Source: Dehalococcoidia bacterium (GTDB taxonomy: Bacteria > Chloroflexota > Dehalococcoidia > Lucifugimonadales > Australimonadaceae). Taken from it: a DNA stretch of 64,000 bases. How positions within the stretch are numbered: position 1 is the stretch's first letter; every line of letters starts with the position of its first letter. Both the position numbers and the translations under genes were made by a program. Of the stretch, positions 1 to 64,000 are shown piece after piece. The notes under the pieces are model-generated. The model made no database searches. It was not told the origin of the DNA and worked only from the letters and a program-made list of their open reading frames with translations. The stretch spans positions 1,165,704 to 1,229,703 of the forward strand of contig OZ220477.1 in assembly GCA_965116015.1 (NCBI GenBank), given 5' to 3'.

Positions 1-1
1 C

Positions 2-1390
2 GTCCCCGTCCAGACCGGCAAGCGCGACCGATTCACCGAACTCCAACCCGCCGCCGCCTTCCACAACCTCGCCGACCGCATCCGCGACGAACTCCGCGAC
101 CACAACGACCCCGGCGACGCCCGCGCTATGCTCGCCTACCTCTCCGGACGCCTCCCCCACACCCCTTCCGCCAACTCCGACCTCTTCGCCGACTGGCTCA
201 ACCAGCTCGACAACCTCCCACCCGAAGCAGCCGAATGGGACGAAACCGACGCCTTCGCCGCCCGCCTCCACGAAATCGCCGCCGCCAAACGCGAAGAACG
301 CTCCAACGCCCAGCGCAAAACCCTCTCCGACACCCTCCACAACATAACCGCAACCTTCGCCGACGACCTCCGATACCTCGAACTCGAACCCCCAGCCCCG
401 CCCCCCTCCATCCCGCCCTCAGCCCTCGACAACGCCCTCAGCATCCTCGAAGAACTCCGCAACGCCCTCAACTCCTTCCAGCAAATCCGACCCCAAGCCA
501 CAACCCTCAGCGAAGACCGCCAGCGCGCCCAAGACCGCGACCGCCTCCGCAGCGAAGCCGCCCGCCTCATCCGATCCTGGCAAGAAACAACCTCAACCCC
601 CCTCCCCGACCCCAACATCCCCGCCCCCGAAGACAGCAGCGCCCCCTCCCAGAACCACGACTCCACCGAACAACGCCAACTCGCATCCGAAAACAACGCC
701 CTCCGAGCCGAACGCGACCGCCTCGCCGCCGGCAAGAAAACCGCCGAAGACGAGCGCGGCCAACTCGAACGCGACCTCGACGACCGCCAGGCCTCCTACA
801 ACAAACTCAGCGCCGAGAAAGACGCCCAGAGCGAAGAGAACAGCCTCCTAAAAAGCAAGCTCCGCGAACTCCGCGAGAAACACGACTTGCTCCTCCAGAA
901 CAGCCTCCTGCCCCGGATCACGGGAGAAAACCCGGACATCGAAATCAAAAACGTCCCCGACGCCATCCACCACGCCCGCCAGATGTACGAACCCGACAAG
1001 CTCCTCATCGCCTTCAACGCAGCGTCAGACGAAGACACCCCCTACCAGCGCCCCCGCGAGGTGTTCGACGCCCTCATGTGGCTCGCCACCGACTACTACG
1101 ACCTGCGCGTCAACCCCCCAGGCGCCGAACCCGAATACGACCGCCGCCTCAAGGAAGCCTGCAACGGCTGGAGCTTCAGCGCCAAACAATCCGACACCGC
1201 AAAAAATATGTTCCCCGCCGAATACAAAACCACCGTCAACGGAAAAACCTACACCCTCGACCCCCACATCGGCGAAGGCTCCAAAGGCGACCCCCAGATA
1301 ATGATCCGCATCGGCTTCGCCTGGGACGACGACATCCACAAAGTCATCGTCGGCTACATCGGCCTCCACCAGCGCACCAAAGCAAGCTAA
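2..1390 (+). CDS. hypothetical coiled-coil protein; the 5' end is probably outside the window
   Basis: The frame of ORF 128..1390 stays open back to nt 2. It has a long E/R/L/Q-rich coiled-coil-like middle and an ordered-looking C-terminus (...HIGEGSKGDPQIMIRIGFAWDDDIHKVIVGYIGLHQ). Codon usage is C/A-ending like its neighbours. Confidence 0.55.
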   Translation, partial: VPVQTGKRDRFTELQPAAAFHNLADRIRDELRDHNDPGDARAMLAYLSGRLPHTPSANSDLFADWLNQLDNLPPEAAEWDETDAFAARLHEIAAAKREERSNAQRKTLSDTLHNITATFADDLRYLELEPPAPPPSIPPSALDNALSILEELRNALNSFQQIRPQATTLSEDRQRAQDRDRLRSEAARLIRSWQETTSTPLPDPNIPAPEDSSAPSQNHDSTEQRQLASENNALRAERDRLAAGKKTAEDERGQLERDLDDRQASYNKLSAEKDAQSEENSLLKSKLRELREKHDLLLQNSLLPRITGENPDIEIKNVPDAIHHARQMYEPDKLLIAFNAASDEDTPYQRPREVFDALMWLATDYYDLRVNPPGAEPEYDRRLKEACNGWSFSAKQSDTAKNMFPAEYKTTVNGKTYTLDPHIGEGSKGDPQIMIRIGFAWDDDIHKVIVGYIGLHQRTKAS

Positions 1391-1627
1391 CCAACTCCCA
1401 CGACCCCTGGCCCGAACCCCCGCGCAACATCCGCAGGGAACGGAGCGGCGACCCAACCCGCGCCCCGGCTCAGCCCGCCGCGCCTCACCCCTTGCAACGA
1501 CGCCTCCCCGCGCGGCGCGCCAGCGCAGCAACTGCCGACCCCATCGAGAACCTGCGCAAGCGCGCAACGCCCAGCGCCGAGCGCCATCTCCGCGCTACCC
1601 CGCCTGGAACGCCTGAAACCTAACCCC

Positions 1628-2809
1628 CTAGTCCGCCACCCGGAGCGCGCGCTGCGCAGCCGCCACCCCTGCCCCCGCCTGCGTCTCATAACCCTGACGC
1701 GCCACCGCATCCTCCAGAGCCCCCAGCAGCGTCAGCACATTCGCCCCCGTACTGTTATGACCCATCAACCCAACCCGCCACACCTTCCCCGCCAGCGGAC
1801 CCAAACCCCCGCTCACCTCAACCCCGTGCCCCTCCAGCATATGCCTGCGCGCCTCCCCCTCCTTCAACCCCTCAGGAGCAACCACCGCCATCAACGTCGG
1901 AACGCTCTCCTCCACATCCGCAACAACCCGCAAACCCATCGCCTCTACCCCAGCCCGAAACGCCGCCGCGCTCCGACGATGACGCTCCCACCGAGCCTCC
2001 AAACCCTCCTCAACGATCAACCGCAACGCCTCCCGCAGCGCATAGATCATCGATATCGGCGCCGTATGGTGATACGCCCGCCGATCCCAGTAACTCCCCA
2101 GCTCCGTCAGATCAAGATAAAAGCTCCGCACCGGCGTCGACCTCTTAAGCACAACATCCATCGCCCGAGAACTCATCGTCAGCGGAGCCAAACCCGGAGG
2201 AGCCCCCACGCACTTCTGCGTGCAGCTGTAGCACACATCCACACCCCACTCGTCCGTCCGGAACTCAACCCCCCCAAGCGACGTCACCGCATCCACAACC
2301 AGCAACGCCCCCGCCTCATGCGCAACCTCCGCCATCTCCCTAACAGGACTCCCAACCCCCGTCGACGTCTCAGCATGAACCATCCCCACAGCCTTCACCC
2401 CCCCCAAACCCGCAAGCGCCTCCCGAACACGCGCAGGCTCCGCCGGCCTCCCGAACTCATGCTCCACCGCCACAACATTCGCCCCGTTCCGCGACGCTAT
2501 CTCCCCCAAGCGCTCCCCGAAATACCCATTCACCGCCGCAACAAACGTATCCCCCGGCTCCAGAATATTCACCATCGCCGCTTCCATCCCCGCCGTCCCC
2601 GTCCCCGAAATCGGCAACGTAACCGCATTCTCCGTCTGGAACACATACCGCAGCATCTCCCGAACATCATCCATCGCCCCCAGAAAATGAGGATCCAGAT
2701 GCCCCAGCAGCGACGACCCCAGCGCGCGAAGCACCCGAGGGTCAACGTTCGCCGGCCCAGCCCCCATCAGCAACCGGCGCGGAGGAACAAACTCAGTACT
2801 CGTAGGCAT
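1628..2809 (-). CDS. class V aminotransferase (serine-pyruvate / alanine-glyoxylate aminotransferase-like)
   Basis: The translation shows typical AGXT/SPT-family blocks (LLMGAGPANVDPRVL, PISGTGTAGMEAA, CYSCTQKCVGAPPGLAP). The start is placed at the internal MPTSTEF (M16 of the tracked ORF). Codons end in G/T, i.e. the gene follows the local strand bias. Confidence 0.8.
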   Translation of the reverse strand: MPTSTEFVPPRRLLMGAGPANVDPRVLRALGSSLLGHLDPHFLGAMDDVREMLRYVFQTENAVTLPISGTGTAGMEAAMVNILEPGDTFVAAVNGYFGERLGEIASRNGANVVAVEHEFGRPAEPARVREALAGLGGVKAVGMVHAETSTGVGSPVREMAEVAHEAGALLVVDAVTSLGGVEFRTDEWGVDVCYSCTQKCVGAPPGLAPLTMSSRAMDVVLKRSTPVRSFYLDLTELGSYWDRRAYHHTAPISMIYALREALRLIVEEGLEARWERHRRSAAAFRAGVEAMGLRVVADVEESVPTLMAVVAPEGLKEGEARRHMLEGHGVEVSGGLGPLAGKVWRVGLMGHNSTGANVLTLLGALEDAVARQGYETQAGAGVAAAQRALRVAD

Positions 2810-3248
2810 AGTGCGGCTCTCGACTAAGTGAATTTGCGCCAGGCGGTCAACCAACGCCCCTCAGCGCACGCACAGAGAGGCCCCGCCCCGGCGCCGCCGC
2901 ATTATAGCAACGCAGAACCCTCGCCGCGCTCCCACGCTCCCCCAGACCGGGAACCCCTCGCCCTCCCCTGCCCACGCTAGAAGCAATCTTTTTACATAAC
3001 AACTTTTCGAACAAAAGAAAGTCCTTCTGCTCTCACGGCCAAGAGCAGCCAGCCCGCCCTCATCCCGATTTCACCCCTAAAACGCCTGTGTCTGCCTCCC
3101 TCAGGAAAACCCGCGCTAGGCCAAACCTTGCAGAATATTCCGAACAAATGCTATCTAAAATCATTGTTATATGCATATCCAGAGGGCTAGTGTTTACCCA
3201 TCACGCCCCAGCCGGGGCCGCCGACCTCGGAGAACCTCCCCCCAACCT

Positions 3249-4145
3249 ATGCAGCGCCCACCCAGCATCCAGCACGAGCCCGTCATGACACAGCAAGCCA
3301 TCAACGCCCTCAACGTCCGCGACGGCGGATCCTACGTCGACTGCACCCTCGGCGACGGCGGACACGCCGCCGCCATCCTCGACGCCTCTGCCCCCTCCGG
3401 CAGACTCCTCGCCCTCGACGCCGACCCCGAAGCCATCGCCTACTCCGCCAACCGCCTCCGACCCTACGGCGACAGAGTCATCCTCTCCAACGCCAACTTC
3501 AACTCCATCCACCACGAAACCCGCGCCCACAACTTCTCCCCATCCGACGGCTTCCTCTTCGACCTCGGCCTCTCCTCAAGACAACTCGACGCCGAAGAAC
3601 GCGGCTTCAGCTTCCAGCGCCCCGCACCCCTCGATATGCGCTTCACCCCAGAAGGCCCAACCGCAGCCGACCTCGTCAACAACCTCCCCGAAGAAGAACT
3701 CGCCAATATCATCCAACAATTCGGCGAAGAACCCCGCGCCCGACGCATCGCCCGCGCCATCGTCGCCGCGCGACCCCTCAACAACGCCCTCCGCCTCGCC
3801 CAAACCGTCGCCCGCGCATCAGGCTACCGCCGAGGACGCACCCACCCCGCCACCCGAACATTCCAGGCCCTCCGCATCGCCGTCAACAACGAAACCAACA
3901 ACCTCCGTCTCGGCCTCGCACAGGCCGCCCAAACCCTCGCACCCGGCGGACGCCTCGTAACCATCGCATACCACTCCCTCGAAGACAGGGAAATCAAACG
4001 CTTCATCGCCAGCGGACAACTCTCCCCCGTCAACAAACGCGTTATCAAACCCGACAAAACAGAAATCGCTCGCAATCGGCGAAGCCGCAGCGCCCGAATG
4101 CGCATCGCCGAAAAACCCGAGCCAGGAGGACGCGTATGCCGCTAA
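3249..4145 (+). CDS. rsmH: 16S rRNA (cytosine1402-N4)-methyltransferase RsmH
   Basis: H-E-P-V-M N-terminal motif, DCTLGDGGH SAM-binding motif, DLGLSS, and the HSLEDR box. The start is placed at MQRPPSIQHEPVM so the HxPV motif is included. Confidence 0.9.
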   Translation: MQRPPSIQHEPVMTQQAINALNVRDGGSYVDCTLGDGGHAAAILDASAPSGRLLALDADPEAIAYSANRLRPYGDRVILSNANFNSIHHETRAHNFSPSDGFLFDLGLSSRQLDAEERGFSFQRPAPLDMRFTPEGPTAADLVNNLPEEELANIIQQFGEEPRARRIARAIVAARPLNNALRLAQTVARASGYRRGRTHPATRTFQALRIAVNNETNNLRLGLAQAAQTLAPGGRLVTIAYHSLEDREIKRFIASGQLSPVNKRVIKPDKTEIARNRRSRSARMRIAEKPEPGGRVCR

Positions 4146-4282
4146 CCCTCCGTGCCCCTCCAAACCCTCCCCCCCAGGACACGGACAACCGCCCTTGGAA
4201 ACCCAGTGATCTCAGGAAACCCAGCGCCTCGCAGCGAGGCCAAGGCCGCAAAGCCAAAACCTAGTAGGGGGTTACGCACACC

Positions 4283-5359
4283 ATGATGGAATCGTACGAC
4301 AAAGAGCTCCAGAGCCACGCAGAAGACGGCATCGCCCAAGTCAAGGTCATCGGCGTCGGCGGCGGCGGATCCAACGCCGTCAACCGCATGTACAACAAGC
4401 GCGTCCCAGGCGTCGAATACCTCGCCATCAACACCGACGTCCAGCACCTCCTCCTCCTCGACGTCCCCGTCAAAGTCCGCATCGGCGACAAACTCACCCG
4501 CGGACTCGGCGTCGGCGGCGACCCCGAGATCGGCCGCGCCGCCGCCGAAGAATCCCGCGAGGAAATCTACCAGGCCGTCCGCAACGCCGACATGGTCTTC
4601 ATCGCCTGCGGAATGGGCGGCGGAACCGGCACCGGCGCAGCCCCCGTCGTCGCCGAAGTCGCCAGAGAAACCGGAGCCCTCACCATCGGCGTCGTCACCA
4701 AACCCTTCGGCTTCGAAGGCCGCAGACGCTCCCAGAACGCCGACGACGGCCTCGCTCGACTCCAGGAAAGCGTCGACACCCTCATCGTCATCCCCAACGA
4801 CCGCCTCGCCTCCACCTGCGACGACTCCGTAACCGCCGACAGCGCCTTCAAAATGGCCGACAACATCCTCCGCATGGGCGTCCAATCCATCGCCGAACTC
4901 GTCACCGTCGCCGGCGAAATCAACCTCGACTTCGCCGACGTCAAATCCATCATGAGCGGCACCGGCCCAGCATGGATGGCCATCGGATCCGCCGGCGGCG
5001 AAAACCGCGCCGTCGAAGCCGCCAAAGCCGCCATCAACAGCCCCATGCTCGACGTCAGCATCGCCGGCGCACGCGGCGTCCTCTTCAACATCACCGGCGA
5101 CAGCTCTCTCACCCTCAAGGAAGTCCAGATGGCCGCCGATGTCATCTCCGAAGCCGTCGACCCCGAAGCCAACATCATCTTCGGTATGGTCACCGACAAC
5201 TCAATGGAAAACCACATCCGCGTCACCATCATCGCCACCGGCCTCCCAGAATCCGACAACAGCGAAGACCTCGGACAGGACGAAATCTCCGCCTTCCTCC
5301 GCAAAGCCCTCAGCGACGGCGTAGAACTCCCCCCCTTCCTCAAGTCCGCCCGATTCTAG
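4283..5359 (+). CDS. ftsZ: cell division GTPase FtsZ
   Basis: The tubulin signature [28 protein letters not shown] and NTDVQ are present. The protein is 358 aa. Confidence 0.97.
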
Positions 5360-5381
5360 AGAGGCCCCCACTCGCCCAATC

Positions 5382-5404
5382 GTCTCCCGCATACCGCGGG
5401 AGAC
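5382..5404 (+). terminator. 9-bp stem hairpin just downstream of ftsZ (no U-tract)
   Basis: gtctcccgc / atacc / gcgggagac, starting 23 nt after the ftsZ stop. No T-run follows, so terminator function is uncertain. Confidence 0.3.
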
Positions 5405-5855
5405 TGCGGGGCCCCCTACATTCCGCTCTCCTCCCAACCCTGGGCGGGAGAGCGGAAAGGGGGCATAAGCCCGAACCCATTGCCCGCTACCCCTCCCCAC
5501 GCGCGGGCAACATCCAGGGGCAGACCTCCCAAAACCTGCCCTATCGATCCAAGGCCCGCTCCCCCGCCGCAAAAGGAGCCGGCCCGCCTCCAAAGGCCCC
5601 CGCGACTCAACTCCGGGGGCCTTCTCGCGCCCGCCGACCCAGCCACGCCTCCCGGCTCCAGATCCGGCGCCGCCTTACCCAAACCCCCGCGACCCTCCTG
5701 CATCGCGGCTCCGCATGCAGGTATCGCTGCGGCTGCTACCCGCCCGCACGACACCTACCTTACTCCAGGAGCCCTCCGCTCCCAGCTGGTCGCTGTTGCC
5801 CCGCCCGCGCGACACCTACCCTGTTCTGGCGTCCCAACCCCGCTCCCTACACAAC

Positions 5856-6086
5856 CCAACCCCCTCAACATCCCCCCACAGCTCCCCGAACATCCCCCAA
5901 CAAACCAGCTCCCTCCAGCAACAAACACGATCAGAAACCACCCTCCCGCCAACAACAGCGCCCCTCCCTGCCAGCCCAACAACCACACTCTCCCCCATCC
6001 GTCTGCGACCCCAACCCCCTCAACATCCCCCCACAGCTCCCCGAACATCCCCCAACAAACCCAGCTCCCTCCAGCAACAAAACACG
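5856..6086 (+). repeat. two copies of a ~75-bp direct repeat (5856-5930 and 6011-6086)
   Basis: ccaaccccctcaacatccccccacagctccccgaacatcccccaacaaac(c)agctccctccagcaacaaa(a)cacg occurs twice. The copies differ by two 1-nt indels, so no reading frame is conserved between them. Confidence 0.85.
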
Positions 6087-6435
6087 CCACTACCTACCCC
6101 AAACAGCCGCTCTCGACCACCGCGCCGGCCCGCGCCCCCTTGCCCATCCCAAACAGCCCATACCCCTCCCCAAACAACCCCCCATCCCACAACATCTAGC
6201 CGCCCTCGCCGCCGAAACAAGCCCATCTTGCGGAAACTCGACCCAACCCCTTGACTTCTCCCGTCAAAACCCCAACAATCCGCCATGCGAACCATACCCG
6301 CCCAAACCAGCGCCCCAACCTCACTCCCCACGCCCACCCTCGCCCCTTAACATCCGCTCATACCACCCCGAACAGCGCCGAACACGCCAGCTCCCCGACG
6401 CAACAAACACGGTCAGCAGGCAAGGTCGTGACACC

Positions 6436-7026
6436 ATGCGCTGCCCCAAATGCGGCGACCCAGACACCCGAGTAACCGACTCCCGCGACTCCGGCATGGA
6501 GATCCGACGACGACGCATGTGCTCCAAATGCTCCGTGCGCTTCACCACCTACGAGCGCGTCCAGCCCGACGCCCTCTCCGTCGTCAAACGCGACGGCCGG
6601 CGCGAAGACTTCACCCCGCACAAACTCCTCCACAGCATCCGCATCGCCTGCGTCAAACGACCCATCCCCAGCGGAGCCCTCGAAAAACTCGTCCACGACA
6701 TCGAAACCGACCTCCGCCAGCCCGCTAAATCCGAAATCCCCTCCTCCGCCATCGGCGAAGCCGCCCTCAACCGCCTCAGAACCCTCGACACCGTCGCCTA
6801 CATCCGCTACGCCAGCGTCTACCGCGACTTCGACTCCCTCGACGGCTTCATCGCCGAAGCCCAAGCCCTCCTCATCCCCAACCCCGAAACCGAAGACAAC
6901 TCAAGCCAGCTCGAACTCATCCCCAACGAGTTCACCCCACCCCCCAAACGCCAACCCCGACGCGGACGCCGCCCCGGAATCACCGAACCCATCCTCGCAA
7001 GAAACAACGCCCCCTCCCCAAACTAA
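6436..7026 (+). CDS. nrdR: transcriptional repressor NrdR with a C-terminal low-complexity extension
   Basis: MRCPKCGDPDTRVTDSRD...RRRRMCSKCSVRFTTYE zinc ribbon, followed by an ATP-cone (VVKRDGRREDF...AYIRYASVYRDF). The last ~40 aa are extra relative to typical NrdR length. Confidence 0.92.
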   Translation: MRCPKCGDPDTRVTDSRDSGMEIRRRRMCSKCSVRFTTYERVQPDALSVVKRDGRREDFTPHKLLHSIRIACVKRPIPSGALEKLVHDIETDLRQPAKSEIPSSAIGEAALNRLRTLDTVAYIRYASVYRDFDSLDGFIAEAQALLIPNPETEDNSSQLELIPNEFTPPPKRQPRRGRRPGITEPILARNNAPSPN

Positions 7027-7447
7027 CCCCCCAAACCCTAACAGCCTCTCCCGCGCGGAACGCTTCAGCGTCGCCATCTATAGGCTCCCAGAATCGCATT
7101 CCCCCCCTTCCGCGCGGAACGCGCCGCCGCCATCGACCACGTTCCCCGCCCCCGCGAGCGCCCTCCTCCCGCGCAAACGCATCATCGCCCGCGAACAGCG
7201 CCCCGAGCCCAGCCCGCCACGCGCGAACCCTGGCCCTCCGGCGAACAGCCGCCCGCCAACAGCTCCCGCGAACCCCAACTCCCCTTCACTCGCATTCAAG
7301 CCTCGACGCGTCGAGGCCCCCGGAGCGCTCAGCTCCCCTGAACGCTCCCCTCCCTACTCCTCAGGCCCCTCTCGATGCGCCACGGGAGCGGGCCAGCGGG
7401 CCCGACCCTAAGGATGGGTCGAGCCCGCCATCCCCCCTCCCTCCGAT

Positions 7448-7476
7448 TTGCCCCCGCCAACCCCCGCCCCTATACT
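7448..7476 (+). promoter_or_regulatory. sigma70-like promoter candidate for pdxA (TTGCCC-17 nt-TATACT)
   Basis: -35 at 7448-7453, a 17-nt spacer, and -10 at 7471-7476. The ATG at 7489 is only 12 nt past the -10 element, implying a leaderless or very short leader mRNA. Confidence 0.35.
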
Positions 7477-7488
7477 CCCCTCGCCCTC

Positions 7489-8508
7489 ATGAGCGAAATA
7501 AGCGAATCCCCGCGCATCGCCCTCACCCTCGGCGACCCCGTCGGCATCGGCCCCGAAGTCGTCGCCAAAACCCTCTCAAACCCCGACCTCTGGCGGGACG
7601 TCCTCCCCCTCGTCGTCGGCTCCCCCGACGTCCTCGACAAAGCCCTCTCCCTCATCGGCTCCCCCCTCCGCGCCCGCGAAATCCCCAACCCGAACGAATC
7701 CGCCCCCCACGAACGCATCCCCGTCATCTCCCCGCGCCACGACCCCGGACTCGCCGACCTCCCCTACGGCGTAGTATCCCCCCGCGCAGGAGCCGCCGCA
7801 GTCGCCTGGGCGACCGCCGCCGCCCGCCTCGCCCTCAACAACAACGTCAACGCCATCGCCACCGCCCCCATCAGCAAAGAAGCCGCCAAACTCGCCGGAC
7901 ACGACAACTTCGGCCACCAGGAAATCTACCAGAACCTCGCCCAAGTCCCACGAGTCCTCACCATGCTCGTCGCCCCCGGACTCCGCGTCGTCCACCTCAC
8001 CACACACCACCCCCTACGCAACGCCCCCAACCACGTAACCCGCGACCGCATCCTCGAAGCCCTCACCCTCACACACAACTTCTTCGCCCAACACGGATTC
8101 CCCAACCCACGCATCGGCGTCGCCGCCCTCAACCCCCACAACGGCGAAGCCGGCCTCATCGGCAACGAAGAAATCAACCACATACAACCCGCCGTCCACG
8201 ACGCCAACCAACTCAACATCAACGCCATCGGACCCATCCCCGCAGACTCCGTCTTCACCCAAGCCGTCGACGGCCTCTACGACGTCGTCCTCGCGATGTA
8301 CCACGACCAGGGACACATCGCCGTCAAAATGCGCGACTGGGCCGCAAGCCTCACCCTCAACATCGGCCTCCCCTTCCTCCGAACATCCGTCGACCACGGA
8401 ACCGCATTCGACATCGCCGGAAAAGGCCTCGCCGACCCCACCGGAATGATCGCAGCCGTCCGCTACGCCGCTCACATCGCCAGCTCCGGACGCATCCCCC
8501 CAAACTAA
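7489..8508 (+). CDS. pdxA: 4-hydroxythreonine-4-phosphate dehydrogenase PdxA
   Basis: Blocks IALTLGDPVGIGPEV, GHQEI, NPHNGE.G and MYHDQGHIAVK..SVDHGTAFDIAGKG are present. The start is at MSEISESP. Confidence 0.9.
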   Translation: MSEISESPRIALTLGDPVGIGPEVVAKTLSNPDLWRDVLPLVVGSPDVLDKALSLIGSPLRAREIPNPNESAPHERIPVISPRHDPGLADLPYGVVSPRAGAAAVAWATAAARLALNNNVNAIATAPISKEAAKLAGHDNFGHQEIYQNLAQVPRVLTMLVAPGLRVVHLTTHHPLRNAPNHVTRDRILEALTLTHNFFAQHGFPNPRIGVAALNPHNGEAGLIGNEEINHIQPAVHDANQLNINAIGPIPADSVFTQAVDGLYDVVLAMYHDQGHIAVKMRDWAASLTLNIGLPFLRTSVDHGTAFDIAGKGLADPTGMIAAVRYAAHIASSGRIPPN

Positions 8509-8597
8509 CCCCCAGCCCTCCCCCTGCCCAGCGCTATACTCGACGCTCGCCCAGCGTCGCCCCAACCGGCGCTCCCCCTGCGCGAGAGGTCCCCCCA

Positions 8598-9404
8598 ATG
8601 CGCGTTTCCTTCATAGGCGGCGGCGTAATGGCCGAAGCAATGCTCAGCAGAGCCCTCGCCGCAGGCCTCTGCAACCCCGGCGACATCACCGTCGCCGAAC
8701 CCATCGACGCCCGCCGCAACGAACTCGCCTCCCGCTACAACATCAACGTCTCCCCCAACAACCCCAACGCCGCAGCCGCCGGAGGCCTCCTCGTCCTCGC
8801 CGTCAAACCACAGCACATCCACCACGCCTGCCGCGACCTCCACAACGCCCTCCACGCCGAACAACCCGTAATGTCCATCGCCGCCGGAGTCCCCATCGCC
8901 GCCATCTCCCTCGCCCTCGCCCACAACCCCATCATCCGCGCAATGCCCAACGCCCCCGCCCAGATCGGCGCCGGCGTCTCAGTCTGGACCGCAACCCCCC
9001 AAGTCAACGACAACCACCAGCGCGACGCAGCAGCCCTCCTCCAAACCCTCGGCCTCCAGTGGCGCGTCGACACCGAAGACTACATAGATATGGCCACCGC
9101 CATCTCCGGCAGCGGACCAGCATACGTCTTCACCTTCATCGAAGCCCTCGCCGAAGCCGCCGTCCACATCGGAATCCCCCGCGATATGGCCCTCACCCTC
9201 GCCCTCGAAACCACCGCCGGCGCCGCCAAACTCGCCAGAGAATCCAACCAAAACCCCGCCATCCTCCGCCAAATGGTCACTTCCCCCGCAGGAACCACCG
9301 CCGCAGCCCTCCGCGAACTCGAACACGGACGCCTCCGCTCAACCATCATCGACGCCGCAACCGCCGCCCTCCGGCGCGCCCGCGAACTCGGAAACAACCA
9401 ATGA
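8598..9404 (+). CDS. proC: pyrroline-5-carboxylate reductase
   Basis: FIGGGVMAEAM Rossmann N-terminus, AISGSGPAYVF, and the TSPAGTTAAAL signature. Confidence 0.92.
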   Translation: MRVSFIGGGVMAEAMLSRALAAGLCNPGDITVAEPIDARRNELASRYNINVSPNNPNAAAAGGLLVLAVKPQHIHHACRDLHNALHAEQPVMSIAAGVPIAAISLALAHNPIIRAMPNAPAQIGAGVSVWTATPQVNDNHQRDAAALLQTLGLQWRVDTEDYIDMATAISGSGPAYVFTFIEALAEAAVHIGIPRDMALTLALETTAGAAKLARESNQNPAILRQMVTSPAGTTAAALRELEHGRLRSTIIDAATAALRRARELGNNQ

Positions 9405-9658
9405 AAGAAATCCTCTTCCTCCTCCTCGACATACTCTGGTTCCTCCTCATCGCCAACGTCATCCTCTCCTGGCTCATCGTCGCCGGCGTGCGCAACGACA
9501 TCGTCCGCCAGATCTACTCCGCATCCAACCAACTCCTCGACCCCATCCTCCGACCCATCCGGCGCGTCGTCCCCCCCATCGGAATGATCGACATCACCCC
9601 CCTCATCGCATTCATCCTCATCATCGTCGTCCGGCAGATCCTCAATCGCATCCTCTAA
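9401..9658 (+). CDS. YggT family membrane protein
   Basis: 85-aa protein with two TM segments (ILSWLIV...; IDITPLIAFILI) and the typical P.R...P..G.iD.tP pattern. ATGA overlap with the proC stop. Confidence 0.8.
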   Translation: MKEILFLLLDILWFLLIANVILSWLIVAGVRNDIVRQIYSASNQLLDPILRPIRRVVPPIGMIDITPLIAFILIIVVRQILNRIL

Positions 9659-9713
9659 ACCCCTCCATCCCACTCCCTATCCCCAACGGATAGCGCCCAT
9701 CACGCCGCCCAGA

Positions 9714-10727
9714 ATGAACCCCGCCCCCACAATCCTACCCCCCGCGGACAGCGCCCCCGCCATCGTCTCCGACTCCAACATCGCCCTCCCCCAAAACCTC
9801 GCCAAAGGCCTCCCCCTCTTCACCGCCCCCCTCGAACTCCACATCGGCGGCCAAACCTACGCCGACGGCGTCGACATCACCCCCTCCCGCTTCTACGAAC
9901 TCCTCGACAGCGGCGAACAACCCAAAACCTCCGCCCCAACCCCAGGCGCATTCCTCCGCGCATTCCAACAAGCCCAATCCCGCTCCAACAACATCATTTG
10001 CATCACCATCTCCTCCAACCTCAGCGCCGCCTACAACTCCGCCGCAGAAGCCGCCTCCCTCGCCGCCTCCCAACTCCCAACCCTCCACATCACCCTCATC
10101 GACTCCCGAACCGCCAGCGCCGCCCAAGCCCTCATCGCCCTCGACGCCGCCCGCGCCGCCGCCCGCAACGCCCCGCTCCACGAAACCCTCCACATCATCC
10201 AGCAGCGCATCGCCCACACCATCCTCTTCGGCTCCCTCGGCTCAATGCGACACCTCTCCCGCAGCGGACGCATCCCCCTCCCCCTCTTCTGGATAGCATC
10301 CCTCCTCAACGTCAAACCCGTCCTCCAACTCTCCAACGGAACCATCAGAATGATCGACCGACCCCGCAGCGACGCCAGAGCCCTACAACGCATCGTCCGC
10401 CTCGCCGAACGCCGCCTCGACGGCTCCCCCGCCCGCATCGCCGTCATCCACGCCAACGCCCCCGAAAAAGCCCAACGACTCGCCAACGCCCTCCGCCAAA
10501 CCCTCCCCATACAAGAACTCTTCACCGCCGAACTCACCCCAGTCATCGGAGCCCACACCGGACCCGGACTCGTCGGCTGCGCCCTCCAACCCGCCAACCG
10601 CGACCCCAACCCCGCCCCTCCCCCCAACCCCAACGACCCCCCGCAAACTCCCCCTCCCTCCCCAACAGACAAGGTATCCTCGCCCGAAACCCCCTCCCCC
10701 CAAAACCCGCAACCGCGCACCCCCTAA
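9714..10727 (+). CDS. DegV family fatty-acid-binding protein with a Pro-rich C-terminal tail
   Basis: Blocks IVSDSNIALP, TSAPTPGAFLRAF, ITISSNLSAAYNSA and TPVIGAHTGPG are present. The last ~45 aa are P/N/T low-complexity. Confidence 0.85.
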   Translation: MNPAPTILPPADSAPAIVSDSNIALPQNLAKGLPLFTAPLELHIGGQTYADGVDITPSRFYELLDSGEQPKTSAPTPGAFLRAFQQAQSRSNNIICITISSNLSAAYNSAAEAASLAASQLPTLHITLIDSRTASAAQALIALDAARAAARNAPLHETLHIIQQRIAHTILFGSLGSMRHLSRSGRIPLPLFWIASLLNVKPVLQLSNGTIRMIDRPRSDARALQRIVRLAERRLDGSPARIAVIHANAPEKAQRLANALRQTLPIQELFTAELTPVIGAHTGPGLVGCALQPANRDPNPAPPPNPNDPPQTPPPSPTDKVSSPETPSPQNPQPRTP

Positions 10728-10768
10728 CCCCCCTCGCCCGCCTCCAAACACAAACAGGAGCAACCCTA

Positions 10769-12286
10769 ATGGTCACCCTCCGCGCCCAAGCCGGCGACAT
10801 CGCCCGATTCCCCGCCGACGCCGTCATCGTCAACCTCTTCGACGGCGTAACCCGCCCCGCCGGCGCAACCGGCGCCGTCGACAACGCCCTCAACGGCGCC
10901 ATCTCCCAACTCATCGCCGACAACGAAATCACCGGCAAGCAAGGCGAGATCGCCCACATCCACACCCTCGGGAAAATCCCCCCAAAACGCGTCGTCATCG
11001 TCGGCCTCGGCAACCGCGAAAAACTCAACCCCCACGCCATCCGCGACCTCGCTGCCGAAGCCGCCCGGTACGCCCAGCGCATCGGCGCCCGCAGCGCCGC
11101 ATCCATCGCCCACGGCGCAGGCATCGGCGCAATCAACCCCGCACACTCAGCCCAGGCAATAGCCGAAGGCTCCATCCTCGGCCTCTACCGATTCAACCGC
11201 CACCAAGCCAGCAACAACGACAACAAGCTCCTCAACGAAATCACCCTCGTCGATCACGACCCATCCCGCATCCCAGCCCTCGCCGACAGCCTCCGAAAAG
11301 GCGCCGTCCTCGCCGAATGCGCAGCCCTCGCCCGCGACCTCGTCAACGAACCCGCAAACGTCATCAACCCCGCCCGCCTGGCCGAAATCGCAACCGACAT
11401 CGCCCGCGACGCCAACCTCCACATCAGCGCCCTCAACCGCGACGACATCGCCCAGCACGGAATGAACGCCATCCTCGCCGTCTCCTCAGGCAGCGCCAGC
11501 GAACCGCGACTCATCTCAATGGAATACCTCGGCGACCCCAACCAACCCGAAAACAACATCGCCCTCATCGGCAAAGGAGTCACCTTCGACTCCGGCGGCA
11601 TCTCCATCAAAGGAGCCAACCGCATGTGGGAAATGAAAGGCGATATGAGCGGCGCAGCAGCCGTCATCGCCGCCATGAAAGCCATCGCCAACCTCCAACC
11701 CAGAATCAACGTCTTCGGCGTCGTCCCAGCCGTCGAAAACATGCCCTCCGGAACCGCCCTCCGTCCCGGCGACATCATCCGCGCTATGAACGGCAAAACC
11801 ATCGAAGTCGACAACACCGACGCCGAAGGACGCCTCATCCTCGCCGACGCCATCTCCTACATCCGCCAAACCAAAAACCCCCAACGCATCGTCGACATCG
11901 CCACCCTAACCAGCGCCGCCATCGTCGCCCTCGGACACGTCTCCTCAGCCCTTATGGGAACCTCCCAAACCCTCGTCGACTCCATCCTCGCAGCCTCCCG
12001 ATCCACCGGCGAGAAACTATGGCAGCTCCCACTCTTCGACGAATACAAACGCCAGATCCGCTCCGACTACGCCGACATCAAAAACACCGGCGGACGGCCC
12101 GCCGGCGCCATCACCGCAGCCCTCTTCATCGCCGAATTCACCGAAAACGCCCAATGGGCCCACCTCGACATCGCCGGAACCTTCCTCTCCGACCGCCTCG
12201 ACGGACACCTCGTCAAAGGCGCAACCGGCGTCCCCGCCCGAACCCTAGTCCAACTCGTCGAAAACCTCGCCGCCGCCAACAACTAA
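10769..12286 (+). CDS. pepA: leucyl aminopeptidase (M17)
   Basis: NEPAN, GKGVTFDSGGISIK and the NTDAEGRLILAD signature. AGGAG lies 8 nt upstream of the ATG at 10769. Confidence 0.95.
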   Translation: MVTLRAQAGDIARFPADAVIVNLFDGVTRPAGATGAVDNALNGAISQLIADNEITGKQGEIAHIHTLGKIPPKRVVIVGLGNREKLNPHAIRDLAAEAARYAQRIGARSAASIAHGAGIGAINPAHSAQAIAEGSILGLYRFNRHQASNNDNKLLNEITLVDHDPSRIPALADSLRKGAVLAECAALARDLVNEPANVINPARLAEIATDIARDANLHISALNRDDIAQHGMNAILAVSSGSASEPRLISMEYLGDPNQPENNIALIGKGVTFDSGGISIKGANRMWEMKGDMSGAAAVIAAMKAIANLQPRINVFGVVPAVENMPSGTALRPGDIIRAMNGKTIEVDNTDAEGRLILADAISYIRQTKNPQRIVDIATLTSAAIVALGHVSSALMGTSQTLVDSILAASRSTGEKLWQLPLFDEYKRQIRSDYADIKNTGGRPAGAITAALFIAEFTENAQWAHLDIAGTFLSDRLDGHLVKGATGVPARTLVQLVENLAAANN

Positions 12287-12364
12287 CCAACCCGCAAACC
12301 CCTCGACGCCCGCCCAACGCCCAAACCTCCCCAGCGCCGCAACTAACTCCGCCCGGAAAACCCT

Positions 12365-14083
12365 ATGCTCACCAGCATCGCCATCCGCAACTTCAAACAA
12401 TTCGACAACACAACCGTCGAACTCGCCAGCCCCGTCGTCTTCATCGGCCCCAACAACTCCGGCAAAACCTCCGCTATGCAAGCCCTCGCCCTCTGGAGCA
12501 TCGGCCTCAAACGATGGCTCGAACGCGGCGGCAAACGCCAGCGCGCCGTAACCATCAACCGCCAAGACCTCTTCGCCCTACCCGTCCCCCAAGCCAACCT
12601 CCTCTGGAGAAACCTCCACGTCCGCAACTCAGGAAAGAACGCCTACGGCAAACAGACAACCTCCAACGTCCTCATCCACATAACCGTAAACGGCGTAACC
12701 AACGGCCGAACCTGGTCCTCCCCCCTCGAATTCGACTACGCCAACCCCGAATCCCTCTACTGCCGGCCGCTCCGCCTCAACGGAACCCTCGCCAACATCC
12801 CCGACGAAGCCAAAAACCTCCACATCGCCTTCCTCCCGCCTATGTCCGGCCTCGCCGCCGCCGAAACCCGGCTGCCCCCAGGAGCCGTCAACGTCCGCAT
12901 CGGCGAAGGACGAACCGCCGAAGTCCTCCGAAACCTCTGCCACTCCATCTCCCGCCAGCAACCCGACCGCTGGAAACAACTCGTCCAGCACATACACAAC
13001 CAATTCGGCGCAACCATCGAAACACCGCGCGACGTCCCCGAACGCGGCGAAATCACAATGTCCTACACCGAACGCGACAACCGCTCCGGCAAAGACGTCC
13101 GCTTCGACCTCTCATCAAGCGGACGAGGTCTCCAGCAAACGCTCCTCCTCCTCGCATACCTCTACGCCAACGACGGCGCCGTCCTCCTCCTCGACGAACC
13201 CGACGCCCACCTCGAAATACCCCGCCAGCGCGAAACCTACCGCATGATCGCCAGCATAGCCGCCAGCGCGCACAACCAGTGCATCATCGCCAGCCACTCC
13301 GAAGTCATACTCGACGAAGCCGCCGAAAAAGACGTCGTCATCGCATTCGTCGGCAAACCCCACCGCATCGACAATCGCGGAAGCCAGCTCCGCAAATCCC
13401 TCCGCGACATCCCCTTCTCCCACTACTACCAAGCAGAGCAAACCGGATGGGCCCTCTACCTCGAAGGCTCCACAGACCTCGCCATCCTCCAAGCCTTCGC
13501 CGAACGCCTCCGCCACCAGCGCGCGATTCAAGCCCTCCAGCGACCCTTCGTCCACTACACAGGAAACCTCCCAGCCAAAGCCAGCGACCACTTCCACGGC
13601 CTCCGCGAAGCCTTCCCCCATCTCAAAGGACTCGCCCTCTTCGACCGCCTCGAACCCTCCCCCGCAAGCGACGGCCTCCGCATAATCACCTGGCGCCGGC
13701 GCGAAATCGAGAACTACCTCTGCTCGCAAGCAACGCTCGAAAACCTCGCCGCCGAATCCGCAGAACAAGACGAAATCGGCCTGTCCGTCGCCCCCGAAGC
13801 CGAACGACGGCTCGCAGCAATGCGCCAAGCCATCGACGAAGTCGCTCAAGCAATGACAACCCTCCGCAGAGGCTCCCCCTGGAGCCCCGACTGCAAAGCC
13901 AGCGACGACTTCCTCGCTCCCCTCTTCGAAACCTACTACTCCAACCTCAACCTCCCCAACCTCATGAACAAAAGCGCCTTCCACTCCCTCGTCCCCTACG
14001 TCCCCAACAACGAAATCGACCCCGAAATCTCCGCCAAACTCGACGCCATCGCAAACATCCACGAATCCGCCTCCCCCCACTAA
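12365..14083 (+). CDS. ABC-type (AAA_15/21-like) ATPase fused to a TOPRIM/DUF4435-like C-terminal domain (OLD/AbiL-like; candidate defence protein)
   Basis: Walker A GPNNSGKT, signature-like LSSSGRG, Walker B LLLDEPDAHL, H-loop ASHS. The C-terminal half has YLEGSTDLAIL (an E-G-x-x-D TOPRIM-like motif) and LALFDRLE. Confidence 0.65.
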   Translation: MLTSIAIRNFKQFDNTTVELASPVVFIGPNNSGKTSAMQALALWSIGLKRWLERGGKRQRAVTINRQDLFALPVPQANLLWRNLHVRNSGKNAYGKQTTSNVLIHITVNGVTNGRTWSSPLEFDYANPESLYCRPLRLNGTLANIPDEAKNLHIAFLPPMSGLAAAETRLPPGAVNVRIGEGRTAEVLRNLCHSISRQQPDRWKQLVQHIHNQFGATIETPRDVPERGEITMSYTERDNRSGKDVRFDLSSSGRGLQQTLLLLAYLYANDGAVLLLDEPDAHLEIPRQRETYRMIASIAASAHNQCIIASHSEVILDEAAEKDVVIAFVGKPHRIDNRGSQLRKSLRDIPFSHYYQAEQTGWALYLEGSTDLAILQAFAERLRHQRAIQALQRPFVHYTGNLPAKASDHFHGLREAFPHLKGLALFDRLEPSPASDGLRIITWRRREIENYLCSQATLENLAAESAEQDEIGLSVAPEAERRLAAMRQAIDEVAQAMTTLRRGSPWSPDCKASDDFLAPLFETYYSNLNLPNLMNKSAFHSLVPYVPNNEIDPEISAKLDAIANIHESASPH

Positions 14084-14106
14084 CCCCGCGCCCAATCACC
14101 TCCCCA

Positions 14107-14255
14107 CATCGCTCCCCCGCAGGCGCGACGAACCTTTCCTTAGGCATGGGGATGAACCCGATACGGACACGGACACCGATACGGATACGGAAACCTTTCC
14201 TTAGGCATGGGGATGAACCTCCCATCCTCATCGCTCCCCGCAGGCGCGACGAACC
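14107..14255 (+). repeat. composite direct repeats X-Y-(GAYACS)5-Y-X
   Basis: X = catcgctcc(c)ccgcaggcgcgacgaacc at 14107-14134 and 14229-14255. Y = aacctttccttaggcatggggatgaacc at 14131-14158 and 14192-14219 (perfect, 28 bp). A hexamer tract (gatacg/gacacg) lies at 14159-14190. Confidence 0.9.
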
Positions 14256-14462
14256 CCTGGCCCTGTTCCAGCGCGTCGAACAAGCCCCGCCCGGTCCACG
14301 CCGACGCCCCCAACCTCACACGCCTCCTTATCGTCAAAACCACGACACTTACCCGTTGCGCAATAAGCGCTCTCGCCCCTACGCTATCACCTTGGGAAAC
14401 CGCCCCCCGAACGGGCAACCCGCCCCACCCCCGCCCCCGCAAACCCAAACCCAAGGAGGAGA

Positions 14463-14489
14463 ACGTTACGAAATGTTACAGAATGTTAC
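14463..14489 (+). promoter_or_regulatory. three 10-bp-phased (A)TGTTAC motifs overlapping the HTH gene start codon (candidate operator)
   Basis: aCGTTACgaaATGTTACagaATGTTACg. The same triple motif occurs in inverted orientation at 43184-43210. Confidence 0.5.
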
Positions 14490-14874
14490 GCCCGAACAAA
14501 CCAACTCCCTCTCCCCGCGACAAACCGCCGCGCTCCCCCACATCGCCTCAGAACCCACCCTCGCCGACGGCGCCCGCGCCGCCCGCATCGCCAGAATCAC
14601 CCTCAACCGATGGATGCGCGAACCCGCATTCCGAGCCGAACTCGAACGCATCCGCCAGAACATCGCCGACCTCGCCTTCACCGAGCTCCAAGCCGCTACC
14701 CTCAAAGCCGTCTTCCGCGTCGTCGAACTCCTCAACCACCCAGACCCCAACCTCAGACTCAAAGCCGCCAAAACCATCCTCTCAACCGCCATCGCCTCCC
14801 GCAGCGACAAAGACCTCTCCCTACGCCTCGACACCATCGACAACGCCCTCTCCCTCCTCAAAAACCAGCAATGA
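14473..14874 (+). CDS. small HTH protein (phage small-terminase-like / phBC6A51-type HTH)
   Basis: 133 aa. LSPRQTAALPHIASEPTLADGARAARIARITLNRWMREPAFRAEL fits the pattern of terS-type HTH domains. AAGGAGG lies 11-13 nt upstream. Confidence 0.55.
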   Translation: MLQNVTPEQTNSLSPRQTAALPHIASEPTLADGARAARIARITLNRWMREPAFRAELERIRQNIADLAFTELQAATLKAVFRVVELLNHPDPNLRLKAAKTILSTAIASRSDKDLSLRLDTIDNALSLLKNQQ

Positions 14875-15245
14875 AAAACTCCCTCCGCCGCATCGAACGC
14901 TACCTCGCCTGCCAGATCGCCCAAGTCTCCCTGCAGCCCATCGCCGCCGACTACATCGAACGCTGGAAACTCAACCGCCAGCGGAAACAACCCCTCCCTC
15001 CCCCCGAAGAACTCATCGACTCCGCAGCCGCCGCCCGAATCCCCACCCTCGCCCCCGGACCCCTCATCGACTACCTCTGCAAATGCGCCGACAACAACGA
15101 CACCCCCGAACCTAACCGCATCATCGAAGCCATCGTCCACGGATACGCCCGCGACTTCCTCAAAGCCGACAGAACCTGCCGCTGCCCCGCGCGCAAACCC
15201 CTCTACGCCTCACACCGCATCCGACCCATCAACCCCCTCCCCTAA
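14871..15245 (+). CDS. hypothetical protein (124 aa), translationally coupled to the HTH gene
   Basis: ATGA start/stop overlap with the upstream CDS. No recognisable motif. Confidence 0.4.
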   Translation: MKNSLRRIERYLACQIAQVSLQPIAADYIERWKLNRQRKQPLPPPEELIDSAAAARIPTLAPGPLIDYLCKCADNNDTPEPNRIIEAIVHGYARDFLKADRTCRCPARKPLYASHRIRPINPLP

Positions 15246-15336
15246 CCTCAGACGCCCGCCCATCCCGCCTCCCCATCCAACCCCCAAGCCCCCCGTTTGA
15301 CCTCCAACCCCCCAACCCCTACAATCGCCACTCCAC

Positions 15337-15413
15337 GGTGGGCGTAGTCGAGGGGTTAAGACGCCAGGTTGTGGCCCTGGAGATCGAGGGTTCAATTCCC
15401 TCCGCTCACCCCA
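15337..15413 (+). tRNA. tRNA-His (GTG) with encoded G-1 and CCA
   Basis: Hand-folded cloverleaf. Acceptor GTGGGCG/CGCTCAC, anticodon stem CCAGG/CCTGG, loop TTGTGGC, T-arm GAGGG-TTCAATT-CCCTC. An extra 5' G is opposite discriminator C. Confidence 0.9.
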
Positions 15414-15440
15414 CCCCCGCGACCCCAGGAGGACAAACCC

Positions 15441-16184
15441 ATGGGCAAACTCGACAACAAGGTCGCCATCATCGTCGGCGGCGGACGCAACATCGGACGC
15501 GCCACCGCCAAACTCTTCGCCTCCGAAGGCGCCCGCATCGCCATCTTCGACCTCGACCAATCCCGCGCAGCCTCCGTAACCGAAGAGATCGCCGAACAAG
15601 GCGGCCAGGCAACCTACACAACCGGCGCCGTCCAGAACCCCAACGACATCCAGAATATGATCGCCTCCGTCGTCAACCACTACGGCCAGATCGACATCCT
15701 CGTCAACTGCGCCGCCATCTCCGACCGCTCCCCTATGCTCGAACTCGACAACGACGAATACCTCCGAGTCATCGACGTAACCATGAACGGAACCTACTAC
15801 GCCTGCAAATACGTCGCCCAGCAAATGATCGACCAGGGACACGGCGGAACCATCGTCAACTTCTCCTCAGGCTCCGCATTCCAGGGCAACACCCGGCGCG
15901 TCGCCTACGATATGGCCAAAGGCGCCATCGTAACCCTCACTATGGATATGGCCGCACAGCTCGCACAGCACGGCATCCGAACCAACTGCATCGCCCCAGG
16001 AATCACCGGATCCCAAGTCGGCGGCCAGATACCCTTCGAAGACCGCGCAACCACCAACCTAGTCGGCGGACGACCCGGATACCCCGAAGAACAAGCCAGC
16101 GTCGCCCTCTTCCTCGCCAGCGACGACTCCCGACACCTCTACGGACAAACCCTCCGCAACGACGGCGGCGGCTCCATCCTCTAA
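15441..16184 (+). CDS. SDR family oxidoreductase
   Basis: VAIIVGGGRNIGRA (TGxxxGxG-like), NCAA, and the catalytic Y..AK (AYDMAKGA). AGGAGGA RBS. Confidence 0.88.
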   Translation: MGKLDNKVAIIVGGGRNIGRATAKLFASEGARIAIFDLDQSRAASVTEEIAEQGGQATYTTGAVQNPNDIQNMIASVVNHYGQIDILVNCAAISDRSPMLELDNDEYLRVIDVTMNGTYYACKYVAQQMIDQGHGGTIVNFSSGSAFQGNTRRVAYDMAKGAIVTLTMDMAAQLAQHGIRTNCIAPGITGSQVGGQIPFEDRATTNLVGGRPGYPEEQASVALFLASDDSRHLYGQTLRNDGGGSIL

Positions 16185-16252
16185 CCCCACGACTAACCCC
16201 CACAGCCCGCGAACCAGCCCCGCCCCCACAACCCGCAAGCCCAGGAGACCCA

Positions 16253-16576
16253 ATGACCAGCGACTACCAGAAAACCGCCCACAGGAGCGACGTCAAACCC
16301 AACGAACTCCTCCTCGTCCAGGTCGGCGAACGCCAGATCCTCCTCACCGAACTCGATGGCCAAGTCATCGCCTTCGACAATATGTGCACCCACGAAGAAT
16401 GCGACCTCCTCTACGGCGCCATCGACGACATCAACGAGATCGAATGCGACTGCCACGGCGCCCGCTTCAACGTCCTCACCGGTGAAGTCGCAAGCCCCCC
16501 AGCCGAAATCCCCCTCCCCATCTACAACATCTCCGTCAACGACTCCTACGTCTACGTCGGCCCCCGCAAAAACTAA
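16253..16576 (+). CDS. Rieske [2Fe-2S] ferredoxin
   Basis: The C-T-H..C and C-D-C-H-G-A-R-F cluster-binding motifs are present. 107 aa. AGGAGA RBS. Confidence 0.85.
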   Translation: MTSDYQKTAHRSDVKPNELLLVQVGERQILLTELDGQVIAFDNMCTHEECDLLYGAIDDINEIECDCHGARFNVLTGEVASPPAEIPLPIYNISVNDSYVYVGPRKN

Positions 16577-16595
16577 CCCCCCCCCCCCCCCCCCC
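16577..16595 (+). repeat. homopolymer C19
   Basis: Nineteen consecutive C residues immediately after the Rieske gene's TAA stop. Confidence 0.95.
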
Positions 16596-16707
16596 GAAAG
16601 CGGAACCTCGCGCGAACCTCCAACCCGCTCCTCTCCCCCAAACAACTCCCCAGGAAACCCCGCATAGAACCAGCTCCCCTAGCGCAACCGCACAATCCCC
16701 AGCGCGC

Positions 16708-16784
16708 CCGCCCGTAGCTCAGTGGAACAGAGCATCGGTCTTCGGAACCGAGGGTCGTGGGTTCGAATCCCGCCGGGCGGGCCA
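16708..16784 (+). tRNA. tRNA-Arg (TCG), CCA encoded
   Basis: Hand fold. Acceptor CCGCCCG/CGGGCGG, D-arm GCTC-AGTGGAACA-GAGC, anticodon stem TCGGT/ACCGA, loop CTTCGGA, T-arm GTGGG-TTCGAAT-CCCGC. Confidence 0.85.
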
Positions 16785-16845
16785 CCCCCAACCTCCCCGC
16801 GCTAACATACCCCCAGCAATCCTCGCACAACCAAGGAGGCTCCCC

Positions 16846-17892
16846 ATGCCGGTAATCGACGCAGACACCCACGTCGACGAGACCGAAGCCACTTGGCAGC
16901 CCCTCCAAGGAGCCAGCGCCAAACACTCCCCAGCCACAATGACCCCAACCCCCCAAGAGATCCAGCGCCTCGCCCTCAGCCCCTCCCGCAGCCGCTTCTG
17001 GCTCGTCGAAGGTCGCCTCCAGGTCCGAGCCGTCCGCGACGACATCCACCACCCCCCACGACCGCGACGCGAACTCGAAGACATCCAGGGCCGCCTCGAC
17101 GATATGGACCGCATGGGCGTCGACATCCAGGTCCTCTTCCCCACCTTCTTCATCCGCTACATCTCCCTCAACCCCGAACCCGAAGCCGCCCTCGCACGCT
17201 CCTACAACCAATGGATCGCCGAACGCTGCGCCCAAACCAACGGACGCCTCCAATGGGCCGCCGTCATCCCCTGGCTAAACCCCAACGACGCCGTCCAAGA
17301 GATCCAATGGGCCAAAGACCACGGCGCCTGCGCCATCTTCAAACGCGGATTCGACCTCGGCAAACCCGTCAGCCACCCGCACTTCCTCCCCGCCTACGAA
17401 ACCGCAAACGACCTCAGCCTCCCACTCTGCATCCACACCGGACACCCCGGCAGCGAATGGGACCGCGGATTCCCCGTTATGGCCTCCTTCCTCTCCATCC
17501 TCAACGCCAACCTCCCCCGCCGATTCCCCAACATCCGCTTCGGCTTCATCGAAGCCGGAGCATCCTGGATCCCCTACGCCCTCTCCCAACTCGCAATGCG
17601 CGAACGCGCAGCACGCATCCACGAAGAAAACCCCACCGTCCCCCCATCCGCCTCCCTCTTCCGCGACAACCGCCTCTACATCTCCATCGACCCCGTCGAC
17701 GACATCCAATACCTCCTCTCCCTCGGCGCCGAAGACAACCTCATCATCGGCACCGACTACAGCCACACCGACCCCTCCGCAAACCTCAACGCCCTCGGCG
17801 AAGTCCGCCGCTGGGCCCAAGAGGGCAGAATCTCCAGCGACAACGCCGCCAAGATCCTCGAACGCAACCCCGCCGCCCTCTACGGACTCTAA
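16846..17892 (+). CDS. amidohydrolase-2 (ACMSD/PF04909-like) family protein
   Basis: N-terminal IDADTHV metal-binding motif, an internal IHTGHP, and the C-terminal GTDYSH..D motif. Confidence 0.8.
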   Translation: MPVIDADTHVDETEATWQPLQGASAKHSPATMTPTPQEIQRLALSPSRSRFWLVEGRLQVRAVRDDIHHPPRPRRELEDIQGRLDDMDRMGVDIQVLFPTFFIRYISLNPEPEAALARSYNQWIAERCAQTNGRLQWAAVIPWLNPNDAVQEIQWAKDHGACAIFKRGFDLGKPVSHPHFLPAYETANDLSLPLCIHTGHPGSEWDRGFPVMASFLSILNANLPRRFPNIRFGFIEAGASWIPYALSQLAMRERAARIHEENPTVPPSASLFRDNRLYISIDPVDDIQYLLSLGAEDNLIIGTDYSHTDPSANLNALGEVRRWAQEGRISSDNAAKILERNPAALYGL

Positions 17893-17993
17893 ACCCTCCC
17901 CGCCCCGCAGCGCCCGCCACGACAGCCCCATCCCGACAAACCCCCAACCCAACCCCTGCCCCCGCCTCGCCCAAACAACGAAACCACGAAACA

Positions 17994-20300
17994 ATGAAGA
18001 CAACCAACCCCCCCTACGCCGGACAGAGCATCCTCCGCATCGAAGACGACCGACTCCTCCGCGGACGCGGCAGCTTCACCGCCGACATCCGCCTCCCCGG
18101 CGCTGCCGCCCTCGCCATCGTCCGAAGCCCCTACTCCCACGCCGCCATCAACCGCATCGACCCCGCAACAGCCCTAGCTATGCCCGGCGTCCTCTCCGTC
18201 ATCACCGGAAACGACCTCCACGGCATAGGCCTCCTCGACAGCGTCGGACGCCCCGGAATGGAAATCAAACAAGGCGGCGCGCACCCCGTCCTCGCCCTCG
18301 GCAGAGCCCTCTACGCAGGCCAGCCCCTCGCCGCCGTCGCCGCCGAAACCCCCGCCCAGGCCGCCGACGCCGCCGCCCAGATCGACGTCGACTACCAACC
18401 GCTCGAACCCGTCAACAACCTCGAACGCGCCGCCAACGACGGCTACCCGCCCCTCCACCCCGTAATGCGGAACAACATCTGCGCCCACCAGCGCGCCGGC
18501 GGAGGCGACATCGACGCAGCCTTCGCCGCAGCCGACAGAATCGTCTCCGGCAGATTCGTCGTCCCACGCCTCGCCCCAATGGCTATGGAAGCCCGCGCCT
18601 GCATCGCCTCCTACGACCACCCCTCCGGCGACCTCACATTCTGGTCATCCAACCAGTCCGCCCACGACACCCAGCTCCACATCGAAGAAGTCGTAAGCAT
18701 CCCCGGACGCGTCCGCGTCTTCGCCCCAGACGTCGGCGGAGGATTCGGCCACAAGCACCACCTCTACCCCGAAGAAGTCGCCGCCATCATCCTCGCAATC
18801 CGCCTCAACCGCCCCGTCAAATGGGTCGAAGACCGCAGCGACAACATCCACTCCTCACACGCCCGCGGCCTCGAAGCCTCCCTCCAAGCAGCCCTCCGCT
18901 CCGACGGCAGAATCCTCGGCCTCCGCGCACGCTTCTACTCCGATATGGGCGCCTACTGGATCAGCGGCGCATTCACCTCCCCCGACAACGCCGCCAAACG
19001 CATCACCGGCCCCTACGACATCCCCGCCTACCACGGCGAACAACTCTGCCTCATCACCAACCGTCCCCCCATGACCGCCTACCGCGGTGCCGGACAGCCC
19101 GAAGGCACCTTCTGCATCGAGCGCCTCCTCGACATCGCCGCCCACGAACTCAACCTCGACCCCATCGAAATCCGCCGCCGAAACCTCATACCCCCCTCAA
19201 GCTTCCCCTACTCCACCGTCGCCGGCATCCCCTACGTCGACGGCGACTACGAACCCGTCCTCGACCACGCCCTCCAAGCCGCTAACTACCCCGCCCTCAT
19301 CGCCCGCCGCGACCTCGAACGATCCCAAGGCCGCCTCGTCGGCCTCGGCCTCGCCCTCTCAACAAAAGGCTCCGGCGGAACCGGAGGCGACGCCGCCCGC
19401 TCCAGCGCCGCCAGAATCACCGTCGCCCCCGACGGCGGCGTCGCCCTCGCCACCGACATCTCCCCCCACGGACAAGGCAACGCCACAACATTCGCCCAGA
19501 TCGCCGCCGACGCCCTCGGAGCCCCCTTCGACGACATCGCCGTCCAGTGGGGCGACAGCGACCTCATCGAACCCTTCGGCCCCGGCGCCGGAACCTACGC
19601 CAGCCGAGGCCTCGTCATCGGCGGCCACGCCGTGCGCCAGGCCGCCCAGCAAACCCGCGACGCCCTCCTCGACGCCGCCGCGCACGCCCTCGAAACCAAC
19701 CGCGACGACCTCGAGATTGCCCAGGGCGTCGTCCGCTCCCGCTCCGGCCCCTCCCGCCAGATGCCCATCGGACAGCTCGCCGCGATCGCCGGAACCCCCG
19801 CCGAAGGATTCTCACACTACGCAACCTACACCCTACCACCCGGCAGCTTCGCCTTCGCCGTCCACATCGCCTGCGTCGAGATCGACCGCGACACCGGCGC
19901 TGCCGCCATCCGCGACTTCATCGCCGTCCACGACGTAGGCAACCTCGTCAACCCAATGATCGTCGAAGGCCAGATCCACGGCGGCGTGGTTCAGGGTTTC
20001 GGCGAAGCTATGTGCGAAGCCATCTCCTACGCCCCCGACGGACGCCCCAACCAATGGTCCCTTATGGACTACCCCCTCCCCCTCGCCGAAGACCTCCCCA
20101 GCCTCATCGTCGAAACCCGCGCCACCCAGGCCCGCAACGGCGACCTCGGCGTGCGCGGCATCGGCGAAATGCCCTCCGTCGCAAGCCCCGCCGCACTCGC
20201 CAACGCCGTCCACGACGCCCTCCGCCACATCCGAGCCCCCGCCGTCGACATCCCCCTCACCCAAGAGCGCCTCTGGCAAGCCATCCAGCAAGCAGGCTAA
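17994..20300 (+). CDS. xanthine dehydrogenase/aldehyde oxidase family molybdopterin-binding subunit (CoxL-like)
   Basis: SILRIEDDRLLRGRG N-terminus, AYRGAGQPEG, GGGFG, and the GIGE...P motif near the C-terminus. 768 aa. Confidence 0.88.
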   Translation: MKTTNPPYAGQSILRIEDDRLLRGRGSFTADIRLPGAAALAIVRSPYSHAAINRIDPATALAMPGVLSVITGNDLHGIGLLDSVGRPGMEIKQGGAHPVLALGRALYAGQPLAAVAAETPAQAADAAAQIDVDYQPLEPVNNLERAANDGYPPLHPVMRNNICAHQRAGGGDIDAAFAAADRIVSGRFVVPRLAPMAMEARACIASYDHPSGDLTFWSSNQSAHDTQLHIEEVVSIPGRVRVFAPDVGGGFGHKHHLYPEEVAAIILAIRLNRPVKWVEDRSDNIHSSHARGLEASLQAALRSDGRILGLRARFYSDMGAYWISGAFTSPDNAAKRITGPYDIPAYHGEQLCLITNRPPMTAYRGAGQPEGTFCIERLLDIAAHELNLDPIEIRRRNLIPPSSFPYSTVAGIPYVDGDYEPVLDHALQAANYPALIARRDLERSQGRLVGLGLALSTKGSGGTGGDAARSSAARITVAPDGGVALATDISPHGQGNATTFAQIAADALGAPFDDIAVQWGDSDLIEPFGPGAGTYASRGLVIGGHAVRQAAQQTRDALLDAAAHALETNRDDLEIAQGVVRSRSGPSRQMPIGQLAAIAGTPAEGFSHYATYTLPPGSFAFAVHIACVEIDRDTGAAAIRDFIAVHDVGNLVNPMIVEGQIHGGVVQGFGEAMCEAISYAPDGRPNQWSLMDYPLPLAEDLPSLIVETRATQARNGDLGVRGIGEMPSVASPAALANAVHDALRHIRAPAVDIPLTQERLWQAIQQAG

Positions 20301-20363
20301 GACCCCCGTCCCCGCCTGCCCTCCAGGGTTGCAAAATCTCCCCCATAGGCACACCATAAACAT

Positions 20364-21272
20364 ATGCACGCTGGAGAATTCGAACTCAACGACCCCCTCC
20401 CGAGCCTGCGCGAACCCCACCTCATCGCCACGCTCACCCCATGGATCGACGCCGGCAGCGTCGGCTCCCTCAGCGTCGAGCGCCTCGAACGCTTTATGAA
20501 CGCCGAACAGCTCGGCGGCCTCTCCACACCCGGCAAATTCTTCGACTTCACCCGCTACCGCCCTATGGTCTTCTACGAAGAAGGCCAGCGAAAGATGCGC
20601 GTCCCCAACGCCGACCTCCGCTGGGCCGCCGGCGACGGCGACCACGACTTCATCTTCTTCCATATGCTCGAACCCCACTCCAACGCCGAGGAATACATCG
20701 ACGCCGTAACCGAAGTCATCGAAACCCTCGATGTCAGACGCTTCTGCCGCATAGGCGCTATGTACGACGCCGTACCCCACACACGCCCCCTCCTCGTGAT
20801 GGGAACCCTCAACGGCGAACCCCTCGACAACGTCGAGGGCGTCGAAGGCAACCGCCGCCGCCCCTACCAGGGCCCCACCTCCATCATGAATATGGTCGGC
20901 GACCGCCTCCACGCCAAAGGCGTCGACAATATGATGCTGATGTGCCGCCTACCCCACTACGTCGAACTCGAAGCCGATTTCGCAGGTCGCACCAAAATGC
21001 TCCAGGTCCTCAGCTCCATCTACGGCTTCCCCCCTGAGTACGCAGCCAGCAGGCGCGACACCCACCAATACGCCCGCGTCACCGCCGAAATGCAGCGCAA
21101 CCCAAAGGTCCGCTCCCTCGTCGAGCGCCTCGAAACCGACTACGACGCCCGCGCCGCCCGCCGCCGACGCAACACCCGCCCAGCCACCGACGACCTCCCA
21201 CCGCTGCCCCCCTCCGTCGAAGAATTCCTCGGCAAACTCACCGGCCCCGCCGAAGAAGAAAAAGAAGAATAG
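20364..21272 (+). CDS. PAC2 (proteasome assembly chaperone-like) family protein
   Basis: Length and blocks (PHLIATLTPWIDAGSVG, FIFFHMLEPH, YQGPTSI) resemble PAC2/PF09754 proteins. Acidic C-terminal tail. Confidence 0.55.
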   Translation: MHAGEFELNDPLPSLREPHLIATLTPWIDAGSVGSLSVERLERFMNAEQLGGLSTPGKFFDFTRYRPMVFYEEGQRKMRVPNADLRWAAGDGDHDFIFFHMLEPHSNAEEYIDAVTEVIETLDVRRFCRIGAMYDAVPHTRPLLVMGTLNGEPLDNVEGVEGNRRRPYQGPTSIMNMVGDRLHAKGVDNMMLMCRLPHYVELEADFAGRTKMLQVLSSIYGFPPEYAASRRDTHQYARVTAEMQRNPKVRSLVERLETDYDARAARRRRNTRPATDDLPPLPPSVEEFLGKLTGPAEEEKEE

Positions 21273-21606
21273 CGCCCCAAGGCCGCCGCCCCGGAAAGCT
21301 GCGAATCGCCTTTCGTATCGCAGCCAGCCCGGCGACGGCGGCAACATTTACGCCCGTCGGCCAGGGCGGCGCGAGTTCCAGATTGTCCCTGCCGAAGACA
21401 ACCAGCCGCCCACGGCTTGAGCGACCGCACCCCTGAGTCGCCCAAGCCCCCTGCGGAACCCTCGAACGCCGCCCGACAGCAAACATCGCGAGGAACGGAG
21501 GCTCCCCATACGACTCGCCCGCCCTCTATCAGCCCCGATTGCGCCCATCGTCCTCATCGTCCTCATCCTCCTCGCCGTCCTCAGCGTCGGCGCCGCAGCC
21601 CCCGTC

Positions 21607-22395
21607 GTGCTGCTCAACTCTCCTACCCCCGCGCAAGCAGCCGCAGAAGCGCTGGAGAAGAGAGCCGCCGCCGTAACAGCAGACCTCGCGGCGGAGCTCA
21701 GCCCCCGGAAACCGCTCATGATCGTCCTCGAGTTATTCCGAAAGGGCGGCTACAAAACCGACGACGACGCAACCCCCACGAACCCGGGCGACTACATCGC
21801 CGTCTACCCCGAACGAGCGCTATCGAAGATAATCCTCACCCCCGACCCCGACGGCAACCTGGCAAGCGTCACAGAGGACATCTCCGCCGTCGGCGGCTCC
21901 CCTCCCGTCCTGATCTCGCTCCTCGACGGCTCCGAAATCGTCGGGCCTGCGCCAACCCTAACCGATGGCGGAACAACAGAATCGCAGCCATCGAACGCCC
22001 GCCCTCACGCAAGCGCCTCTCCCGCGCCCGCCGGAACCGGCAACCGCGCGAATCTCGCAGAATGGCTCGACTCCCAGCTGAAGCTCCCCCTCATAGCCCT
22101 GAAAGAGCTGGGATACGCCTACGCCGGCAAGTCGACCTGGAACGCCCAGCCGAGCATCCGCTACGAGCGCCGCTCAGTCATCGGCGCCCTCCCCAACGGA
22201 CAAGTCTTCAACCCGCCCCTCGTATTGCTCGACGTGCTGGAATTCGTCGAAGCGAACCCCCTTCTCGGTCATGAGAGCCACTACACCGTAACGAGCGACA
22301 GCGAGCTCGTCCTTGAGTCCCAGACATCCGTCGTGTCGATTAGCGCAGGGGAACCAGCGGCGGCCCACGGCGCTCCCAATTCCGCAGGAGGCTGA
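21607..22395 (+). CDS. hypothetical protein; the true start is probably upstream (in-frame TM segment at 21541-21606)
   Basis: The ORF is open from 21421. In-frame APIVLIVLILLAVLSVGAAAPVV precedes the GTG at 21607. A GGAGG lies at 21497-21501, but no ATG/GTG/TTG follows it before 21607. Confidence 0.45.
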   Translation: MLLNSPTPAQAAAEALEKRAAAVTADLAAELSPRKPLMIVLELFRKGGYKTDDDATPTNPGDYIAVYPERALSKIILTPDPDGNLASVTEDISAVGGSPPVLISLLDGSEIVGPAPTLTDGGTTESQPSNARPHASASPAPAGTGNRANLAEWLDSQLKLPLIALKELGYAYAGKSTWNAQPSIRYERRSVIGALPNGQVFNPPLVLLDVLEFVEANPLLGHESHYTVTSDSELVLESQTSVVSISAGEPAAAHGAPNSAGG

Positions 22396-23683
22396 CATCG
22401 CCCCTCGCCGCCCCTTCTACGGCTGGGTCATCGTCGCCGCCCTCAGCATCGCCGGCGGCGTCAGTATGTTTATGGGAGCCGGCAACTTCGGACTGTTCGT
22501 CGCCCCTATGAGCGCCGAGCTCGGAATCGGCAACAGCTACTTCGGATGGGCCCTCTCCGCCAGGCTCATCGGCTTCGCCGCCTCCGGACCCATCCTCGGA
22601 CGCCTCATCGACCGCTACGGATCGCGCGCCCCCCTCGCCGCCGGCGGGCTCCTCTTCGGAGCCAGCGCCGTCGCCCTCGGCTTCGTCAACTCCGGATGGC
22701 AGATGATCGGCCTCACCCTCTTCGCCGGCGCAACCGGCTTCTGGGGAAGCAGCACCCTCTACCTCAGCATCCCCATCGCCAAATGGTTCGTCCGAAAACG
22801 CGGACGCGCAATGTCCCTCTTCTTCATCGGAATCCCCCTCGGAATCGCCATCGCCAGCCCCCTCACCCAACTCCTCATCGACGCAGTCGGCTGGCGCGCC
22901 GCCTGGTTCGTCCTCGGAGCCGCAGGCGGACTCTCCATCGCAGCCATCTCCATCGCCTTCGTCCGAAGCGCCCCCGCCGACCTCGGCCTGTTCCCCGACG
23001 GCGCGCCCGCCGAACCCGGATCCCCCGCCGCCAGCGCCGCCGGAGGACGCCCCGAGCGCCCATGGACAGTCTCGGAAGCAATCCGAACCGGCGCCTTCTG
23101 GCGCATCAGCCTCGCCTACGGGCTGCTTATGGCCGCGATGGGATCTATGGGAGTGTTCTGGGTCCCCTTCCTCCGAAGCATCGAAGTCGACCCGGGAATC
23201 GCCGCTATGGCGTTCGCGACCCAGGCCCTAACCCAAGTCGCCTCCTCCGGATTCATCGCCCCCTGGATCGACCGCGCTCAACCCCGCCACATAGCCATCG
23301 CAGGATTCGCAAGCGTCGCCGGCGCTATGCTCATCGCCGCCAACGCCTCCACAGCATGGCACGGCTTCGCCGGAGCCGTCCTCGCCGGCATCGGCCTCGG
23401 AGCCGCTATGCTCATGCAAACCCACATCTGGCCCTCCTACTTCGGACGTCAGCACATCGGCGCGATTCGCGGCGCCGCAACCCCCCTCACCATCGCAATC
23501 ACAGCGCTCGCCGCACCCGCGGTCGGCCTGCTGTTCGACTCCGCCGGATTCGCCCCCGGCTGGCTAACCGCCGCGGGAGGCCTCCTCGTCGGCCTCATCC
23601 TGCTCACGCTCTCTCCGAAACCCCACCCGCCCCCGGCCCGCCCCCATCGCGCAGAAAAAGAGCAGCCACATCCCGCAACGTGA
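22313..23683 (+). CDS. MFS transporter (OFA-like)
   Basis: About 12 hydrophobic segments, with the GRLIDRYGSR and KWFVRKRGRAMS loop motifs. A paralog lies at 32852..34138. The start is uncertain because it overlaps the upstream ORF by 83 nt. Confidence 0.8.
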   Translation: MSPRHPSCRLAQGNQRRPTALPIPQEADIAPRRPFYGWVIVAALSIAGGVSMFMGAGNFGLFVAPMSAELGIGNSYFGWALSARLIGFAASGPILGRLIDRYGSRAPLAAGGLLFGASAVALGFVNSGWQMIGLTLFAGATGFWGSSTLYLSIPIAKWFVRKRGRAMSLFFIGIPLGIAIASPLTQLLIDAVGWRAAWFVLGAAGGLSIAAISIAFVRSAPADLGLFPDGAPAEPGSPAASAAGGRPERPWTVSEAIRTGAFWRISLAYGLLMAAMGSMGVFWVPFLRSIEVDPGIAAMAFATQALTQVASSGFIAPWIDRAQPRHIAIAGFASVAGAMLIAANASTAWHGFAGAVLAGIGLGAAMLMQTHIWPSYFGRQHIGAIRGAATPLTIAITALAAPAVGLLFDSAGFAPGWLTAAGGLLVGLILLTLSPKPHPPPARPHRAEKEQPHPAT

Positions 23684-23736
23684 TAAAACAGGCAAGGCCA
23701 ACCACCCGCGACCAGCAAACACGCAAGGAGCACACA

Positions 23737-24699
23737 ATGATCCTGATCGTCGGAGGAATGGGATTCATCGGACTCAACGCCGCGCTGCGCCTCCTGGAAA
23801 CAGGCGAGAGCGTCGTCATCACGCAGCACAGCGCCCGGCGCGTCCCCGACGCTCTCTCCCCCTACCTGAACGACACGCTGTTCGTCGAACGCGTAGACGT
23901 AACAAAGAGCTACGAAGTAATGGACGCCGCGCACCGGCGCAGCGCCGCCAGCATCATCTCCTTCGCCGCCCCTCCCGCTCGCGGAATCAGCCCCCAGGAG
24001 GACTACCGCATCTACACGCAGGGACTCCAATCGCTGCTCGAAACAACGCGCGTCCTCGGCCTCAAACGCCTCTCCCTCGCAAGCTCAACCTCCGTCTACG
24101 GAAGCCTCCCAGCCGGCCCGTTCCGGGAAGATATGCCCCTTCCCATCAGCTCGCGCACCCAGGTCGAAGCGTTCAAGAAAGGCATGGAGATCCACGCGTC
24201 CCACTACGCCGCCCGCGCAAACATCGACGTCGTCTCTCTCCGCATCGGCAGCATCTATGGCCCCTACTACTACAGCATGTTCAACCCTATGAGCCGAATG
24301 TGCCGCGCCGCCCTCAAAGGCGAAGACCCAGACTTCTCCGACCGCCCCGCCGGATCCATCAGCGAGGATGACGAAGGCGACTGGACCTACGTCGCCGACC
24401 TCGCTCGTGGAATCCAACTCGCCCACACCGCCGAACGGCTCTCGCACAACGTCTACAACATCGGCTCCGGCAAAGCCTCCTCAACGAAAGCCATCTTCGA
24501 AGCAGTCCGCAAAGCGCTCCCCAACGCCGTCTGCTCCGCCCTCAAGCCCGGACGCAGCCCAGCCGCGAACCCCCCAAACCCTGTGATGGACCTCAGCCGC
24601 ATCACAAGCGACGTCGGCTACCAACCAGAGTACGACATCGACTCCGGCATCGCCGCCTACGTCGAGAGTCTCCGCGACCAACCGCAGTCGCCGGCGTAG
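23737..24699 (+). CDS. NAD-dependent epimerase/dehydratase family protein
   Basis: ILIVGGMGFIGLN Rossmann motif, SSTSVYG and an extended-SDR layout. AAGGAG RBS. Confidence 0.8.
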   Translation: MILIVGGMGFIGLNAALRLLETGESVVITQHSARRVPDALSPYLNDTLFVERVDVTKSYEVMDAAHRRSAASIISFAAPPARGISPQEDYRIYTQGLQSLLETTRVLGLKRLSLASSTSVYGSLPAGPFREDMPLPISSRTQVEAFKKGMEIHASHYAARANIDVVSLRIGSIYGPYYYSMFNPMSRMCRAALKGEDPDFSDRPAGSISEDDEGDWTYVADLARGIQLAHTAERLSHNVYNIGSGKASSTKAIFEAVRKALPNAVCSALKPGRSPAANPPNPVMDLSRITSDVGYQPEYDIDSGIAAYVESLRDQPQSPA

Positions 24700-24747
24700 C
24701 CGTCAGAAGCAAACTCCCCAACGCCCTCCAACCAACGGAGGAGAACA

Positions 24748-25284
24748 ATGACCCCAGAGATTAACCCCTTCCAACTGCCGGACGAGCAGAAAGGCTGGCG
24801 CGGCCTTGAAGTATCCGGCCGCCCCCGCCGGCGCGTCTTCACCGTCCTCGAAACCAGCCAGGTGCTCGTCACTGCCCTCCTCCAACTGCCCGGCGAACCC
24901 GGCGTCCGTCACTCTCACGAAACCGGCGAACTATCCTTCAGATGGGCGGGCGGCGCCGCCCCCTTCATCACATGGCGCCCGCCCGGCGAATGGCACGGCG
25001 GAGCCGCCGAGATACGCGCCGACAAAGCTCGCGAGGTCGCCGACGGCCTCGCCTTGCTGCGCAGCCAGCTCCACGCCGGATCTGCGGAGATCGAATCCCT
25101 CCTGAGCATCGCCGAAGCGCTGCAGCAGCAGATCGACGCCCTGCAGCGCCAAACCCGCAACGCCGCCGGCCCCGAGGGCGGACCCGGCCTCATCATCGAT
25201 CTCCTCTTCCCGCCCTTCAGAACAACGATCGACGACCCCAGCTACCCTGAGGTTCGCACAATCACCGGCCAATGGCTCGACTAG
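24748..25284 (+). CDS. hypothetical protein with a cupin-like N-terminal region
   Basis: G.PGVRHSHETGELSF resembles cupin motif 1. The C-terminal half looks helical. Weak call. Confidence 0.4.
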   Translation: MTPEINPFQLPDEQKGWRGLEVSGRPRRRVFTVLETSQVLVTALLQLPGEPGVRHSHETGELSFRWAGGAAPFITWRPPGEWHGGAAEIRADKAREVADGLALLRSQLHAGSAEIESLLSIAEALQQQIDALQRQTRNAAGPEGGPGLIIDLLFPPFRTTIDDPSYPEVRTITGQWLD

Positions 25285-25470
25285 CGGCGCCGGCTGGTCC
25301 AGCGCCGTCACAGCGGGAGGAAGCGTCATCGGACCCGTCTACGCAGGCCTGATGTATGATGTACACGGCTCCTACACGATCGCGTTCTCGACCCTCGGCG
25401 CGGCAACCGCGGCGGGAATGCTCTTCTTCCTGTTGCCCCCCGAAACCCGTGCGCTTCGCGGAGCAAAGCG
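25283..25470 (+). pseudogene. C-terminal remnant of an MFS transporter gene
   Basis: The in-frame translation SGAGWSSAVTAGGSVIGPVYAGLMYDVHGSYTIAFSTLGAATAAGMLFFLLPPE looks like the last two TM helices of an MFS protein. No matching upstream body exists. Confidence 0.4.
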
Positions 25471-25511
25471 CCTAGGCGCAGACCTCCCCCCATTCCCAGA
25501 CCGGCCCTCCT

Positions 25512-27086
25512 ATGCTCGACACGCTCATCATCAACGGCAAGCTCATCGACGGCGCAGGCAGTCCCTGGACGCGCGCCGCCGTCGGCATCGCAGGCGACAC
25601 TGTCACAGTGCTGCGGGGAGACGCCTCCGCAATCGAGGCGACCCGCACTATCGACGCCGCAGGAATGGTCGTCTGCCCCGGCTTCATCGATATGCACTCC
25701 CACTCCGACTTCGCCCTCCTCTCCTCCCCGTCCCACGTGCCCAAAGTAAGCCAGGGAGTAACCACCGAAGCTCTCGGACAGGACGGCCTCTCCTACGCCC
25801 CAATCTCGGAGATCAACCGCCCGCACCTGGTCGACTACCTCGCCGCAGTAAACGGACGCCCGCCCGAAAGCGCCGAATGGACCTCCGTCGCCAGCTTCCT
25901 CGACCTGTTCGACCGCGCCGTCTCCTGCAACGTCGTCTACTTCGTCCCCCACGCCGCCCTCCGCATCGAAGCGATGGGCTGGGACAACCGACTCCCAACA
26001 AACAGCGAACTCGCCCATATGCGCCAGCTGGCGGAGCAAGGCATGCGCGACGGCGCCTTCGGATTCTCCACCGGCCTCTCATACGCGCCCAACATCTACT
26101 CCGACACCAACGAACTCGCCGCCATCGCCGACGCCGTAGCCCCGCACGGCGGCATCTACGTAACTCACAGCCGCTACGGACTCGGCGACCGTATGCTCGA
26201 CCCGTTCCGCGAGTCCATCGAAGTCGGCAGACGCAGCGGAGCCCCCGTGCAGCTCTCGCACTATCACCACCCTGTCCAGGGAATGGGCGAGCGGATGATC
26301 GCCCTAGTCGACGACGCTCGCAACCAGAACATCGACGTAACGTTCGACCAGTACCCATACCCTGCGGCGAGCACTATCCTGCTGTCGCTCATCCCCGCAT
26401 GGGTCCACGAAGGCGGCCCTGCGCGCCTCCTCGAACGCATCGCCGCGCGGAACGTGCGCGACGCCATCGCCAACGACGTCTACCCACAGTGGGGCGGCTC
26501 CCTCGCCGACTACAAGTTCTCGCACATCGGCTCCGCGAAGAACAAAGAGTGGGAAGGCCGCTCGCTCGAAGATATGGCGCGTGCCCAAGGCAAGCGCATG
26601 GTCGACGCCATCTGCGACCTGCTCATCGAAGAGCGGCTCGAAGTCGCGTTCGTCGCGCGCGTCGGAAACGCCGAGAACATCCGCTCCATCATGCGCCATC
26701 CGGCGCAGATGGCGGGCAGCGACGGCCTCATGACCGGCGATATGCCCAACCCTCGCACTTACGGCACATTCCCCTACCTGCTGGGACAGGCCGTCCGCAA
26801 CGGCGACCTCCGGCTCGAAGACGCCGTCCACAAAATGACCGGCGCCCCTGCCAACCGCCTCGGCCTCGCCGACCGCGGCATCCTGCGCAACGGAGCAAAA
26901 GCCGACGTGGTAGTCTTCAACCCTGAGGCTATCCGCGCCGAGGCCACGTTCGACGACCCCAAGCGGCTAGCGACGGGAATCGAGCGCGTATTCGTAAACG
27001 GAACGCCCGTCTGGGAGCAAGGCCGTCACACCGGCGCCCTCCCAGGCCGCGCCCTGAGAAAAAGCATAGCCGCTACCTGTATCTAG
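25512..27086 (+). CDS. N-acyl-D-amino-acid deacylase (D-aminoacylase) family amidohydrolase
   Basis: GKLIDGAG, PGFIDMHSHSD, VTTE..GQDG and a typical ~520-aa length. Confidence 0.85.
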   Translation: MLDTLIINGKLIDGAGSPWTRAAVGIAGDTVTVLRGDASAIEATRTIDAAGMVVCPGFIDMHSHSDFALLSSPSHVPKVSQGVTTEALGQDGLSYAPISEINRPHLVDYLAAVNGRPPESAEWTSVASFLDLFDRAVSCNVVYFVPHAALRIEAMGWDNRLPTNSELAHMRQLAEQGMRDGAFGFSTGLSYAPNIYSDTNELAAIADAVAPHGGIYVTHSRYGLGDRMLDPFRESIEVGRRSGAPVQLSHYHHPVQGMGERMIALVDDARNQNIDVTFDQYPYPAASTILLSLIPAWVHEGGPARLLERIAARNVRDAIANDVYPQWGGSLADYKFSHIGSAKNKEWEGRSLEDMARAQGKRMVDAICDLLIEERLEVAFVARVGNAENIRSIMRHPAQMAGSDGLMTGDMPNPRTYGTFPYLLGQAVRNGDLRLEDAVHKMTGAPANRLGLADRGILRNGAKADVVVFNPEAIRAEATFDDPKRLATGIERVFVNGTPVWEQGRHTGALPGRALRKSIAATCI

Positions 27087-27195
27087 CGATGAATCGGTGG
27101 CTCCGTGCTAGTATGTATAGACAGTCGCTCGTCGAACATCGACGTAGAAAAGCGCCTGTCGGATGTGAGCACGGGGCACTATAGAGGTTCATGGT

Positions 27196-27648
27196 ATGAG
27201 CGGCTTGCATTTCCCAGATCTCTCCATCAAAGGGTTCCGCGGCTTTAAAGAGCTTTGCCTCCCTCAGTTTGGCCGCGTCACTCTAATAACAGGGAAGAAC
27301 AACACTGGAAAAACCTCGGTGCTGGAAGCGCTGTACATACATGCGCATAGCGCGTCTCTAGCAGCTTTAGCAAGGTGTCTTGACTCTCGGCTAGAGTCCT
27401 TTCTTCGCAGCCTCGTTCCCCAACCGAACCCCCTCTACGACCACGCTGTCAACAGTGTGCAGGAGATTTCCCAACCTCTATTCAGCCACTCAGACGAACT
27501 CAAGGCAATCATCCACACTTGGCTTGCGTGGCAAAAGGAGCCAGGCAGGCCCTTCGGGACAGCCATCAGCGCACAATTCCTCAACGCCAACGCGCCCGAA
27601 GCGGTCGCCTTAGCATCCTGGTTAAAGCGGCTGTTCCATGGTGGCTAA
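27196..27648 (+). pseudogene. N-terminal fragment of an AAA_15/ABC-type (OLD/RecF-like) ATPase
   Basis: IKGFRGFKEL...VTLITGKNNTGKTSVLEAL (Walker A), but the ORF stops after 150 aa with no Walker B or signature motif. It sits in a locally lower-GC patch. Confidence 0.5.
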
Positions 27649-27767
27649 CCCCCTGCTTGCCGTAGCGTCCCTGCCGCGTGCAGGCAACCGCCATTTCGCT
27701 TGGGACGCGAAGAATCCTGTACACTGCCATGCGCCGAACGCCGGCGCCACAACAAGAAAGGAACCAA

Positions 27768-28103
27768 ATGGGAAAATTCATCGTGCTCTATCGCTCGCCC
27801 GTGTCATTTATGGACGGAATGAAAGACGCCGCCCCTGAACAGCAACAGCAAGCCATGGCCCCCTGGATGGCCTGGTTCCAGCGCTGCGGCGACCAGCTCG
27901 TCGACATGGGCGGACCGCTCGCGAACGCGCAGACGTTCACCGCCAGCGACAGCGCCTCCGGCGGCTCAGACGTCGTGGGCTACTCCATCCTCGAAGCCGA
28001 CAGCATTGAGGCCGCCCACGCCCTCATCGAAGGCCACCCCCACCTCGATTGGCGCGACGGCTGCTCAGTGGAAGTCCACGAGCAGATGATGGTGGGCGGA
28101 TAG
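27768..28103 (+). CDS. YCII/DGPF-like small alpha-beta protein
   Basis: 111 aa, MGKFIVLY..., GGPL...VVGYSILEADSIEAAHALIEGHPH pattern. Confidence 0.5.
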   Translation: MGKFIVLYRSPVSFMDGMKDAAPEQQQQAMAPWMAWFQRCGDQLVDMGGPLANAQTFTASDSASGGSDVVGYSILEADSIEAAHALIEGHPHLDWRDGCSVEVHEQMMVGG

Positions 28104-28116
28104 CCTAGCCCGCGTC

Positions 28117-29013
28117 TCAGTTCACCTTCGCGATGACTTGCTCCCCAAAGGCGGGAATCTGCTCGTCGATGATGTCGTTCAGGAACTGCACATGGAACGT
28201 ATCGATGCCTGCCTCCCGGCAACGCTCGATTGTCTCCAGCGCTTCCTCCGCCGTGCCCATCAACCCTCCCTGGTTCCCGAACGTCGTCGCCAGCTTGGTC
28301 GAGGGATCGTCATCGCCAACGTAAGCGTTGCAGTTGACCACCCGGTGAATCGTCCCCGGATCCCGGCCTGCCGCGATCGCCGCCTCCTCCAGCGTCGCCA
28401 GCTGCTGACGGTACGCGTCGAGGTCCGCCGGCCACCCCCCGTTGCGTATCCAACCATCCGCCATGCGCCCCGTGAGGCGCAGCATCCGGGGCAGCGACGC
28501 CCCGATGAAGATCGGAATCGCGCCGTTCACCGGCTTAGGCGTAACCGTCGCTCCGTCAACGCTGTGCCGCTTGCCGGCGTACGTGAAGCTGTCGTTCGCC
28601 CACGTCCCGCGCAGAATCTCGATGGCGTCGACGAGACCCTCGACGCGCTCCCCTGGCGAACCGAACTCGATTCCGTACGTCGTGAAGTGATCCTTCTGCG
28701 TGCCCGCCCCGAGCGTCAGGATGACCCTGCCTCCGCCAGTGATAGCGTCAAGCCCTGTCGCCATCTTCGAGAGGAGCGCAGGGTTCCGGAACGGAACATT
28801 CAGCGTCGAATGCGTCACGCGCAGCCGCTCCGTCTGCAACGCGACTGCCGTCGCGAGCGTCCACCCCTCCAGGTTGTTCTCCGGCGGACGGTCGCTGAAC
28901 GATATGTTCTGAAAACCGGCAGCCTCAGCCGCTTTCGCGACCGCAACCACCCGGTCGTACGGCAAACCTCGCGGATTGATTCCGAACCGCGCCGCATTCT
29001 TGCTGCGCCCCAT
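28117..29013 (-). CDS. LLM-class (luciferase-like) flavin/F420-dependent oxidoreductase
   Basis: FGINPRG..., SFSDRP, LTLGAG, GERVEGLVDAIEILRGTW, and FHVQF at the C-terminus. The start is at M32 of the tracked ORF, preceded by GGAGGAG. Confidence 0.8.
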   Translation of the reverse strand: MGRSKNAARFGINPRGLPYDRVVAVAKAAEAAGFQNISFSDRPPENNLEGWTLATAVALQTERLRVTHSTLNVPFRNPALLSKMATGLDAITGGGRVILTLGAGTQKDHFTTYGIEFGSPGERVEGLVDAIEILRGTWANDSFTYAGKRHSVDGATVTPKPVNGAIPIFIGASLPRMLRLTGRMADGWIRNGGWPADLDAYRQQLATLEEAAIAAGRDPGTIHRVVNCNAYVGDDDPSTKLATTFGNQGGLMGTAEEALETIERCREAGIDTFHVQFLNDIIDEQIPAFGEQVIAKVN

Positions 29014-29180
29014 TATCTCCTCCGAAGCGTTCTTTAGCCGATTCCCCAATGGCGAGCATACATCCCCGGCGGCGGAACGCCAACAGACGCCAGCCAGAGA
29101 GCGCATCCCTTTCAGACAAAGACCCCGCCCAAAGCCATCCGGGGGCTGACCGGCGCACCCGGCTACGGTACGCTATACGT

Positions 29181-29603
29181 ATGATCCGCGTTACCGACGC
29201 CATCCAACTCGCCGAGCGCGAGATCGAGACCTCCTACGTAACCGCGTCAGGCCCCGGCGGACAGAACGTCAATCGCGTAGCCACCGCCGCCCACCTGCGC
29301 TTCGACGCCGCTGCATCCCCCTCGCTCCCAGACGACGTCAAGCGGCGACTCCGAAGCATCGCAGGCAAGCGCCTCAACGCCGGCGGAGTGCTCGTCATCA
29401 AGGCGCAGCGTTACCGAACTCGCGAGCGCAACCGCGAGGACGCTCTCGATCGCCTCGTCCGCATCATTGCAAGAGCAGAGCGCCCGCCGCGCTCCCGCCG
29501 TCCCACCCAGCCAACGACGCAATCCATCGAGCGCCGCCTCCAGGAAAAGCGGAGGCGCGCGCAGACCAAACAGACCAGAGCGCAAGCCATCGACGAGGAG
29601 TAG
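29181..29603 (+). CDS. arfB: alternative ribosome-rescue factor ArfB (peptidyl-tRNA hydrolase, GGQ domain)
   Basis: ASGPGGQNVNRVATA GGQ motif plus a basic C-terminal tail. 140 aa. Confidence 0.9.
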   Translation: MIRVTDAIQLAEREIETSYVTASGPGGQNVNRVATAAHLRFDAAASPSLPDDVKRRLRSIAGKRLNAGGVLVIKAQRYRTRERNREDALDRLVRIIARAERPPRSRRPTQPTTQSIERRLQEKRRRAQTKQTRAQAIDEE

Positions 29604-29652
29604 CGGCAACCCGCGCCGCGCTCCCCAGCCCCAAGCGGACAAAGGAGCAACG

Positions 29653-30846
29653 ATGCCCCGACTCGAAGACCTCTCGGAAGTCGCGCGACAGGGCCACCTC
29701 AATTTTCCCGCGTTCGACCACGACAACGCGCCATGCGCGCCGTTCACGAAACCGCTCTCCGAGGCCAAACTCGCCCTCGTCACAACTGCCGGGCTTCACC
29801 TCCGCGGCGACGCTCCGTTCGCCAGCGGCGACGAATCGTATCGCGTCATTCCCTCGTCGGCCCTGGCGCGCGACATCATCCAAAGCCACGCGAGCATCGG
29901 GTTCGACCGTGCCCCCATAATGCGCGACATCAACGTAACGTTCCCCATCGACCGCCTGCGCGAGCTAGTCGCGCACGGCGAACTGGGAGCGCTCTCCGGC
30001 AACTTCTACTCCTTTATGGGCGCCCAGCGCAGCCCCCGCCGCATCGAGCGGGAAACCGGCCCCGAGGTCGGCCGCCTGCTGCTCGACGAAGGCGCCGACG
30101 CCGCCCTCCTCACGCCCACCTGACCGAACTGCACGCACACGGTCAGTGTGCTGGCGCGGGCAATCGAAGAAACCGGCCTCCCAACCGTAACGATCGCCCT
30201 CATCAAAGAGCACGCGCAGCGCGTGAAGCCCCCTCGCGCCCTATGGGTCCCGTTCCCGTTCGGATGCGCGCTCGGCAAGCCCAACGACCCTGAGTTCCAG
30301 CACAAGACGCTCGCGGCCGCCCTCTCGCTGCTGCCCCTCGGCGCCGATCCCAGCCGCCCTGCGCCCATCCTCGCCGAATTCCCCGAAGACGGCGACGCTC
30401 TCGCGCGGCTCGTGCAGGCAAGCGATGCGCGCCCCGACCTCACCGCCCCAACCGCCGACCCCGCCAACGAAATCACCGCGCTCCGCGGCTACTACGAACG
30501 CTGGACAGCCGAGCACGACAACCGCACCGCAGTCGGCCTCAGCGGCGTCCCCCAGCGACAGTTCCGCGGCCTCGTCCGCTACCTGCAAGCGTTCGCCCGC
30601 GGCGACGACGCCTCCTACGACCTCGCGCCACAGGAATTGCCCGCCGGACGCTTCCTCCGCCTCGCCTCCGACGACCTCAAGGCGTTCTACTTCGAGGCTC
30701 GCTTCTCCCAGCGCCCCGACCAGCAGCACAACGACCTCCAGCGCTGGTTCTGGGCCGAGACCGCTATGGGCCCCCTGCTCGCCTCGGTCGCCGCCCGCCT
30801 CTCGGAGCAGGGCGACAACCGCAGCGCCCAAGGCATCGCCCGCTAG
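29653..30846 (+). CDS. glycine/sarcosine/betaine/D-proline reductase selenoprotein B family (GrdB/PrdB-like) protein, with in-frame UGA (Sec) at 30121-30123
   Basis: ORFs 29467..30123 and 30148..30846 are in the same frame, separated only by the TGA. The joined sequence reads ...ALLTPT-U-PNC-THTVSVLARAIEETGLPTV...VPFPFGCALGKP, matching the U-x-x-C region and P-x-G motif of the GRDB family. AAGGAG RBS before the ATG at 29653. Confidence 0.8.
30135..30151 (+). promoter_or_regulatory. SECIS-like hairpin (gcacac-GGUCA-gtgtgc) starting 11 nt after the UGA
   Basis: 6-bp perfect stem with a GGUC-containing apical loop, at the spacing expected for bacterial SECIS elements. Confidence 0.55.
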
Positions 30847-31032
30847 AGCCGAGCCGTCCGCCCTTCGCGCAACGACCTCTCCGCCCTCCATACCCCCTGA
30901 GGAACAGCGCGAGCCCGCCCCCATCGCCATAGCTCCATCGCAGTGAACGCAAAGCGGCGCGCAGCATTCCCGCCCCCGCTCCGCGACATCCGTCCATTGA
31001 CGCCCCACGCCTGCTCGCGCGACACTAAAGGA

Positions 31033-31173
31033 GCTTAGGGCGTCGTAAGGCGCAAACCCTGCGTCCGTGTGGACGCTAGGGCTGTCGGTTATCTACAGAT
31101 GAGCAGGTATGACGCGCGGCGCGAGCCGCTCGCCCCCTGCATGCTCATCTGTGGAGCCGGAGACGCCCTAAGC
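31033..31173 (+). other. branched, nested inverted-repeat element (candidate structured RNA) upstream of the MTase-HNH gene
   Basis: Outer 12-bp perfect helix 31033-31044/31162-31173. Hairpin gcgtcc-gtgt-ggacgc at 31061-31076. Inner 14-bp helix 31092-31105/31142-31155 (one G-U). Apical gcggc-GCGA-gccgc at 31116-31129. Confidence 0.45.
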
Positions 31174-31318
31174 AAGCACACTTCGTCCGCGCGCTGCAGG
31201 GGGTTCCTCGTGCTCACGGCTTGGCGACAGCAACGACCAGATGCGACAGTGCTCGCGCTTGCGCCGCTGTCGAGCCGCCGCGACCTAACCACGCCCCCTC
31301 GCGCCACAGGCGCAGGGA

Positions 31319-32839
31319 ATGGCGGAACAGAACTTCCCTGACAACGTCCTTTACGAACTCGACAACCTCGACGTCCTCCGGGGAATGAACAGCGAAACAG
31401 TCGACCTCATCGCCACCGACCCGCCGTTCAACACCCAGCGCAACAGGTCGGGAACCGCAGGGTTCTACGTCGACAACTGGAAGTGGGGCGACACCGGCAT
31501 CCTCCCCGACCAGTGGGCATGGAACGAGGTGCACCCCGTTTGGCTCGAACAGATCAAAGACGACAAACCAGCCCTCTACGAGGTCATCGACGCCGCGCGA
31601 GCCTGCCACGGAGAAGACATCGCCGCCTTCCTCTGCTTCCTCAGCGTCCGCCTCCTGGAGATGCACCGTGTGCTCAAGCCTGCCGGCAGCATCTACCTCC
31701 ATTGCGACCACACCGCCAACGCCTACATCCGAATGGCGATGGACGCTGTATTCGGCCCCAAGAATTTCCGGAACGAAATCGTCTGGAACTACCGACGATG
31801 GCCCGCTAAGTCGCGCAATTTCCAGCGGATGCATGACACTATCTACTGGTATTCGAAAGGAACAGAGTGGACATGGAACCAGCAGTACGAAGCCTTAGCG
31901 CCTTCCACACTTAAGGCGGACGGGGGAAAGAAGATTCTCAACGTGTTCGATGAGCACGGCCATCGGGTTCGAGGCGTTAAAACCGGTGAAGACTCTCCCG
32001 GCGCGCTAATGCGTTCTGTTTGGGACATAGGCTTCATCTCTCCTACGGCAAAAGAGCGCACCGGCTCCCCTGACCAAAAACCGCTCGCGCTGTACGAGCG
32101 GATAATCCTAGCGAGCAGCAACCCGGGCGACCTCGTGCTAGACCCGTTCGCGGGATGTGCAACCACAATCATCGCGGCGCGGAAGCACGGCAGGCGATGG
32201 GTGGGCGTCGACCGCCGCAAAGACGCAAGGTTTCACGTCGTGATGCGCATGATGGACATCAAGGCCAAAGACGCCGAACAACTCCGCAAGGAGCGCCCCG
32301 ACCTCAGCGCCTGGCTGGATGATCAGCTCTCCCGCTACGACGCGCACTACGCCATCGAGCCGCCCGAGCGAACAGACAGCGGCGAGCACGCGGCTCCCGA
32401 ACTTGAGCAAGTGTTCTTCCCCATTCGCGGCGAGCGGCAGCCTTGGCAGCGCCTCGCCCACGCCGAAATGCAGGGCGTCCTCAACCGCGTGCAAGCCGCG
32501 AGCGACGGCGCGCAGACGATCTGCGCCGGCTGCGGGCGAGAGCTCGAATGGCAGTTTATGGAGCTCGACCACATCACCCCGAGAGCCGACGGCGGCGAGA
32601 ACTACATCACCAACCGGGTAATGCTCTGCCGCCCATGCAACGGGAAGAAGAAACACAATCTCACCCTCTCCGGCCTGCGCCGGCAGAACCGGCAAGACGG
32701 CTGGATGAAGGACGAGCCAAAGGCCCAGACCGTCCTGATGACCGTCCAACGGCAAACGCAGAAGATGCGCGACTCCTGGTCGAGCCCCGACGTGCAGGCG
32801 CTCATCCTCTCCGTGCGCAGCCAGCAGCCGCAGACATAG
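31319..32839 (+). CDS. beta-class N6/N4 DNA methyltransferase fused to a C-terminal HNH endonuclease domain
   Basis: Motif IV TDPPFN near the N-terminus and motif I DPFAGCATT later (beta-class order). The C-terminus has CAGCG...DHITPRADGG..NRVMLCRPCNGKK (HNH). Confidence 0.85.
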   Translation: MAEQNFPDNVLYELDNLDVLRGMNSETVDLIATDPPFNTQRNRSGTAGFYVDNWKWGDTGILPDQWAWNEVHPVWLEQIKDDKPALYEVIDAARACHGEDIAAFLCFLSVRLLEMHRVLKPAGSIYLHCDHTANAYIRMAMDAVFGPKNFRNEIVWNYRRWPAKSRNFQRMHDTIYWYSKGTEWTWNQQYEALAPSTLKADGGKKILNVFDEHGHRVRGVKTGEDSPGALMRSVWDIGFISPTAKERTGSPDQKPLALYERIILASSNPGDLVLDPFAGCATTIIAARKHGRRWVGVDRRKDARFHVVMRMMDIKAKDAEQLRKERPDLSAWLDDQLSRYDAHYAIEPPERTDSGEHAAPELEQVFFPIRGERQPWQRLAHAEMQGVLNRVQAASDGAQTICAGCGRELEWQFMELDHITPRADGGENYITNRVMLCRPCNGKKKHNLTLSGLRRQNRQDGWMKDEPKAQTVLMTVQRQTQKMRDSWSSPDVQALILSVRSQQPQT

Positions 32840-32851
32840 GCCCCGGATCCG

Positions 32852-34138
32852 CTACTCCTGCGCCTCCGGAGGCCTCGGCGAGCGCACGGCCAGAATCATC
32901 GCCGCCGACAGAATGAACGCTCCCGCAAACACCGTGAACGCCGCGTTATAGCTGCCCGTTGCGTCGCGGATAGCCCCCGCCGCCAGCGGCCCCACCGGAT
33001 TGATGAACGCCGTCATCAGCCCCATCTGCCCCCGGATCGCCCCCACCGACCGCCTCCCGAAATAGTTCGGCACAACAATCCGCTGGCTCACCGTCCACCC
33101 TCCCTGCGCAACCCCGAACGTCAGCCCGAAGAGAATCGAGCCCGCGAACGTCTCAGCATTGACGATGACAGCCATCGACAGGAAGTAGATGAGCGCCACC
33201 GACGCAATAACAAGCCTTATGTGGACGCGGTCCATAACCCATCCCCACGGCGCCGTCGTAATGGCCGAGGTCATCGCGAACGTGAACACAATGAGCACGG
33301 AACTCTCGAACTCCACCCCGCGCGACTGGAAGTGCGGCACAGCGTGCAGGTTCGTAGCCGTTTGGCCGAAGAACATCACCGACGTCGTGAGCAGGATGAG
33401 CCAGAACGCTGGCGTCCTGCGCGCCTGCCCCGCGCTCCACGCGAACTCGCTTGCCCCGGCGGCGCGTTCGCCTCCGGGCGCAGCGTCTAGAGCGTCGCCG
33501 TCGGGAACGAGCCCGTAGTCCTCCGGACGGCGACGCAAGTACACGAGCGCAGGAACGGTGATGAGCACGATGGCCGAGATCGCCAGCAACCCGTACGCCC
33601 ATCGCCAGCTGAGCAGCACAATCAGCGGCGCAACCGCCAGCGGCGTGAGCGCCTGCCCGAACCGGAGCCCGAACCCCGCCAGCGATGTGGCTCTTCCGCG
33701 CTTGCGGATGAACCAGTTCGCAATCGCGACAGTCGTCCCCAGCTGCACGCCGGCAATGGCGAACCCGCGCCCCGCGCCGAAGAATATCCACATCTGCCAC
33801 GGCGCTTGCATCAGCGCGAGGCCAACCATCGCCCCTGCCAGAGCCATTCCCGAGACCGCCGTAACAGTGCGCGTGCCGTAGCGATCCATCACGCGTCCCA
33901 TCGCCGCGGTCAGCACAGACCCGGTGAAACTGCCGACTGTGAACGCCGCCGCAACCTCCCAAGCCTTCCAGCCAGTCTCCTCCCGGATCGGCTCGAACCA
34001 CACGCTCAGGACAGGCCCGTAGAAAATGCACGACGCGAACGAAACAACGAGCGCCGTGGACGCGATCGCCCACCCGTAGTAGGCGTCGAACGGCCACAGC
34101 GAACCCGCCGGACTGCGGGCCCGCTGCGGAGCGCCCAT
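32852..34138 (-). CDS. MFS transporter (paralog of 22313..23683)
   Basis: About 12 hydrophobic segments, with the GRVMDRYGTR and NWFIRKRGRATS loops. Confidence 0.82.
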   Translation of the reverse strand: MGAPQRARSPAGSLWPFDAYYGWAIASTALVVSFASCIFYGPVLSVWFEPIREETGWKAWEVAAAFTVGSFTGSVLTAAMGRVMDRYGTRTVTAVSGMALAGAMVGLALMQAPWQMWIFFGAGRGFAIAGVQLGTTVAIANWFIRKRGRATSLAGFGLRFGQALTPLAVAPLIVLLSWRWAYGLLAISAIVLITVPALVYLRRRPEDYGLVPDGDALDAAPGGERAAGASEFAWSAGQARRTPAFWLILLTTSVMFFGQTATNLHAVPHFQSRGVEFESSVLIVFTFAMTSAITTAPWGWVMDRVHIRLVIASVALIYFLSMAVIVNAETFAGSILFGLTFGVAQGGWTVSQRIVVPNYFGRRSVGAIRGQMGLMTAFINPVGPLAAGAIRDATGSYNAAFTVFAGAFILSAAMILAVRSPRPPEAQE

Positions 34139-35302
34139 CTAGTTTCTGTCCGGCAAGTGAAAGAAGTTAACGGCGTTCTGAACGGTCATCTTGTAGACCT
34201 CCTCCTCAGGAACGCCGGCGAAGTTGTGCTTCATCACCTCGTCCGAATCGGGCCAGTCCGACTCCTGGTGCGGGAAGTCCGCCGCCCACACGAGGTGGTC
34301 AACGTTCAGATGATGGCGGAGGTCCACCCCGCTGCGATCCTGCTGAAAGCCCCAGTAGAAGTACTCGTTGAGCAGCTCGCTGGGCATCGCCTTGAGCGGC
34401 GTGAACCCGTTCATATGCTCCGCCCAGTAGATGTGACGGTTGTAGCGCACATCGGCAATCTCCAGGAAGAACGGAACCCACCCTATCGACGTCTCGGCAA
34501 GCATCACGCGCAGGTCTGGGAAGCGGTCGAACAGGCCGGAGAGCAGCAACTGCACCGCGTTCGTCCCAGCTCCGCGGGCGGCGAACCGCTGCACCTGAAA
34601 CGCAAGCTCCGTCGTAAGCCGCGCGTCGTGCTTCGGATAGTCGAGCAGCTTGCCGCTCTCGCCCGTTCTGGCGAGCTCCACATGGATGGAGACTGGCATC
34701 TGAAGGTCGAGCGACGACGCCCAGAATCGATCATCCTCGAGCAAGGGCTTGCCCCCGCCATTAGGAAACGTCAGCAGCTGTACGCCGGCGAGGCCTGCCC
34801 TCTTGCAGAACTCGATCTCGGCCACAGCATCGTCGATGCCGGTCGTGGGAATAGCGCCGATTCCGAAGAGCCGGTCAGGCGCCTCCGCGCAATACTCTTC
34901 GCCCATCCAGGCGTTCCAGCCCCGGAAGATCGCACGCTGAAGATCGTCGTCCTTCACTTTCATCCACAGACGCGGACCAACAACCACCGCGGGATAGAGA
35001 ATCTCCGCGTCGAGTCCGTCCCGCTCCTGCTCCTGAACGCGTTGCTGGGGAGAGCCAGTGCCGGGCGTGCTCTCGTACGTCTGCCCCCCGGGATACCAGA
35101 CGTCGCGGCCCTTGCCGCCGTACAAGTCCATCGGATTCTGCGCGGGAGGCAGATCCTCCAGCAGAGCAGCATCGGCGCCGGTATCGAGCTTGACAGTTTT
35201 GGGCGCGCGGTCGCGGAATCTCGGGTCGACGCGGTGGGTCCATCGCTCATTGGCGACTTCAAGGTGCGAATCGCCGGATATGCGGGTGTAGGGCGCCATC
35301 AA
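34139..35302 (-). CDS. amidohydrolase-2 (PF04909-like) family protein
   Basis: ISGDSHLE N-terminal metal motif, VSIHV, and the AADFPHQESDWP C-terminal motif. Its stop directly abuts the MFS start (operon). Confidence 0.8.
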   Translation of the reverse strand: MMAPYTRISGDSHLEVANERWTHRVDPRFRDRAPKTVKLDTGADAALLEDLPPAQNPMDLYGGKGRDVWYPGGQTYESTPGTGSPQQRVQEQERDGLDAEILYPAVVVGPRLWMKVKDDDLQRAIFRGWNAWMGEEYCAEAPDRLFGIGAIPTTGIDDAVAEIEFCKRAGLAGVQLLTFPNGGGKPLLEDDRFWASSLDLQMPVSIHVELARTGESGKLLDYPKHDARLTTELAFQVQRFAARGAGTNAVQLLLSGLFDRFPDLRVMLAETSIGWVPFFLEIADVRYNRHIYWAEHMNGFTPLKAMPSELLNEYFYWGFQQDRSGVDLRHHLNVDHLVWAADFPHQESDWPDSDEVMKHNFAGVPEEEVYKMTVQNAVNFFHLPDRN

Positions 35303-35491
35303 TCATGCCTCCGGGCAGCCCTTGCTTCATCTACTGGACGCTATCGGCTCCAACAGGACTGCTCAGGGCGTAGTATCGCCCCAAACCGCGATTTGCGCGA
35401 CCCGCGCCGACCCGCGCGTCAGTCCCTCCGCTGCGACGCGAACGGGGGGGCAGAGAAACGCGCCTGCTGCTAAGATTAAGGCGGTGCAGGG

Positions 35492-36031
35492 TTGGAATCT
35501 TCCGCTGTTCGAGCCTACCGCATAGCCATACTCCTCGCTCTCGCCATCGTCGCCGCCGCGATGGCGGCAACAGAGGCGCGCGCGCAGCCGTACGAGGACC
35601 TCCCCCCCGACCTTGAGCAGCGCGCCCAGCGGCTGCACAGCGCCATTATGTGCGCCCAGTGCGCCGGCCAGTCGCTTGATCAGTCGAACGCCCCTCTCGC
35701 CAAGACGATGCGCCAGACAATCCGCGAGCAGCTCATCGCCGGCGACGACGACGACGAAATCATCGCTCTGATGGTGAGCGCCTACGGCGAGGGCATCCTC
35801 GCCTCTCCGCCAGCTCGCGGATTCTCGCTCGCGGCTTGGGTAGTTCCGCCCATCGCCATCCTGCTCGGCGCCGTCGCAGTAGCTTTCGCCGTCCGGAGCT
35901 TGCGCCGAAAACCGCAAGCAGCCGGGCATGATGCGGCAGGTGCCCCGTCCGGCCTAGAGCCGTACCTCGACATCGTCGACCGGGAGCTCGCCGGCGAAGC
36001 GGCGAGCGGGAGACCCGGCGCCAGTGGCTAA
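35492..36031 (+). CDS. ccmH: cytochrome c-type biogenesis protein CcmH/CycL
   Basis: Signal-like N-terminus, the RLHSAIMCAQCAGQSLDQSNAPLA (CxxC) motif, and a C-terminal TM segment. TTG start is assumed. Confidence 0.75.
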   Translation: MESSAVRAYRIAILLALAIVAAAMAATEARAQPYEDLPPDLEQRAQRLHSAIMCAQCAGQSLDQSNAPLAKTMRQTIREQLIAGDDDDEIIALMVSAYGEGILASPPARGFSLAAWVVPPIAILLGAVAVAFAVRSLRRKPQAAGHDAAGAPSGLEPYLDIVDRELAGEAASGRPGASG

Positions 36032-38018
36032 CCTCGGCTCCTCAACCATCCTCATCGCCTTGCTGCTTGCGTCCTACAGCGCAATCGTCTCGTTCGTGGG
36101 CGCGAAGCGGCGACACAGCCCATCCGTGGCCAGCGCCCAGCGCGCGAACTATCTCGCCGCCTTCACTCTATTCGTCGCGGTCGCCGCGCTCATCACGGCG
36201 TTCCTCCAGAACGACTTCAGCATCCGTTACGTCGCCGAGCACAGCAACCTGGCGATGCCGCGCGCCTACACCTGGGTGGCCTTCTACGCCGGCAACGCGG
36301 GCTCGCTGCTGTTCGTAGCGTTCGCCCTTGCCGGAATGGCGTCAATCTCCATGGCGATGACGCCCCGGCGGCTCGGCGCGCTCCGCCCATACGCCAACGG
36401 CGTACTGATGCTCATCCTCATCTTCTTCCTCGCAGTTATGCTCTTCCTCGCCAACCCGTTCGAAGTCCTGCCTTCCCCGCCCGTCGATGGGCGGGGCATC
36501 AACCCTCTGCTTACGCACCCCGGGATGTTCATCCACCCGCCGCTCATCATGACGGGGCTTATCGCTATCGCCGTTCCGTTCTCGTTCGCCATCGCCGGGC
36601 TGCTCTCCGGACGCATCGACGACGACTGGGTGGACGCGGGACGCACGTGGGGCCTCGTTGCGTGGGCGCTGCTGGCCATCGGCCTCCTGCTCGGCGCATG
36701 GTGGGCGTACACCATCCTCGGCTGGGGCGGCTACTGGGCGTGGGACCCCGTGGAGAACGCGGCGTTCATGCCCTGGCTCGCGCTCACAGCGTTCATCCAT
36801 TCGATTATGGTGCAGAAGCGCCGGGGAATGTTCCGTATGTGGAACATCGCCCTGGTGAACATCAGCTTCACGCTCGGCGCATTCGGCATCTTCATCAACC
36901 GCGGCGGCCCCGTTCCCTCAGTGCATTCATTCGGAGCCTCCACCCTCGGATGGGTGTTCCTCCTCTTCCTCGGCATCGTCGCCGTTGCATCGTTCGGGCT
37001 CTTCTTCTACCGCATGGCGGCGCTGCGCGGAGCGTCGTCCCTCGAGTCCGCCCTTTCCCGCGAGACTGCGTTCCTCGTCAACAATCTGCTCCTGTTAGGC
37101 GTGGCCTTTGTCACGCTCTGGGGCGTCGTCTTCCCGCTCATCTCCGAGCTTGCCATCGGGCGCACCATCACCGTGGGCGAACCCTACTTCAATCAAGTGA
37201 ACGGCCCGCTGCTGCTTGCGCTCATTTTCCTTATGGGCGTCGGACCCCTCCTGCCCTGGCGCTCCGCAACGTGGGCGACCGTGCGCCGCTCCCTCGCCGT
37301 TCCGCTGGCTCTCGCGCTCGCAATCACAGCCGCGGCGGCCCTCATCTTCCGCATCGCCCACCCAGTCGTTCTCATCGGAGTCGGAGTCAGTTCTCTCGTC
37401 GGCGTGTCGACGCTGCAAGAGTGGGTGCGAGGCTCCATCGCGCGGCGACGTTCGACAGGCGCGTCCTACCCCGTCGCGTTCCTGCAGCTGATGGCGTCGA
37501 ACCGCCCCCGCTATGGCGGCTACATTGTGCACCTCGCCATCGTTATGCTCGCTTTCGGCATCATCGGCTCGTCGTTCTACAACCTCGAGCGCGACGTGTT
37601 CCTCTCCGTTGGCGAGCGCGCCAGCATCGGCTCCTACGAGGTGGAGTTCACCGGCGTCCGCTCCCAAACATTCCCCGACCGCACCGAACGCATCGCCGAC
37701 CTGCGCGTCGCCCGCAACGGCAAAGACCTGGGAACGATGGGGGCATGGCAAGGCGTCTACCCCTCGTTCTCTATGCTCTCCACACGCGCCGCTATCCGAT
37801 CCCGACCCGCTGAAGACCTCTACGTGCTCTTCAGCGAAGTGCAGCCCAACGGAACGACCGCCGCCTTCCGGCTGCTCGTCAATCCAATGGTGTGGTGGAT
37901 GTGGCTGGCGGGCCCGTTCGTCGTCCTCGGCACGGTCGTCGCCTTGTGGCCGGCTCGCCGGCGCGCCTTTGCCTACGCCTCCTCCCCGGCGGCGAGCGCA
38001 GCCGCTCCCGCTCCATGA
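36024..38018 (+). CDS. ccmF: cytochrome c heme lyase subunit CcmF
   Basis: Polytopic membrane protein with the WGGYWAWDPVENAAFMPWL tryptophan-rich motif. GTG start overlapping the ccmH stop. Confidence 0.92.
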   Translation: MANLGSSTILIALLLASYSAIVSFVGAKRRHSPSVASAQRANYLAAFTLFVAVAALITAFLQNDFSIRYVAEHSNLAMPRAYTWVAFYAGNAGSLLFVAFALAGMASISMAMTPRRLGALRPYANGVLMLILIFFLAVMLFLANPFEVLPSPPVDGRGINPLLTHPGMFIHPPLIMTGLIAIAVPFSFAIAGLLSGRIDDDWVDAGRTWGLVAWALLAIGLLLGAWWAYTILGWGGYWAWDPVENAAFMPWLALTAFIHSIMVQKRRGMFRMWNIALVNISFTLGAFGIFINRGGPVPSVHSFGASTLGWVFLLFLGIVAVASFGLFFYRMAALRGASSLESALSRETAFLVNNLLLLGVAFVTLWGVVFPLISELAIGRTITVGEPYFNQVNGPLLLALIFLMGVGPLLPWRSATWATVRRSLAVPLALALAITAAAALIFRIAHPVVLIGVGVSSLVGVSTLQEWVRGSIARRRSTGASYPVAFLQLMASNRPRYGGYIVHLAIVMLAFGIIGSSFYNLERDVFLSVGERASIGSYEVEFTGVRSQTFPDRTERIADLRVARNGKDLGTMGAWQGVYPSFSMLSTRAAIRSRPAEDLYVLFSEVQPNGTTAAFRLLVNPMVWWMWLAGPFVVLGTVVALWPARRRAFAYASSPAASAAAPAP

Positions 38019-38389
38019 CCATCCTCGCCATAACGCTTCTCGCCGTTGCCGCGACTGCCGTGCTCGCGCATCCTTTCTGGGCTGCGCGGCACGGCGCGGG
38101 AACGCGGCGCGACCCCGCCGAAGAGCTCGCAGAAGGCATCCGACGCGCTCGCGAGCGCGTCTACGAGGAGATCCGCGCCCTTCAGCAAGAGCGCTTCCTC
38201 AACATCCTCTCCGCCGGTGAGCATGAGAAGCAGCTGCGCGCGGCGCGGCTCCGCGCCGCCGAGCTCGTTCGCCAGCAACAGCATATCGAGGACGCTGTCC
38301 GCGACATCGAGCGCAACGTCGACGAAGACCTCCAGGCGCTCCTGACGTCCGACCGCGAACAGTCCTCTTCCGCGGAGAGCGAGCCGTGA
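38015..38389 (+). CDS. membrane-anchored coiled-coil protein in the ccm operon (hypothetical)
   Basis: ATGA overlap with the ccmF stop. N-terminal TM segment ILAITLLAVAATAVLA, then a charged helical region. Confidence 0.5.
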   Translation: MTILAITLLAVAATAVLAHPFWAARHGAGTRRDPAEELAEGIRRARERVYEEIRALQQERFLNILSAGEHEKQLRAARLRAAELVRQQQHIEDAVRDIERNVDEDLQALLTSDREQSSSAESEP

Positions 38390-39597
38390 GGCGCCTCCTC
38401 CCGCTTGCAGTCATCGCGGCTGCGCTGCTGCTGCTGGCCTCCGCCGCCCACGCCCAGAGCGCCGAGGAGATCCGCATAGCCGGACGCGTCGTCCACGGCG
38501 TCGAGGGCGCGGACTTCGACCCCGCGCAGGCGCGCGTTACGCTCAACGTGCTCGAGGGAGTCGCCTCCTTCGCGCAGCGCAGCGCGACGCCCGGGCCGAA
38601 CGGCGCGTTCGAGCTCGAGGCTCCATTCTCCCCCGCCCACACCTACTTCTTCACTGTCGAATACCAGGGCGCCGCCTACTCCGTAACCCGCGGAGCCGCC
38701 TCCCTTAGCGACCCGCTCGTGATCACCGTGTACGACTCCACGCACGACGCTTCGGCGATCGGCATCGACAGCTACACCGTTATCGTAGCCGGAGCCGACC
38801 CCGAGGAAGGGTTCGTCGAGATCCTCGAACGCGCCATCGTGCGCAACAACAGCAACCGAACGCTCATACCCGACTCGAACGCCGAGGGCCCGGCGATGAT
38901 GAGCTTCCTGCGGTTCGCCCTCCCCCCGAACGCCTACAACCTCGATGTGCGCTCGAACCTTGTCGGCGGGCAAGTGCTCGAGGTCGACCGCGGCTTCGCC
39001 CTCACAACCCCCATCCTCCCCACAATCGGCGAGCCGCACCAGTTCGAGTTCGTCTACCGCCTCGACTACGGCGCTCCCAACATCGATGTCTCGCGCACGA
39101 TGCGCTTCGGCGCCGATTCGTTCCGGTTCGTCGCCCCCGCCAACGTGGCGTCCCTCGCCTCTCCGCGCCTGGACGACCTCGGAGCCGCCAACCTCGACGG
39201 AAGGCTGCTCCGCCTCCTCGAAGGCCAGAACATCGAGCCCGCCGAGTTCATCGAGCTCGCCGTATCCGGCCTGCCGACGCAGTCCGGACTCGACCGCGCC
39301 CTCGCAGACGCGGGCGTGTGGTACGTCCGCTACGCCGTCCCTGGCGCAGTAGCCCTTGCAGCCAGCGCACTGCTGCTCATCGCAGCAACACGCCGGCGCC
39401 CGGTCTCCTCCAGCGTCGCCGCCGCGCGCGAGGAGCAGCTCCGACAAGCGCGACTGCTCGCCGATGCGTACGACAGCCGCGCGATCAACCACGAAACGCG
39501 CCAGCGCAGGGGTCGGGCGATCCGCGACGCCCTGATCAGCTTGGAGGTCGAGCGACGTCTGAGCGACGCCAGCGACACAGGACGCCAAGACTCCTGA
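38386..39597 (+). CDS. exported protein with a C-terminal membrane anchor (hypothetical)
   Basis: GTGA overlap with the upstream gene. Signal peptide MRRLLPLAVIAAALLLLASAAHA and a late TM segment AVPGAVALAASALLLIAA. Confidence 0.55.
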   Translation: MRRLLPLAVIAAALLLLASAAHAQSAEEIRIAGRVVHGVEGADFDPAQARVTLNVLEGVASFAQRSATPGPNGAFELEAPFSPAHTYFFTVEYQGAAYSVTRGAASLSDPLVITVYDSTHDASAIGIDSYTVIVAGADPEEGFVEILERAIVRNNSNRTLIPDSNAEGPAMMSFLRFALPPNAYNLDVRSNLVGGQVLEVDRGFALTTPILPTIGEPHQFEFVYRLDYGAPNIDVSRTMRFGADSFRFVAPANVASLASPRLDDLGAANLDGRLLRLLEGQNIEPAEFIELAVSGLPTQSGLDRALADAGVWYVRYAVPGAVALAASALLLIAATRRRPVSSSVAAAREEQLRQARLLADAYDSRAINHETRQRRGRAIRDALISLEVERRLSDASDTGRQDS

Positions 39598-39624
39598 TTT
39601 CGCATCTCCTTTGCAAGCCTGTTC

Positions 39625-40725
39625 GTGCCCGCGTATCGTGTGGGGGTGGCAACAGCGCGCGCACAACGGGAGACAGCCTCGGAAAACGACGCGCTAGCTC
39701 CTGCTGTCCGCATCGAAGGCCTGTCGAAGCGCTTCGGCAAAACTCAGGCCGTATGCAATGTGAGCTTCGAAGTCCCTCGCGGTCAAATCTTCGCGCTTCT
39801 CGGTCCCAGCGGCGGCGGCAAGACCACGACGCTCCGGCTCATCGCCGGCTTCGAGACGCCCGACTCCGGCTCCATCGCAATCAACGGCCAGCCCGTCGCT
39901 GCTCCCGGCAAACACACGCCCCCCGAACGCCGACGTGTCGGCATGGTCTTCCAGGATTACGCCCTCTTCCCTCACCTCAATGTCCGCCAGAACGTCGCCT
40001 TCGGCGTGCTGAACGGCCCCCAACGCGGCCAGGCCGTCGACGACGTGCTCGACTGGGTGGGGCTGTCGAGCGTCGCCGATCGAATGCCCCACCAGCTCTC
40101 CGGCGGTCAGCAGCAGCGCGTCGCTCTCGCACGAGCGCTTGCGCCTAATCCGAGCGTCGTCCTCCTTGACGAGCCCTTCTCCAATCTGGACGCCGAACTG
40201 CGGCGCCGCGTTCGCAGCGAGGCGCACGATATCCTCCGCGAGGCGCACACCACCGTCATCTTTGTAACGCACGACCAGGGCGAGGCGATGACCCTCGCCG
40301 ACACTATCGGCGTGATGCTCGACCATGCCCTTATTCAGTCCGCCGCTCCGCAAGATCTCTACTACTGCCCTGCTTCCCTCGCCGTTGCAAGGTTCCTCGG
40401 CGAGACTAACGCGCTCGACGGCCATTTCGCCAACGGCCGCGTCGAGTGCCCTCTCGGCGCTCTGCCGGTCGGCGGGAAGCTCCCGCCCAACGGACCCGTG
40501 AAAGTCTCGATCCGCCCCGAGAGCATCCGGCTCCGGCCTGAGTCTGGCCAATCGGTCGAAGCGACTATAACGGACATCGAATTCCGGGGCGTCTACCGGG
40601 TTATGACAGCCCGCTTGGATTCGGGCGAGACGGTCGAGATGGTTATGGGCCTGCACATCGACGCCGCAGTCGGCGAGCGCGTCCCTATCGGCGTTAACAG
40701 TTTCGTAGCCGCCTTTCCCGCCTAG
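39625..40725 (+). CDS. ABC transporter ATP-binding protein (PotA/FbpC-like, with a C-terminal TOBE-like region)
   Basis: Walker A GPSGGGKTT, Q-loop, LSGGQQQRVALARAL, Walker B VLLDEPFSNLD. The start is uncertain (GTG). No permease or SBP gene is adjacent. Confidence 0.85.
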   Translation: MPAYRVGVATARAQRETASENDALAPAVRIEGLSKRFGKTQAVCNVSFEVPRGQIFALLGPSGGGKTTTLRLIAGFETPDSGSIAINGQPVAAPGKHTPPERRRVGMVFQDYALFPHLNVRQNVAFGVLNGPQRGQAVDDVLDWVGLSSVADRMPHQLSGGQQQRVALARALAPNPSVVLLDEPFSNLDAELRRRVRSEAHDILREAHTTVIFVTHDQGEAMTLADTIGVMLDHALIQSAAPQDLYYCPASLAVARFLGETNALDGHFANGRVECPLGALPVGGKLPPNGPVKVSIRPESIRLRPESGQSVEATITDIEFRGVYRVMTARLDSGETVEMVMGLHIDAAVGERVPIGVNSFVAAFPA

Positions 40726-41348
40726 CGCGACGGCTCAGCGCCGTCGATGATCGCGATCACCTCCGACAGGTGAGAGATCGTGAAGTTGCCGCTTATGCCC
40801 AAGCCGACGAACAAGCTCCCCGCCGCAGCCGCCGCTTGCCGATCGTACGTTGAATCCCCCACGACCAGGACTTCCCACGGAGACACGCCAAGCGCCTCGC
40901 ACGCGCGGAACACCATATCCGGCGCCGGCTTCGGCCGCGCGACGTCGTCCTCGCCGACGAGCGCATGCGGAATCAGACCTTTCGCCTCCAGCGTCGCCCG
41001 CGATGTCGACGACTGGCTGTTCGTGATGACCGCTGAGAGCAGGCCGCGCTCGTCCAGCGCGTCGAGTGCCTCATGCGCCCCGGGACGCGTCTCCACCAAA
41101 CTGGTGTAGTTCGCGTACCGCTCCGTGAAGTAGGTGCGCACCGCTTCGACGCTGGCGCCTGGATAGAACTGCTCAACGTCCTCCCGCACCGACTGCCCGA
41201 AGCAGGCCCGAACAGTCTCGCGGTCGAGAGGCGGGTAGCCGAACGCCTCCGCCGCGTCGTTCATCAACGCGAGGTTCGCCTCGAAGCTGTCGATGAGCAC
41301 GCCGTCGAGATCGAAGAGCGCCGCCCGCAGTTCCATAGGGCGCAGCAT
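40722..41348 (-). CDS. HAD-superfamily hydrolase (phosphoglycolate phosphatase-like)
   Basis: ALFDLDGVLIDS motif I, VITNS motif II, KPAPD and VVGDSTYD motifs. Only the last ~208 codons of the tracked 646-aa ORF look real. Confidence 0.8.
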   Translation of the reverse strand: MLRPMELRAALFDLDGVLIDSFEANLALMNDAAEAFGYPPLDRETVRACFGQSVREDVEQFYPGASVEAVRTYFTERYANYTSLVETRPGAHEALDALDERGLLSAVITNSQSSTSRATLEAKGLIPHALVGEDDVARPKPAPDMVFRACEALGVSPWEVLVVGDSTYDRQAAAAAGSLFVGLGISGNFTISHLSEVIAIIDGAEPSR

Positions 41349-41420
41349 ACCAAGTTCGATGATGCAAACCTCTCCGCGGCGCGGTAGGCTATGGAGCGTC
41401 GCACAGAGGAGGTGACGCGA

Positions 41421-41636
41421 ATGGCGTTGTACGAGTACCGTTGTTCCGAGTGCGTGAACGAGTTCGAAGAGCGTCGGCCTATGAGCGAGGCCGGGGCGCC
41501 CGCCAAGTGCCCGCAGTGCAACGCGGACGCGCTGCGATTGCCGTCGGTGTTCGCATCGAAAGACGGCTACAACTTGCGCCTTCCCAAGGGCGAAGCGTTC
41601 CGCGGCGGCGCCCCGCGGTCGGGCGCGAGCAACTAG
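41421..41636 (+). CDS. FmdB-family zinc-ribbon protein
   Basis: MALYEYRCSECVNEFE...CPQC pattern. AGGAGG RBS. Confidence 0.75.
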   Translation: MALYEYRCSECVNEFEERRPMSEAGAPAKCPQCNADALRLPSVFASKDGYNLRLPKGEAFRGGAPRSGASN

Positions 41637-41657
41637 AGCGCTCAGGAGGATCGGAGC

Positions 41658-41789
41658 ATGGTGAGCAAGGCGGAAATCACCGTTGTCGAGGTCGAAATCA
41701 AGCAGTTGCGGCGGGAGCTTGAGGGGCTCCGCCGCGAGGTGAAGGCGCTTCGCGAGGAGATTGACGAGATGAAGGGACAGCAAGGCTAG
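41658..41789 (+). CDS. 43-aa coiled-coil small protein (below the ORF-track cutoff)
   Basis: AGGAGGA lies 7 nt before the ATG at 41658. Translation: MVSKAEITVVEVEIKQLRRELEGLRREVKALREEIDEMKGQQG. Confidence 0.45.
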   Translation: MVSKAEITVVEVEIKQLRRELEGLRREVKALREEIDEMKGQQG

Positions 41790-41816
41790 GAACGCGCCGG
41801 CGGCGCCGCTCCCGCG

Positions 41817-42995
41817 ATGACTCGTCCCCCTCGCGCCCGCGGCGCCGAAGCCGCGCTTTACGCGCAGACGACTGCCTACAGCCTGTCGCTCGGGGCGATT
41901 ATCGTCCTCGTTCCGCTCTACATCCTCTCTCTCGGCTACAACCCTGGATGGCTTGGGGTAATCATCGCCGGGCAGGGGCTCTTTCAGGTTGGGCTTCGCC
42001 TGTTCGGCGGGGTCTTCTCCGACAGGCTGGGCGAGAGCTGGGTTATCCAGGCGAGCTTCGCTATGCTCGTCGCCGGTTCGGTCGCGCTGGCGCTCTCGCC
42101 GTCGATTGTGTGGCTTGTCCTCACGCAGGCGCTGTTCGGAGGCTCGCGCGCCATCTACTGGACATCCGCGCAGTCGTACGGCAGCCGGATCGACGAAACG
42201 CGCCCCGCGCAGCTCATGGGGCGGTTCTTCGGGTTCGGGGCCGCAGGAGGGCTTCTCGGCAACGCCGGCGGCGGCATCGTCGCGGTGGCGTGGGGCTACC
42301 AACCCGGATTCCTGCTCATCGCCGGCGTCTCCGTTGCGGCGATGGTCGTCGTCGCTCTCATGCCGCAGCTTCCCCGGCGCGAGGCGCGGAGCGTTCGGGA
42401 GATTCTTGCGCCCGTGCCTGGGGTCTTCCGCAAGCGCGTCACCGTCCTGCCGGCCATCATGGGATTCGCCACGTCGTTGCAGGTTTCCGTTCTCGCCTCG
42501 GTGGGGGCGGCGCTCTACCAGGGATTCGGGTTCAGCGACGACGAGTTCGGGTTGCTGATGGCGGTTCACGGCGTCGGGGCTGTCCCTGCGGGGTTCGCCT
42601 TCGCCGGCATCCTGCGCATCGTCGGCGAACGCCCGGCCTACGCGCTCACGCTGGGCGTTCACGGCTTCCTGCTCGTTGGCGTCGTTGCGTGGGGAGATGT
42701 CTACTGGGCGGCGGCGGCGCTGATGTTCGTTCTTGGGTTCTCCTTCAACGCAGGGCGGGCGTTCAACACGAGCCTGACAGCGATGGCGAGCGCGCCGGAG
42801 CAGCGGGGCGTTTTCATGGCGGTAGTCGGCGTTTACTGGGCGTCGGGCCAGATGCTTGGGCCGCTTGTGTTCGGTCCGCTTGCCGCGGCGACCTCAGTTC
42901 CGGCGTCGATTGCCGTCGCCGGCGCGGCGATGCTGATTACCGCGGCGCTCACTCCGCTGCTCTACGCCCTGTTCGGCGCCCACCGCGACGGCTAA
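41817..42995 (+). CDS. MFS transporter
   Basis: About 12 hydrophobic segments, with a GGVFSDRLGE loop motif. Codons are G/T-ending, opposite to the left part of the window. Confidence 0.78.
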   Translation: MTRPPRARGAEAALYAQTTAYSLSLGAIIVLVPLYILSLGYNPGWLGVIIAGQGLFQVGLRLFGGVFSDRLGESWVIQASFAMLVAGSVALALSPSIVWLVLTQALFGGSRAIYWTSAQSYGSRIDETRPAQLMGRFFGFGAAGGLLGNAGGGIVAVAWGYQPGFLLIAGVSVAAMVVVALMPQLPRREARSVREILAPVPGVFRKRVTVLPAIMGFATSLQVSVLASVGAALYQGFGFSDDEFGLLMAVHGVGAVPAGFAFAGILRIVGERPAYALTLGVHGFLLVGVVAWGDVYWAAAALMFVLGFSFNAGRAFNTSLTAMASAPEQRGVFMAVVGVYWASGQMLGPLVFGPLAAATSVPASIAVAGAAMLITAALTPLLYALFGAHRDG

Positions 42996-43200
42996 CGCGC
43001 GCTCGCCGGAGCGCGTAATGCGATGCGGAGGGAGCGGGACGCGATGCCGGCTTGCCGCCGCTACGGTGCACGGCGATTCCATAACGGGAGGCGCTGCGAG
43101 CGGAGCCCGACGGCTCATGCCCATTGGCGTACGGCAATTCCTCGGAGAGAAGGGAGAGGGGGAATGGGAATTCTGTTGCAGGCGTAACATTTCGTAACAT
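42949..43200 (-). pseudogene. diverged/truncated homolog of the 14473 HTH gene
   Basis: Starts MLRNVTPA (compare MLQNVTPE at 14473), retains LS..LP....EP..GAR.A.R similarity, and runs into the convergent MFS gene end. Confidence 0.4.
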
Positions 43201-43210
43201 TAAGTAACAT
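43184..43210 (-). promoter_or_regulatory. three 10-bp-phased GTAACAT motifs (inverted copy of 14463-14489)
   Basis: GTAACAT at 43184, 43194 and 43204. Confidence 0.5.
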
Positions 43211-43551
43211 TCCCTTTGGGCCGAGGCGCTTCCCGGGAGAAGTTCGGGGCGGGGGGCTGAGTTGCCGCCAGGGCGATTCCCCGAGCGGACAGCTTAGGGG
43301 CGGGAGCGCATACCACGCAACGGGCGGATGCCAGCTTGCTCTCGCGGGCGCCGCGGACGCGCGGCGAGGAGCGGCTTGCGCATGAGCAGTGTTCTGGAGG
43401 GTTCCGTTTGATTGTAGATGGCTGAGATTCCATCCCCGTCACCTTTGATAGCAATCATCCAATGGATAGACGGCAAGCTCCTACCCCAATCAGGAGCTAA
43501 CAGCTGATAGGTGGTTCCTGATGGAATGATTAGCGAAAGGTATAATCCCTC

Positions 43552-43992
43552 TTAATAGCGGTCTTTGCCACTTGCGCCTGCACTGCGTTTACTGTATCCA
43601 TTATATAGCATGCCGATATCTATCCCACTGATTTGACCCAGCAATATTCCTAACGAGAAGAAAGCAAAATTATCCCAGAAAATTATCGACATCAATACCG
43701 TCATTGGAAGCAATACAAGCAAAGCTAAAACCCCATATCTCCGTTGTTTCTTTTCCCATTGGCTCCTCTGATCTCTCCACAACTGCAATATCCCTAGCAG
43801 CTCTCTTAGATATGTTTTCTCTCTGTATGGATGATACCAATCTATATAGATAGTTCTCCATAGCCTAAAGCATATCTGTATGGCAATCACTGCCACTCCT
43901 GAAATTATCAGTAGGTTAGTGCAAACGAGCATTGCATTGATAGTGCGTTTGATACGTTGCGTAACTGCACACTCCGTGATGTGAGATTTCAC
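43552..43992 (-). CDS. hypothetical 3-TM membrane protein in the low-GC island
   Basis: 146 aa with three hydrophobic segments. AT-rich codon usage is unlike the rest of the window. It lies 95 nt downstream of, and co-directional with, the MTase-HNH gene. Confidence 0.6.
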   Translation of the reverse strand: MKSHITECAVTQRIKRTINAMLVCTNLLIISGVAVIAIQICFRLWRTIYIDWYHPYREKTYLRELLGILQLWRDQRSQWEKKQRRYGVLALLVLLPMTVLMSIIFWDNFAFFSLGILLGQISGIDIGMLYNGYSKRSAGASGKDRY

Positions 43993-44046
43993 GCCATCAA
44001 GCTACCATAAACAGACAGTATTTGTCAATACCTTCCAAGTTTTAGG

Positions 44047-44064
44047 TTCCGTTTGCAAACGGAA
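44047..44064. repeat. perfect 18-bp palindrome TTCCGTTTGCAAACGGAA between the MTase-HNH and membrane-protein genes
   Basis: Read directly from the sequence. The half-site gttccgtttg recurs at 43401-43410. Confidence 0.9.
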
Positions 44065-44087
44065 TCTACTAGAGGGTGCGCTTTGCG

Positions 44088-45986
44088 CTATCCGAACCTG
44101 CCCTCGCGCTCGTACCAATCCCGCGTCCACGACGCGTTGATCATTCGTTCCTGTTTTATGCGCTCCCATCGCAGCTCAGCCAGGGTGAGTTTGTTGCCCT
44201 TCAAGCCATTGCATGGCGGACAGAGCAATACTCTGTTGCGTAATCCGTCATTTCCGCCTTTGGATTTAGGTTGCTTGTGGTCAACCTCAAGGTACTCGGA
44301 AAGTCCTTTCGGCGGGACATAGCCGCATCCCTGGCAGTAGCAGCCGTCGTCGACGCTTAGACGTTCACGTATTTCTCGCACGCTCATACGCTCGCTTTTT
44401 GGCTTAGGGCTCACTAGCACGAGCACTAGCTCCGGCGCCGCTTTCTCCCCGTCGTCAGTGCGCTTGGGCAGTTCAGATTTCACCGACACGGCTCTGTCCC
44501 ATGAGCTGGCTACGCTAGGCAGCTGCGCATGCTTCTGTAGTTGCCTCAGCATGACATCTTCCGCCTCTTTGTTAATGTCGATAGCTATCCACTCGCGCCC
44601 AAGCCGCTCAGCCCCAACGCAGGTAGTAGCGCACCCCGCGAATGGGTCTAGCACGATGTCGCCTTCGTTGCTGGATGCTTTGATGATGCGCTCGTACAGC
44701 GCAATTGGCTTTTGGGTTGGGTAGCCGGTGTACTCGCCAGCGCTAGCGTTGTAGTTGGTGAATCCTCGCGGCTCCAATATCAAGTTTTGCGGCAGGTTGC
44801 CGGTATCCGCCGCTGCGTAGCGTTTCAAACCAGGCCAGAAGCCTCTTGAGGGATGGACGACCAAGCCGGCATTATCGAGGGCGTCCAATCGTTCATGAAC
44901 GCCCGTCAACGATGTGTAGCCAGGAATGAATGTCCGCTCAATCCAGCGCGCGTAGTCAGATGATTTGGGAGGCGCCCAGCTTCTACCTCTAGCTGCGACA
45001 TCATACCCTTTCCAAGGCTGTCCTGATTCTCCAGTAGACGCGCTCGGCGCGGTCAGGTCGGAGAACCTGACCGCGCCGAGCGCGTCTAGTTGTGGGTAAG
45101 CAGTTTTGATCTCATCTTCAGTCTTGGGTGTGGCAACTGCATCGCCATTCCACGTGAATTTTTCAGATTTTGAGTAGTAGAGGATAGTGTCGGTGATATT
45201 GCCGTAGCCCTTTGCGTTGTTGTGGGCAGTGGCTCTGCGCCACGCAATCTGGCTTCTCATATTCCTCGGGCCGAAGATGGCGTCCATCATCGCGCGGATG
45301 TAGGAGTTAGCAGTATGGTCGCAGTGCAAGTAGAGGCTGCCTGCCGGCTTGAGGATGCGGCGCATCTCCAGGACGCGGACGCCCAGCCAGCACAGGAACG
45401 CGCCCATATCCTCGCCTGCGGCGGCGTTGGCGGCCTGTATGACGCTGTAGAGGTTCGGATGATCCTCTCGGATGCTCTCCGTCCACTCGGACTGGACATC
45501 CCCCCACGTCCATACGTCCGTGTAGCTGACCTTCTTTCCCGTTTTGTCGGCGCCGGCTGTGACAATGCCCTCGAACGCCTTCACGCCCTTGTTGAACGGA
45601 GGGTCGGTGGCGATGAGGTCGATGCTGTCTGAATTGATGCCCCGGAGTATCGGTAAGTTATCCCCGATGAATAGCGTACGGCTCTCAATGTTCAGGTTTG
45701 TAGTAGAATTGTTAGCCCGCTCGCCCGCTCGCCCGCTCGCCCGCTCGCCCGCTCGCCCGCTCGCCCGCTCGCCCGCTCGCCCGCTCGCCCGCTCGCCCGC
45801 TCGCCATCCTGCGCCTCCTTGCCTTATGAGCGCTTGGAACCCTACCACATAGGGGCATTGCCGACCGGAATCCTTGCCTTGATGCGACGCTAGAGTCAAT
45901 AGGCTTGTGTCGCGGGAGCGCGAACGGAGGGGACCCGCTGGCTCCCGCCTCCGGAGGAACGACGGCTCTTGTCGGTAGTCAGCCAT
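44088..45986 (-). CDS. beta-class N6/N4 DNA methyltransferase-HNH endonuclease fusion (paralog of 31319..32839) with a repeat-encoded N-terminal extension
   Basis: TDPPFN, DPFAGCATT, and the C-terminal CQGCG...DHKQPKSKGG..NRVLLCPPCNGLKGNK. The ORF is open to the ATG at 45986, passing through the (GERASGRA)n repeat. An alternative SD+ATG at 45807 is out of frame. Confidence 0.8.
   Translation of the reverse strand: MADYRQEPSFLRRREPAGPLRSRSRDTSLLTLASHQGKDSGRQCPYVVGFQALIRQGGAGWRAGERASGRAGERASGRAGERASGRAGERANNSTTNLNIESRTLFIGDNLPILRGINSDSIDLIATDPPFNKGVKAFEGIVTAGADKTGKKVSYTDVWTWGDVQSEWTESIREDHPNLYSVIQAANAAAGEDMGAFLCWLGVRVLEMRRILKPAGSLYLHCDHTANSYIRAMMDAIFGPRNMRSQIAWRRATAHNNAKGYGNITDTILYYSKSEKFTWNGDAVATPKTEDEIKTAYPQLDALGAVRFSDLTAPSASTGESGQPWKGYDVAARGRSWAPPKSSDYARWIERTFIPGYTSLTGVHERLDALDNAGLVVHPSRGFWPGLKRYAAADTGNLPQNLILEPRGFTNYNASAGEYTGYPTQKPIALYERIIKASSNEGDIVLDPFAGCATTCVGAERLGREWIAIDINKEAEDVMLRQLQKHAQLPSVASSWDRAVSVKSELPKRTDDGEKAAPELVLVLVSPKPKSERMSVREIRERLSVDDGCYCQGCGYVPPKGLSEYLEVDHKQPKSKGGNDGLRNRVLLCPPCNGLKGNKLTLAELRWERIKQERMINASWTRDWYEREGRFG
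45715..45802 (-). repeat. octanucleotide tandem repeat (GCCCGCTC)x11 inside the 5' end of the MTase-HNH ORF
   Basis: Eleven perfect 8-bp units were counted, 88 bp in total. Confidence 0.95.
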
Positions 45987-46039
45987 CGTCCTGCTCCACG
46001 CCGCACCGCGCGTGCGCGCCTTGTTCGCTCTTGGGCGGC

Positions 46040-46160
46040 TCTGCTAGAATCGGGGCCTGCGCCGACATCTACCGGGAGCTGGGTGAAACCCGGCTGAGAG
46101 GCTCCGCAGCTACGGGGCGACCGGCAACCTGATCTGGGTAATGCCAGCGGAGGGAATCTG
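46040..46160 (+). promoter_or_regulatory. TPP (THI-box) riboswitch
   Basis: Conserved cugaga (46094-46099) and accugaucugg(g)uaaugccagcg (46127-46149). Located upstream of thiG. Confidence 0.85.
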
Positions 46161-46199
46161 CAAAGACCGCTCCTCCGCCGAAAGCAGGGCGGTCTTTTT
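46161..46199 (+). terminator. intrinsic terminator forming the riboswitch expression platform
   Basis: 9-bp stem aaagaccgc/gcggtcttt, followed by and overlapping a T5 run. Confidence 0.7.
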
Positions 46200-46220
46200 G
46201 TTACGCCGGGAGGGCGCGAT

Positions 46221-47006
46221 ATGGCCAACGATGCGCTGCGCGTGGGGGAGTTCACTTTCACGTCGCGGCTCTTCACCGGCACCGGACGCCATCGCAGCAA
46301 CGACGAGCTCGCCGCATCGCTCGCAGCGTCCGGCGCGGAGGTCGTCACCGTCGCCATCCGGCGTCTCGATCTGGGGAACCCGAACGAGCCGACTGTCCTC
46401 GACGTCATCGACGCTGAGCACTACACGATTCTCCCCAACACCGCCGGCTGCAAGACGGTCGAGGAGGCTCTGATGACAGCCCGGCTCGCCCGATCTCTTG
46501 GGCTTCCCAACTGGATCAAGCTCGAGGTTATCCCCGACCCGAAGTATCTGCTGCCAGATCCCGTCGGGACGCTCGAGGCGGCCAAAGCTCTCGTCGCCGA
46601 CGGCTTTACGACGCTTCCCTACATCCACGCCGATCCTGTGCTCGCGCTGCGCCTCGAAGACGTGGGCTGCGCGACCGTGATGCCGCTCGGCTCCGCCATC
46701 GGGTCCGGCCAGGGCATCCATACCGCCGAGGAGATCTCGATCATCATCGAGCAGTGCAGCATCCCCGTCGTCGTCGATGCCGGCCTTGCGGTTCCTTCGC
46801 AGGCGGCGCAGGCTATGGAGATGGGGGCAGACGCTGTGCTCGTCAACACTGCTATCGCCCGCGCCAAGAACCCCTCCCGGATGGCGGAGGCGTTCAAGCT
46901 TGGCGTCGAAGCAGGACGCCTCGCCTACCTTGCGGGCAGGATCGAAGCGCAACGCTACGCGCAGGCAAGCAGCCCTCTCGAGGGCGTCATTCAGTCCACG
47001 AGTTGA
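46221..47006 (+). CDS. thiG: thiazole synthase ThiG
   Basis: FTSRLFTGTG, ILPNTAGC, IKLEVI, VMPLGSAIGSGQG, VLVNTAIA. Confidence 0.95.
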   Translation: MANDALRVGEFTFTSRLFTGTGRHRSNDELAASLAASGAEVVTVAIRRLDLGNPNEPTVLDVIDAEHYTILPNTAGCKTVEEALMTARLARSLGLPNWIKLEVIPDPKYLLPDPVGTLEAAKALVADGFTTLPYIHADPVLALRLEDVGCATVMPLGSAIGSGQGIHTAEEISIIIEQCSIPVVVDAGLAVPSQAAQAMEMGADAVLVNTAIARAKNPSRMAEAFKLGVEAGRLAYLAGRIEAQRYAQASSPLEGVIQSTS

Positions 47007-47014
47007 GCGCTGGC

Positions 47015-47884
47015 ATGACTGGGCGTCCATCTCTCGCTCTCGCGCTCCCGATCGTGGCGCTGGTTACCGACCGGCGCCGCGCAGGCGGCCTGGAAGCGCT
47101 GGCGAAGGCTGTCGAGGCCGCAACGCAGAACGGGGTGAACCTCGTGCAGATGCGCGAGAAAGATCTGCCCGACGCGGCGCAGCTCGACCTTGCGAACCGG
47201 CTGCGCGAGGCGACGGCGGGGCGAGCTCTGCTCTTCATCAACGATAGCGTCAGCATCGCCGAAGCCTCCCGCGCCGACGGGGTTCAGCTTGGCGAGCAGT
47301 CCCGCAGCGTGGCGAGCGCGCGCGCGGCGGCGGCGCAGGCGATCCTCGTTGGGCACTCAGTGCACAGCGCGGCGGGAGCGCGCGCGGCGGAGGATGAGGG
47401 CGCCGATCTCATCATCGCCGGCGCTCTGTTCGAGTCGCCGACACATCCTGGGCAACTGCCCGCCGGCGTCGATCTTGTGCGGGAGGCCGCGGGCGCGAGC
47501 GCTGTCCCGATCGTCGGCATCGGGGGAATCGTTGCGGGCAACGCCGGAGAGGTTATCGCCGCAGGAGGCGCAGGGGTCGCCGTCGTCAGCAGCATTCTGG
47601 GCGCGCCGGACCCGGCGGAGGCCGCCGCGCGGCTCGCGGCTGCGGTCTCCGCGGCGTGGGAGGCGCGGAGCGCGCGTCCGCCGCTGCGCGTCATCGTCAA
47701 CGGCGTCGAGCAGGAGATCGCAGCCGGCGCAACTGTCGCGTCGTACCTCGATGCGCTAGGTTTCGTCGGTCGCTACGTGGCTGTCGCCCGCAACGGCGAG
47801 GCGCTGGAGCGCGAAACGTTCGGCGATGTCGTCCTCCAGAGCGGCGACCGCATCGAAATCGTCCGCCCTGTGGGCGGAGGCTAA
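47015..47884 (+). CDS. thiE: thiamine-phosphate synthase ThiE fused to a C-terminal ThiS sulfur-carrier domain
   Basis: ThiE blocks VQMREKD, GVQLG, GHSVH, PIVGIGGI. The last ~66 aa (LRVIVNGVEQEI...GDRIEIVRPVGGG) are ThiS-like and end in GG. Confidence 0.8.
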   Translation: MTGRPSLALALPIVALVTDRRRAGGLEALAKAVEAATQNGVNLVQMREKDLPDAAQLDLANRLREATAGRALLFINDSVSIAEASRADGVQLGEQSRSVASARAAAAQAILVGHSVHSAAGARAAEDEGADLIIAGALFESPTHPGQLPAGVDLVREAAGASAVPIVGIGGIVAGNAGEVIAAGGAGVAVVSSILGAPDPAEAAARLAAAVSAAWEARSARPPLRVIVNGVEQEIAAGATVASYLDALGFVGRYVAVARNGEALERETFGDVVLQSGDRIEIVRPVGGG

Positions 47885-47944
47885 CGGCGAAGCCCGCCGC
47901 CTACCGCTCCGCGCAGGAGACGGAGGGGGCGCGGCGAGGCTGCC

Positions 47945-48853
47945 TCATCCGATGCTGATCGTGGCGACGCCCGCCACAATCATCGCGATGGCCGCCGCCT
48001 TGACGCCGAGCGTGCGGCGGTCGATGCGCTCGTGGAGCACGTCGAAGCGCTTTGTGCTTAGCAGCGCTCCCAGAATCAGCACGAACATCGGGCGGGACGC
48101 CGACACGACGCTGACCGACGATACAGGGCCGAGGCTGAGCGCGATGACGAGCATCAGCGCGGCGATGGGAGCGAGGACGCCCTCTGCGAGAAGGAGGTTC
48201 GCCCATGCGCTCGCCGATCTCCGCACGCTCCGCAGCTCCCTTAGCGTCGAGGGGCGCGCCGAGAGCGCCAGCACGCCGACCGCCATCGCGGCGGAGCGTA
48301 TCGCCTGTATGCCCCATACGTTCATCACGCGCGTCGCCTGCTCGCTCGCGATGAACGCCATTCCCACCGAGAAGCTGCCAGCGAGCAGGATGAAGAACGC
48401 CTTGCCGCGCGCAAGGCGAAACAGGCCCTCCTCCGGGCGCGCCGACACTAGCCCGGCGCCGAGAATCACCACGACCACGGCTCCCCACTGCAGCGCGGTG
48501 AGCGTCTCTCCCAGGAAGATGACGGCGGCGACCGATGCGAATATGGGGCCGACCTGCTGAATCGGCGCTGCTCGCGACGCCTCCTCCATGCTTAGTCCGT
48601 GGAAGAAGAGGAAGAGCCCCAGCGCCCACAGCAGGCCGCTTGCAATCGCCCAGGGCGCGCCCTCTCCGCCATCGAATCCCACGGTGGGCGCGACTGCGGA
48701 GAAGTAGACTACCGCAATAGCCGCCTGCAGCAGCCCGAATGCCGCGTTGAACGAACTCGCGCTCGGGAACAGGTGCGTCGCGAGCCGCTTGTCGAATACG
48801 GTGACCACTGCGAACAGCGACGTGCTGATCAGCGCCGCCGCAACCCATGTCAT
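47945..48853 (-). CDS. EamA/DMT family transporter
   Basis: About ten hydrophobic segments arranged as two EamA-like halves. Confidence 0.75.
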   Translation of the reverse strand: MTWVAAALISTSLFAVVTVFDKRLATHLFPSASSFNAAFGLLQAAIAVVYFSAVAPTVGFDGGEGAPWAIASGLLWALGLFLFFHGLSMEEASRAAPIQQVGPIFASVAAVIFLGETLTALQWGAVVVVILGAGLVSARPEEGLFRLARGKAFFILLAGSFSVGMAFIASEQATRVMNVWGIQAIRSAAMAVGVLALSARPSTLRELRSVRRSASAWANLLLAEGVLAPIAALMLVIALSLGPVSSVSVVSASRPMFVLILGALLSTKRFDVLHERIDRRTLGVKAAAIAMIVAGVATISIG

Positions 48854-49379
48854 CGCGTTCTCCGGGACGGAGTGAGGTTAGGGTGGAATGAGGCCGGCAG
48901 CCCGCGCGCGGCAGGCCCGCGAGGCATCCTATCACCCGCTTTCCGCTTCCCGACTCGCAAGGCGCTGGCGGCGCGAAAAGTCGCCACGCGCGATTCCGCC
49001 GTCGACGCTGAGCGCGATTGCGGATGTCGCAGCCTATTCTGCGCATTCCGACAATGCCTTGCCGAACCGCGCAGGCGCTGACGCCGCGCAGTTCGCTCGC
49101 ATCGCTCTCCGCGGGCAGACGCGCGCGCAGGGACGCAGCGAGCCGCCCGGGAGAGCGAGCACGAGCAGAGGTTAACGACATCGTAGCGAGCGCATGCGCG
49201 TTGGGGTTAGGCGTTGCTCCTGCCTGCTGCGCGTTTTCTGAAACGTCCGCTAATCTGATTGTAGTATTTCCGTAACGTAATAGCTTGATTTCGTAGTTCG
49301 GATGGCGTATTATGTACATGACAGCTAGAGAGCGCGGCGCCGCGAAGGACTGCTGGACTACGAGAGAAGGAAGCGCGAA

Positions 49380-49598
49380 ATGCAGATAGTTACAGGACTC
49401 TACCGCGCGTTTGTCGAGGGAATGATGTACTGGCGCATCGCCGCCCGGTGCGAGAACGACCTCGCCGAGATGGCCAAGCGGATCAACGCCGCCATCGACA
49501 GGATGAACAGGACGTCGGGTCTGACGGCCGCGGAGCCGGTCGCCGTAGGCGGCGAGAGGACCGAGGCAGTCGAGGAAGTCGCAGGGAAGGCCGCGTAG
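49380..49598 (+). CDS. hypothetical small protein (72 aa)
   Basis: Preceded by an AT-rich promoter-like stretch (ttgatt...tattatg) and a GAAGGAAG RBS. No recognisable motif. Confidence 0.35.
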   Translation: MQIVTGLYRAFVEGMMYWRIAARCENDLAEMAKRINAAIDRMNRTSGLTAAEPVAVGGERTEAVEEVAGKAA

Positions 49599-49717
49599 GC
49601 CTCCCTGCCAAGGCAACGAACAACCGACAGCAAAGAGGAAGCGAACGCTCCCGGCCCTCGCACGGCGAGGAGCGCCCGCCTTCCCGGGAACAAACACTCA
49701 GTGAAGGATTCGGAACA

Positions 49718-49876
49718 ATGGCAGCGATTCTCGTAAAGGCATGCGCATACTGCGGCGGCGACGTCAACCGCTGGGAAGAGATCGACGGCTTGGAATACCG
49801 GTGCATTCAGTGCGGGCGCCAGATGGATCCGGCGGCGGCGCTCACGCTCATCGACCAGCGCCGCACCGCCGCCTAG
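49718..49876 (+). CDS. small zinc-ribbon protein (52 aa)
   Basis: CAYCGG...CIQCG double CxxC. GAAGGA lies upstream. Confidence 0.4.
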   Translation: MAAILVKACAYCGGDVNRWEEIDGLEYRCIQCGRQMDPAAALTLIDQRRTAA

Positions 49877-50034
49877 CGCCTGAGCCTAGTCTCGCATTCC
49901 GCGGCAGCCCCGCGGGCGCGTTCTCGCAGCCCGCAACGCCTGCGGCGTCTCTCTGCTGCGCTCGCTTGGCGGGGGTGTTTAGCGTTCGCGCGCTTGACAG
50001 CTCTCGCCGACGCTCCGTAGCATGGAGATAGTGT

Positions 50035-50110
<76 letters not shown>

Positions 50111-50145
50111 GCCGGCAAGCTCGGTGCGCGGGCTCCGGCGAATGG

Positions 50146-50220
50146 GCGGAAGTGGCTCAGGGGTAGAGCATCTCCTTGCCAAGGAGAAGGTCGCGGGTTC
50201 AAATCCCGTCTTCCGCTCCA
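50146..50220 (+). tRNA. tRNA-Gly (GCC), CCA encoded
   Basis: Hand fold. Acceptor GCGGAAG/CTTCCGC, anticodon loop TTGCCAA, discriminator U. Confidence 0.9.
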
Positions 50221-50359
50221 CGCTCAACCAGGTTGGAAGCTGCCGCGATGCGGCAGCTTCCATTTCCCAGCCCCCGAGGGAACTCCCGCCCCGTTAAGCG
50301 CATTCGAGTACAATTGCCGCTACGCGAGTGCGCAAGTCTTGCGGCTCAGCGCGCCGCTT

Positions 50360-50446
50360 GCCGAAGTGGCGGAACGGTAGACGCGACGGTCTCAAAAACC
50401 GTTGGGGGCAAACCCCGTGCCGGTTCGAATCCGGCCTTCGGCACCA
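50360..50446 (+). tRNA. tRNA-Leu (CAA), class II with a long variable arm, CCA encoded
   Basis: Hand fold. Acceptor GCCGAAG/CTTCGGC, anticodon loop CTCAAAA, variable arm TGGGGGCAAACCCCGT. Confidence 0.88.
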
Positions 50447-50577
50447 CACACACTCTCGCTGCCCTGCTGCTCTCCCGCCAACACGGCGCGCGCCCGTGCG
50501 AGAGAGCCTGTTCCCGCTTGCGCGGGAACAGGCGGGCGGGGCCGACAGCTCCCTGCCGGCGCAAGGGCGAGACTCCT

Positions 50578-51702
50578 CTACACGGCGGCGGGGATTCCTA
50601 TTTTGTAGAGGCGCGCACAGTTGTCCCAGAGGATCTTCCGCCTGTCCTCGTCTGGTATATCCAGGTCGAGGAAGGCGTTCACCGCCTCGGGATAGCGCGA
50701 GTCTCCGTGCGGGTAGTCGGTCGAGAACACGATCTGGTCGCTGCCCAAGCAGTCGAGCGTGTACTTGGCCGGGGTCTCATCTGGCTCGATAGACACCCAG
50801 CACTGCCGCTTAAACAGGTCGGTTGGCGATTCGGAGAGCTCCGGCATATAGGCGTCGAGCTCGCGCTCGTGAGCCTCTTCCACGCGCCACAAGAGCCACG
50901 GGAGCCACGCGCAGTTGGCCTCGAGGAACGCCGCGCGGAGGTTCGGGTGGCGCTCGAGCACGCCTCCGCCGATGAAGCTGCCGAGCCCCATCATCTGCTC
51001 GAACGGCTGCGAGTAGATGCGGCGAAGCATAAAGTTGTTGAAATGCTCGCCCGCCTGCTTCGACATCGACCCCGTCGCCTCGTGGAAGCCGATGGGGATA
51101 TCGAGCTCCTCCAGCGCGCTCCATAGCGGCTCGAAGCACGGGTCGTGCCAGGGCTTGCCCACAACCACGTTCGAGCGCACGAACACGGCCTTGAATCCGA
51201 GCTCGCTCACTACCCGACGCGCCTCCCGCACTGCGTCGTTCACGTCGTACACCGAGATCATGCCGGCGCCGAACATCCTGTCCGGGTTGAGGGCGCAGAA
51301 GTCGTACATCCAGTCGTTGTACGCGCGCGCGATCGCGGCCGCGAATCCAGCGTCCAGGTCCGGCCGGGTGAGCACGCTGAGGCCTCTGCTTGGGAACATC
51401 ACGGCGACGTCGATGCCCTCTACGTCCATCGCGTCGAGCTGCGCCTCGGAGACCCATCCCCGCTCGGAGTCGGACTTGTAGAGCTTCTGGTTGCGCTCGT
51501 AGTTGCGGCCGACAGGGTTGATGCCTCCGCGGAGCTGCCCGGGAAGGTCAGGCCACTCGATGCGGAGATCCCGAACATTCTCCGACGTAACGCCGATGGG
51601 CGCGCGGCTCCGGTACTTCTCATCGATGTACCGCGGCCACAAGTCCGGCGGCTCCATAATGTGCATATCGCTGTCGAAGACAAGGAAGCCGTTTCTCGAC
51701 AT
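50578..51702 (-). CDS. amidohydrolase-2 (PF04909-like) family protein
   Basis: FDSDMHIMEP N-terminal motif, IGFHEAT, and STDYPHGDS at the C-terminus. GGGAGG lies 8 nt upstream of the ATG at 51702. The 5' two-thirds of the tracked 541-aa ORF is rejected. Confidence 0.82.
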   Translation of the reverse strand: MSRNGFLVFDSDMHIMEPPDLWPRYIDEKYRSRAPIGVTSENVRDLRIEWPDLPGQLRGGINPVGRNYERNQKLYKSDSERGWVSEAQLDAMDVEGIDVAVMFPSRGLSVLTRPDLDAGFAAAIARAYNDWMYDFCALNPDRMFGAGMISVYDVNDAVREARRVVSELGFKAVFVRSNVVVGKPWHDPCFEPLWSALEELDIPIGFHEATGSMSKQAGEHFNNFMLRRIYSQPFEQMMGLGSFIGGGVLERHPNLRAAFLEANCAWLPWLLWRVEEAHERELDAYMPELSESPTDLFKRQCWVSIEPDETPAKYTLDCLGSDQIVFSTDYPHGDSRYPEAVNAFLDLDIPDEDRRKILWDNCARLYKIGIPAAV

Positions 51703-51888
51703 CGCGTCGCCTCCCGAAAGGCCGCAGGCTCGGCCTGTGCTGCAAGCATCATACTCCGGAAGCGGCCTTCTCTCCCAACCTCTCTCTCGGTTCTCTATGG
51801 CGCGGGACTGACGAGGAGCGACTCGCGCCGGTACACTGCACGTCGTTCGCGGTTGGGACGGCTGCCGTATCCTTGTTCGTCCCGGGGC

Positions 51889-54783
51889 ATGGAGAGCGGA
51901 ATGGGGAGAATGCTTGGATGGAAGGCGGGGCCGTTCTTTGCGTGGCAAGCGGCGGCGCTGGTCGTTGTGTTCGCAGTCGCCGCGAGCGGCGCGTTCATGC
52001 TGGGCAGGTCTGGCGGCGACGGAACGAGCGTGAGGCTGGGAGAGGGCGAGCAGCTTGTGGCTGTCCGCGTCGGAAACCTCATCGACTCGGTGTCGACGAG
52101 CGGAACGGTGGCGTTCGCGAACCGCGAGACCGTTATGTTCGACATCGCGGGCGAGGTGGCGGAAGTTCTGGTGTCGGAGGGGGACGTGGTGAGGAAAGGG
52201 CAAGCGCTCGCCAGGATTGACGAGTCGACCGCTATAGATCTTGCGGCGGCGCTGGCCAAGGCCGAAGCGAATCTGCGCGATGCGAGAGAGGAGGCGAACG
52301 CGGCGGCGAATCGTCCCGGGGCAATCGCGGTGGCCGAGGCGGAAGCGGCGCTCGCGCGGGCGGAGCTGGCCGAGGCCGAGGAGGCGCTTGCGGAAGCGAT
52401 GGCGGGCCCCGACGCGCTGGAGACGGAGCTGCTCCAGGCGGAGGCCGCGGCGAGGGAGCAGGAGCTATCGACTGCGAAGGCGAATCTGGGCAGGGCAACC
52501 CTTACGTCTCCGATCGGGGGCGTTGTAAAGAAGATGGGGATGAAGGAGGGGGGCAGGGCCGAAGAGGCTTCCGCGCTGATCGAGATTGTGGATCCGTCAG
52601 TTGCCGGCGCAACCATAGCGTTCGATGTGTCGGGCGAGGTGGGGGCTGTTTTCGTGAGGAAGGGCGATATCGTTACTGCGGGGCAGACGCTCGCAGTTAT
52701 CGACGATGCAACGCAAGCAGCGTTGGAGAAGGCCGCAGCGGACGCCGAAGTGAGGGCTCGCGACGCGGTGGAGGCGCTGGCGCTGGCGTCGGGGCCCAGC
52801 CCGGTGCGGACCGCCAAGGCGGAGGAGCGGATTGCGCAAGCCCGCCTGGCGTTGCGCAAGGCCCAGGAGGCTCTGGACGACCTGATGGAGGCGACGCCCG
52901 CCGAGACGGCCGAACTCGAGGTGGCCGTCGCGGATGCGACGGAGTCCCTGGTGAACGCCGGCGCCGAGCTGGCGGCAGTCAACAGGGATTCGGCGCAGGA
53001 GGTGGCGAAGGCTACGGACGCGGCGTCGGACGCCGAGGCCGCGTACGCGGCTATCTTCCGCCGCTGGCTGGGAATCACGATCACGGCGGCAGAGATGGAT
53101 ACTGCGCCGGAGACGCTGCTAGCCGCTTGGGAAGTTGATCTCGACGCACTCTTCACCGACCAATCCGCCCTCGCCGACGCCAGAGTCATCGACCCTCCAG
53201 ACGACGACCCGGAGACGGCGTGGAGCGAGGCTACGATCTACTCGTGGCTTCGCCTCTACCCCGGAGCAATCGTCGGGACCTGCGATGGCGAGGCTCCTTT
53301 CCAGAAGCTCTGCGCCGAGAAGGAGATGGACGACGCCTGGACAGCGCTCGGCGAGGCGCGCAGCGCCCTCACAAGCGCCGAGGTTGCGGCGTCGCGGAAG
53401 TCTCTCGCCGCCGAATCCGCCGTGGACAAGGCCGAGGACGAGCTGACTGCGGCGAAGAAGGCGCTGGCGGATCTGCTTGCCCCAGACCCGCTGGATGTCG
53501 CGGCAGCCGCGGCGGATGTGGCTCTCGCGCAAGCCGAGCTGGCAAGCGCGGAAACGGCGCTCGCCAACGTGATGGACGGCGGCGATACGCTGGAGATTAA
53601 CCGGCTCAGAACGGAGCTGGTGGTCGCCGAGCAAGCGCTCGAGGATGCGAACGCCCGGCTCGCGAGGGCGACGCTCACCGCCCCTGTCGCGGGCGTCGTA
53701 GCGACAGTCGCTCTGTCGCCGGGCGATCAGGCTGACGAAGAATCGGCGCTGATTGAGATTGCGGATCCGGCAGCCGCCAGCGCAAGGCGGGAAACGGTCG
53801 TCTTCGGCTTCGCAGGAGAGATTGCCGAGGTGTTCGTCAGCTGGGGCGACGTTGTGAGCGAAGGCCAGACGCTCGCCAGAATCGACTACGCAACGCGGAC
53901 GGAGCTGGAGATGGCCGCGGCCAGCGCTGAAGTCAAGCTGCGCGACGCCCGGCGCTCTCTCCAGTCGAAAACCGAGCCGGACTCCATGGCGGTGAACAAG
54001 GCGGCGGTGAACGTAAACGCCGCCCGAACGAAAGCGGCCAACGCCGAGGCGGCGCTGGCGGAGGCCCGGACGAGCGCCGACTCTGTGGACAACGCGCTGG
54101 TGAAGACTGAGCTGGCGGTCGCCGAGCGAGCGCTGGCGAACGCGAAGAGCTCTCTCGCAGGCGCCACGCTGACATCGCCGATCGACGGCGTGGTGGAGAG
54201 CGTGTCGATGACAGTGGGGGAGCAGACTAACCGAACGGGGACTCCCCCGGCGGTCGATGTCGTCGACTTGTCAGTGGCCGAGATCAATGGATCGATGGAC
54301 GAGGTGGACGCGCTGGCAGTGTCGGTAGGGGCGTCCGCGAGGGTGTCTCTGACTGCATTGGGGGAGCGAACGCTGGAGGGGGAGGTCGTCGAAATCGGGT
54401 CAGCCAACTCCGGGCAGACCGGCAGCGTGACTTTCCCGATAACCATCCGGCTTTCGGTTCCGGCGGGGGTGACGCTTCGGGAGGGGCTGAGCGCCACGGC
54501 GGAGATAGTCTTCGCCGAGCACAGGAATGTGCTGCTGACGCCAACCGCGTCCGTAACCGGGAGCATCCTGTCGCCGACGGCGCGAGTCGTGGTCGACGGC
54601 GTTGTCGAGGAGCGCGCGGTGAAGCTCGGGCCCAGCGACGATTTCTGGGTTGTGGCGCTGGAGGGGCTGGAGGAAGGCGATATGGTCGTGATGCCGGAGC
54701 CCGCCTCCGGCGGACAGTTCGGCGCGCCTGAGATTATCTTCGAGGAACGTCAAAACCAACGACCTCCTCCTCGCCAACGTTAG
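51889..54783 (+). CDS. MacA/HlyD-family periplasmic adaptor with triplicated lipoyl/alpha-hairpin modules (964 aa)
   Basis: N-terminal TM segment. Three copies of TV.F..AGE.AEV.V..GD.V..GQ.LARID plus L.RATLT.P..GVV half-motifs, each separated by A/E-rich coiled coil. One beta-barrel/membrane-proximal region at the end. MacB genes follow. Confidence 0.75.
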   Translation: MESGMGRMLGWKAGPFFAWQAAALVVVFAVAASGAFMLGRSGGDGTSVRLGEGEQLVAVRVGNLIDSVSTSGTVAFANRETVMFDIAGEVAEVLVSEGDVVRKGQALARIDESTAIDLAAALAKAEANLRDAREEANAAANRPGAIAVAEAEAALARAELAEAEEALAEAMAGPDALETELLQAEAAAREQELSTAKANLGRATLTSPIGGVVKKMGMKEGGRAEEASALIEIVDPSVAGATIAFDVSGEVGAVFVRKGDIVTAGQTLAVIDDATQAALEKAAADAEVRARDAVEALALASGPSPVRTAKAEERIAQARLALRKAQEALDDLMEATPAETAELEVAVADATESLVNAGAELAAVNRDSAQEVAKATDAASDAEAAYAAIFRRWLGITITAAEMDTAPETLLAAWEVDLDALFTDQSALADARVIDPPDDDPETAWSEATIYSWLRLYPGAIVGTCDGEAPFQKLCAEKEMDDAWTALGEARSALTSAEVAASRKSLAAESAVDKAEDELTAAKKALADLLAPDPLDVAAAAADVALAQAELASAETALANVMDGGDTLEINRLRTELVVAEQALEDANARLARATLTAPVAGVVATVALSPGDQADEESALIEIADPAAASARRETVVFGFAGEIAEVFVSWGDVVSEGQTLARIDYATRTELEMAAASAEVKLRDARRSLQSKTEPDSMAVNKAAVNVNAARTKAANAEAALAEARTSADSVDNALVKTELAVAERALANAKSSLAGATLTSPIDGVVESVSMTVGEQTNRTGTPPAVDVVDLSVAEINGSMDEVDALAVSVGASARVSLTALGERTLEGEVVEIGSANSGQTGSVTFPITIRLSVPAGVTLREGLSATAEIVFAEHRNVLLTPTASVTGSILSPTARVVVDGVVEERAVKLGPSDDFWVVALEGLEEGDMVVMPEPASGGQFGAPEIIFEERQNQRPPPRQR

Positions 54784-54812
54784 CGCTGAGGCGGAGCGCG
54801 CGACAGCGGGCT

Positions 54813-55532
54813 ATGGCACTCATCGACATACGCGACTTGAGGAAGACGTACCGCATCGGCGCGAGGGACGTGCCTGCGCTCAACGGCGTGAGCCTCAGCA
54901 TCGAGCGGGGAGAGATGGTCGCGATTATGGGGCCGTCCGGCTCCGGCAAATCGACGCTTATGAACATCATCGGCTGCCTCGATGTTCCCACGTCCGGCAG
55001 CTACCGGCTGGAGGGCGAAGAGGTGAGCGGCTGGGGAGATTCGCGGCTCGCCGCGACGCGGAACAGCAAGATCGGGTTCGTTTTCCAAACCTACAACTTG
55101 CTGCCGCGGCTCACTGCTCTGCGCAACGTGGAGCTTGCGCTGCTGTACGGGGATCGCCGGAACGCGCAATTGCGGTCGCGGCAAGCGTTGGAGGCCGTTG
55201 GACTTGGGAGCCGCGCCAGTCACCGTCCGCTGCAGCTTTCCGGCGGCGAGCAGCAGCGGGTCGCGATTGCGCGGGCGTTGGTGAAGAACCCGTCGATCCT
55301 GCTCGCCGACGAGCCGACAGGGGCGTTGGATTCCCGCTCCAGCAGCGAGATTCTGGCGATTCTGCAACGGCTGAACCGGGAGGACGGGCTGACAGTCTTG
55401 CTGGTTACGCACGAAGATGATGTGGCGCAGCACACGCAGCGCATCATCTTCCTTCGCGATGGGGTAGTGGTAAGCGACAGGCAGGTCGGCGCGCAGAGAG
55501 AGGCGCGGCCAGCGGCGGAGGGCGCGGCATGA
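54813..55532 (+). CDS. ABC transporter ATP-binding protein (MacB/LolD family)
   Basis: GPSGSGKST, LSGGEQQRVAIARAL, LLADEPTGALD, VTHE. Confidence 0.93.
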   Translation: MALIDIRDLRKTYRIGARDVPALNGVSLSIERGEMVAIMGPSGSGKSTLMNIIGCLDVPTSGSYRLEGEEVSGWGDSRLAATRNSKIGFVFQTYNLLPRLTALRNVELALLYGDRRNAQLRSRQALEAVGLGSRASHRPLQLSGGEQQRVAIARALVKNPSILLADEPTGALDSRSSSEILAILQRLNREDGLTVLLVTHEDDVAQHTQRIIFLRDGVVVSDRQVGAQREARPAAEGAA

Positions 55533-56731
55533 CGCCCCTCGCGCTCATCAGAACGGCGTGGGCGTCGATCGGCGCGAATCCGCTGCGGACAGTCCTGACA
55601 CTGCTGGGAATCATCATCGGGGTGGCGGCGGTGATATCGCTGATGTCCATAGGGCGCGGCGTTCAGGCGACCATTCGAAGCGACATTGAGGCGCTCGGAA
55701 CCAACCTGCTGTACGTGCATTCGGCAGGGGGCAGCCTGACTCTGGACGACGCGCTGGCGCTGAACGACCCTGTATTCGCGCCATCCATCGTAGGCGTTGC
55801 CCCGGAGCTGTCCACCGGCGGCAGCCTGGCGTACAGGGGATCCGAGGCGTTCACGCGCGTGGAGGGGGTTACGTCGGAGTTCGCGAGCGTCCGGAATTTC
55901 AAGGTGAAGTACGGGGAGTTCATCTCGCCAGCCCACGTGCTGAACCGAAGCAACGTCGCGACGCTGGGCGCGCGGACGGCGGAGGATCTGTTCGGCAATC
56001 GCGATCCCGTGGGGGTGGATGTTCTGATCTCGGGCATACGGTTCAAGGTCATCGGCGTATTGGAGAGCAAAGGGGCGAACGCCTTCGGGAACGAAGACCA
56101 GCGCGTGCTGGTTCCGCTGACGACGGCGTTCTACCGTCTCTCCGGCTCGCGGACGCTGGAGGGAGAGATCATTGTTTCGACCATCAACGTGCAGGCCGCG
56201 CCGGGGCGCGTCGCCGAGGCGCAGCAGGAAGCGACGCAGCTGCTGCGCCTGCGCCGCAAGATAACGGACGCGGACGATTTCACCGTCGAGAACCTGGAGT
56301 CGCTCATTCAAGCGCTGAACGAGGCGACAGGCGCGTTGACGGCGTTCCTGGGGGCGGTCGCAGGCATCTCCCTGCTGGTGGGGGGCATCGGCGTCATGAA
56401 CATCATGCTCGTGTCGGTTACGGAAAGGACGCGGGAGATCGGCATCCGAAAAGCGCTGGGGGCGAAGCGGCGCGACATACTGGCGCAGTTCGTGGTCGAG
56501 GCGACAGCGCTGAGCCTGGCTGGAGGAGCGCTGGGGGTCGTTCTGGGCGTGGGAGGCTCCCGGCTGCTGGGCCAGGTAAGCCTGGCCGGAGAGGAGCTTC
56601 CGACTGTGTTCAGCGGCGACATCGCGGCGCTGGCGCTGGCGATATCAGGGGCGATAGGGCTCTTCTTCGGCATCTACCCTGCGGCCCGGGCGGCGCGGCT
56701 GCACCCGATAGAGGCATTGCGCCGCGAGTAA
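55529..56731 (+). CDS. ABC transporter permease (MacB/FtsX family)
   Basis: N-terminal TM segment, a large extracytoplasmic domain, and a C-terminal FtsX region (GGIGVMNIMLVSVTERTREIGIRKALGA). ATGA overlap with the ATPase gene. Confidence 0.9.
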   Translation: MTPLALIRTAWASIGANPLRTVLTLLGIIIGVAAVISLMSIGRGVQATIRSDIEALGTNLLYVHSAGGSLTLDDALALNDPVFAPSIVGVAPELSTGGSLAYRGSEAFTRVEGVTSEFASVRNFKVKYGEFISPAHVLNRSNVATLGARTAEDLFGNRDPVGVDVLISGIRFKVIGVLESKGANAFGNEDQRVLVPLTTAFYRLSGSRTLEGEIIVSTINVQAAPGRVAEAQQEATQLLRLRRKITDADDFTVENLESLIQALNEATGALTAFLGAVAGISLLVGGIGVMNIMLVSVTERTREIGIRKALGAKRRDILAQFVVEATALSLAGGALGVVLGVGGSRLLGQVSLAGEELPTVFSGDIAALALAISGAIGLFFGIYPAARAARLHPIEALRRE

Positions 56732-56770
56732 GCGCGAGACGTTTCGGGGCAGACGCAGGAGGTCTTACGC

Positions 56771-57616
56771 ATGGCTGCGAAGGGGTTCATTCTAACGATG
56801 CTGGCGGTCGCAGCGGCGGGAGTCATCGCGGGATTAGGGGCGTCCGCCCTGTTTCCGGCGTCTGCCGGCGAGGCTCCGCCAGCTGCAACTCCGCCGGCCT
56901 CGACCCCGCCCGCCGGGAACGGACCGGGAGCGGGAGGCGGCGCTCCGCCGGGCGGCAGAGCGCTAACCGAGGAGGACTTGCCGCCTGAGTTGCGAGAAGC
57001 GATGGCGCAGGATCCGCAACTCGCCGCCGAGGTGCGCGCGGCGATCGAGTCGGGGGAGCTCGTGCTGCCGGGAGCGCCTCCGGCAGCGCCGGGCGCGGGA
57101 GCCGGGGGAACAGGCAGACGGCGCGGCGAGCCTCTGACCGGCGCGGTGGCGTCGTTCGAAGATGGAACGCTCCGGCTCGACACGCCAGACGGCGAGACCA
57201 GCATCGCTGTCGCGCCCGACGCGCCGGTGAGCCTGACGACGACGGCAGCGGAAGCGGGGAACGCGCTTGCGGCGGGGTCGGAAGTTGTCGTAGTCGCGCG
57301 TCCGAACGAATCCGGGGCGCTGGAGGCCGAGAGCATCCTGGCCGGCGCGGTTGGACCGAGCGCGAACGCGCAGCAGGGCTTCGGCGGGAGTGCGACTGTC
57401 GTTGCTGGTTCGGTGGCGTCGTTCGCCGGCGGAACGCTTACCGTGGCGACAGCAGACGGCGATGTGGCTGTGATCGTGGCGGACGAGACGCCAACTCAAG
57501 TGGCGGCGACTGCGGAGACGACAGCCGAATTGACGGCTGGGGCGACGATCACGGCGTTCGTGCAGCGCGGAGCGGACGGGAGACTCGAGGCGGTGAGCAT
57601 CATCGTCGGGGGGTAG
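56771..57616 (+). CDS. hypothetical exported/anchored protein with a low-complexity linker and an internal duplication
   Basis: Signal/anchor ILTMLAVAAAGVIAGLGA and a P/A/G-rich linker. Two similar modules (G.VASFE/AGGTL...DGE/D..IAV/VIV). Last gene of the MacAB-like operon. Confidence 0.55.
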   Translation: MAAKGFILTMLAVAAAGVIAGLGASALFPASAGEAPPAATPPASTPPAGNGPGAGGGAPPGGRALTEEDLPPELREAMAQDPQLAAEVRAAIESGELVLPGAPPAAPGAGAGGTGRRRGEPLTGAVASFEDGTLRLDTPDGETSIAVAPDAPVSLTTTAAEAGNALAAGSEVVVVARPNESGALEAESILAGAVGPSANAQQGFGGSATVVAGSVASFAGGTLTVATADGDVAVIVADETPTQVAATAETTAELTAGATITAFVQRGADGRLEAVSIIVGG

Positions 57617-57725
57617 CGGCGGCTTCAGGTCGTCGGGAGGCGCACAGGCGCAGGACGCCAGCCCCGGAGGCCGCGAGAGAGAGCGGGGCGCAAGCGGCAG
57701 GCGAGGCGGAGAGCCCCCCAGGCGG

Positions 57726-58700
57726 CTACATCGGGAAGGCGCAGCCGCGCGGGGGAGTGTCGGGACGGAGCGAGTTGAAGAGCAGAAAGCGCAGCTCGCC
57801 ATCCGGAGTGCGCTCGCCGTACTCGACCTCCACCGCCAGCGACGGGACGCACCAGTAGGAGAACCGGTCGATATGCGGGGCCTCTACGAACGGGCAGTCT
57901 CGCGTGTGGAGGCGCGAGATCCGCTCGTACACGGCGCCGGAGCCTCCGCGAGAGAACCCGCCGGCCACGCTGCCGACATACCGCAGCTTGTCGCCGTCGT
58001 AGGCGCCCAGCAGCAACGAGGCGAACGGCTGCTCGCTGCCGCCGAACGTGTATCCGCCAACGACGAGGTTCGCTGTGCGCACGTGCTGCACCGAGCGCCA
58101 GTGCTGTGTGCGTTTGCCGGGCTCGTAGAGGCTGTGCTTGTTCTTGGCGACGATGCCGTGCAGCCCAAGCTCCATAGCCGCATCGAACATAGCGACCCCC
58201 TCGCCGTCTTCGAAGTGGCAGAGGTGAACCGTCGCATTAGGCTGAACCGTCTCATGCAAGATCGCCTTGCGCTCGTAGAGCGGCAGCCCCATAAGCGAGC
58301 GTCCATTGAGGTAGAGGATGTCGAACACTTCGTAGTTCACTTGCGCGAGCGGGAGCATTGGCGAGCCGGCCAGCCAGCGCTCGACGACTGCGTGGCGCTC
58401 GGGGACGCCGTCGTCGTTGAGCATGACGAGCTCGCCGTCGAGCACGACTTCGGCGCCGCAGGCGGCCTCGAGAGCCGCAGTGGCCACATCGTAGAACGAC
58501 TGCGTGAGATCGGCGACGCCGCGCGTGTGCATCGACACGCCCGCCCTGTCGACGACGGAGATGGCGCGTATGCCCTCCCACTTAATCTCGTAGATGCGGT
58601 CGGGAGAGTCGGCGGGCTCCGCGGAGGGCGTGGGCAGCATCGGCTCGATGCGGCTGAGCGCGGCGGGCGCGCGAACGACGGCGGCGGAGCTGGTCGTCAC
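57726..58700 (-). CDS. ligD: ATP-dependent DNA ligase (LigD ligase-domain-only type, NHEJ)
   Basis: PMLPT, the adenylation motif YEIKWEGIR, LDGELV, EGIVAK-like HGIVAKN, and an OB-fold C-terminus. Directly downstream of ku. Confidence 0.85.
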   Translation of the reverse strand: MTTSSAAVVRAPAALSRIEPMLPTPSAEPADSPDRIYEIKWEGIRAISVVDRAGVSMHTRGVADLTQSFYDVATAALEAACGAEVVLDGELVMLNDDGVPERHAVVERWLAGSPMLPLAQVNYEVFDILYLNGRSLMGLPLYERKAILHETVQPNATVHLCHFEDGEGVAMFDAAMELGLHGIVAKNKHSLYEPGKRTQHWRSVQHVRTANLVVGGYTFGGSEQPFASLLLGAYDGDKLRYVGSVAGGFSRGGSGAVYERISRLHTRDCPFVEAPHIDRFSYWCVPSLAVEVEYGERTPDGELRFLLFNSLRPDTPPRGCAFPM

Positions 58701-58701
58701 G

Positions 58702-59523
58702 CTACGAGGCTTCCCTTGCGCGCGTGTCGCTGGATTCCGAAGCGCCGGATGCGGCGCGGGATGCGTCGATCGACGCTCTGAGCGCTTCCATCAGGTCGAG
58801 CACGTTGCTAGGAGGAGCGTCGGGGGCGGCGGGGATGGCGGAGCCAAGCCCCAGCTTCGCCTCTATGACTTGCTGGAGGGCGGAGCGGTACTCGTCTTCG
58901 TAGGCGTCGGGTTCGAACTCGCCGCTGAACTGATCGATGAGCATCACCGCCATCTGCAGCTCGGCTTCGCTCAGATCCGCCCCGACGGGGATGTTGAGCT
59001 CGACCGAGCTGCGGATCTCGTCGGGGTAGTACAGCGTCTCCATCATCAGCCCCTCCTGGTACGGACGCACGAGGCAGAGATGCTCCTTGTTCCGCAGCGC
59101 CACCTTGGCGATGGCTACCCGGTTGGTCGATTCCAGCGCCTGCTTCAGCAAGCAGAACGGCTTCACGCCGACGCTCTCGGGTTCGATGTAGTAGCTCTTC
59201 TCGTAGTGCACAGGGTCGATGCTCCTGATGTCGACGAACCGCACAATCTCGATCGTGTGGGTCGACTTCAGGGGGAGATTCGCGAAGTCTTCCTCCTCCA
59301 TCACGAGATACTCGCCCTTGGTGAACTCGTATCCGCGAACGATGTCGGCGTACTCCACCTCGCAGTCGTGGTGCGGGCACCAGCGCTTCTGCCTCAACCG
59401 CGTGTGGCAGGAGTTGTGCAGCTGCGCGAACCCGATGTCCTTGCTCTCCGTGGCGACGTACAGCTTCATCGGAATAGCGACCATTCCGAAGCTGATTGCG
59501 CCCTTCCAGATTGCTCGCGCCAT
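58702..59523 (-). CDS. ku: Ku protein (NHEJ)
   Basis: MARAIWKGAISFGMVAIPMKLY N-terminus typical of bacterial Ku. 273 aa. Confidence 0.93.
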   Translation of the reverse strand: MARAIWKGAISFGMVAIPMKLYVATESKDIGFAQLHNSCHTRLRQKRWCPHHDCEVEYADIVRGYEFTKGEYLVMEEEDFANLPLKSTHTIEIVRFVDIRSIDPVHYEKSYYIEPESVGVKPFCLLKQALESTNRVAIAKVALRNKEHLCLVRPYQEGLMMETLYYPDEIRSSVELNIPVGADLSEAELQMAVMLIDQFSGEFEPDAYEDEYRSALQQVIEAKLGLGSAIPAAPDAPPSNVLDLMEALRASIDASRAASGASESSDTRAREAS

Positions 59524-59797
59524 TCGCCGCCTCAGCCCCCTTCTCCCTCTTCTGCTCTTCTGCGCTCGCCCCTTCCGCGCTCGCCGCCGGAAAAGTCTAG
59601 GATGGGCCAGAGGAGACGGTCAACGGAACTCCGGCGCCAGATTCGGGCTCTGTTGAGAAGCAGAATCCTCACGCCCGGAGGAGATCCCCGCAGACGGAGC
59701 AGTACATCAGCACGACGATGAACCCATCTCCGGCGCTTCCTGAGCCGCCGCAGCCGCTCTCCTGCGCTCGTTGCGTCCGGTCGGCGCGGCGCGGCCT

Positions 59798-59887
59798 GCG
59801 CCTCCCGCGCGCTCAGGGAGCCACTGGGTCAGTCGCGCGGCTTCGTCAGTCTGGGTAAGCGCCTCCCGCGCGCTCAGGGAGCCACTG
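59798..59887. repeat. two perfect 29-bp direct repeats separated by 32 nt
   Basis: gcgcctcccgcgcgctcagggagccactg at 59798-59826 and 59859-59887. Each contains a ctccc...gggag hairpin. Confidence 0.9.
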
Positions 59888-59891
59888 CCCC

Positions 59892-60779
59892 CTAGCCCCG
59901 GAGGGCCGCTTCGAGGTAGGACGCGTCGAGATACGCCCCAACCTCCGCGCCGTGGGGAGGCGCGAGGCCGAACCGCAAGCGGATGTCGAGCGGTACGGCA
60001 AGCGCGAGTGGGTCGAGTTCCAGCGACGCCGGAAGCCGCGACAACGCAACCTCCGCCCTGCCCGGATCCGTGCTCATCGCCGACGCCGACAGCTCAGCAG
60101 CGAGCTTCCGACGGTCAGGATCGCGCGCCCATCGCGTCGCCGCGCCGAGCGCGCGGAGAAACGCCTCCACCGTCGCGCGGTTCTCCTCCGCCCACGGCTT
60201 GCTCACGGCGTACACGCCCCCGGGATAGTCGGGAACGACCTCGTCGTGGCGGGCGAACAGGCGCATGCCCGCCTCTTCGGCGCGAGCGTTCCACGGAGGG
60301 TTGAAAATGCCCGCGTACGTCTCGCCCTTCTCCATCGACTCGAACCGGTAGCCGGTCGCCCCCGCCGGCGTGAACGTGTAGTCGCGGTCGAGCTCCAGCC
60401 CGTGCTCTTGCAGGATGCGCCGCAGCACGAGCCCGTAGGCGGTGTCGACCGCGTCGACGGCCAGCGCCTTTCCCCGAAGATCGTCCCACGTCTGAATCTC
60501 GGGGCGCACGTGCACGGGCAGGTTCACGCCCTCGCTCGCCTTGGCGACAGCCACGACCTCCGGCCCCTCCCGCTCCGACCACGCCAGCACGTTGTCGAAC
60601 GCCGTCGACGCGATCTGCCAGCGGTCGTTGATGAGACCGCGCATCTGCTCAGTCGAGCTTGGCGTGCGCGTCTCCTCGACCTCAAGACCCTCGCTTTCGA
60701 ATATGCCGCCTGCCCTGGCAAGCGCCACTACGGCGCTCTCGCCGAACGTGATCAGGCCGACCTTGCGCAACTCAGGCAT
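59892..60779 (-). CDS. NMT1/THI5-like (ABC NitT/TauT-type substrate-binding-like) protein without an obvious signal peptide
   Basis: General two-lobe SBP-like pattern (VGLITFG..., DRWQIAS, KALAVD..DTAYGLVLR). Weak family-level call. Confidence 0.45.
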   Translation of the reverse strand: MPELRKVGLITFGESAVVALARAGGIFESEGLEVEETRTPSSTEQMRGLINDRWQIASTAFDNVLAWSEREGPEVVAVAKASEGVNLPVHVRPEIQTWDDLRGKALAVDAVDTAYGLVLRRILQEHGLELDRDYTFTPAGATGYRFESMEKGETYAGIFNPPWNARAEEAGMRLFARHDEVVPDYPGGVYAVSKPWAEENRATVEAFLRALGAATRWARDPDRRKLAAELSASAMSTDPGRAEVALSRLPASLELDPLALAVPLDIRLRFGLAPPHGAEVGAYLDASYLEAALRG

Positions 60780-60900
60780 CGGGCTCCTCCGCGCGGAGAT
60801 GGCGGGCGGTATCTTACGCTATGCCCATTCAGCCCGCTCTCCGGCACGATCTTGCGCGCTGTCGTCTCCCTTGCTATGCGGCCTGCGGTAAGATGCCGCC

Positions 60901-63243
60901 ATGCCCAAGCTCTCCCCGCGCGACCTGACCAACGCCCTCCCCGACCTCCGCTCGCCGAGGCGGCTGGCGGGGCTCGAGGGGGAGGTCGTCGTCTACCGCG
61001 ACGCGCTTGGCGTTCCGCACGCGCAGGCGGGAACGACGCGCGACGCCTTCTTCGCACAGGGGTTCTTCTGCGCGCAAGACCGCCTGTGGCAGATGGATTG
61101 GGATCGCCATCGCGCCTACGGCAGGAGCGCCGAGTGGCTCGGAGCGCCCGCCGTCGAGCAGGACGCCTTTCTCCGGCGTACAGGACTCGAGGCGTCGAGT
61201 CTGGCCGACTACGCCGCCATCGACGCTCCCGCCCGGGCAATGCTCGACGCGTACGCCGCCGGCGTCAACGCGTTCATCGAGAACGGCGGCCCGCTCCCCG
61301 TCGAGTACGTCCTGCTCGACGAACAGCCAGAGCCGTGGCGCGCCTGGGACGGCCTCGCCGTGTTCAAGGCGCGTCATCTGTTTATGGGGACGTTTGAGTC
61401 CAAGCTTTGGCGCGGACGCCTCATCGAGCGCATCGGGCCCGACGCCGCCGCCGCGCTCTTCCCCATCCATCTCCACGGCGACCTTATGATCATTCCCCCC
61501 GGCGCCGAGTTCGAGGGCGAGCCGCCCACCGCCGCCGAGCTGATGCGCGCCGCCTCCGCCGCGCCGCTCAGCGCCGCGCTCAACAGCGAGCCGCCGGACT
61601 CCGGCAGCAACAGCTGGGCCGTAGCGGCTGGGCGCGCTCGCACAGGCGGCCCGCTCCTTGCCGGCGACTCCCACCGTCAGCCCGACACCCCCAACGTCTA
61701 CTACCAGAACCATATCGCCTGCCCTGAGTTCGACGTGGTCGGCCTCTCGTTCGCGGGGTTGCCGGGGTTCCACCACTTCGGACACAACGCATTCGTCGCC
61801 TGGTGCGTTACGCACACCGCAGCGGACTACCAGGACTTGTACGTCGAGCGTTTCGAGCCCGGCAACCCGCGCCGCTACGAGTTCCAGGGCGGCTGGCGCA
61901 ACGCCGCTCTCCGCGAGGAGACGCTGCGCGTGCGCGGCGACGACGACATCCCCATCGCCGTCGTCGAGACGCATCACGGGCCAGTCGTATTCGGCGATCC
62001 GGCGTCGGGGCATGCGGTGTCGATGCGCTACACGGCGACCGCCGAGCCGGGACGCTGGCCTGAGTGCGTCCTGCGTATGCTAACCGCCCGCGACTGCGAC
62101 GAGTTCGAGTCCGCGCAAGAGCAGTGGGTCGATCCGTGCAACAACCTGCTTAGCGCCGACGTCCGTGGCAATATCAGCTACCTTATGCGCGGCAAGCTGC
62201 CCATCCGGTCGAGAGTGAACGCGTGGGCGCCCGCGCCAGGCTGGACGGGCGAGCGCGAGTGGAGCGGAGCGGCGCCGTTCGAATCGCATCCGCGCCTGCG
62301 CAATCCCGAGCAAGGCTACATCGTAACCGCGAACAATCGCGTCGCCGGCGCCCCGCCTCACTTCATCGGCGTCGACTTCGCCCCCGACCTGCGCGCCCGC
62401 GCCCTCAACGCTCGCCTCCGCAACCTCGCCAGCGCCGGCGTCGACGATGACGATATGGAGTCGCTCCACGCCACGCGCGCCTCGCCGCTCGCCCGTCAGG
62501 CGACGCCGCTGCTGCTCGCAACCCCAGCCGGCGACGCTGTCGAAGCCGAGGCGCTGCGCATCCTCGACGGCTGGAATTACGCTATGGAGCGCGACGCCCC
62601 CGCCCCCACCGTGTACTCGTTCGCGATGACTGAGCTCCTGCGGACGGTGTGCGAACGCCTCATCGGCCCGGAGCTCGCCGCCGAGGCGCTGACCGGAACC
62701 GGACGCGGCGCCGGCGCTATGACTCGCTCGCTCCGCCGCCGCATAGGACTCGCCATCGAGGCGAACGACACGTCGCTCATCGCCGGCGACTCGTGGGAGC
62801 GTGTGGGCGCCGACGCGTTCCGCAAGGGCGTGCGCCGTCTGCGCGGCCTGCTCGGCGACGACCCCTCCGGATGGGAGTGGGGAGTGCTCCACCGCTCGCG
62901 CCACGCCCACCCGCTCTCGGCGGCGTTCCCCGACGACGCCCCCCTGCTCGATCCGCCGTCGATGCCTCTCAGCGGCGACGGCGAAACGCCGCTACAGGGC
63001 GCCTACATCGCCGACGATCCGTTCACAGCGATCTCCGTATCGGTTGCGCGCTACGTCTACGACCTGCGCGACTGGCGCAACTCGCGCTGGATCGTCCCGC
63101 TTGGCGCTTCCGGCTGCCCCGGAAGCCCGCACTACGCCGACCAGCTAGCGCCTTGGGCGGCAGTCCAGACGCGCCCGATGCTCTACGACTGGGCCGACAT
63201 CCGCGCCGACGCCGAAAGCGTCCAGCGCCTCAGCCCGGGATAG
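60901..63243 (+). CDS. penicillin acylase / acyl-homoserine-lactone acylase family Ntn-hydrolase
   Basis: VYRDALGVPH, FAQGFFCAQDRLWQMD, the nucleophile context GSNSWAV, and LLAGDSHR. 780 aa. Confidence 0.88.
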   Translation: MPKLSPRDLTNALPDLRSPRRLAGLEGEVVVYRDALGVPHAQAGTTRDAFFAQGFFCAQDRLWQMDWDRHRAYGRSAEWLGAPAVEQDAFLRRTGLEASSLADYAAIDAPARAMLDAYAAGVNAFIENGGPLPVEYVLLDEQPEPWRAWDGLAVFKARHLFMGTFESKLWRGRLIERIGPDAAAALFPIHLHGDLMIIPPGAEFEGEPPTAAELMRAASAAPLSAALNSEPPDSGSNSWAVAAGRARTGGPLLAGDSHRQPDTPNVYYQNHIACPEFDVVGLSFAGLPGFHHFGHNAFVAWCVTHTAADYQDLYVERFEPGNPRRYEFQGGWRNAALREETLRVRGDDDIPIAVVETHHGPVVFGDPASGHAVSMRYTATAEPGRWPECVLRMLTARDCDEFESAQEQWVDPCNNLLSADVRGNISYLMRGKLPIRSRVNAWAPAPGWTGEREWSGAAPFESHPRLRNPEQGYIVTANNRVAGAPPHFIGVDFAPDLRARALNARLRNLASAGVDDDDMESLHATRASPLARQATPLLLATPAGDAVEAEALRILDGWNYAMERDAPAPTVYSFAMTELLRTVCERLIGPELAAEALTGTGRGAGAMTRSLRRRIGLAIEANDTSLIAGDSWERVGADAFRKGVRRLRGLLGDDPSGWEWGVLHRSRHAHPLSAAFPDDAPLLDPPSMPLSGDGETPLQGAYIADDPFTAISVSVARYVYDLRDWRNSRWIVPLGASGCPGSPHYADQLAPWAAVQTRPMLYDWADIRADAESVQRLSPG

Positions 63244-63340
63244 CGGCGCGACTGCCTGGGCCGCTCTGCGGCCAGCGGCTCCCCATCGACGAACAGCGCT
63301 AGTCGCGCCACCGTTTTCGGCATGGAATGGAATTGCAAAG

Positions 63341-63366
63341 AGAGAGCCGGGGCGCCCCGGCTCTCT
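63341..63366 (+). terminator. GC-rich 11-12 bp perfect hairpin downstream of the acylase gene (weak T-tract)
   Basis: agagagccgggg/ccccggctctct. The T-run is better on the opposite strand (ctctttgc). Confidence 0.35.
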
Positions 63367-63522
63367 CAACTTGGGATGACGCCCTGGACGTGCTTGACCC
63401 GCATTCAAAGGCGGGGGGACGCCAGGGAGCATTACAAGGACATTCAGCTGTCGCCGGGCATCCGTTGTCAACTACCCATGCATCTCCCCTCAACGATGCG
63501 CCTTGCTTGGTAAACTCCACGC

Positions 63523-64000
63523 ATGACGACCCTCGACGACATCCAGCGATTCCTCGATAACCCCCTGCCCGCCGAGGCGCGCGAACGCGCGCTGCTCTCC
63601 GGCTCGATGGGCGAGTCTCCCTCGAAATACTCCCGCAGCCCCGCGATGTGGAACGCGGCGTTCCGCGACATCGGCCTCGACGCCGTCCATGCGCCGTTCG
63701 ATGTGCGCCCCGAGAATCTGGCGGGGTTCGTGGGCGCCGCGCGCGACCTCCCCGGCTTTATGGGCTCGAACGTAACCGTTCCGCACAAGCTCGCCATAAT
63801 GCCCCTGCTCGACGACATCGACCCCCTCGCGCAAGAGATCGGCGCCGTCAACACGTTCGCCCTCGGCGCCGACGGCAGGCTCTCCGGCTACAACACCGAC
63901 GCCGACGGCCTGATCGCAAGCATCACGCGCCCGCTGCCCGGACAGCCCGCGCCGTTCCTCCCGACGCTGGCGGGCTGCGACGCGCTGCTGCTCGGCGCCG
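63523..64000 (+). CDS. aroE: shikimate dehydrogenase family protein (AroE-like), 3' partial
   Basis: Hand translation from the ATG at 63523: ...SRSPAMWNAAF...GSNVTVPHK...IGAVNT...GYNTDADG. The frame is open to the end of the window. Confidence 0.8.
   Translation, partial: MTTLDDIQRFLDNPLPAEARERALLSGSMGESPSKYSRSPAMWNAAFRDIGLDAVHAPFDVRPENLAGFVGAARDLPGFMGSNVTVPHKLAIMPLLDDIDPLAQEIGAVNTFALGADGRLSGYNTDADGLIASITRPLPGQPAPFLPTLAGCDALLLGA

Follow-up and report, generated by a model that had tools for sequence, protein, structure and literature searches.

Can one strand of a bacterial chromosome be stripped of G and T almost wherever the genetic code leaves a choice, and if so, what strips it? This question was raised by a 64-kb stretch of DNA (the window, that is, the whole stretch analysed) within a 2.39-Mb contig of an uncultured member of the Dehalococcoidia, whose genome measures ~2.4 Mb with a GC content of 65%. 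A first-pass annotation, made from the sequence alone, had claimed an extreme asymmetry of the plus strand over positions 1-21300, citing hand counts of C59 G26 A25 T10 for nt 1-120 and C32 G10 A11 T7 for nt 10021-10080. Our recount gave identical numbers, and the asymmetry proved to be real: the plus strand of 1-21300 contains A4795 C9551 G4270 T2684, which corresponds to a GC skew of -0.382, an AT skew of +0.282, 67.4% A+C and 64.9% GC. The GC skew of individual 1-kb windows ranged from -0.21 to -0.50, whereas a magnitude below 0.1 had been named in advance as the refuting threshold. Two descriptions from the same annotation needed correction. To call the plus-strand frames nearly stop-free is an overstatement, as they hold 49, 30 and 69 stops per 7100 codons, compared to 155-199 in the minus frames, and the most abundant residues of the pseudo-peptides encoded there, described as rich in P, T, N, H and Q, are P, R, S, A and T.

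Results

The saturated block covers positions 1..21272 of the plus strand, where G and T are nearly absent from synonymous sites (6.5% of 5575 synonymous-choice sites); on the left it runs off the window edge and is open. Its 17 genes encode the C-terminal part of a 590-aa protein, an aminotransferase (minus strand), RsmH, FtsZ, NrdR, PdxA, ProC, YggT, DegV, PepA, an AAA15 ATPase, a hypothetical protein, an SDR, a Rieske protein, an amidohydrolase, the large subunit of a Mo-hydroxylase and a PAC2 protein. In every one of these 17 genes the GC skew at four-fold sites lay between -0.86 and -1.00. For the block overall it was ~-0.95, with an AT skew of ~+0.8, and G+T made up only ~4% of the four-fold sites. 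The 16 plus-strand genes, claimed to use C/A-ending codons, indeed did so: their four-fold sites held C2535 A396 G79 T55, their Asp/Asn/His/Tyr/Phe/Cys codons ended in C 992 times versus 30 times in T, and their Gln/Glu/Lys codons ended in A 469 times versus 151 times in G. The class V aminotransferase gene (1628..2809, minus strand), which is the sole minus-strand gene of the block, displayed the mirror image and preferred G/T-ending codons, again as the first-pass annotation had it. On its own coding strand the four-fold sites held G177 T59 C6 A2, so that C-ending codons were not favoured at these sites, while Gln/Glu/Lys codons ended in G 42 times versus once in A, and T-ending codons outnumbered C-ending ones by 36 to 17. 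Read on the plus strand, the same gene showed a four-fold GC skew of -0.93.

Since the minus-strand gene shows this mirror image, the bias belongs to the DNA strand and not to translation selection, which upholds the original interpretation. Genes of both orientations and the intergenic DNA of the block (GC skew -0.44; AT skew +0.31) agreed in sign. Likewise, all minus-strand genes in the skewed blocks carried the plus-strand sign without any reversal with gene orientation, including those of the intermediate block described below (LLM, -0.42; MFS, -0.44). The bias was strongest at codon position 3, followed by intergenic DNA and then positions 1 and 2, an order that was the same in relatives; A+C reached 95% at the synonymous sites of the block versus 70% in its intergenic DNA. 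The tRNA genes were unaffected. Both tRNA-His (15338..15413, plus strand) and tRNA-Arg (16708-16784) lie inside the saturated block and are unskewed (GC skew +0.11 and +0.08, respectively), showing that selection overrides the bias.

When the block was compared to the syntenic outgroup locus L001, G was retained at 78%, 76% and 19% and T at 74%, 92% and 5% of codon positions 1, 2 and 3, respectively. The main changes from L001 to the window on the plus strand were G>C (507), G>A (441), C>A (260) and T>C (230), while the opposite changes were far fewer (C>G, 41; A>G, 101; C>T, 54). At four-fold sites with G in both the sister and the outgroup, the window carried C in 76% and A in 20% of the cases. 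These sites are saturated and a spectrum could not be resolved from them; direct G>C change was instead inferred from single-step amino-acid replacements. The proteins drifted accordingly: plus-strand genes showed V>I, G>A, G>N, D>N, A>T/P and E>Q replacements, whereas amino-acid usage in the minus-strand gene trended the opposite way. Relative to its closest listed homologues, the aminotransferase showed Q>E, P>A, T>A and K>R, replacements that take C>G and A>G changes in its coding sequence. Within the clade, G (replaced by A and by C) and T (replaced by C) are thus being lost steadily from the ftsZ-bearing strand, and on the opposite strand the same changes read as C>T, C>G and A>G.

Differences between window and sister were polarised ~6-11 to 1 in the saturated tracts. 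In the thiG-Ku region they were symmetric at a similar total divergence, which points to a biased equilibrium rather than a burst in rate. A lineage-specific mutational burst, suggested by the 6-11 to 1 polarity, was therefore rejected, as the unskewed genes have diverged equally. With regard to enzyme-driven clustered hypermutation (deaminase toxins, APOBEC-like enzymes, DGR or RIP), the same absence of excess divergence in the saturated tracts argues against a burst, while sequence context is unreadable at saturation.

Gene content and gene order were conserved in relatives, whose bias was weaker but equal in sign, and the saturated block was syntenic with the outgroup loci L001 and L165. 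The strand effect amounted to ~0.28 in the outgroup L165, ~0.45 in the sister L161, ~0.58 in L170 and 0.94 in the window; in L167, the two plus-strand genes gave -0.73 and -0.80. These relatives stem from independent projects, short-read assemblies included. The strength of the bias thus rises over related lineages and peaks in the window, where a new A>T component is added. The magnitude had been described as far beyond ordinary replication skew, and indeed the level of the window was not reached by any of 160 related loci retrieved from public genome and metagenome data: the largest skew was 0.28 for a 3-kb window among 80 metagenome loci, and 0.26 locus-wide among 80 ftsZ loci. The FtsZ protein of the window is 81-87% identical to those of its relatives. 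Exact-protein look-ups with FtsZ, AAA15, P0001, P0241 and ProC yielded no second copy of this lineage, the best relative in JGI metagenomes was just 67% identical, and the saturated state is represented by one assembly only. Our literature searches brought up no report of a comparable skew in Dehalococcoidia.

Segmentation placed a sharp edge of the block at 21269/21609, across which G+T at four-fold sites rose in a step (Fisher p = 4e-14); the end coordinate of 21300 had thus been well chosen. The edge DNA (21273..22400, plus strand) separates the PAC2 and MFS genes by ~1.1 kb, compared to ~120-130 bp in the outgroup and sister, and includes an ORF (21607-22395) with no Pfam match. The edge at ~21.27 kb falls inside a gene pair that is ancestrally syntenic. 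Bulk skew falls from 18 to 41 kb, but the four-fold sites stay level up to a step at 21.3 kb and are broken up by mosaic tracts. A less-converted patch (817..1063, plus strand) with 21% G/T at synonymous-choice sites lies within the saturated block. Past the edge, two saturated tracts lie on the plus strand of the MFS gene, one at 22522..23119 (4.2% G/T, n=190; directional changes from sister to window 65 vs 7) and a smaller one at 23227..23446 (4.4% G/T, n=68; 30 vs 3). The intermediate block (23449..33158, plus strand) has 28% G/T at synonymous-choice sites and a four-fold GC skew of -0.23 to -0.66 in both gene orientations, with an AT skew that is mostly positive still.

Further to the right, 40059..51229 is without strand effect (51% G/T) and contains an MFS gene, a low-GC MTase-HNH islet, thiG, thiE-S, EamA and three tRNA genes; the orthologous region of the sister genome is likewise unskewed, and the thiG-Ku region shows no strand effect in either genome. 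It is followed by a weakly reversed region (51232..58927; 55-68% G/T; four-fold GC skew +0.22 to +0.37), whose HlyD-ABC-MacB genes are missing from the matching position in the sister, while a ligase-domain gene labelled LigD is common to both. Along the 64 kb the sign passes from negative to zero, to positive and to weakly negative, with the strand bias dropping from 0.94 to ~0 within 20 kb. The locus has also been rearranged, as judged from an inversion in the sister with a breakpoint adjoining thiG and from three segments found in the window only. Import of the unsaturated tracts left no donor signal, their identities to outgroup and sister being equal to those of the saturated tracts. Recent import does not account for the unskewed thiG-Ku region either, which is vertically inherited, has diverged from the sister as much as the saturated block and is unskewed in both genomes.

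The window contains no DnaA-box cluster, only scattered one-mismatch matches (8 vs 3.1 expected), and no dif-like site was found in it with a pattern taken from other phyla. The zone of sign change lacks an origin or terminus signal, and the segment at 43.4-44.1 kb is an AT-rich islet beside the MTase-HNH gene. The record coordinates of complete relatives could not be used to place the origin. The position and strand of ftsZ are inconsistent among the OZ records, which suggests that these are not rotated to dnaA. The C+A-rich strand is the gene-rich strand, carrying 16 of the 17 block genes and all 5 tRNA genes of the window. Under the usual rule of a G+T-rich leading strand, replication would meet ftsZ and the genes around it head-on, a conditional remark of the first-pass annotation that is logically correct. 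Just as plausible is the alternative that the gene-rich strand is leading and C-rich. The usual polarity would place ~90% of the genes in 1-32 kb, and both tRNA genes there, head-on, which is atypical.

Discussion

The strand asymmetry described here is real, evolved and near saturation. Three features go beyond what the first-pass annotation had described: the bias is graded across the clade, its boundary is a step accompanied by mosaic tracts, and its spectrum includes G to C transversions. We favour, at roughly even odds, an extreme, lineage-intensified and strand-asymmetric substitution bias that is most likely linked to replication and has become mosaic via recombination and rearrangement. 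In such a scenario, the strand opposite to ftsZ would be single-stranded and damaged more often, through deamination of cytosine and adenine and bypass of lesions, and the usual setting for such exposure would be asymmetric DNA replication. A general pressure may hold third-position GC near 85%; this would make C the sink at four-fold sites and A the sink at purine-only sites, while overall GC stays at 65%. Because purifying selection preserves working proteins and tRNAs, synonymous sites show a near-complete bias and intergenic DNA a partial one, while amino-acid usage has visibly drifted. The 21.3-kb edge, the small tracts and the weaker or reversed blocks to the right could stem from insertions, inversions and homologous exchange with close relatives of weaker skew, and the thiG-Ku region may experience mixed or no fork polarity.

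Several observations speak against this explanation. Within the 64 kb visible, the bias falls from 0.94 to ~0 over 20 kb; the vertically inherited thiG-Ku region is unskewed in both genomes; ~90% of the genes in 1-32 kb would be placed head-on; intergenic DNA is far less skewed than synonymous sites; and the lineage is found in one assembly only. Moreover, G>C transversions are no classical product of deamination. The recombination part is challenged by the position of the 21.3-kb edge inside an ancestral gene pair and by tract identities that did not identify a donor.

Conceivably, though we regard this as rather unlikely, a local and position-specific process acts on this chromosomal domain instead of ordinary fork asymmetry. 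Starting from a fixed point left of the window, the domain's minus strand would repeatedly become single-stranded, through recurrent end resection or break-induced repair, strand-displacement style replication or a DNA-transfer initiation site, and damage would pile up tract by tract in the fashion of mitochondrial DNA. The conserved confinement of the bias (strong in the ftsZ block, ~0 in thiG-Ku, in both window and sister), the tract-like structure with sharp edges and small saturated patches, and the joint GC and AT skews, as in mitochondrial strand asymmetry, would fit this idea, and resection of a DNA end on the left would bare the minus strand and match the sign. However, neither the window nor the adjoining 10 kb on the left in the sister contains a visible starting element, the profile stays level and then steps down without smooth decay, and the similar weak bias of the outgroup spans ~60 kb, more like a replichore-wide feature. 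Improbable, in our judgement, is selection for a G-poor, C-rich plus strand regardless of gene direction, for instance because it would prevent G-quadruplexes or R-loops or match the needs of a protein that reads the strand. While GC content is constant with G replaced mostly by C, and the state far exceeds the mutational asymmetries known from bacteria, the analysis revealed no motif or structure, and synonymous sites are more affected than intergenic DNA. Furthermore, the drift of proteins along with the bias resembles pressure rather than benefit, and the gradation among relatives fits a rate parameter.

Differential damage or repair of template and coding strands in a long, heavily transcribed co-directional array would account for the co-directionality of 16 of the 17 block genes and for the stronger skew of coding compared to intergenic DNA. 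Such transcription-coupled asymmetry is nonetheless very improbable and is already largely refuted by the minus-strand genes: the aminotransferase gene keeps the plus-strand skew rather than reversing it, and those of the intermediate block agree in sign. In addition, classical transcription-associated deamination enriches T, not C, on the coding strand. The single assembly and the sharp internal edge might raise the suspicion of a sequencing, base-calling or assembly artefact, or of a chimera of two strains, but this is hardly credible. Codon position determines how strongly a site has changed, the intact ORFs code for conserved proteins such as FtsZ, tRNAs are spared, weaker versions of the bias occur in relatives from other projects and technologies, and the difference of >10% between saturated and unsaturated DNA would be too much for a strain-collapse chimera.

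If the assembly holds, this strand asymmetry is one of the most extreme on record for a cellular chromosome, and the genes affected include essential ones such as ftsZ, rsmH, nrdR and pepA. It illustrates the reach of mutation bias on codon usage, with one tRNA pool serving opposite codon sets depending on the strand, and extends to protein composition. The series of relatives (~0.28, 0.45, 0.58 and 0.94) offers a natural system for finding the change in repair or replication that sets the strength of the asymmetry, and because gene orientation and skew polarity conflict, the rule of a G-rich leading strand becomes directly testable in a new phylum. On a practical note, gene callers would be expected to report long spurious ORFs on the stop-poor strand, and skew-based origin prediction and composition-based binning may misbehave on such genomes. 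It is also imaginable, albeit quite unlikely, that this bacterium, and its clade to a smaller extent, handles the two strands of at least the ftsZ domain in a fundamentally asymmetric way, either by a strand-displacement or long-delayed lagging-strand mode in which one strand would stay single-stranded for long, as has been proposed for mitochondria, or by an inverted polarity with a C/A-rich leading and gene-rich strand. To our knowledge, either form would be a mode of replication or repair undescribed for free-living bacteria.

Compared to known systems, the imbalance of the block is as strong as in animal mitochondria and much above that of normal bacterial chromosomes. In the usual bacterial pattern, most genes lie on the leading strand, which is rich in G+T. 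Like this replication skew, the bias of the block follows the strand whatever the gene orientation, peaks at synonymous sites and also occurs in intergenic DNA, and the C>T and A>G changes on one strand fit classical single-strand deamination. Unlike it, the block is far more strongly skewed at four-fold sites, its gene-rich strand is C/A-rich, G>C transversions are prominent, and the bias of the window steps within 20-40 kb without a recognisable origin or terminus. In vertebrate mtDNA, the L strand is A+C-rich with G near-absent from four-fold sites, which is attributed to deamination of a displaced strand. The block shares the A+C-rich strand, the near loss of G at four-fold sites and the combination of GC and AT skews. 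However, the window belongs to a high-GC cellular chromosome, C rather than A dominates its four-fold sites, and a smooth gradient from a known origin is not demonstrated in it. A bacterial precedent for orientation-independent strand disparity is provided by the CPR order UBA1400 (Ch65, Ca. Collierbacteria, Ca. Beckwithbacteria), in which the G/C disparity extends over the whole chromosome, with 29.8% C versus 15.0% G on one strand (skew ~-0.33) whatever the gene orientation (PMC7143001). Its cause is unexplained, the authors suggesting unidirectional replication, and it is uniform along the whole chromosome with no AT skew (PMC7143001). The window resembles UBA1400 in the strong excess of C over G on one strand irrespective of gene orientation, but differs from it in an AT skew of +0.28 (four-fold ~+0.8), in its mosaic and regionally bounded character and in its setting within a Chloroflexota genome of 65% GC.

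Strand polarisation of synonymous sites

The window is part of a 2,388,059-bp contig from an uncultured bacterium of the Dehalococcoidia (Chloroflexota). Over positions 1-21300 the plus strand holds A4795 C9551 G4270 T2684, giving a GC skew of -0.382, an AT skew of +0.282, an A+C share of 67.4% and a GC content of 64.9%; the hand counts reported for parts of this region in the first-pass annotation were exact on recount. GC content remains at ~65% all along the window. Bulk GC skew stays near -0.4 as far as ~18 kb, then declines to ~0 at 41 kb, is weakly positive at 52-58 kb and becomes weakly negative again at 59-64 kb.

Genes were mapped by translating ORFs, searching Pfam and predicting tRNAs. 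At four-fold sites, the plus-strand GC skew of each of the 17 genes in 1-21272 (the saturated block) lay between -0.86 and -1.00, with AT skews of +0.33 to +1.0. When the 16 plus-strand genes were pooled, these sites amounted to C2535 A396 G79 T55, while two-fold pyrimidine codons ended in C in 992 cases vs 30 in T, and two-fold purine codons in A in 469 cases vs 151 in G. Read on its own coding strand, the sole minus-strand gene of the block, encoding an aminotransferase (1628-2809), showed G177 T59 C6 A2 at four-fold sites, a purine-ending preference of G42 vs A1, and 36 T-ending vs 17 C-ending codons. Since this codon usage mirrors that of the plus-strand genes, the bias belongs to the DNA strand, as had been proposed from the mirror-image codon choice of the same gene. 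Intergenic DNA of the block is skewed with like sign and more mildly (GC skew -0.44; A+C 70%), and both tRNA genes are without skew.

The plus-strand frames had been described as nearly stop-free. Indeed, stops are 3-5 times rarer there than in the minus frames, but they are not absent. Because stops are scarce, very long spurious ORFs of 684-1185 aa, rich in P/R/S/T, occur on the plus strand at 4972-7026, 9998-12286, 11317-14874 and 16893-20300, overlapping real genes in other plus frames. Errors are likely in automatic gene calls for this region, and an antisense ORF call over the MoCo gene on the related contig L167 may be an example. No terminator-like hairpin with a T-run was found on the plus strand in 1-20000, although 16 of the 17 saturated-block genes lie on that strand; all 20 pattern matches in this interval were on the minus strand, and their count was below that of shuffles. 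T-run terminators seem barely encodable on the plus strand of this interval.

Two local features were noted within the block. The ftsZ-nrdR spacer, which measures 1.16 kb vs ~600 bp in the sister genome, contains three copies (5854-5934, 6009-6089 and 6336-6416) of an 81-nt C/A-rich direct repeat that are 75-77% identical. The ATPase gene at 12365-14083, a full-length one of the AAA15 (OLD-like) type, occupies the place of a PIN-PhdYeFM toxin-antitoxin pair in the sister and outgroup; it is fully saturated (four-fold skew -0.89) and is thus a long-term resident.

Gradation of the bias among relatives

Four relatives were compared with the window: an outgroup, the closed 3.70-Mb MAG OZ244741.1 (loci L001 and L165; FtsZ 81% identical); a sister genome, the 2.38-Mb circular contig ctg12652_31x_c from ERZ25068043 (loci L161 and L168; aminotransferase 87% and ThiG 89% identical); L167, a contig assembled from short reads in a different project (PAC2 87% identical); and L170, a scaffold, likewise of short reads, from another project (aminotransferase 86% identical). 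Synteny with the outgroup, at 73-80% nucleotide identity, covers aminotransferase to pepA, SDR-Rieske and MoCo-PAC2-MFS. By using genes in both orientations, we separated the strand effect from codon preference. Its sign was identical throughout, and its size was ~0.28 in the outgroup, ~0.45 in the sister, ~0.58 in L170 and ~0.94 in the window. For L167, where plus-strand genes alone were available, two genes gave -0.73 and -0.80. Among the window and these relatives, a strong AT component was seen in the window only. Among loci taken from public genomes and metagenomes, 80 for ftsZ and 80 for the aminotransferase, no skew approached that of the window.

Block structure along the window

Block boundaries were determined by site-level segmentation of the G/T share at synonymous-choice sites. 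The saturated segment (1-21269; G/T ~6%) encloses a less-converted patch of 250 bp at 817-1063. It is followed by 21609-22519 at 26%, by two segments within the MFS gene at 4% each (22522-23119 and 23227-23446), and by 23449-33158 at 28%. Further along, the share is 46% in 33161-35731, 32% in 35734-40053, 51% in 40059-51229, 55-68% in 51232-58927 and 35-47% in 58930-63996. At 21.3 kb the edge lies between the genes for PAC2 and MFS, neighbours in the outgroup and sister, and coincides with ~1.1 kb of window-only DNA; other window-only segments are 24.7-46.0 kb and 51.8-57.7 kb. In the sister, as in the window, the strand effect is ~0 in the thiG-Ku region, vs ~0.45 in the sister's ftsZ cluster, and the regional contrast is therefore common to both species. 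No origin or terminus signature was detected within the 64-kb window.

Direction of substitution and protein drift

At codon positions 1, 2 and 3, respectively, the window kept 78%, 76% and 19% of the plus-strand G of the outgroup, and 74%, 92% and 5% of its plus-strand T. The plus-strand matrix from outgroup to window was strongly directional, with forward counts of 507 for G>C, 441 for G>A, 260 for C>A and 230 for T>C, and reverse counts of 41 for C>G, 101 for A>G and 54 for C>T. Four-fold sites with G in both sister and outgroup carried C in 76% of cases in the window and A in 20%. The window ORFs are intact and code for conserved proteins, which are somewhat more diverged overall (amino-acid identity to the outgroup 71.8% vs 77.3% for the sister). 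Window-specific replacements run with the bias: those in plus-strand genes were V>I (27), G>A (17), A>S (15), L>I (12), G>N (12) and D>N (9). Pooled, the residues P, T, H, Q, N and K went up from 20% to 25%, and the residues G, V, W, F, C, L and M went down from 34% to 28%. The minus-strand aminotransferase drifted in the opposite direction (Q>E, P>A, T>A, K>R). Several replacements require a single-step G>C change in plus-strand terms, so G:C>C:G transversions belong to the process.

Changes from G/T in the sister to A/C in the window outnumbered the reverse by 140:13, 296:49, 93:17, 65:7 and 30:3 in saturated tracts. In the thiG-Ku region, window-sister differences were balanced in both directions and total divergence was similar, which argues against the saturated block being a faster-evolving hypermutated tract. 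Its substitutions are almost all one-way. At this level of window-sister divergence, there has probably been enough time for long-resident blocks to near their own equilibria, and the lack of bias in the thiG-Ku region is thus unlikely to stem from recent arrival.

Rearrangements and additional loci

Comparison of sister locus L168 (830-851 kb) with window 16.8-24.7 kb and 46-59.5 kb revealed an inversion in the sister of the amidohydrolase-MoCo-PAC2-MFS-epimerase block, with a breakpoint adjoining thiG, so that the block lies directly next to that gene; the other arrangement is common to window and outgroup. In the inverted block the coding-strand C excess is weakened but kept (-0.14 to -0.37).

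The minus strand at 57726-59523 encodes Ku together with an ATP-dependent DNA ligase that has ligase domains only (labelled LigD), two proteins that act as a pair in non-homologous end-joining; both genes are conserved at this place in the sister. Two ORFs, at 31319-32839 (plus) and 44088-45986 (minus), each encode a fusion of an N6/N4 DNA methylase domain with an HNH endonuclease domain; an AT-rich islet (43.4-44.1 kb; GC ~52%) adjoins the minus-strand ORF and hints at recent acquisition of the element. At 28980-30123, after an overlapping upstream ORF, lies the sequence for the C-terminal portion of a GRDB-like protein (glycine/sarcosine/betaine reductase selenoprotein B family); the gene may contain an in-frame TGA (selenocysteine) or be disrupted. 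A truncated AAA15+DUF3226 ORF occupies a lower-GC patch at 27196-27648.

Origin of the bias and relation to known systems

The explanation with the best support is a substitution bias that differs between the strands, of a type usually associated with replication, which has intensified in the clade and is extreme in the window lineage. It would act under constant GC pressure, while selection preserves function; insertions, inversions and recombination with close relatives of lower skew would explain the edges and patches. Plus-strand equilibrium ratios were 33-46 for C/T and 3-5 for A/G. Under our own simple model, with GC pressure working against one ratio and strengthening the other, these values would correspond to a roughly ten-fold transition asymmetry, a model-based figure rather than a measurement. 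Ordinary bacterial chromosomes display modest asymmetries, far below ten-fold, and mitochondria are a suggested comparison. As the gene-rich strand is C/A-rich, ~90% of genes in 1-32 kb would be head-on to replication, or the usual polarity would be inverted.

A local process that leaves one strand exposed as single-stranded DNA is a serious rival to this replication-type bias. Coupling of the asymmetry to transcription is contradicted by the minus-strand genes, and an artefact both by the dependence of the changes on codon position and by the gradation of the bias across independent assemblies, although the saturated lineage itself was seen only once.

Among the closest known cases, ordinary replication skew is much weaker than the bias in the window, and mitochondrial strand asymmetry is also comparable. 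Another is the CPR UBA1400 genomes, in which a G/C disparity extends uniformly over the whole chromosome (C 29.8% vs G 15.0%) without AT skew (PMC7143001), whereas GC and AT skew are combined in the window. Literature searches found no report of such skew in Dehalococcoidia. What is new here is the near-complete strand polarisation of synonymous sites, in both GC and AT skew and in core genes, on a free-living-type bacterial chromosome, together with its gradation across a clade and its sharp mosaic structure.

Follow-up and report, generated by a model that had tools for sequence, protein, structure and literature searches.

A gene split at an in-frame TGA in a Dehalococcoidia genome very probably encodes a 397-residue PrdB/GrdB-superfamily selenoprotein without a pyruvoyl partner

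Gene organization at the locus

The window considered here, meaning the whole stretch of DNA that was analysed, covers 64,000 nucleotides of a Dehalococcoidia bacterium whose genome is a single contig of 2.39 Mb and is 96% complete. Positions 29653–30846 of its forward strand hold one reading frame, from the ATG at 29653 to the TAG at 30844–30846, and the sole internal stop is the TGA at 30121–30123, which is codon 157. Two mechanically called ORFs, 29467–30123 and 30148–30846, share this frame. A sequence-only reading of the same DNA had taken them for halves of one gene interrupted by nothing but the TGA, with a U-x-x-C motif in the read-through peptide; the sequence and its translation bear this out, and the peptide matches as quoted. 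After joining, the gene has 397 codons and the read-through product runs ...DAALLTPT-U-PNC-THTVSVLARAIEETGLPTVTIAL..., with ...LLTPT-U-PNC-THTVSVLARAIEETGLPTV... around the selenocysteine (Sec). Cys160 (TGC, 30130–30132, forward strand) is the U-x-x-C partner of Sec157 and is invariant both among the Cys-type homologues and in an alignment of 42 loci.

The gene appears complete from its translation and from end-to-end alignment with Cys homologues of 394–396 residues and with the 42 loci, among which M1 and P2 are invariant. A Shine-Dalgarno-like GGAG (29644–29647, forward strand) lies 5 nt before the start codon. Scans for promoters and terminators gave no signal exceeding that of shuffled sequence.

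Its neighbours in the window are a gene for an ArfB-type peptidyl-tRNA hydrolase upstream on the same strand, an F420/LLM-class oxidoreductase gene on the opposite strand, and a methyltransferase-HNH fusion downstream. The ArfB-type ribosome-rescue gene (29049–29603, forward strand; NF006718, 162.7 bits) ends 50 nt upstream of the selenoprotein gene, and its true start is probably later than the ORF suggests because the profile begins at residue 45. We considered it as a functional partner and rejected it, since the synteny is confined to nine close Dehalococcoidia relatives. Across 76 loci no immediate operon partner is constant, with the best-conserved neighbouring family present at 13.

The downstream fusion (31319–32839, forward strand) joins an N6/N4 DNA methyltransferase to an HNH nuclease in 506 residues, and its HNH part weakly resembles the HNH domains of IscB and Cas9d. 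Farther upstream, a 150-residue ORF (27196–27648, forward strand) combines an N-terminal AAA_15/RecF-like Walker-A piece (residues 9–52) with the C-terminal end of DUF3226 (profile positions 122–207 of 208); it resembles either a remnant or an ATPase gene fused through a deletion.

Selenocysteine at codon 157

Two classes of relatives emerged from a search of 5.8 billion proteins, many proteins of 227–233 residues that cover only the part after the TGA and proteins of 394–396 residues that cover the whole. The full-length homologues align end to end over the 397 residues and have Cys as residue 157, in a TPT-C-PxC-THT motif that is invariant among 11 Cys homologues. Homologues in which the two halves stand as separate genes, with no Cys or Sec aligned to this codon, had been named as the finding that would speak against a single gene; the full-length forms are instead continuous, with Cys at codon 157.

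We then scanned DNA from one genome per species, which yielded 80 related loci from about ten phyla, including Dehalococcoidia and other Chloroflexota, Rokubacteria/Methylomirabilota, Acidobacteriota, Binatia, Actinomycetota, Vulcanimicrobiota, and others. The codon aligned to 157 is TGA in 77 of the 80 and TGC in the remaining three, in agreement with the earlier suggestion that homologues should show either Cys or TGA there. In a set of 60 genomes related to that of the window, 36 have a match, including all six of the same genus, and every one of the 30 near-full-length matches contains exactly one TGA.

The machinery for Sec insertion, which the sequence-only reading had proposed to look for, is present in full. 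The genome encodes tRNA-SeC(tca) along with selA (511 bits), selB (320 bits, or 341 bits with neighbouring matches in frame) and selD (393 bits). Genome-wide reassignment of TGA was considered and rejected because TGA terminates 281 of 896 long ORFs and is thus an ordinary stop. The selD gene, which lies outside the window (C1:1719414-1720331), has an in-frame TGA of its own, at 1719444 within SCAG-U-AGK, followed after 22 nt by a GC-rich hairpin; SelD, too, is a selenoprotein here.

A conserved hairpin downstream of the UGA

In bacteria a SECIS-type hairpin is bound by SelB-GTP-Sec-tRNA(Sec), and the UGA is recoded on the ribosome. The predicted SECIS of this gene (30131–30155, forward strand) was delineated by comparative pairing and consists of a 6-bp stem (30135–30140 with 30146–30151), a GGUCA loop (30141–30145) and two outer pairs (30131–30132 with 30154–30155). 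Its core, GCACAC-GGUCA-GUGUGC at 30135–30151, starts 11 nt past the UGA, exactly as the sequence-only reading had described it. Across homologues the structure has a core of 6–7 bp, from which two outer pairs are separated by a 2x2 internal loop.

That reading had also called for covariance analysis of homologues, and here the hairpin proved to be kept with compensatory changes. Over 71 distinct TGA-bearing sequences, 93.9% of cells are paired, against 22–58% in controls with a slid 3' partner, and the observed pairing/covariation score was reached by none of 500 shuffles. Compensatory changes affect three pairs, with AU replaced by GC in nine sequences and GC by UA or CG in three, plus changes in the closing pair. 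Codons 156–167 have the lowest synonymous-codon entropy of the gene (0.56 bits versus a mean of 1.22). V166 is encoded by GTG in all 41 sequences and G165 by GGT in 23 of 25, the latter being an unusual choice in GC-rich genomes, yet one needed for stem pairing. In all three Cys-form loci with DNA the stem is lost and its 3' arm broken.

Folded as a single sequence, the 71-nt region is not exceptional (z = -0.85), and its minimum free energy structure competes with the SECIS stem. An Rfam scan of 29900–30400 likewise returned no SECIS family, only matches at chance level, so the evidence for the hairpin is comparative. This comparative record shows a predicted hairpin-directed recoding of the UGA to Sec by the Sec machinery of the host.

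Family assignment and predicted structure

The joined protein matches PF07355 (GRDB) at 44.4 bits against a gathering score of 22, the outcome anticipated by the sequence-only reading, with residues 21–156 on profile positions 209–347 of 347. The last position of the model thus falls on residue 156, one residue short of the TGA codon. We infer that PF07355 was built from sequences truncated at UGA and hence never covers the catalytic residue. The model also stops one residue before Sec in the true GrdB of another genome of the same order, G040.

The label of GrdB family that the locus first received stands in part. Membership in the PF07355 superfamily is supported, but the closest curated model is that of PrdB (TIGR04483, 155.9 bits, residues 29–225), not GrdB, and even this score is below the 300-bit equivalog cut-off. 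GrdB-type models align by their C-terminal halves only, as with GrdB profile positions 204–417 on residues 18–224, and TIGR01918 reaches 55.8 bits against a curated cut-off of 65.45. Identity to GrdB is ~28%. The proposal that Sec occupies the position characteristic of the selenoprotein B family was upheld by BLASTP, in which U157 aligns on U368 of the bona fide GrdB selenoprotein of G040 (itself a TIGR01918 match of 476 bits).

Two domains can be distinguished. The PrdB/GrdB-like alpha/beta domain spans residues ~21–225 (29713–30327, forward strand), as defined by PF07355, TIGR04483 and the alternating strands and helices of an AlphaFold2 model. Residues ~230–397 (30340–30843, forward strand) form a C-terminal domain, helical from ~270, that has no match in Pfam or NCBIfam and is modelled with pLDDT mostly >90. 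When 1.84 billion representative proteins were searched with this domain of ~170 residues, 270 matched at E <= 0.001. Among the 150 matches listed, all lengths fit post-TGA fragments, other partial calls or full-length forms of ~395 residues, so we regard the domain as family-specific. Six other genomes of the same order (G042, G044, G048, G049, G054, G060) carry shorter paralogues that match only residues ~21–230 at 35–43% identity, each with one in-frame TGA; they probably represent further PrdB-like selenoprotein subfamilies that stand alone and lack the C-terminal domain.

The AlphaFold2 model, computed on a 43-row alignment (pLDDT 91.2, pTM 0.91), predicts an alpha/beta N-terminal domain followed, from about residue 270, by a C-terminal domain made up entirely of helices, and places U157 between strand 150–154 and helix 160–172. 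A sequence search of the PDB gave no match at E <= 1. Foldseek comparison of the model with the PDB gave nothing at E <= 0.001; the best match had an E of 3.7e-3 and TM < 0.3. The best Foldseek matches were photocobilin proteins, which we rejected as fold relatives because a TM of 0.23–0.29 is too weak. In the 42-locus alignment ~40 residues outside the motif are invariant, including H49, R64, S78, S81, D85, D92, N94, D100, R101, R195, Q216, E273, D341 and W365. As judged from these alignments, the invariant residues and the C-terminal domain argue for a specific substrate.

Relationship to known families

A family named 'Proline reductase PrdB' ranked third in abundance among the selenoprotein families of the Sargasso Sea data, with 42 Sec forms versus one Cys form (PMC1088965), and was among the top families of the GOS dataset, with 235 Sec and 110 Cys forms (PMC2398784). 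It was defined by pfam07355 plus UxxC (Table 2 of PMC2398784), and by that definition the protein of the window resembles it, having both features with Sec first. Sec forms outnumber Cys forms in all three collections (42:1, 235:110, and 77:3 at the present loci), and both the surveyed family and that of the window occur in non-fermentative environmental bacteria. By domain and motif the gene is therefore assigned to an environmental UxxC selenoprotein family that has been catalogued since 2005, rather than to a new family. What the surveys give is the family label; neither the long form with its C-terminal helical domain nor the absence of partners is described in them.

Compared with PrdB of C. 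sticklandii and C. difficile, the protein is homologous over ~200 residues. Sec is at the equivalent position (157 here, 151 in PrdB) and the Cys three residues downstream is shared. It differs in its length, 397 versus ~240 residues, owing to the extra C-terminal domain, in lacking a PrdA pyruvoyl subunit or prd operon in its genome, and in its host, a Dehalococcoidia bacterium rather than a Stickland fermenter. With GrdB/GrdF/GrdH (TIGR01917/TIGR01918) it shares the C-terminal half of those proteins, Sec on Sec, but lacks the N-terminal ~200 residues of GrdB.

Absence of reductase partners

The sequence-only reading had remarked that no grd or prd partner is adjacent to the gene, and a wider search extends this to the whole genome for PF09338, GrdC and GrdE. 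PF09338 (PrdA/GrdE) has no profile match in the window's genome, although the same profile detects the positive controls in genomes G009 and G040, and 35 of the 37 gene-carrying relatives lack it too. By tblastn, neither GrdC nor GrdE was found in the window's genome or at the 76 loci, in contrast to glycine reductase systems. The GrdA profile (PF04723) also gave no match in the window's genome, in a search that carried no positive control. The missing pyruvoyl partner implies that this is not a canonical proline or glycine reductase.

One exception to this pattern comes from G040 (L097, G040:C1:1974000-1988000, 3759–11577), where an orthologue immediately precedes a cluster made up of grdC-beta (NF040746, 614 bits), a grdE/FarE-like gene and a true grdB. 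The GrdB-family selenoprotein encoded there has the Sec motif U-G-T-S, with no Cys at +3. This arrangement was repeated at none of the 76 loci.

Cys-type homologues in actinomycetes

Cys-type proteins from actinomycetes (Umezawaea, Streptomyces) have the same architecture from end to end at 44–47% identity, and are named 'glycine/sarcosine/betaine reductase selenoprotein B family protein' by NCBI. They keep the invariant TPT-C-PxC-THT and a C-terminus of GIAR, but have Cys in place of Sec and no SECIS. On our tree these forms group in a clade with a long branch that falls within the actinobacterial Sec forms, and at least three Sec/Cys changes are required.

Six of the seven Cys-type loci examined (L077, L079, L082, L098, L100, L102) sit in catechol ortho-cleavage clusters. 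These contain a LysR regulator and catechol 1,2-dioxygenase, mostly together with muconate cycloisomerase, and several add dienelactone hydrolase and maleylacetate reductase. A gene for a GcvH-like lipoyl protein is directly downstream at two Cys-type loci and nearby at a third (L098), and a DUF1330 protein recurs alongside these GcvH-like genes. In one protein (P0026) the Cys-type sequence is fused to a muconolactone-isomerase domain. One of the catechol clusters also carries a CLC chloride channel. No homologue of catechol dioxygenase or maleylacetate reductase was found in the window's genome, and with no catechol cluster there, the actinomycete context is not transferable to the window's gene.

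We speculate that the long forms are self-contained, PrdA-independent Sec/Cys reductases in which the C-terminal domain replaces the pyruvoyl subunit. In actinomycetes they might act on an intermediate of (halo)catechol ortho-cleavage, e.g., a muconolactone or dienelactone derivative, with the GcvH-like lipoyl protein as dithiol donor, and the Sec forms of Dehalococcoidia, Rokubacteria and related groups might perform a related reductive C-X cleavage. We consider this proposal as a whole improbable.

Proposed mechanism and alternative explanations

Taken together, positions 29653–30846 very likely represent one gene whose product is a selenoprotein of 397 residues in the PrdB/GrdB superfamily, with predicted subunit-B-like chemistry that would proceed without a pyruvoyl subunit, GrdA or GrdC. 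Our view of its catalytic cycle derives from homology to PrdB and GrdB and from published work on PrdB. In the C. difficile enzyme, proline is bound to the pyruvoyl group of PrdA and its alpha-carbon is attacked by Sec151 of PrdB; Sec is essential, the U151C variant being inactive (PMC11229817). By analogy, the selenolate of U157, at the N-terminal end of helix 160–172, would attack a substrate carbon or an oxidised partner. C160 would then resolve the adduct, leaving a Se-S bond that a dithiol, on either thioredoxin or a lipoyl protein, could re-reduce. Unlike PrdB and GrdB, the 397-residue protein would act without the pyruvoyl subunit (PrdA/GrdE), GrdA or GrdC, and binding of the substrate or of a partner is probably the task of the helical C-terminal domain specific to the family.

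Another possibility, which we consider rather unlikely, is a general thiol/selenol-disulfide oxidoreductase that cleaves no small molecule itself and serves as redox carrier or resolver for another enzyme. The predicted location of U-x-x-C at a strand-helix junction would be classic redox-carrier geometry, residues 153–178 give a weak Thioredoxin_3 match (E 0.08), and the searches for PF09338, GrdC and GrdE uncovered no substrate-activating partner. Against such a carrier role, the ~40 invariant residues outside the motif and the 170-residue domain suggest a specific substrate pocket. In addition, all characterised PrdB/GrdB relatives, including PrdB, GrdB and fluoroacetate reductase, to our knowledge cleave C-X bonds.

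A further reading, in which the protein is subunit B of a true D-proline, glycine, sarcosine or betaine reductase and the partner genes are located at another place in the genome, is very improbable. PrdB is the best curated match, and the G040 orthologue does adjoin a grdC-beta, grdE-like and grdB cluster. However, G040 has a separate true GrdB of its own, the partners are absent at all 76 loci, and the protein scores under the equivalog cut-offs with a C-terminal domain foreign to both PrdB and GrdB. Distant partners were rejected on the negative searches of a single-contig genome that is nearly complete, with a PF09338 control that works. As for the TGA being a real stop, through two genes, a pseudogene or a sequencing error, standard ORF callers do split the gene, and hundreds of database 'proteins' of 227–233 residues start after the TGA. 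We nevertheless regard this as extremely improbable given the same TGA at 77 of 80 loci in many phyla, with flanking codons conserved at the protein level. Codons 158–165, located after the TGA and before the next start codon, are themselves conserved and align with the Cys-form proteins. Conservation of the RNA hairpin and the presence of the Sec machinery also speak against a stop.

Implications

The single-gene interpretation corrects an annotation that extends well beyond this genome, as gene callers split the gene and databases hold hundreds of 227–233-residue halves of the same family. PrdB-like proteins ranked with the most abundant selenoprotein families of the 2005 and 2008 ocean surveys. 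No relative in the PDB was matched by sequence or by fold. The family is widespread, in about ten phyla here, and raises the question of what role a PrdB-type selenoprotein plays without a pyruvoyl partner. If the long forms are indeed self-contained reductases as speculated above, non-fermenting bacteria would be using the selenoprotein-B fold for a new class of reaction. The genomic context of the Cys-type forms in culturable actinomycetes offers a genetic way into the function of the family.

Follow-up and report, generated by a model that had tools for sequence, protein, structure and literature searches.

[quoted passage not shown] Candidate genes of this kind are recognized by a repeat inside the ORF, a unit that is not a multiple of 3 and at least 3 units (Atack et al., 2018/2019; PMC5909438, PMC7383803). 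A phase-variable Type IIG single-polypeptide enzyme, cj0031 of Campylobacter jejuni, has also been described (Anjum et al., 2016, cited in PMC13076061), and insertion of restriction-modification units that lack mobility genes of their own is known as well (Furuta et al., 2010; PMC2853133). Characterised systems that combine a beta-class methylase with an HNH nuclease have the two as separate proteins. Type IIG enzymes combine an N-terminal PD-(D/E)XK nuclease with a gamma-class methylase.

The window analysed here (the whole 64-kb stretch of DNA) contains a methylase-HNH gene that invites comparison with each of these systems (Table 1). [quoted passage not shown] Unlike them, it has no res gene or other conserved partner, its nuclease being a fused C-terminal HNH domain, its repeat unit is 8 nt long, and its host, in which switching is predicted, appears to be an uncultured Chloroflexota/Dehalococcoidia-like organism and not a host-adapted pathogen. 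With cj0031 it shares a methylase and a nuclease in one polypeptide and an intragenic simple repeat, for which a role in expression control is predicted here, although the tract of cj0031 is poly-G and the present one an octanucleotide; unlike in Type IIG enzymes, a beta-class methylase comes first and the HNH domain is C-terminal. The methylase core resembles the beta-class Type II methylases M.RsrI, M.MboIIA, CcrM and M.BceJIV in sequence and fold, and the nuclease domain has the beta-beta-alpha-metal motif with CxxC...CxxC of the HNH endonucleases KpnI, MnlI, Hpy99I and PacI, but here the two are fused. Like the units of Furuta et al. (PMC2853133), the gene lies on a small lower-GC unit that is flanked by conserved genes, encodes neither an integrase nor a transposase and is detected by an empty site; unlike those units, its junctions have no long target duplication or inverted repeats, and an ORFan and a GC-rich repeat block are present on the insertion besides the gene. 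We think it somewhat probable that the locus encodes a horizontally acquired, single-chain enzyme of the restriction-modification type whose expression is phase-varied by the repeat, carried on a ~3-kb insertion.

Table 1. Coordinates of the insertion, its genes and repeats, and its neighbours in the window.
Feature	Position	Strand	Remarks
MFS gene	41817..42995		Insertion flank
Inserted segment, ~3.0 kb	42985..46005	.	Empty site in three related genomes
GC-rich block, three GTAACATT repeats at 10-nt spacing and conserved 3′ part	43165..43330	+	
Second copy of GTAACATT block	14352-14500	-	Adjoins OLD/AriA/GajA-like ATPase gene
146-aa ORFan, GTG start, alternative ATG at codon 21	43552..43992	-	GC 0.41, GC3 0.435
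18-nt perfect palindrome TTCCGTTTGCAAACGGAA	44047..44064	.	23 nt past methylase stop; 0 expected by chance
Annotated methylase-HNH ORF, 632 aa	44088..45986	-	PF01555 N6_N4_Mtase 1.2e-41; PF01844 HNH 4.5e-10
Conserved methylase-HNH body, 541 aa and stop	44088..45713	-	Beta-class N6A/N4C methylase, then HNH
HNH nuclease domain (CxGC ... DH ... N ... LLCxPCN)	44190..44336	-	Residues 551-599 of 632-aa ORF
Perfect tandem repeat (GCGAGCGG)x11.4	45715..45805	-	Period 8, 100% matches, inside 5′ coding region
Shine-Dalgarno AAGGAGG (45814-45820), 6-nt spacer, ATG (45805-45807)	45805..45820	-	Proposed native start
Upstream ATG, start of database 632-aa call	45984..45986	-	GGAG at -10; in frame at present length
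TPP aptamer	46065-46172		46.9 bits, below Rfam gathering score of 54.3, but E = 2.7e-7
Terminator	46175-46192		After TPP aptamer
thiG	start 46221		After TPP aptamer and terminator

That the gene encodes a methyltransferase-HNH fusion, as the initial annotation proposed, was confirmed by profile matches and homologue alignments, in which both catalytic motif sets are intact. Alignments of 51 and 117 homologues show little or no change in the motifs DPPF and DPFAGCATT (FxGCxTT), and the centre varies; the HNH/zinc-ribbon residues C460, G462, C463, D478, H479, N493, C498 and N502 (541-aa numbering) are invariant in 51 sequences. Motif IV precedes motif I with the target-recognition region between them, as in beta-class N6A/N4C methyltransferases, and the DH ... 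N ... N/H framed by CxxC...CxxC identifies the HNH (beta-beta-alpha-metal) domain by sequence. The best PDB matches of an AlphaFold model (pLDDT 86.5, pTM 0.73) were EcoP15I Mod and other Type III Mod subunits, with RsrI, MboIIA and CcrM also found; none of the matches was a solved structure with a beta-class methylase and HNH in one chain. Methylase and endonuclease domains in one chain are characteristic of the Type IIC/IIG single-polypeptide class, but the canonical Eco57I/MmeI-like architecture of that class is not the one seen here: Eco57I, MmeI and N6_Mtase (PF02384) gave no match. A PADLOC run, suggested with the initial annotation, gave only the generic methylase models MTase_II, MTase_III and oMTase (PADLOC-DB v2). 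The enzyme would be of the restriction-modification type, its HNH domain predicted from sequence to restrict unmethylated DNA.

The fusion belongs to a large, unnamed family of more than 7,900 proteins, mostly from Chloroflexota/Dehalococcoidia MAGs and encoded by solitary genes. HNH is present in 118 of the best 120 members; three homologues that seemed to lack it (P0087, P0105, P0115) were considered as carriers of other nucleases, and HNH is present in them with a weaker score. Multiple copies per genome are common, and the present genome has three. Among 82 methylase-HNH loci, the most widespread neighbour families recur in at most 8, and an adjacent res gene (SF2 helicase-nuclease), as in Type III Mod/Res systems, was found neither on the insertion nor as a partner in the 82 loci. 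We also found no gene order common to the window and the other methylase-HNH loci, and no conserved insertion site. The genes are scattered among housekeeping genes and usually lie 3-6 GC points below their flanks. IS1595-type transposases stand beside or are fused to some copies (L053-55, L031, L077, P0038), and phages and plasmids have hardly any examples of the methylase-HNH fusion. No paper in the literature searched names it; where reviews treat HNH, it is either a restriction endonuclease on its own or part of a modification-dependent fusion.

The insertion had been placed with the MFS gene on one side and the thi leader on the other, and the empty-site comparison bore this out, the site being empty in three relatives. 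In these (L150, L151 and L152) the gene order is HAD, Zn-ribbon, MFS, ~250 nt, thiG-thiE-thiS and EamA, and homology of the window to them stops at ~42978-42987 and restarts at ~46006-46017; because their MFS gene lies ~250 nt from thiG, the 3.0 kb at roughly 42,985-46,005 are genuinely inserted. The low-GC stretch by which the island was first delimited is real, but the inserted DNA is larger than that stretch. In 300-nt windows, the flank is GC-rich (0.64-0.70 up to 43.25 kb) and the sharp fall near 43.4 kb is as originally described (0.44, 0.41, 0.42 and 0.47 at 43.40-44.15 kb), with a climb to 0.51-0.58 at 44.0-45.2 kb and to 0.62-0.66 from 45.2 kb. As these last values are already reached at 45.2 kb, the recovery is gradual and is finished before the coordinate of the octamer repeat, not at it as had been thought. 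GC3 is 0.68 in the methylase-HNH gene (0.56 in the target-recognition region) and 0.435 in the 146-aa ORF, against 0.79-0.84 in four resident genes. The segment is a horizontally acquired, compositionally foreign island, which has two of the usual marks of genomic islands, an empty site in relatives and deviant composition, and has no mobility gene, tRNA target or flanking repeats: there is no integrase or transposase ORF on the insertion, the nearest tRNAs are 4 kb off, and junction alignment scores for direct or inverted repeats and target duplications lie within the random range.

The block said to be common to this island and the ATPase locus is real, its two copies having 78% column identity; the triple GTAACATT motif occurs in two places in the 64-kb window versus 0 expected and is absent from all 152 loci compared. 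The 95-nt spacer between the two ORFs (43993-44087) likewise contains the perfect palindrome reported. Because no T-run follows it, TTCCGTTTGCAAACGGAA is not a canonical intrinsic terminator; its fold z-score is -1.24 and no terminator-like site was called.

The (GCGAGCGG) tract is the sole perfect multi-copy non-triplet repeat in the window, and its coding strand is a repeated GGG-N5, a G-quadruplex-type motif. It has the operational hallmarks of a potentially phase-variable methylase gene, with 11.4 perfect copies of an 8-nt unit that set in at the start codon, the G of ATG 45805-45807 being the first base of the tract; the tract length is that of one assembly, the protein cluster of this methylase-HNH having a single member, and the best relatives in a JGI metagenome scan are only 40-50% identical. 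The Shine-Dalgarno sequence of this ATG, AAGGAGG, has 10 occurrences in 128 kb of strand, 3 of them with a start codon 4-9 nt on. More than 100 homologues start just downstream of the tract position ('M..LNVxxRTLF'), and the present gene has no ATG, GTG or TTG between the tract and its conserved N-terminus. Non-triplet repeats were absent from the 5′ ends of all ~147 homologous loci. With the tract as assembled, the frame of ATG 45807 is one unit out of the methylase frame and stops right after the tract, after 31 codons; by frame arithmetic, a change of +1 or -2 units gives a 575- or 567-aa product. ATG 45986, which is separated from the insertion boundary by ~20-30 nt and from the TPP aptamer by 79 nt, is a possible secondary start, and the 5′ 270 nt of the 632-aa ORF are probably not native coding sequence. 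Such a switch can be masked when a gene caller prolongs the ORF as far as an ATG further upstream. The octamer repeat, used in the initial annotation only as a GC landmark, tells more about the locus than any other feature.

A paralogue on the same 2,388,059-bp contig, P0007, has an N-terminal (TQRNA)x5 at the position matching the octamer tract. Every codon of this protein repeat fits a CAACG unit, and the underlying DNA is probably a (CAACG)n tract. Since repeat-bearing copies are confined to the present genome, family-wide comparative support for a switch is missing.

How might such a locus operate? We propose that the functional cargo of the insertion is one gene, a solitary single-polypeptide restriction-modification-type enzyme in which a C-terminal HNH domain would replace the separate restriction subunit beside a Type III Mod-like beta-class amino-methyltransferase. 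Its translation would be gated by a simple-sequence contingency repeat directly after the RBS and ATG 45807. The (GCGAGCGG) tract is predicted to vary in length, and slipped-strand gain or loss of 8-nt units would change the reading frame. With n+1 or n-2 units, the strong start would be joined to the methylase-HNH frame and the gene would be ON; with the assembled number of units, the strong start leads only into its short frame and the weaker ATG 45986 alone is in frame, a state that would be OFF or low; with n-1 or n+2 units, neither start would be in frame and the gene would be OFF. The expected outcome would be a population mixed for one methylation/restriction specificity, with the paralogue elsewhere in the genome switching independently via its different repeat and the 146-aa membrane ORF, of another origin and unrelated to the enzyme, carried along on the insertion as a passenger.

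Two other explanations of the gene itself have to be weighed against a switched restriction-modification enzyme. It may be that the protein is just made with a repetitive extension at its N-terminus, because the assembled frame is open from ATG 45986, whose GGAG at -10 has a spacing similar to that in some resident genes; the gene caller indeed produced the 632-aa product, and a 60-codon stop-free stretch in 65% GC DNA has, by our own calculation, a chance probability of ~0.2. The tract would then be a neutral or recent repeat expansion in a 632-aa gene, or a sign of decay after loss of the native start. We regard the absence of a programmed switch as unlikely, though worth serious consideration: ATG 45986 is so close to the insertion boundary that it leaves no promoter room within the element, a much stronger RBS and ATG stand exactly at the repeat, the catalytic motifs are intact, and two paralogues have different non-triplet repeats at the same position versus none in ~147 other loci, which is hard to explain without selection. 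A restriction role, on the other hand, could be missing if the gene were a selfish mobile element using HNH for homing or insertion, or an orphan regulatory methylase whose HNH domain has another role and whose repeat would switch an epigenetic regulator (a phasevarion) and not a defence. Its solitary, multi-copy genes scattered among housekeeping genes, their usual GC deficit, the association of some copies with IS1595-type transposases, the want of a mobility gene on the present insertion and the fact that phase-variable Mod enzymes are known mainly as regulators all favour such a role. The strict methylase motifs with a hypervariable target-recognition region, however, are the pattern of restriction-modification specificity diversification, there are no target-site repeats or conserved insertion site, and the fusion is hardly found in phages and plasmids, so that we consider this explanation somewhat less probable still than an unswitched gene.

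The initial annotation had favoured yet another explanation, a two-gene defence or abortive-infection module in which the methylase-HNH would be sensor or modifier and the 146-aa membrane protein the effector. Both ORFs lie on one insertion and point the same way, with 95 nt between them, and the 146-aa ORF exceeds the length expected by chance: only 4 of 2000 dinucleotide shuffles reach its 149 stop-free codons. A small multi-TM ORF also stands just downstream in 2 of 80 other loci (L031, L075), but it is unrelated to the present one. The gene is AT-rich (GC 0.41), as described, and of the three transmembrane segments claimed two are strongly hydrophobic and the third is weaker. As had been stated, no motif is recognisable: no family was found in Pfam, PADLOC, NCBIfam or PHROGs (best PHROG match, E = 0.31), and a single-sequence AlphaFold model (pLDDT 68, pTM 0.29) was too poor for a fold search. 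Homologues were absent from 5.8 billion clusters (word-indexed search), 1.84 billion representatives (full phmmer), phages and plasmids (tblastn), IMG/VR and the 149 loci compared. With no homologue anywhere searched, the 146-aa ORF never co-occurs with methylase-HNH genes, the very outcome that the initial annotation had named as speaking against its own proposal. Neither candidate start has a Shine-Dalgarno sequence, methylase-HNH genes have no conserved neighbour, and the GC3 of 0.435 versus 0.68 argues for separate histories of the two genes. The effector pair thus found no support, and we consider such a module very improbable. The lesson is that a system should not be deduced from an ORFan that happens to neighbour a defence-type gene on an island.

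If the 146-aa ORF is set aside and the methylase-HNH is read as a switched single-chain enzyme, what would this mean? We suggest, tentatively, that methylase-HNH proteins may be an uncharacterised single-chain restriction-modification class, abundant in Chloroflexota, of which at least two copies in this genome may have independently gained start-codon repeats of 8 nt and probably 5 nt. An uncultured Dehalococcoidia-like bacterium would then switch at random among several restriction or epigenetic states, and these would be the first phasevarion-type contingency loci in Chloroflexota, as far as the literature searched shows. The contingency-locus concept has been built almost entirely on small-genome pathogens. 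If the switch is real, contingency control of methylation and restriction would reach an uncultured environmental or symbiotic lineage of the Chloroflexota, and would extend to a chain of beta-class methylase and HNH for which we found no characterised member. Because its unnamed members number in the thousands, the biochemistry of a single one would provide an annotation for very many genes.

The MFS protein beside the island has orthologues at 77-84% identity, which led to three contigs from related genomes (L150, L151 and L152). All three share one order: HAD hydrolase, Zn-ribbon, MFS, a gap of about 250 nt that holds the TPP leader, then thiG-thiE-thiS and EamA. By BLASTN and MAFFT, left-hand homology to these relatives stops at ~42,978-42,987, within the final few codons of MFS, and restarts at ~46,006-46,017, just upstream of a conserved thiG promoter-like element, 'TGCTAGA(C/A)T'; between these ends the window has ~3,020 nt versus 70-90 nt in the relatives. 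The locus is an insertion, extending past the low-GC stretch, and this empty-site comparison bears out the initial annotation in its view that an island between the MFS gene and the thi leader was acquired. The insertion consists of a GC-rich 450-nt piece, an AT-rich ORFan of 146 aa, a gene encoding a methyltransferase and an HNH nuclease in one chain (methylase-HNH) and ~200 nt of upstream DNA. No integrase or transposase was found on it, and repeats at its junctions, direct or inverted, do not exceed what random sequence gives. The thi-box aptamer of the window (46065-46192) is kept in the three relatives. About 2 kb from the insertion there is a second variable hotspot, a slot between ABC ATPase and HAD genes equivalent to ~40.7 kb, which is empty in the window and holds different defence or mobile cargo in each relative: a SNF2 helicase pair (L150, 3571-6025), a 1115-aa Type ISP/IIG-like restriction-modification enzyme (L151, 2974-6321) and BrxC/BrxD-like genes with IS21 (L152, 186-6249).

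Features of the insertion, its flanks and related elements in the window
Feature	Position	Strand	Remarks
MFS gene	41817..42995		left flank of island
146-aa ORF	43552..43992	-	hydrophobic segments: two strong, one weaker
Palindrome	44047-44064		perfect, 18 nt, TTCCGTTTGCAAACGGAA; in 95-nt spacer between the two ORFs
Methylase-HNH ORF	44088..45986	-	PF01555 N6_N4_Mtase 1.2e-41; PF01844 HNH 4.5e-10
Octamer array	45715-45805	-	perfect; TRF period 8, 11.4 copies
TPP riboswitch	46065-46172	+	46.9 bits, E = 2.7e-7, below the Rfam gathering score of 54.3 bits and missed by the default scan; right flank, thiG downstream
Riboswitch terminator	46175-46192	+	hairpin plus T-run
Second methylase-HNH	31319..32839	+	506 aa, 43% identical; PF01555 plus PF01844; normal start, no repeat
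MFS gene beside second copy	32852..34138
Repeat block, copy 1	43165-43330	+	~170 nt; inside the 3-kb insertion
Repeat block, copy 2	14352-14500	-	between tRNA-His and ATPase gene
ATPase gene	12365..14083		solitary AAA_15/AAA_21; PADLOC NsnB/AriA/GajA/Old-like
~60-nt element, two copies	14140-14260	-	'...ttcatccccatgcctaaggaaaggtt...', ~60 nt apart; just 3' of block copy 2
18-nt tandem repeat	14154-14195		non-coding repeat-rich DNA beside tRNA-His

The drop in GC that had marked the island is confirmed: measured over 300 nt at a time, GC runs at 0.64-0.70 as far as 43.25 kb and at 0.41-0.47 across 43.40-44.15 kb. GC does recover, but gradually (0.51-0.58 to 45.2 kb, 0.62-0.66 past it) and not at the octamer repeat, where the recovery had been placed. 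Codon-position composition confirms that the insertion is foreign and heterogeneous, with GC3 at 0.79-0.84 in four resident genes, 0.68 overall in methylase-HNH and 0.435 in the 146-aa ORF. Within methylase-HNH (44088-45713, minus strand) GC3 forms a mosaic: the conserved N-terminal third has 0.74-0.84, the target-recognition region 0.56-0.57 and the C-terminal part 0.60-0.68, a pattern that fits paralogue-to-paralogue recombination that swapped the target-recognition region and 3' segment. The two co-directional minus-strand ORFs, their spacer and its palindrome were all found as annotated; a terminator scan and fold test gave the palindrome no T-run and an unexceptional folding energy.

It had also been proposed that the two genes form a defence module with a membrane effector, and this part of the interpretation is not supported, although the island, its acquisition and methylase-HNH are. 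The proposal fails the co-occurrence check that came with it. When neighbouring ORFs were clustered across 82 methylase-HNH loci, no family was common to more than eight; the shared families were housekeeping genes of related genomes. A small multi-TM ORF directly downstream occurs only at L031 and L075, two of 80 other loci, and neither is related to the 146-aa ORF. The 146-aa protein has no match in Pfam, PADLOC, NCBIfam or PHROGs and no homologue in 5.8 billion protein clusters, a full phmmer search of 1.84 billion representatives, a six-frame search of phage (50,697) and plasmid (72,556) records, IMG/VR or our 149 collected loci, and its single-sequence AlphaFold model is of low confidence. 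When the low-GC stretch was shuffled 2000 times with dinucleotides preserved, a run as long as its 149 stop-free codons came up only four times. The large GC3 gap argues against a long common history with methylase-HNH and, taken with ORFan status and the lack of a conserved neighbour, leads us to treat the ORF as a passenger, probably a genuine gene or the recent remains of one.

The window also holds a GC-rich block in which GTAACATT is repeated directly three times, spaced at 10 nt, ahead of a conserved 3' part, 'GGGCG.TT.CCC.AG...TAGGGGCG.GAGCGC.TA...CGCAACGGG'. Its two copies in the window have 78% column identity; it was absent from 152 other loci compared and gave no Rfam hit. One possibility is that the block marks a cassette end or a site of recombination, another that it is regulatory and tied to acquired defence genes.

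The methylase-HNH fusion is genuine, with significant matches to both domains and conserved catalytic motifs. Aligning 51 and 117 family members shows little or no variation in DPPF, the AdoMet motif FAGCATT and the HNH residues (CxGC, DH, N, LLCxPCN), and hypervariable residues from ~180 to 330. The structures closest to an alignment-based AlphaFold model (pLDDT 86.5, pTM 0.73) are Type III Mod subunits (EcoP15I 4zcf, 6k0w, 7dsu) and beta-class methylases (M.BceJIV, CcrM, RsrI, MboIIA); the structure search found no solved chain joining such a methylase with HNH. In the literature searched we found no paper naming this single-chain architecture, and reviews treat HNH solely as a separate restriction endonuclease or within modification-dependent fusions. 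PADLOC, proposed earlier as a check for a defence system, made no such call and matched generic methylase models only. Two strictly conserved catalytic centres, a hypervariable target-recognition region and a solitary gene are, in combination, what usually marks a restriction-modification specificity module. The HNH domain here would restrict unmethylated DNA.

The fusion is common (at least 7,903 proteins at E <= 1e-10, both domains present in 118 of the best 120), and almost none of its members is named. The best 80 loci in species-representative genomes come overwhelmingly from MAGs labelled Dehalococcoidia, Phototrophicaceae, Anaerolineae or Chloroflexota, often with two or three copies on one chromosome. 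Such labels on the best-matching genomes point to a Chloroflexota/Dehalococcoidia affinity for this genome too. A third copy in this genome, P0007, lies on the same 2,388,059-bp contig; the second adjoins an MFS transporter gene, as the first does. At least 80% of the protein was covered in none of 72,556 plasmid and two of 50,697 phage records, and the full-length fusion was found on 3 of 2.9 million IMG/VR contigs; mobile replicons of cultured organisms hardly ever carry it. In most copies GC is 3-6 points under that of the flanks, and the IS1595-type transposase (Zn-ribbon plus DDE) adjacent or fused to some (L053, L054, L055 at 7407-8378, L031, L077; protein P0038) suggests that part of the family spreads transposon-borne. 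At L053-L055 (two MAGs), equal-length, equal-identity query matches are each followed by a same-sized transposase-like ORF. That the fusion is selfish or regulatory, not defensive, strikes us as quite improbable beside the specificity-module signature.

How is the gene translated? Its octamer array is the single perfect array that TRF reports across the window. The coding strand at the array start (...CATAAGGCAAGGAGGCGCAGGATGGCGAGCGGGCGAGCGG...) has AAGGAGG, a canonical Shine-Dalgarno, and 6 nt further on an ATG at 45807, the G of which opens the array; AAGGAGG occurs only 10 times in 128 kb of strand, with a start codon 4-9 nt on in only three. The frame of this strong start runs through the array to a stop directly after it (31 aa) and differs by one position from that of the methylase. 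In simulated tract lengths, n+1 or n-2 units join the strong start to methylase-HNH, for a product of 575 or 567 aa, and n-1 or n+2 units put both starts out of frame; the assembled n units are in frame only from the upstream ATG 45986, giving the database's 632-aa product. A change in tract length would accordingly shift the methylase-HNH frame relative to ATG 45807. No ATG, GTG or TTG lies between the array and the conserved N-terminus, yet it is here that over 100 of the closest 120 homologues begin, with 'M..LNVxxRTLFIxDNLP', 30-34 residues ahead of DPPF. The coding-strand array, (GGGCGAGC)n, presents GGG runs with 5-nt loops ~11 times right after the start codon, a textbook G-quadruplex-forming pattern that could affect translation or tract instability.

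We regard it as moderately probable that methylase-HNH, acquired and solitary, is a single-chain enzyme of restriction-modification type, with an octanucleotide contingency repeat controlling its translation. The tract, known from one assembly (its protein cluster has one member, and JGI metagenomes no close relative), has at least three units, a unit length that is not a multiple of three and a position inside the ORF, by which methylase genes are classed as potentially phase-variable (PMC5909438, PMC7383803). An N-terminal extension without switching, or a decaying gene, is in our opinion unlikely, although ATG 45986 is in frame at the assembled length, has a GGAG spaced like that of some resident genes and may serve as a secondary start. 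The insertion boundary is only 20-30 nt from this ATG and the divergent TPP aptamer 79 nt, so near that its promoter would have to be host DNA. Against the non-switching reading, P0007 has the same arrangement with another repeat, ...RR(TQRNA)x5 ELYHNLNVESRTLFIGDNLP..., as an in-frame (CAACG)n tract with the codons CAA, CGC, AAC, GCA and ACG would encode; the protein sequence predicts ~15 pentanucleotide units. In other genomes and metagenomes, ~147 homologous loci showed no non-triplet repeat at the 5' end. Two of this genome's three copies appear, from sequence, to have independently gained slippery frame-shifting tracts at the same position, losing the family's usual start, and two such tracts are difficult to account for without selection for switching.

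In layout methylase-HNH resembles mod alleles, which likewise have conserved ends, a variable target-recognition region and a 5' repeat, and cj0031 is a precedent for a single-chain restriction-modification enzyme switched by a repeat. Phase-variable restriction-modification methylases are known; what would be unusual here is the architecture and the lineage.

Follow-up and report, generated by a model that had tools for sequence, protein, structure and literature searches.

A perfect octanucleotide repeat at the 5' end of a methyltransferase-HNH gene probably serves as a slipped-strand (contingency-type) translational switch on what would be a horizontally acquired, single-polypeptide enzyme, as judged from the DNA sequence. 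The gene lies in a 64,000-nucleotide stretch of contig OZ220477.1 from a Dehalococcoidia bacterium, referred to here as the window. The repeat is uninterrupted, has a non-triplet unit and sits in 5' coding sequence, as in simple-repeat contingency loci, and a change in unit number toggles the downstream reading frame, to which no start codon gives access without passing through the tract.

The repeat tract and the gene behind it

The tract occupies positions 45715..45805 of the minus strand and reads GGCGAGCG on the gene strand (GCCCGCTC on the plus strand). It comprises 11 full units plus 3 nt (11.4 copies) and is perfect; unit and length were both checked by script. Tandem Repeats Finder assigned it a period of 8 with 100% matches, zero indels and a score of 182, the second-best array in the window reaching a score of only 70. 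Two-unit words with at most one mismatch occurred 11 times in the window, ten of them inside the tract, against an expectation of 0.07, and this count was matched in none of 100 shuffles. All three sense frames of the tract are free of stop codons, and its translation is the cyclic peptide GERASGRA, for which the back-translation is unique. Scans with the tract units returned 102 metagenome contigs (searched with four units) and 4 viral contigs, none of which shared the flanks or encoded a relative; the contexts of the matched contigs were heterogeneous, with a G+C content of 0.37-0.76.

Directly behind the tract follows the methyltransferase-HNH core (44088..45713, minus strand), which runs for 541 codons plus a stop codon without any internal stop. 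Its domain order is DPPF, a variable middle and DPFAGCATT (~44556-45623), followed by a zinc-finger HNH domain (~44190-44336). Pfam recognized an N6_N4_Mtase domain (PF01555) at residues 122-477 (E 1.2e-41) and an HNH domain at residues 551-599 (E 4.5e-10). The methylase motifs DPPF and DPFAGCATT are intact, as expected at the sequence level of a phasevarion DNA methyltransferase, and so is the HNH motif CxxC...DH...N...CxxC...N; the enzyme is predicted to be active both as methylase and as nuclease. The core belongs to the beta-class N6/N4 methyltransferases, with CcrM, MboIIA and RsrI as relatives in the PDB. The top matches in PADLOC were to MTase_II (E 2e-47), with MTase_III matching more weakly (E 1e-29); a Type III Mod profile was thus not the best match, and no res gene lies next to the core. 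By its sequence, the predicted enzyme is a single-chain methyltransferase-HNH protein and not a Type III Mod. As in Type IIC/IIG enzymes in the broad sense, nuclease and methyltransferase reside in one polypeptide; the order of the tract gene, with the methyltransferase first and the HNH domain last, presumably differs from the Type IIG architecture.

The gene is part of a low-GC island (43000..46000; GC 0.52-0.61 vs ~0.66-0.69 in the flanks) that was probably acquired horizontally and also carries a 146-aa ORF (43552-43992) with a GC content of 0.41 and no family match. Besides this ORF, the neighbours are an MFS transporter and a divergent TPP riboswitch-thiG-thiE/thiS operon, and the gene order of the window is shared by none of the relatives. 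The putative riboswitch (46065..46172, plus strand; Rfam RF00059) lies 49 nt upstream of thiG. Its score of 46.9 bits is below the gathering score of 54.3, and it was picked up only with the E-value threshold (E 3.3e-8, full model covered). On the thiG operon side, promoter-like TTGTTC (46021-46026) and TAGAAT (46045-46050) elements are present, and a terminator (46175-46192) is located 3' of the riboswitch. This region is a neighbour of the switch and not part of it. A paralogous methyltransferase-HNH gene of 35% identity, which is free of repeats, is found elsewhere in the window (31319..32839, plus strand).

Start codons and frame logic

Read on the minus strand, the 5' region has the order AAGGAGG(45820-45814)-cgcagg-ATG(45807-45805)-(GGCGAGCG)11+GGC-TAA(45714-45712). 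The G of the proximal ATG (45805..45807) is the first base of the tract, and the Shine-Dalgarno-like AAGGAGG (45814..45820) is placed 6 nt upstream of this codon. The geometry of AAGGAGG-N6-ATG is good but not statistically decisive, because AGGAGG is frequent in this G+C-rich window (88 sites, 28 of them with a start codon 4-10 nt away). At 11 units the frame of the proximal ATG does not match that of the core, and the 31-aa product of this codon is closed by the TAA (45712..45714) directly past the tract. The leader upstream (45808..45986, minus strand) contains a distal ATG (45986-45984) and, in frame with it, a GTG (45848-45846); a GGAG (45997-45994) precedes the distal ATG by 7 nt. From this ATG, an ORF of 632 aa (44088..45986, minus strand) reads the tract as (GERASGRA)n and continues into the core.

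With a unit length of 8 nt, which is no multiple of 3, every addition or removal of a unit shifts the core's frame. Simulation of 5-17 units placed the proximal ATG in frame with the core at 6, 9, 12 or 15 units and the distal ATG alone at 5, 8, 11 or 14 units, while at 10 or 13 units both were out of frame. From the tract to the DPPF motif, the reading frame of the core contains no ATG, GTG or TTG. An alignment of the N-termini shows that nine tract-free homologues carry their initiator Met in a column where the three repeat-bearing genes have Thr (the tract gene), Tyr and Gly. Expression must therefore go through the tract, because the core lacks a start codon of its own and the ancestral Met is now a Thr. 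A preliminary description of the locus had already placed an octanucleotide tract in the 5' end of the methyltransferase-HNH ORF and derived from it a frame shift with every unit, an in-frame distal ATG at 11 units that adds the (GERASGRA)n extension, and a proximal ATG behind AAGGAGG that terminates at the TAA and would come into frame at 9 or 12 units. The sequence, the repeat and domain searches and the simulation bear out each of these points.

We propose that ribosomes initiate at ATG 45807, presumably the start in use, behind AAGGAGG, and would then translate (GGCGAGCG)n to reach a core that has lost its ancestral start codon. Gain or loss of units during replication would put the core into another frame, and tract length presumably varies within the population. 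With n = 9, 12 or 15, the whole enzyme would be made, its N-terminus extended by a short (GERASGRA)n tail (ON); the genome would be methylated at the enzyme's motif and the HNH domain would presumably cut unmodified incoming DNA. With n = 10, 11, 13 or 14, a peptide of 31-43 aa and no enzyme would result (OFF). The sequenced state of n = 11 would therefore be OFF, or at most weakly ON via transcripts reaching ATG 45986. If this distal ATG is used, expression would have three levels, like that of Haemophilus licA. Switching may in turn affect gene expression downstream of the enzyme.

Repeats in the family and competing explanations

The ~120 closest homologues have 420-560 aa and begin at the core, right after the position of the tract; the best non-self database match is 67% identical. 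As the closest orthologues, L188 and L189, are tract-free, the tract is an added module. This agrees with the preliminary description, which had noticed that the paralog at 31319 starts about where the tract ends: its residue 5 aligns with residue 99 of the 632-aa ORF, just past the tract. Divergent from the orthologue L188 lies an Xre-type HTH gene (PF01381, E 1.8e-17), which resembles a controller protein and may be an indirect hint of restriction-modification; a second such hint is L071, where the HNH domain is uncoupled from the methylase by a C14 tract. Many of the relatives belong to bins that, from their names, appear to derive from sponge metagenomes, and among the viral contigs no close relative of the family was found.

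Simple repeats near the 5' end are recurrent in this family and not a one-off. At 80 Chloroflexota loci, taken from a family of roughly 6,700 members, 11 of the 15 long simple repeats fall between -207 and -18 nt relative to the start of the core, a zone that represents 3.2% of the DNA (binomial P = 4.5e-14). With looser thresholds, the densities compared were 0.80 vs 0.14 per kb. Three of the 11 upstream repeats are homopolymers inside the ORF with no start codon beyond them; seven sit 5' of the Shine-Dalgarno sequence or start, and one locus (L056) has no assignable start. Two relatives carry other non-triplet units. P0006, apparently from the same genome, carries QRNATx5 at the tract position, which back-translates solely to (CAACG)n; compared with the tract gene, its C-terminal block is 72% identical, its N-terminal block is highly similar and its middle is different. 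The second (P0113/L081) is laid out as SD-ATG-14 codons-(GGGCAGCC)x6.75-core. Among 150 more distant representatives, peptide-repeat scans detected only three N-terminal poly-G/poly-P stretches (P0135, P0178 and P0180) and one 15-nt duplication. Such non-triplet repeats at the same place in relatives, together with the absence of a bypassing start, support the slipped-strand architecture that was initially suggested.

These findings can be extended, tentatively, to a family-wide system, in which several Chloroflexota methyltransferase-HNH paralogs per genome could each stand under their own hypermutable repeat. Three modes would be distinguished: 5' coding repeats (8-nt, 5-nt or poly-G/C) combined with loss of the ancestral start, a conserved poly-C plus GAATNNATGTTCTA promoter-like module, and an interdomain-linker poly-C that would uncouple the HNH nuclease from the methylase. 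If so, the methylome and defence repertoire of these uncultured symbionts would be stochastic and combinatorial, on a par with what host-adapted pathogens have.

The strongest competitor of the switch, although rather unlikely, is a dead or decaying gene: a foreign gene that was inactivated when the repeat expanded and the ancestral start was lost, with the tract left as a mutational scar. The only available sequence is indeed out of frame from its best start, decay would likewise give an OFF consensus, and the gene is located on the low-GC island. Among the relatives, the start position of L034 is occupied by CTG, and the HNH domain of L071 is out of frame. However, 541 stop-free codons past the tract and a complete set of intact catalytic motifs are difficult to reconcile with decay, and eleven perfect units with zero substitutions argue for ongoing slippage or a very recent expansion. 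Moreover, independent repeat-bearing relatives are in an in-frame state (L081, L065 and P0006), and decay would hardly account for the strong 5' repeat enrichment seen throughout the family.

It is unlikely, too, that the 632-aa ORF is a real, constitutively made protein in which the repeat is merely a tolerated low-complexity linker. This explanation can draw on the open frame from 45986 to 44088 at 11 units, on the GGAG ahead of the distal ATG and on the gene callers, which chose this ORF (P0001). Against it, the 98-aa N-terminal extension has no counterpart in the ~120 homologues, and the leader is conserved in none of them. In the putative promoter of the divergent riboswitch and thiG, the -35-like element is 35 nt from the distal ATG, so that little space is left for a promoter serving this start. 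A sigma-70 scan found no promoter for the methyltransferase-HNH gene. By eye, we noted an extended -10-like site, TGgTAGGGT, at 45847-45839, downstream of the distal ATG; it is absent from the list of the scan and may be promoter-like. Codon-position G+C (GC3 0.68, GC1 0.56 and GC2 0.47 in the core slice) gave no indication of whether the leader is coding or non-coding. Furthermore, a perfect non-triplet repeat with a Shine-Dalgarno sequence and ATG fused to its first base would not be expected of a neutral linker, nor would the same architecture with other non-triplet units in relatives. The distal ATG, while in frame, is thus probably not a normal start, and the present frame has probably misled gene finders into calling the long ORF, which has consequences for annotation.

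A wrong unit count in the assembly, by consensus error or collapse, such that the true ON/OFF state is different or mixed, appears highly improbable. Tandem repeats are error-prone in assemblies and only a single assembly exists, but the tract of 91 nt is shorter than typical reads and perfectly regular with clean flanks, and a miscount would alter the state of the switch, not its nature. Least credible of all is a graded, length-dependent tuning by a hairpin or G-rich structure after the start codon: the tract alone folds as an imperfect hairpin (-34.4 kcal/mol) and both its unit and GGGCAGCC of L081 match a G3N5 pattern, but a G-quadruplex role is not favoured by the folding energies (the predicted optimum is unchanged with G-quadruplex energies on), the CAACG unit of P0006 and the homopolymers of relatives lack the G3N5 or hairpin property, and the frame effect is present regardless.

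Relation to known phase-variable systems

Methyltransferase switching by simple repeats is established mainly in host-adapted pathogens, for their Type III and Type I systems, and little of it has been documented in Type II-like enzymes (PMC13076061, PMC10305163). For a methyltransferase-HNH fusion, we found no paper under the names tried. If the proposed switch is real, environmental and symbiotic bacteria rich in restriction-modification genes would, as a general strategy, be stochastically heterogeneous in both epigenetic state and defence (PMC8163846). Long-read metagenomes would then hold readable ON/OFF subpopulations, with repeat count and methylation on the same molecule.

The tract gene shares with Type III Mod genes subject to phase variation a beta-class amino-methyltransferase whose coding region has a non-triplet simple repeat at its 5' end, with ON/OFF logic, conserved N- and C-terminal blocks around a middle that varies between paralogs, and the possibility of several such genes per genome. 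Unlike these, it lacks an adjacent res, its nuclease is the fused C-terminal HNH domain, the unit has 8 nt instead of the usual 1, 4 or 5, and the host is an uncultured Chloroflexota bacterium. Another related system is Cj0031 of Campylobacter jejuni, a phase-variable Type IIG restriction-modification enzyme in which a simple repeat switches nuclease and methyltransferase together, altering methylation and phage restriction (PMC4889913). Here, too, both activities are encoded in one gene and would be switched by one repeat, but the octamer is at the extreme 5' end and the activities are predicted.

The start region is reminiscent of licA (lic1) of Haemophilus influenzae, where (CAAT)n switches translation and initiation codons are present in two frames (PMC2212159). 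Both loci have the repeat directly after alternative starts in two of three frames, giving two ON classes and one OFF class; licA differs in that its repeat is a tetranucleotide in a choline kinase gene and in that both of its starts were shown experimentally, whereas the distal start of the tract gene is doubtful. Beyond Type III, restriction-modification genes with simple repeats also include Type I hsdM/hsdS genes, covered by a survey whose selection criteria admitted octanucleotide units (PMC7383803), and the (TA)n-containing DCM8/DAM3 Type II fusion of Metamycoplasma hominis, the proposed first case of phase variants in a Type II methyltransferase (PMC10305163). Those genes encode enzymes of other architectures, their repeats are located in the TRD or internally, and none of them is a methyltransferase-HNH fusion. 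Taken together, the tract gene would represent the same switch logic on a different architecture, i.e., a single-chain methylase-HNH enzyme, with an unusual unit of 8 nt and from an uncultured Chloroflexota lineage.

The octanucleotide tract and its reading frames

The methyltransferase-HNH gene is an ORF of 632 codons (44088..45986, minus strand), and its 5' end harbors the repeat (GGCGAGCG)x11 followed by GGC (45715..45805, minus strand). Tandem Repeats Finder confirmed this octanucleotide repeat, proposed in the preliminary description, with a period of 8, 11.4 copies, 100% matches and a score of 182 vs 70 for the second-best array in the window. The two-unit word with up to one mismatch occurs 11 times in the window, with 0.07 occurrences expected. 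The tract sits between a proximal ATG (45807-45805, minus strand), whose G is base 1 of the tract, and a TAA directly after it (45714-45712, minus strand). A Shine-Dalgarno-like AAGGAGG (45820-45814, minus strand) lies six bases before this ATG, which agrees with the preliminary description, as does its being out of frame: at the sequenced 11 units, translation from it yields a 31-aa peptide that ends at the TAA. None of the unit's sense frames contains a stop codon and, since 8 and 3 share no factor, each encodes the identical cyclic peptide GERASGRA.

We rebuilt the region in silico with 5 to 17 units. The proximal ATG is in frame with the core at 6, 9, 12 and 15 units and the distal ATG (45986) at 5, 8, 11, 14 and 17 units, reproducing the frames expected at 9 or 12 and at 11 units, respectively; at 7, 10, 13 and 16 units the core is reached from neither. 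Translation starting downstream of the tract had been named among the findings that would refute a switch, and was sought in the core frame as far as the DPPF motif, where we found no ATG, GTG or TTG. The core cannot be reached without passing the tract.

Most of the closest ~120 database proteins measure 420-560 aa, and the best non-self match (67% identity, 84-85% query coverage) spans all but the first 98 residues. In an N-terminal alignment, the initiator Met of nine tract-free homologues falls seven or eight residues ahead of a conserved R-T-L-F; at this column the window's gene has Thr, and the other two repeat-bearing genes Tyr and Gly. It is the loss of this ancestral start that makes a 5' repeat effective as a switch. 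The two closest orthologues among those with DNA at hand (L188 and L189, 63-67% identity) lack any repeat; the SD-ATG-repeat module was therefore added in the lineage of the window's gene, which bears out the earlier view of the tract as an added element. Divergent from the L188 orthologue is a 76-aa Xre-type HTH gene (2696-2926, minus strand; PF01381, E = 1.8e-17), with direct repeats CATAGACTAT in the intergenic region (2950-2985), an arrangement that resembles the controller protein and operator of restriction-modification systems.

Although the distal ATG has a GGAG seven bases upstream, it is a doubtful start. Its 60-codon leader is seen in the studied gene only, among the homologues compared. 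Upstream, on the plus strand, lie a promoter-like TTGTTC-N18-TAGAAT (46021-46050), a candidate TPP riboswitch (46065-46172; full model, E = 3.3e-8), a terminator (46175-46192) and thiG at 46221 (thiG-thiE/thiS). The riboswitch is invisible at default Rfam thresholds because its 46.9 bits fall below the gathering score of 54.3. As only 35 nt separate the distal ATG from the -35-like element, a separate promoter would have scant space. A consensus scan listed no promoter for the methylase-HNH gene; by eye, we spotted an extended -10-like TGgTAGGGT (45847-45839, minus strand), from which transcripts would begin between the distal ATG and AAGGAGG. Neither AGGAGG statistics nor codon-position G+C decided between the two starts.

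The gene product and its genomic surroundings

The protein comprises a DNA methylase domain (PF01555, residues 122-477, E = 1.2e-41) and a C-terminal HNH nuclease domain (PF01844, residues 551-599, E = 4.5e-10). Judging from the order of its motifs (DPPF, a variable middle, DPFAGCATT) and its relatives with solved structures (CcrM, MboIIA and RsrI), the methylase is a predicted beta-class amino-methyltransferase. The HNH domain is similar to IscB/Cas9-type HNH domains, with the CxxC/DH/N/CxxC/N residues all present.

G+C content is 52-61% at 43.0-46.0 kb vs about 66-69% in the flanks, and GC3 is 0.68 in the methylase-HNH gene vs 0.79-0.83 in host genes, which suggests that this island was probably acquired horizontally. 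Just downstream of the gene, a hydrophobic ORF of 146 aa (43552-43992, minus strand; 41% G+C) is preceded by a TTGACA-like site and followed by an MFS transporter gene; searches of Pfam, NCBIfam and PADLOC gave no match, and the ORF is absent beside relatives of the methylase-HNH gene at the loci compared. The island is bordered by three 10-nt direct repeats (43183-43211, minus strand) of an (A/G)A(A/C)(T/G)TTAC-like motif with the core ATGTTAC, which also forms three repeats after an AAGGAGG at 14460-14489 (plus strand). The two arrays are inverted to each other, 28.7 kb apart, and each overlaps an ATG; the motif has 4 matches in the window vs 0 expected and is absent from 190/190 fetched loci.

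Positions 1-21000 show a very strong GC skew of about -0.4 with a positive AT skew on the plus strand, which also carries the long ORFs there. Codons ending in C abound in a sample taken near 16.8 kb, a bias absent from the island's methylase-HNH gene. The sole long simple repeat in the window besides the octamer tract is a C19 homopolymer (16577-16595), directly past the stop of an ORF ending at 16576 and some 110 nt ahead of tRNA-Arg (16708-16784), which could be another hypermutable site. Outside the window, 102 metagenome contigs and 4 viral ones (G+C 0.37-0.76) contain at least four units of GGCGAGCG, in many cases close to a contig end or immediately before an unrelated ORF; no methylase is linked to the octamer in these contigs.

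Simple repeats in related genes

Repeats recur in this family. In the database protein P0006, QRNAT x5 immediately precedes the same core start, and QRNAT back-translates to a single pentanucleotide, CAACG; only 0.025% of 5-aa peptides are derivable from a 5-nt unit. P0006 is a second methylase-HNH paralog and presumably stems from the same chromosome as the window's gene, since both proteins are assigned to contigs of identical length (2,388,059 bp); as the 64-kb window contains no (CAACG)n tract, its locus lies elsewhere. The two proteins share a highly similar N-terminal catalytic block and a C-terminal block of 72% identity around a different middle, much like mod alleles of different specificities. 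In the relative P0113 (locus L081), GGGAGGG-N7-ATG is followed in frame by 14 codons, (GGGCAGCC)x6.75 and the core; GGGCAGCC is a second octamer, unrelated to GGCGAGCG.

We surveyed one genome per species, giving 80 loci and 624 kb, all from Chloroflexota metagenome-assembled genomes (Dehalococcoidia, Phototrophicaceae, Aggregatilineales and Anaerolineae), with up to four paralogs per chromosome. For several relatives, bin or sample names suggest sponge metagenomes, and restriction-modification genes are enriched in sponge symbionts (PMC8163846). Defined as homopolymers of at least 9 nt or at least four copies spanning at least 20 nt, 15 long simple repeats were found, 11 of them at -207 to -18 nt from the core start, an interval making up 3.2% of the DNA (binomial P = 4.5e-14). 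At looser thresholds, repeat density was 0.80 per kb in the 5' region vs 0.14 in the rest. Three of the 11 are in-ORF homopolymers with no later start, out of frame in L005 and L035 and in frame in L065. Seven lie upstream of the SD/start: one C12, one (CA)30 and five Cn + GAATNNATGTTCTA modules (n = 9-17), the latter with 9, 9, 17, 15 and 11 C in L034, L066, L068, L074 and L075, lying 75-207 nt before the core start. This module resembles a promoter whose spacer is hypermutable. The remaining one (L056) has no assignable start. In L071, a C14 tract (5202-5215) codes for the prolines of PPxRTD, the conserved linker that joins methylase and HNH; as sequenced, the methylase stops shortly past the tract, with the HNH in a different frame, so that the tract could act as a switch between a methylase-only protein and one that also carries the nuclease.

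We consider a decaying gene unlikely: the core of 541 codons is intact, the tract is pure, some relatives are in frame and repeats are enriched at the 5' end. These points also argue against constitutive production of the 632-aa protein from the distal ATG, to which we give slightly less credence still. A miscount of units in the assembly is very improbable. A purely structural role is the least credible: the tract folds at -34.4 kcal/mol, but this optimum is unchanged with G-quadruplex energies. The recurrence of repeats offers strong comparative evidence, indirect in kind, and points to switching. That Chloroflexota methyltransferase-HNH paralogs are under family-wide, multi-mode repeat control is a tentative proposal, possible rather than probable.

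The proposed switch among known systems

On the reading that we consider probable, slipped-strand mispairing would alter the unit number of the tract. With 9, 12 or 15 units, translation from the proximal ATG would give the complete enzyme bearing a (GERASGRA)n tail; with other numbers, ribosomes from this ATG would halt just past the tract. The sequenced consensus is OFF, or weak-ON if the distal ATG serves as start. Because one polypeptide holds both, the predicted methylase and nuclease would be toggled jointly, giving subpopulations that differ in genome methylation, with any regulon putative, and presumably in how far they restrict incoming DNA.

No paper naming the methyltransferase-HNH fusion was found under the names tried for it. 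The gene is not a Type III Mod, an identity ruled out since no res-like gene adjoins it among the neighbouring ORFs examined and the highest-scoring PADLOC models are Type II methyltransferases. Its architecture is also not one known for Type IIG enzymes. Phase variation is described as rare among Type II-like methyltransferases (PMC13076061, PMC10305163), and a Type I survey names octanucleotide units among the admissible classes in its selection criteria (PMC7383803). A 5' repeat is present in about 14% of the surveyed loci; for Type III mod genes the reported share is comparable, at 17.4% (PMC5909438). The frames parallel the (CAAT)n switch of Haemophilus licA, described with two ON classes and one OFF class (PMC2212159), and both activities would be switched at once as in the Campylobacter Type IIG enzyme Cj0031 (PMC4889913). 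In function, the window's gene would work like a phase-variable mod gene.
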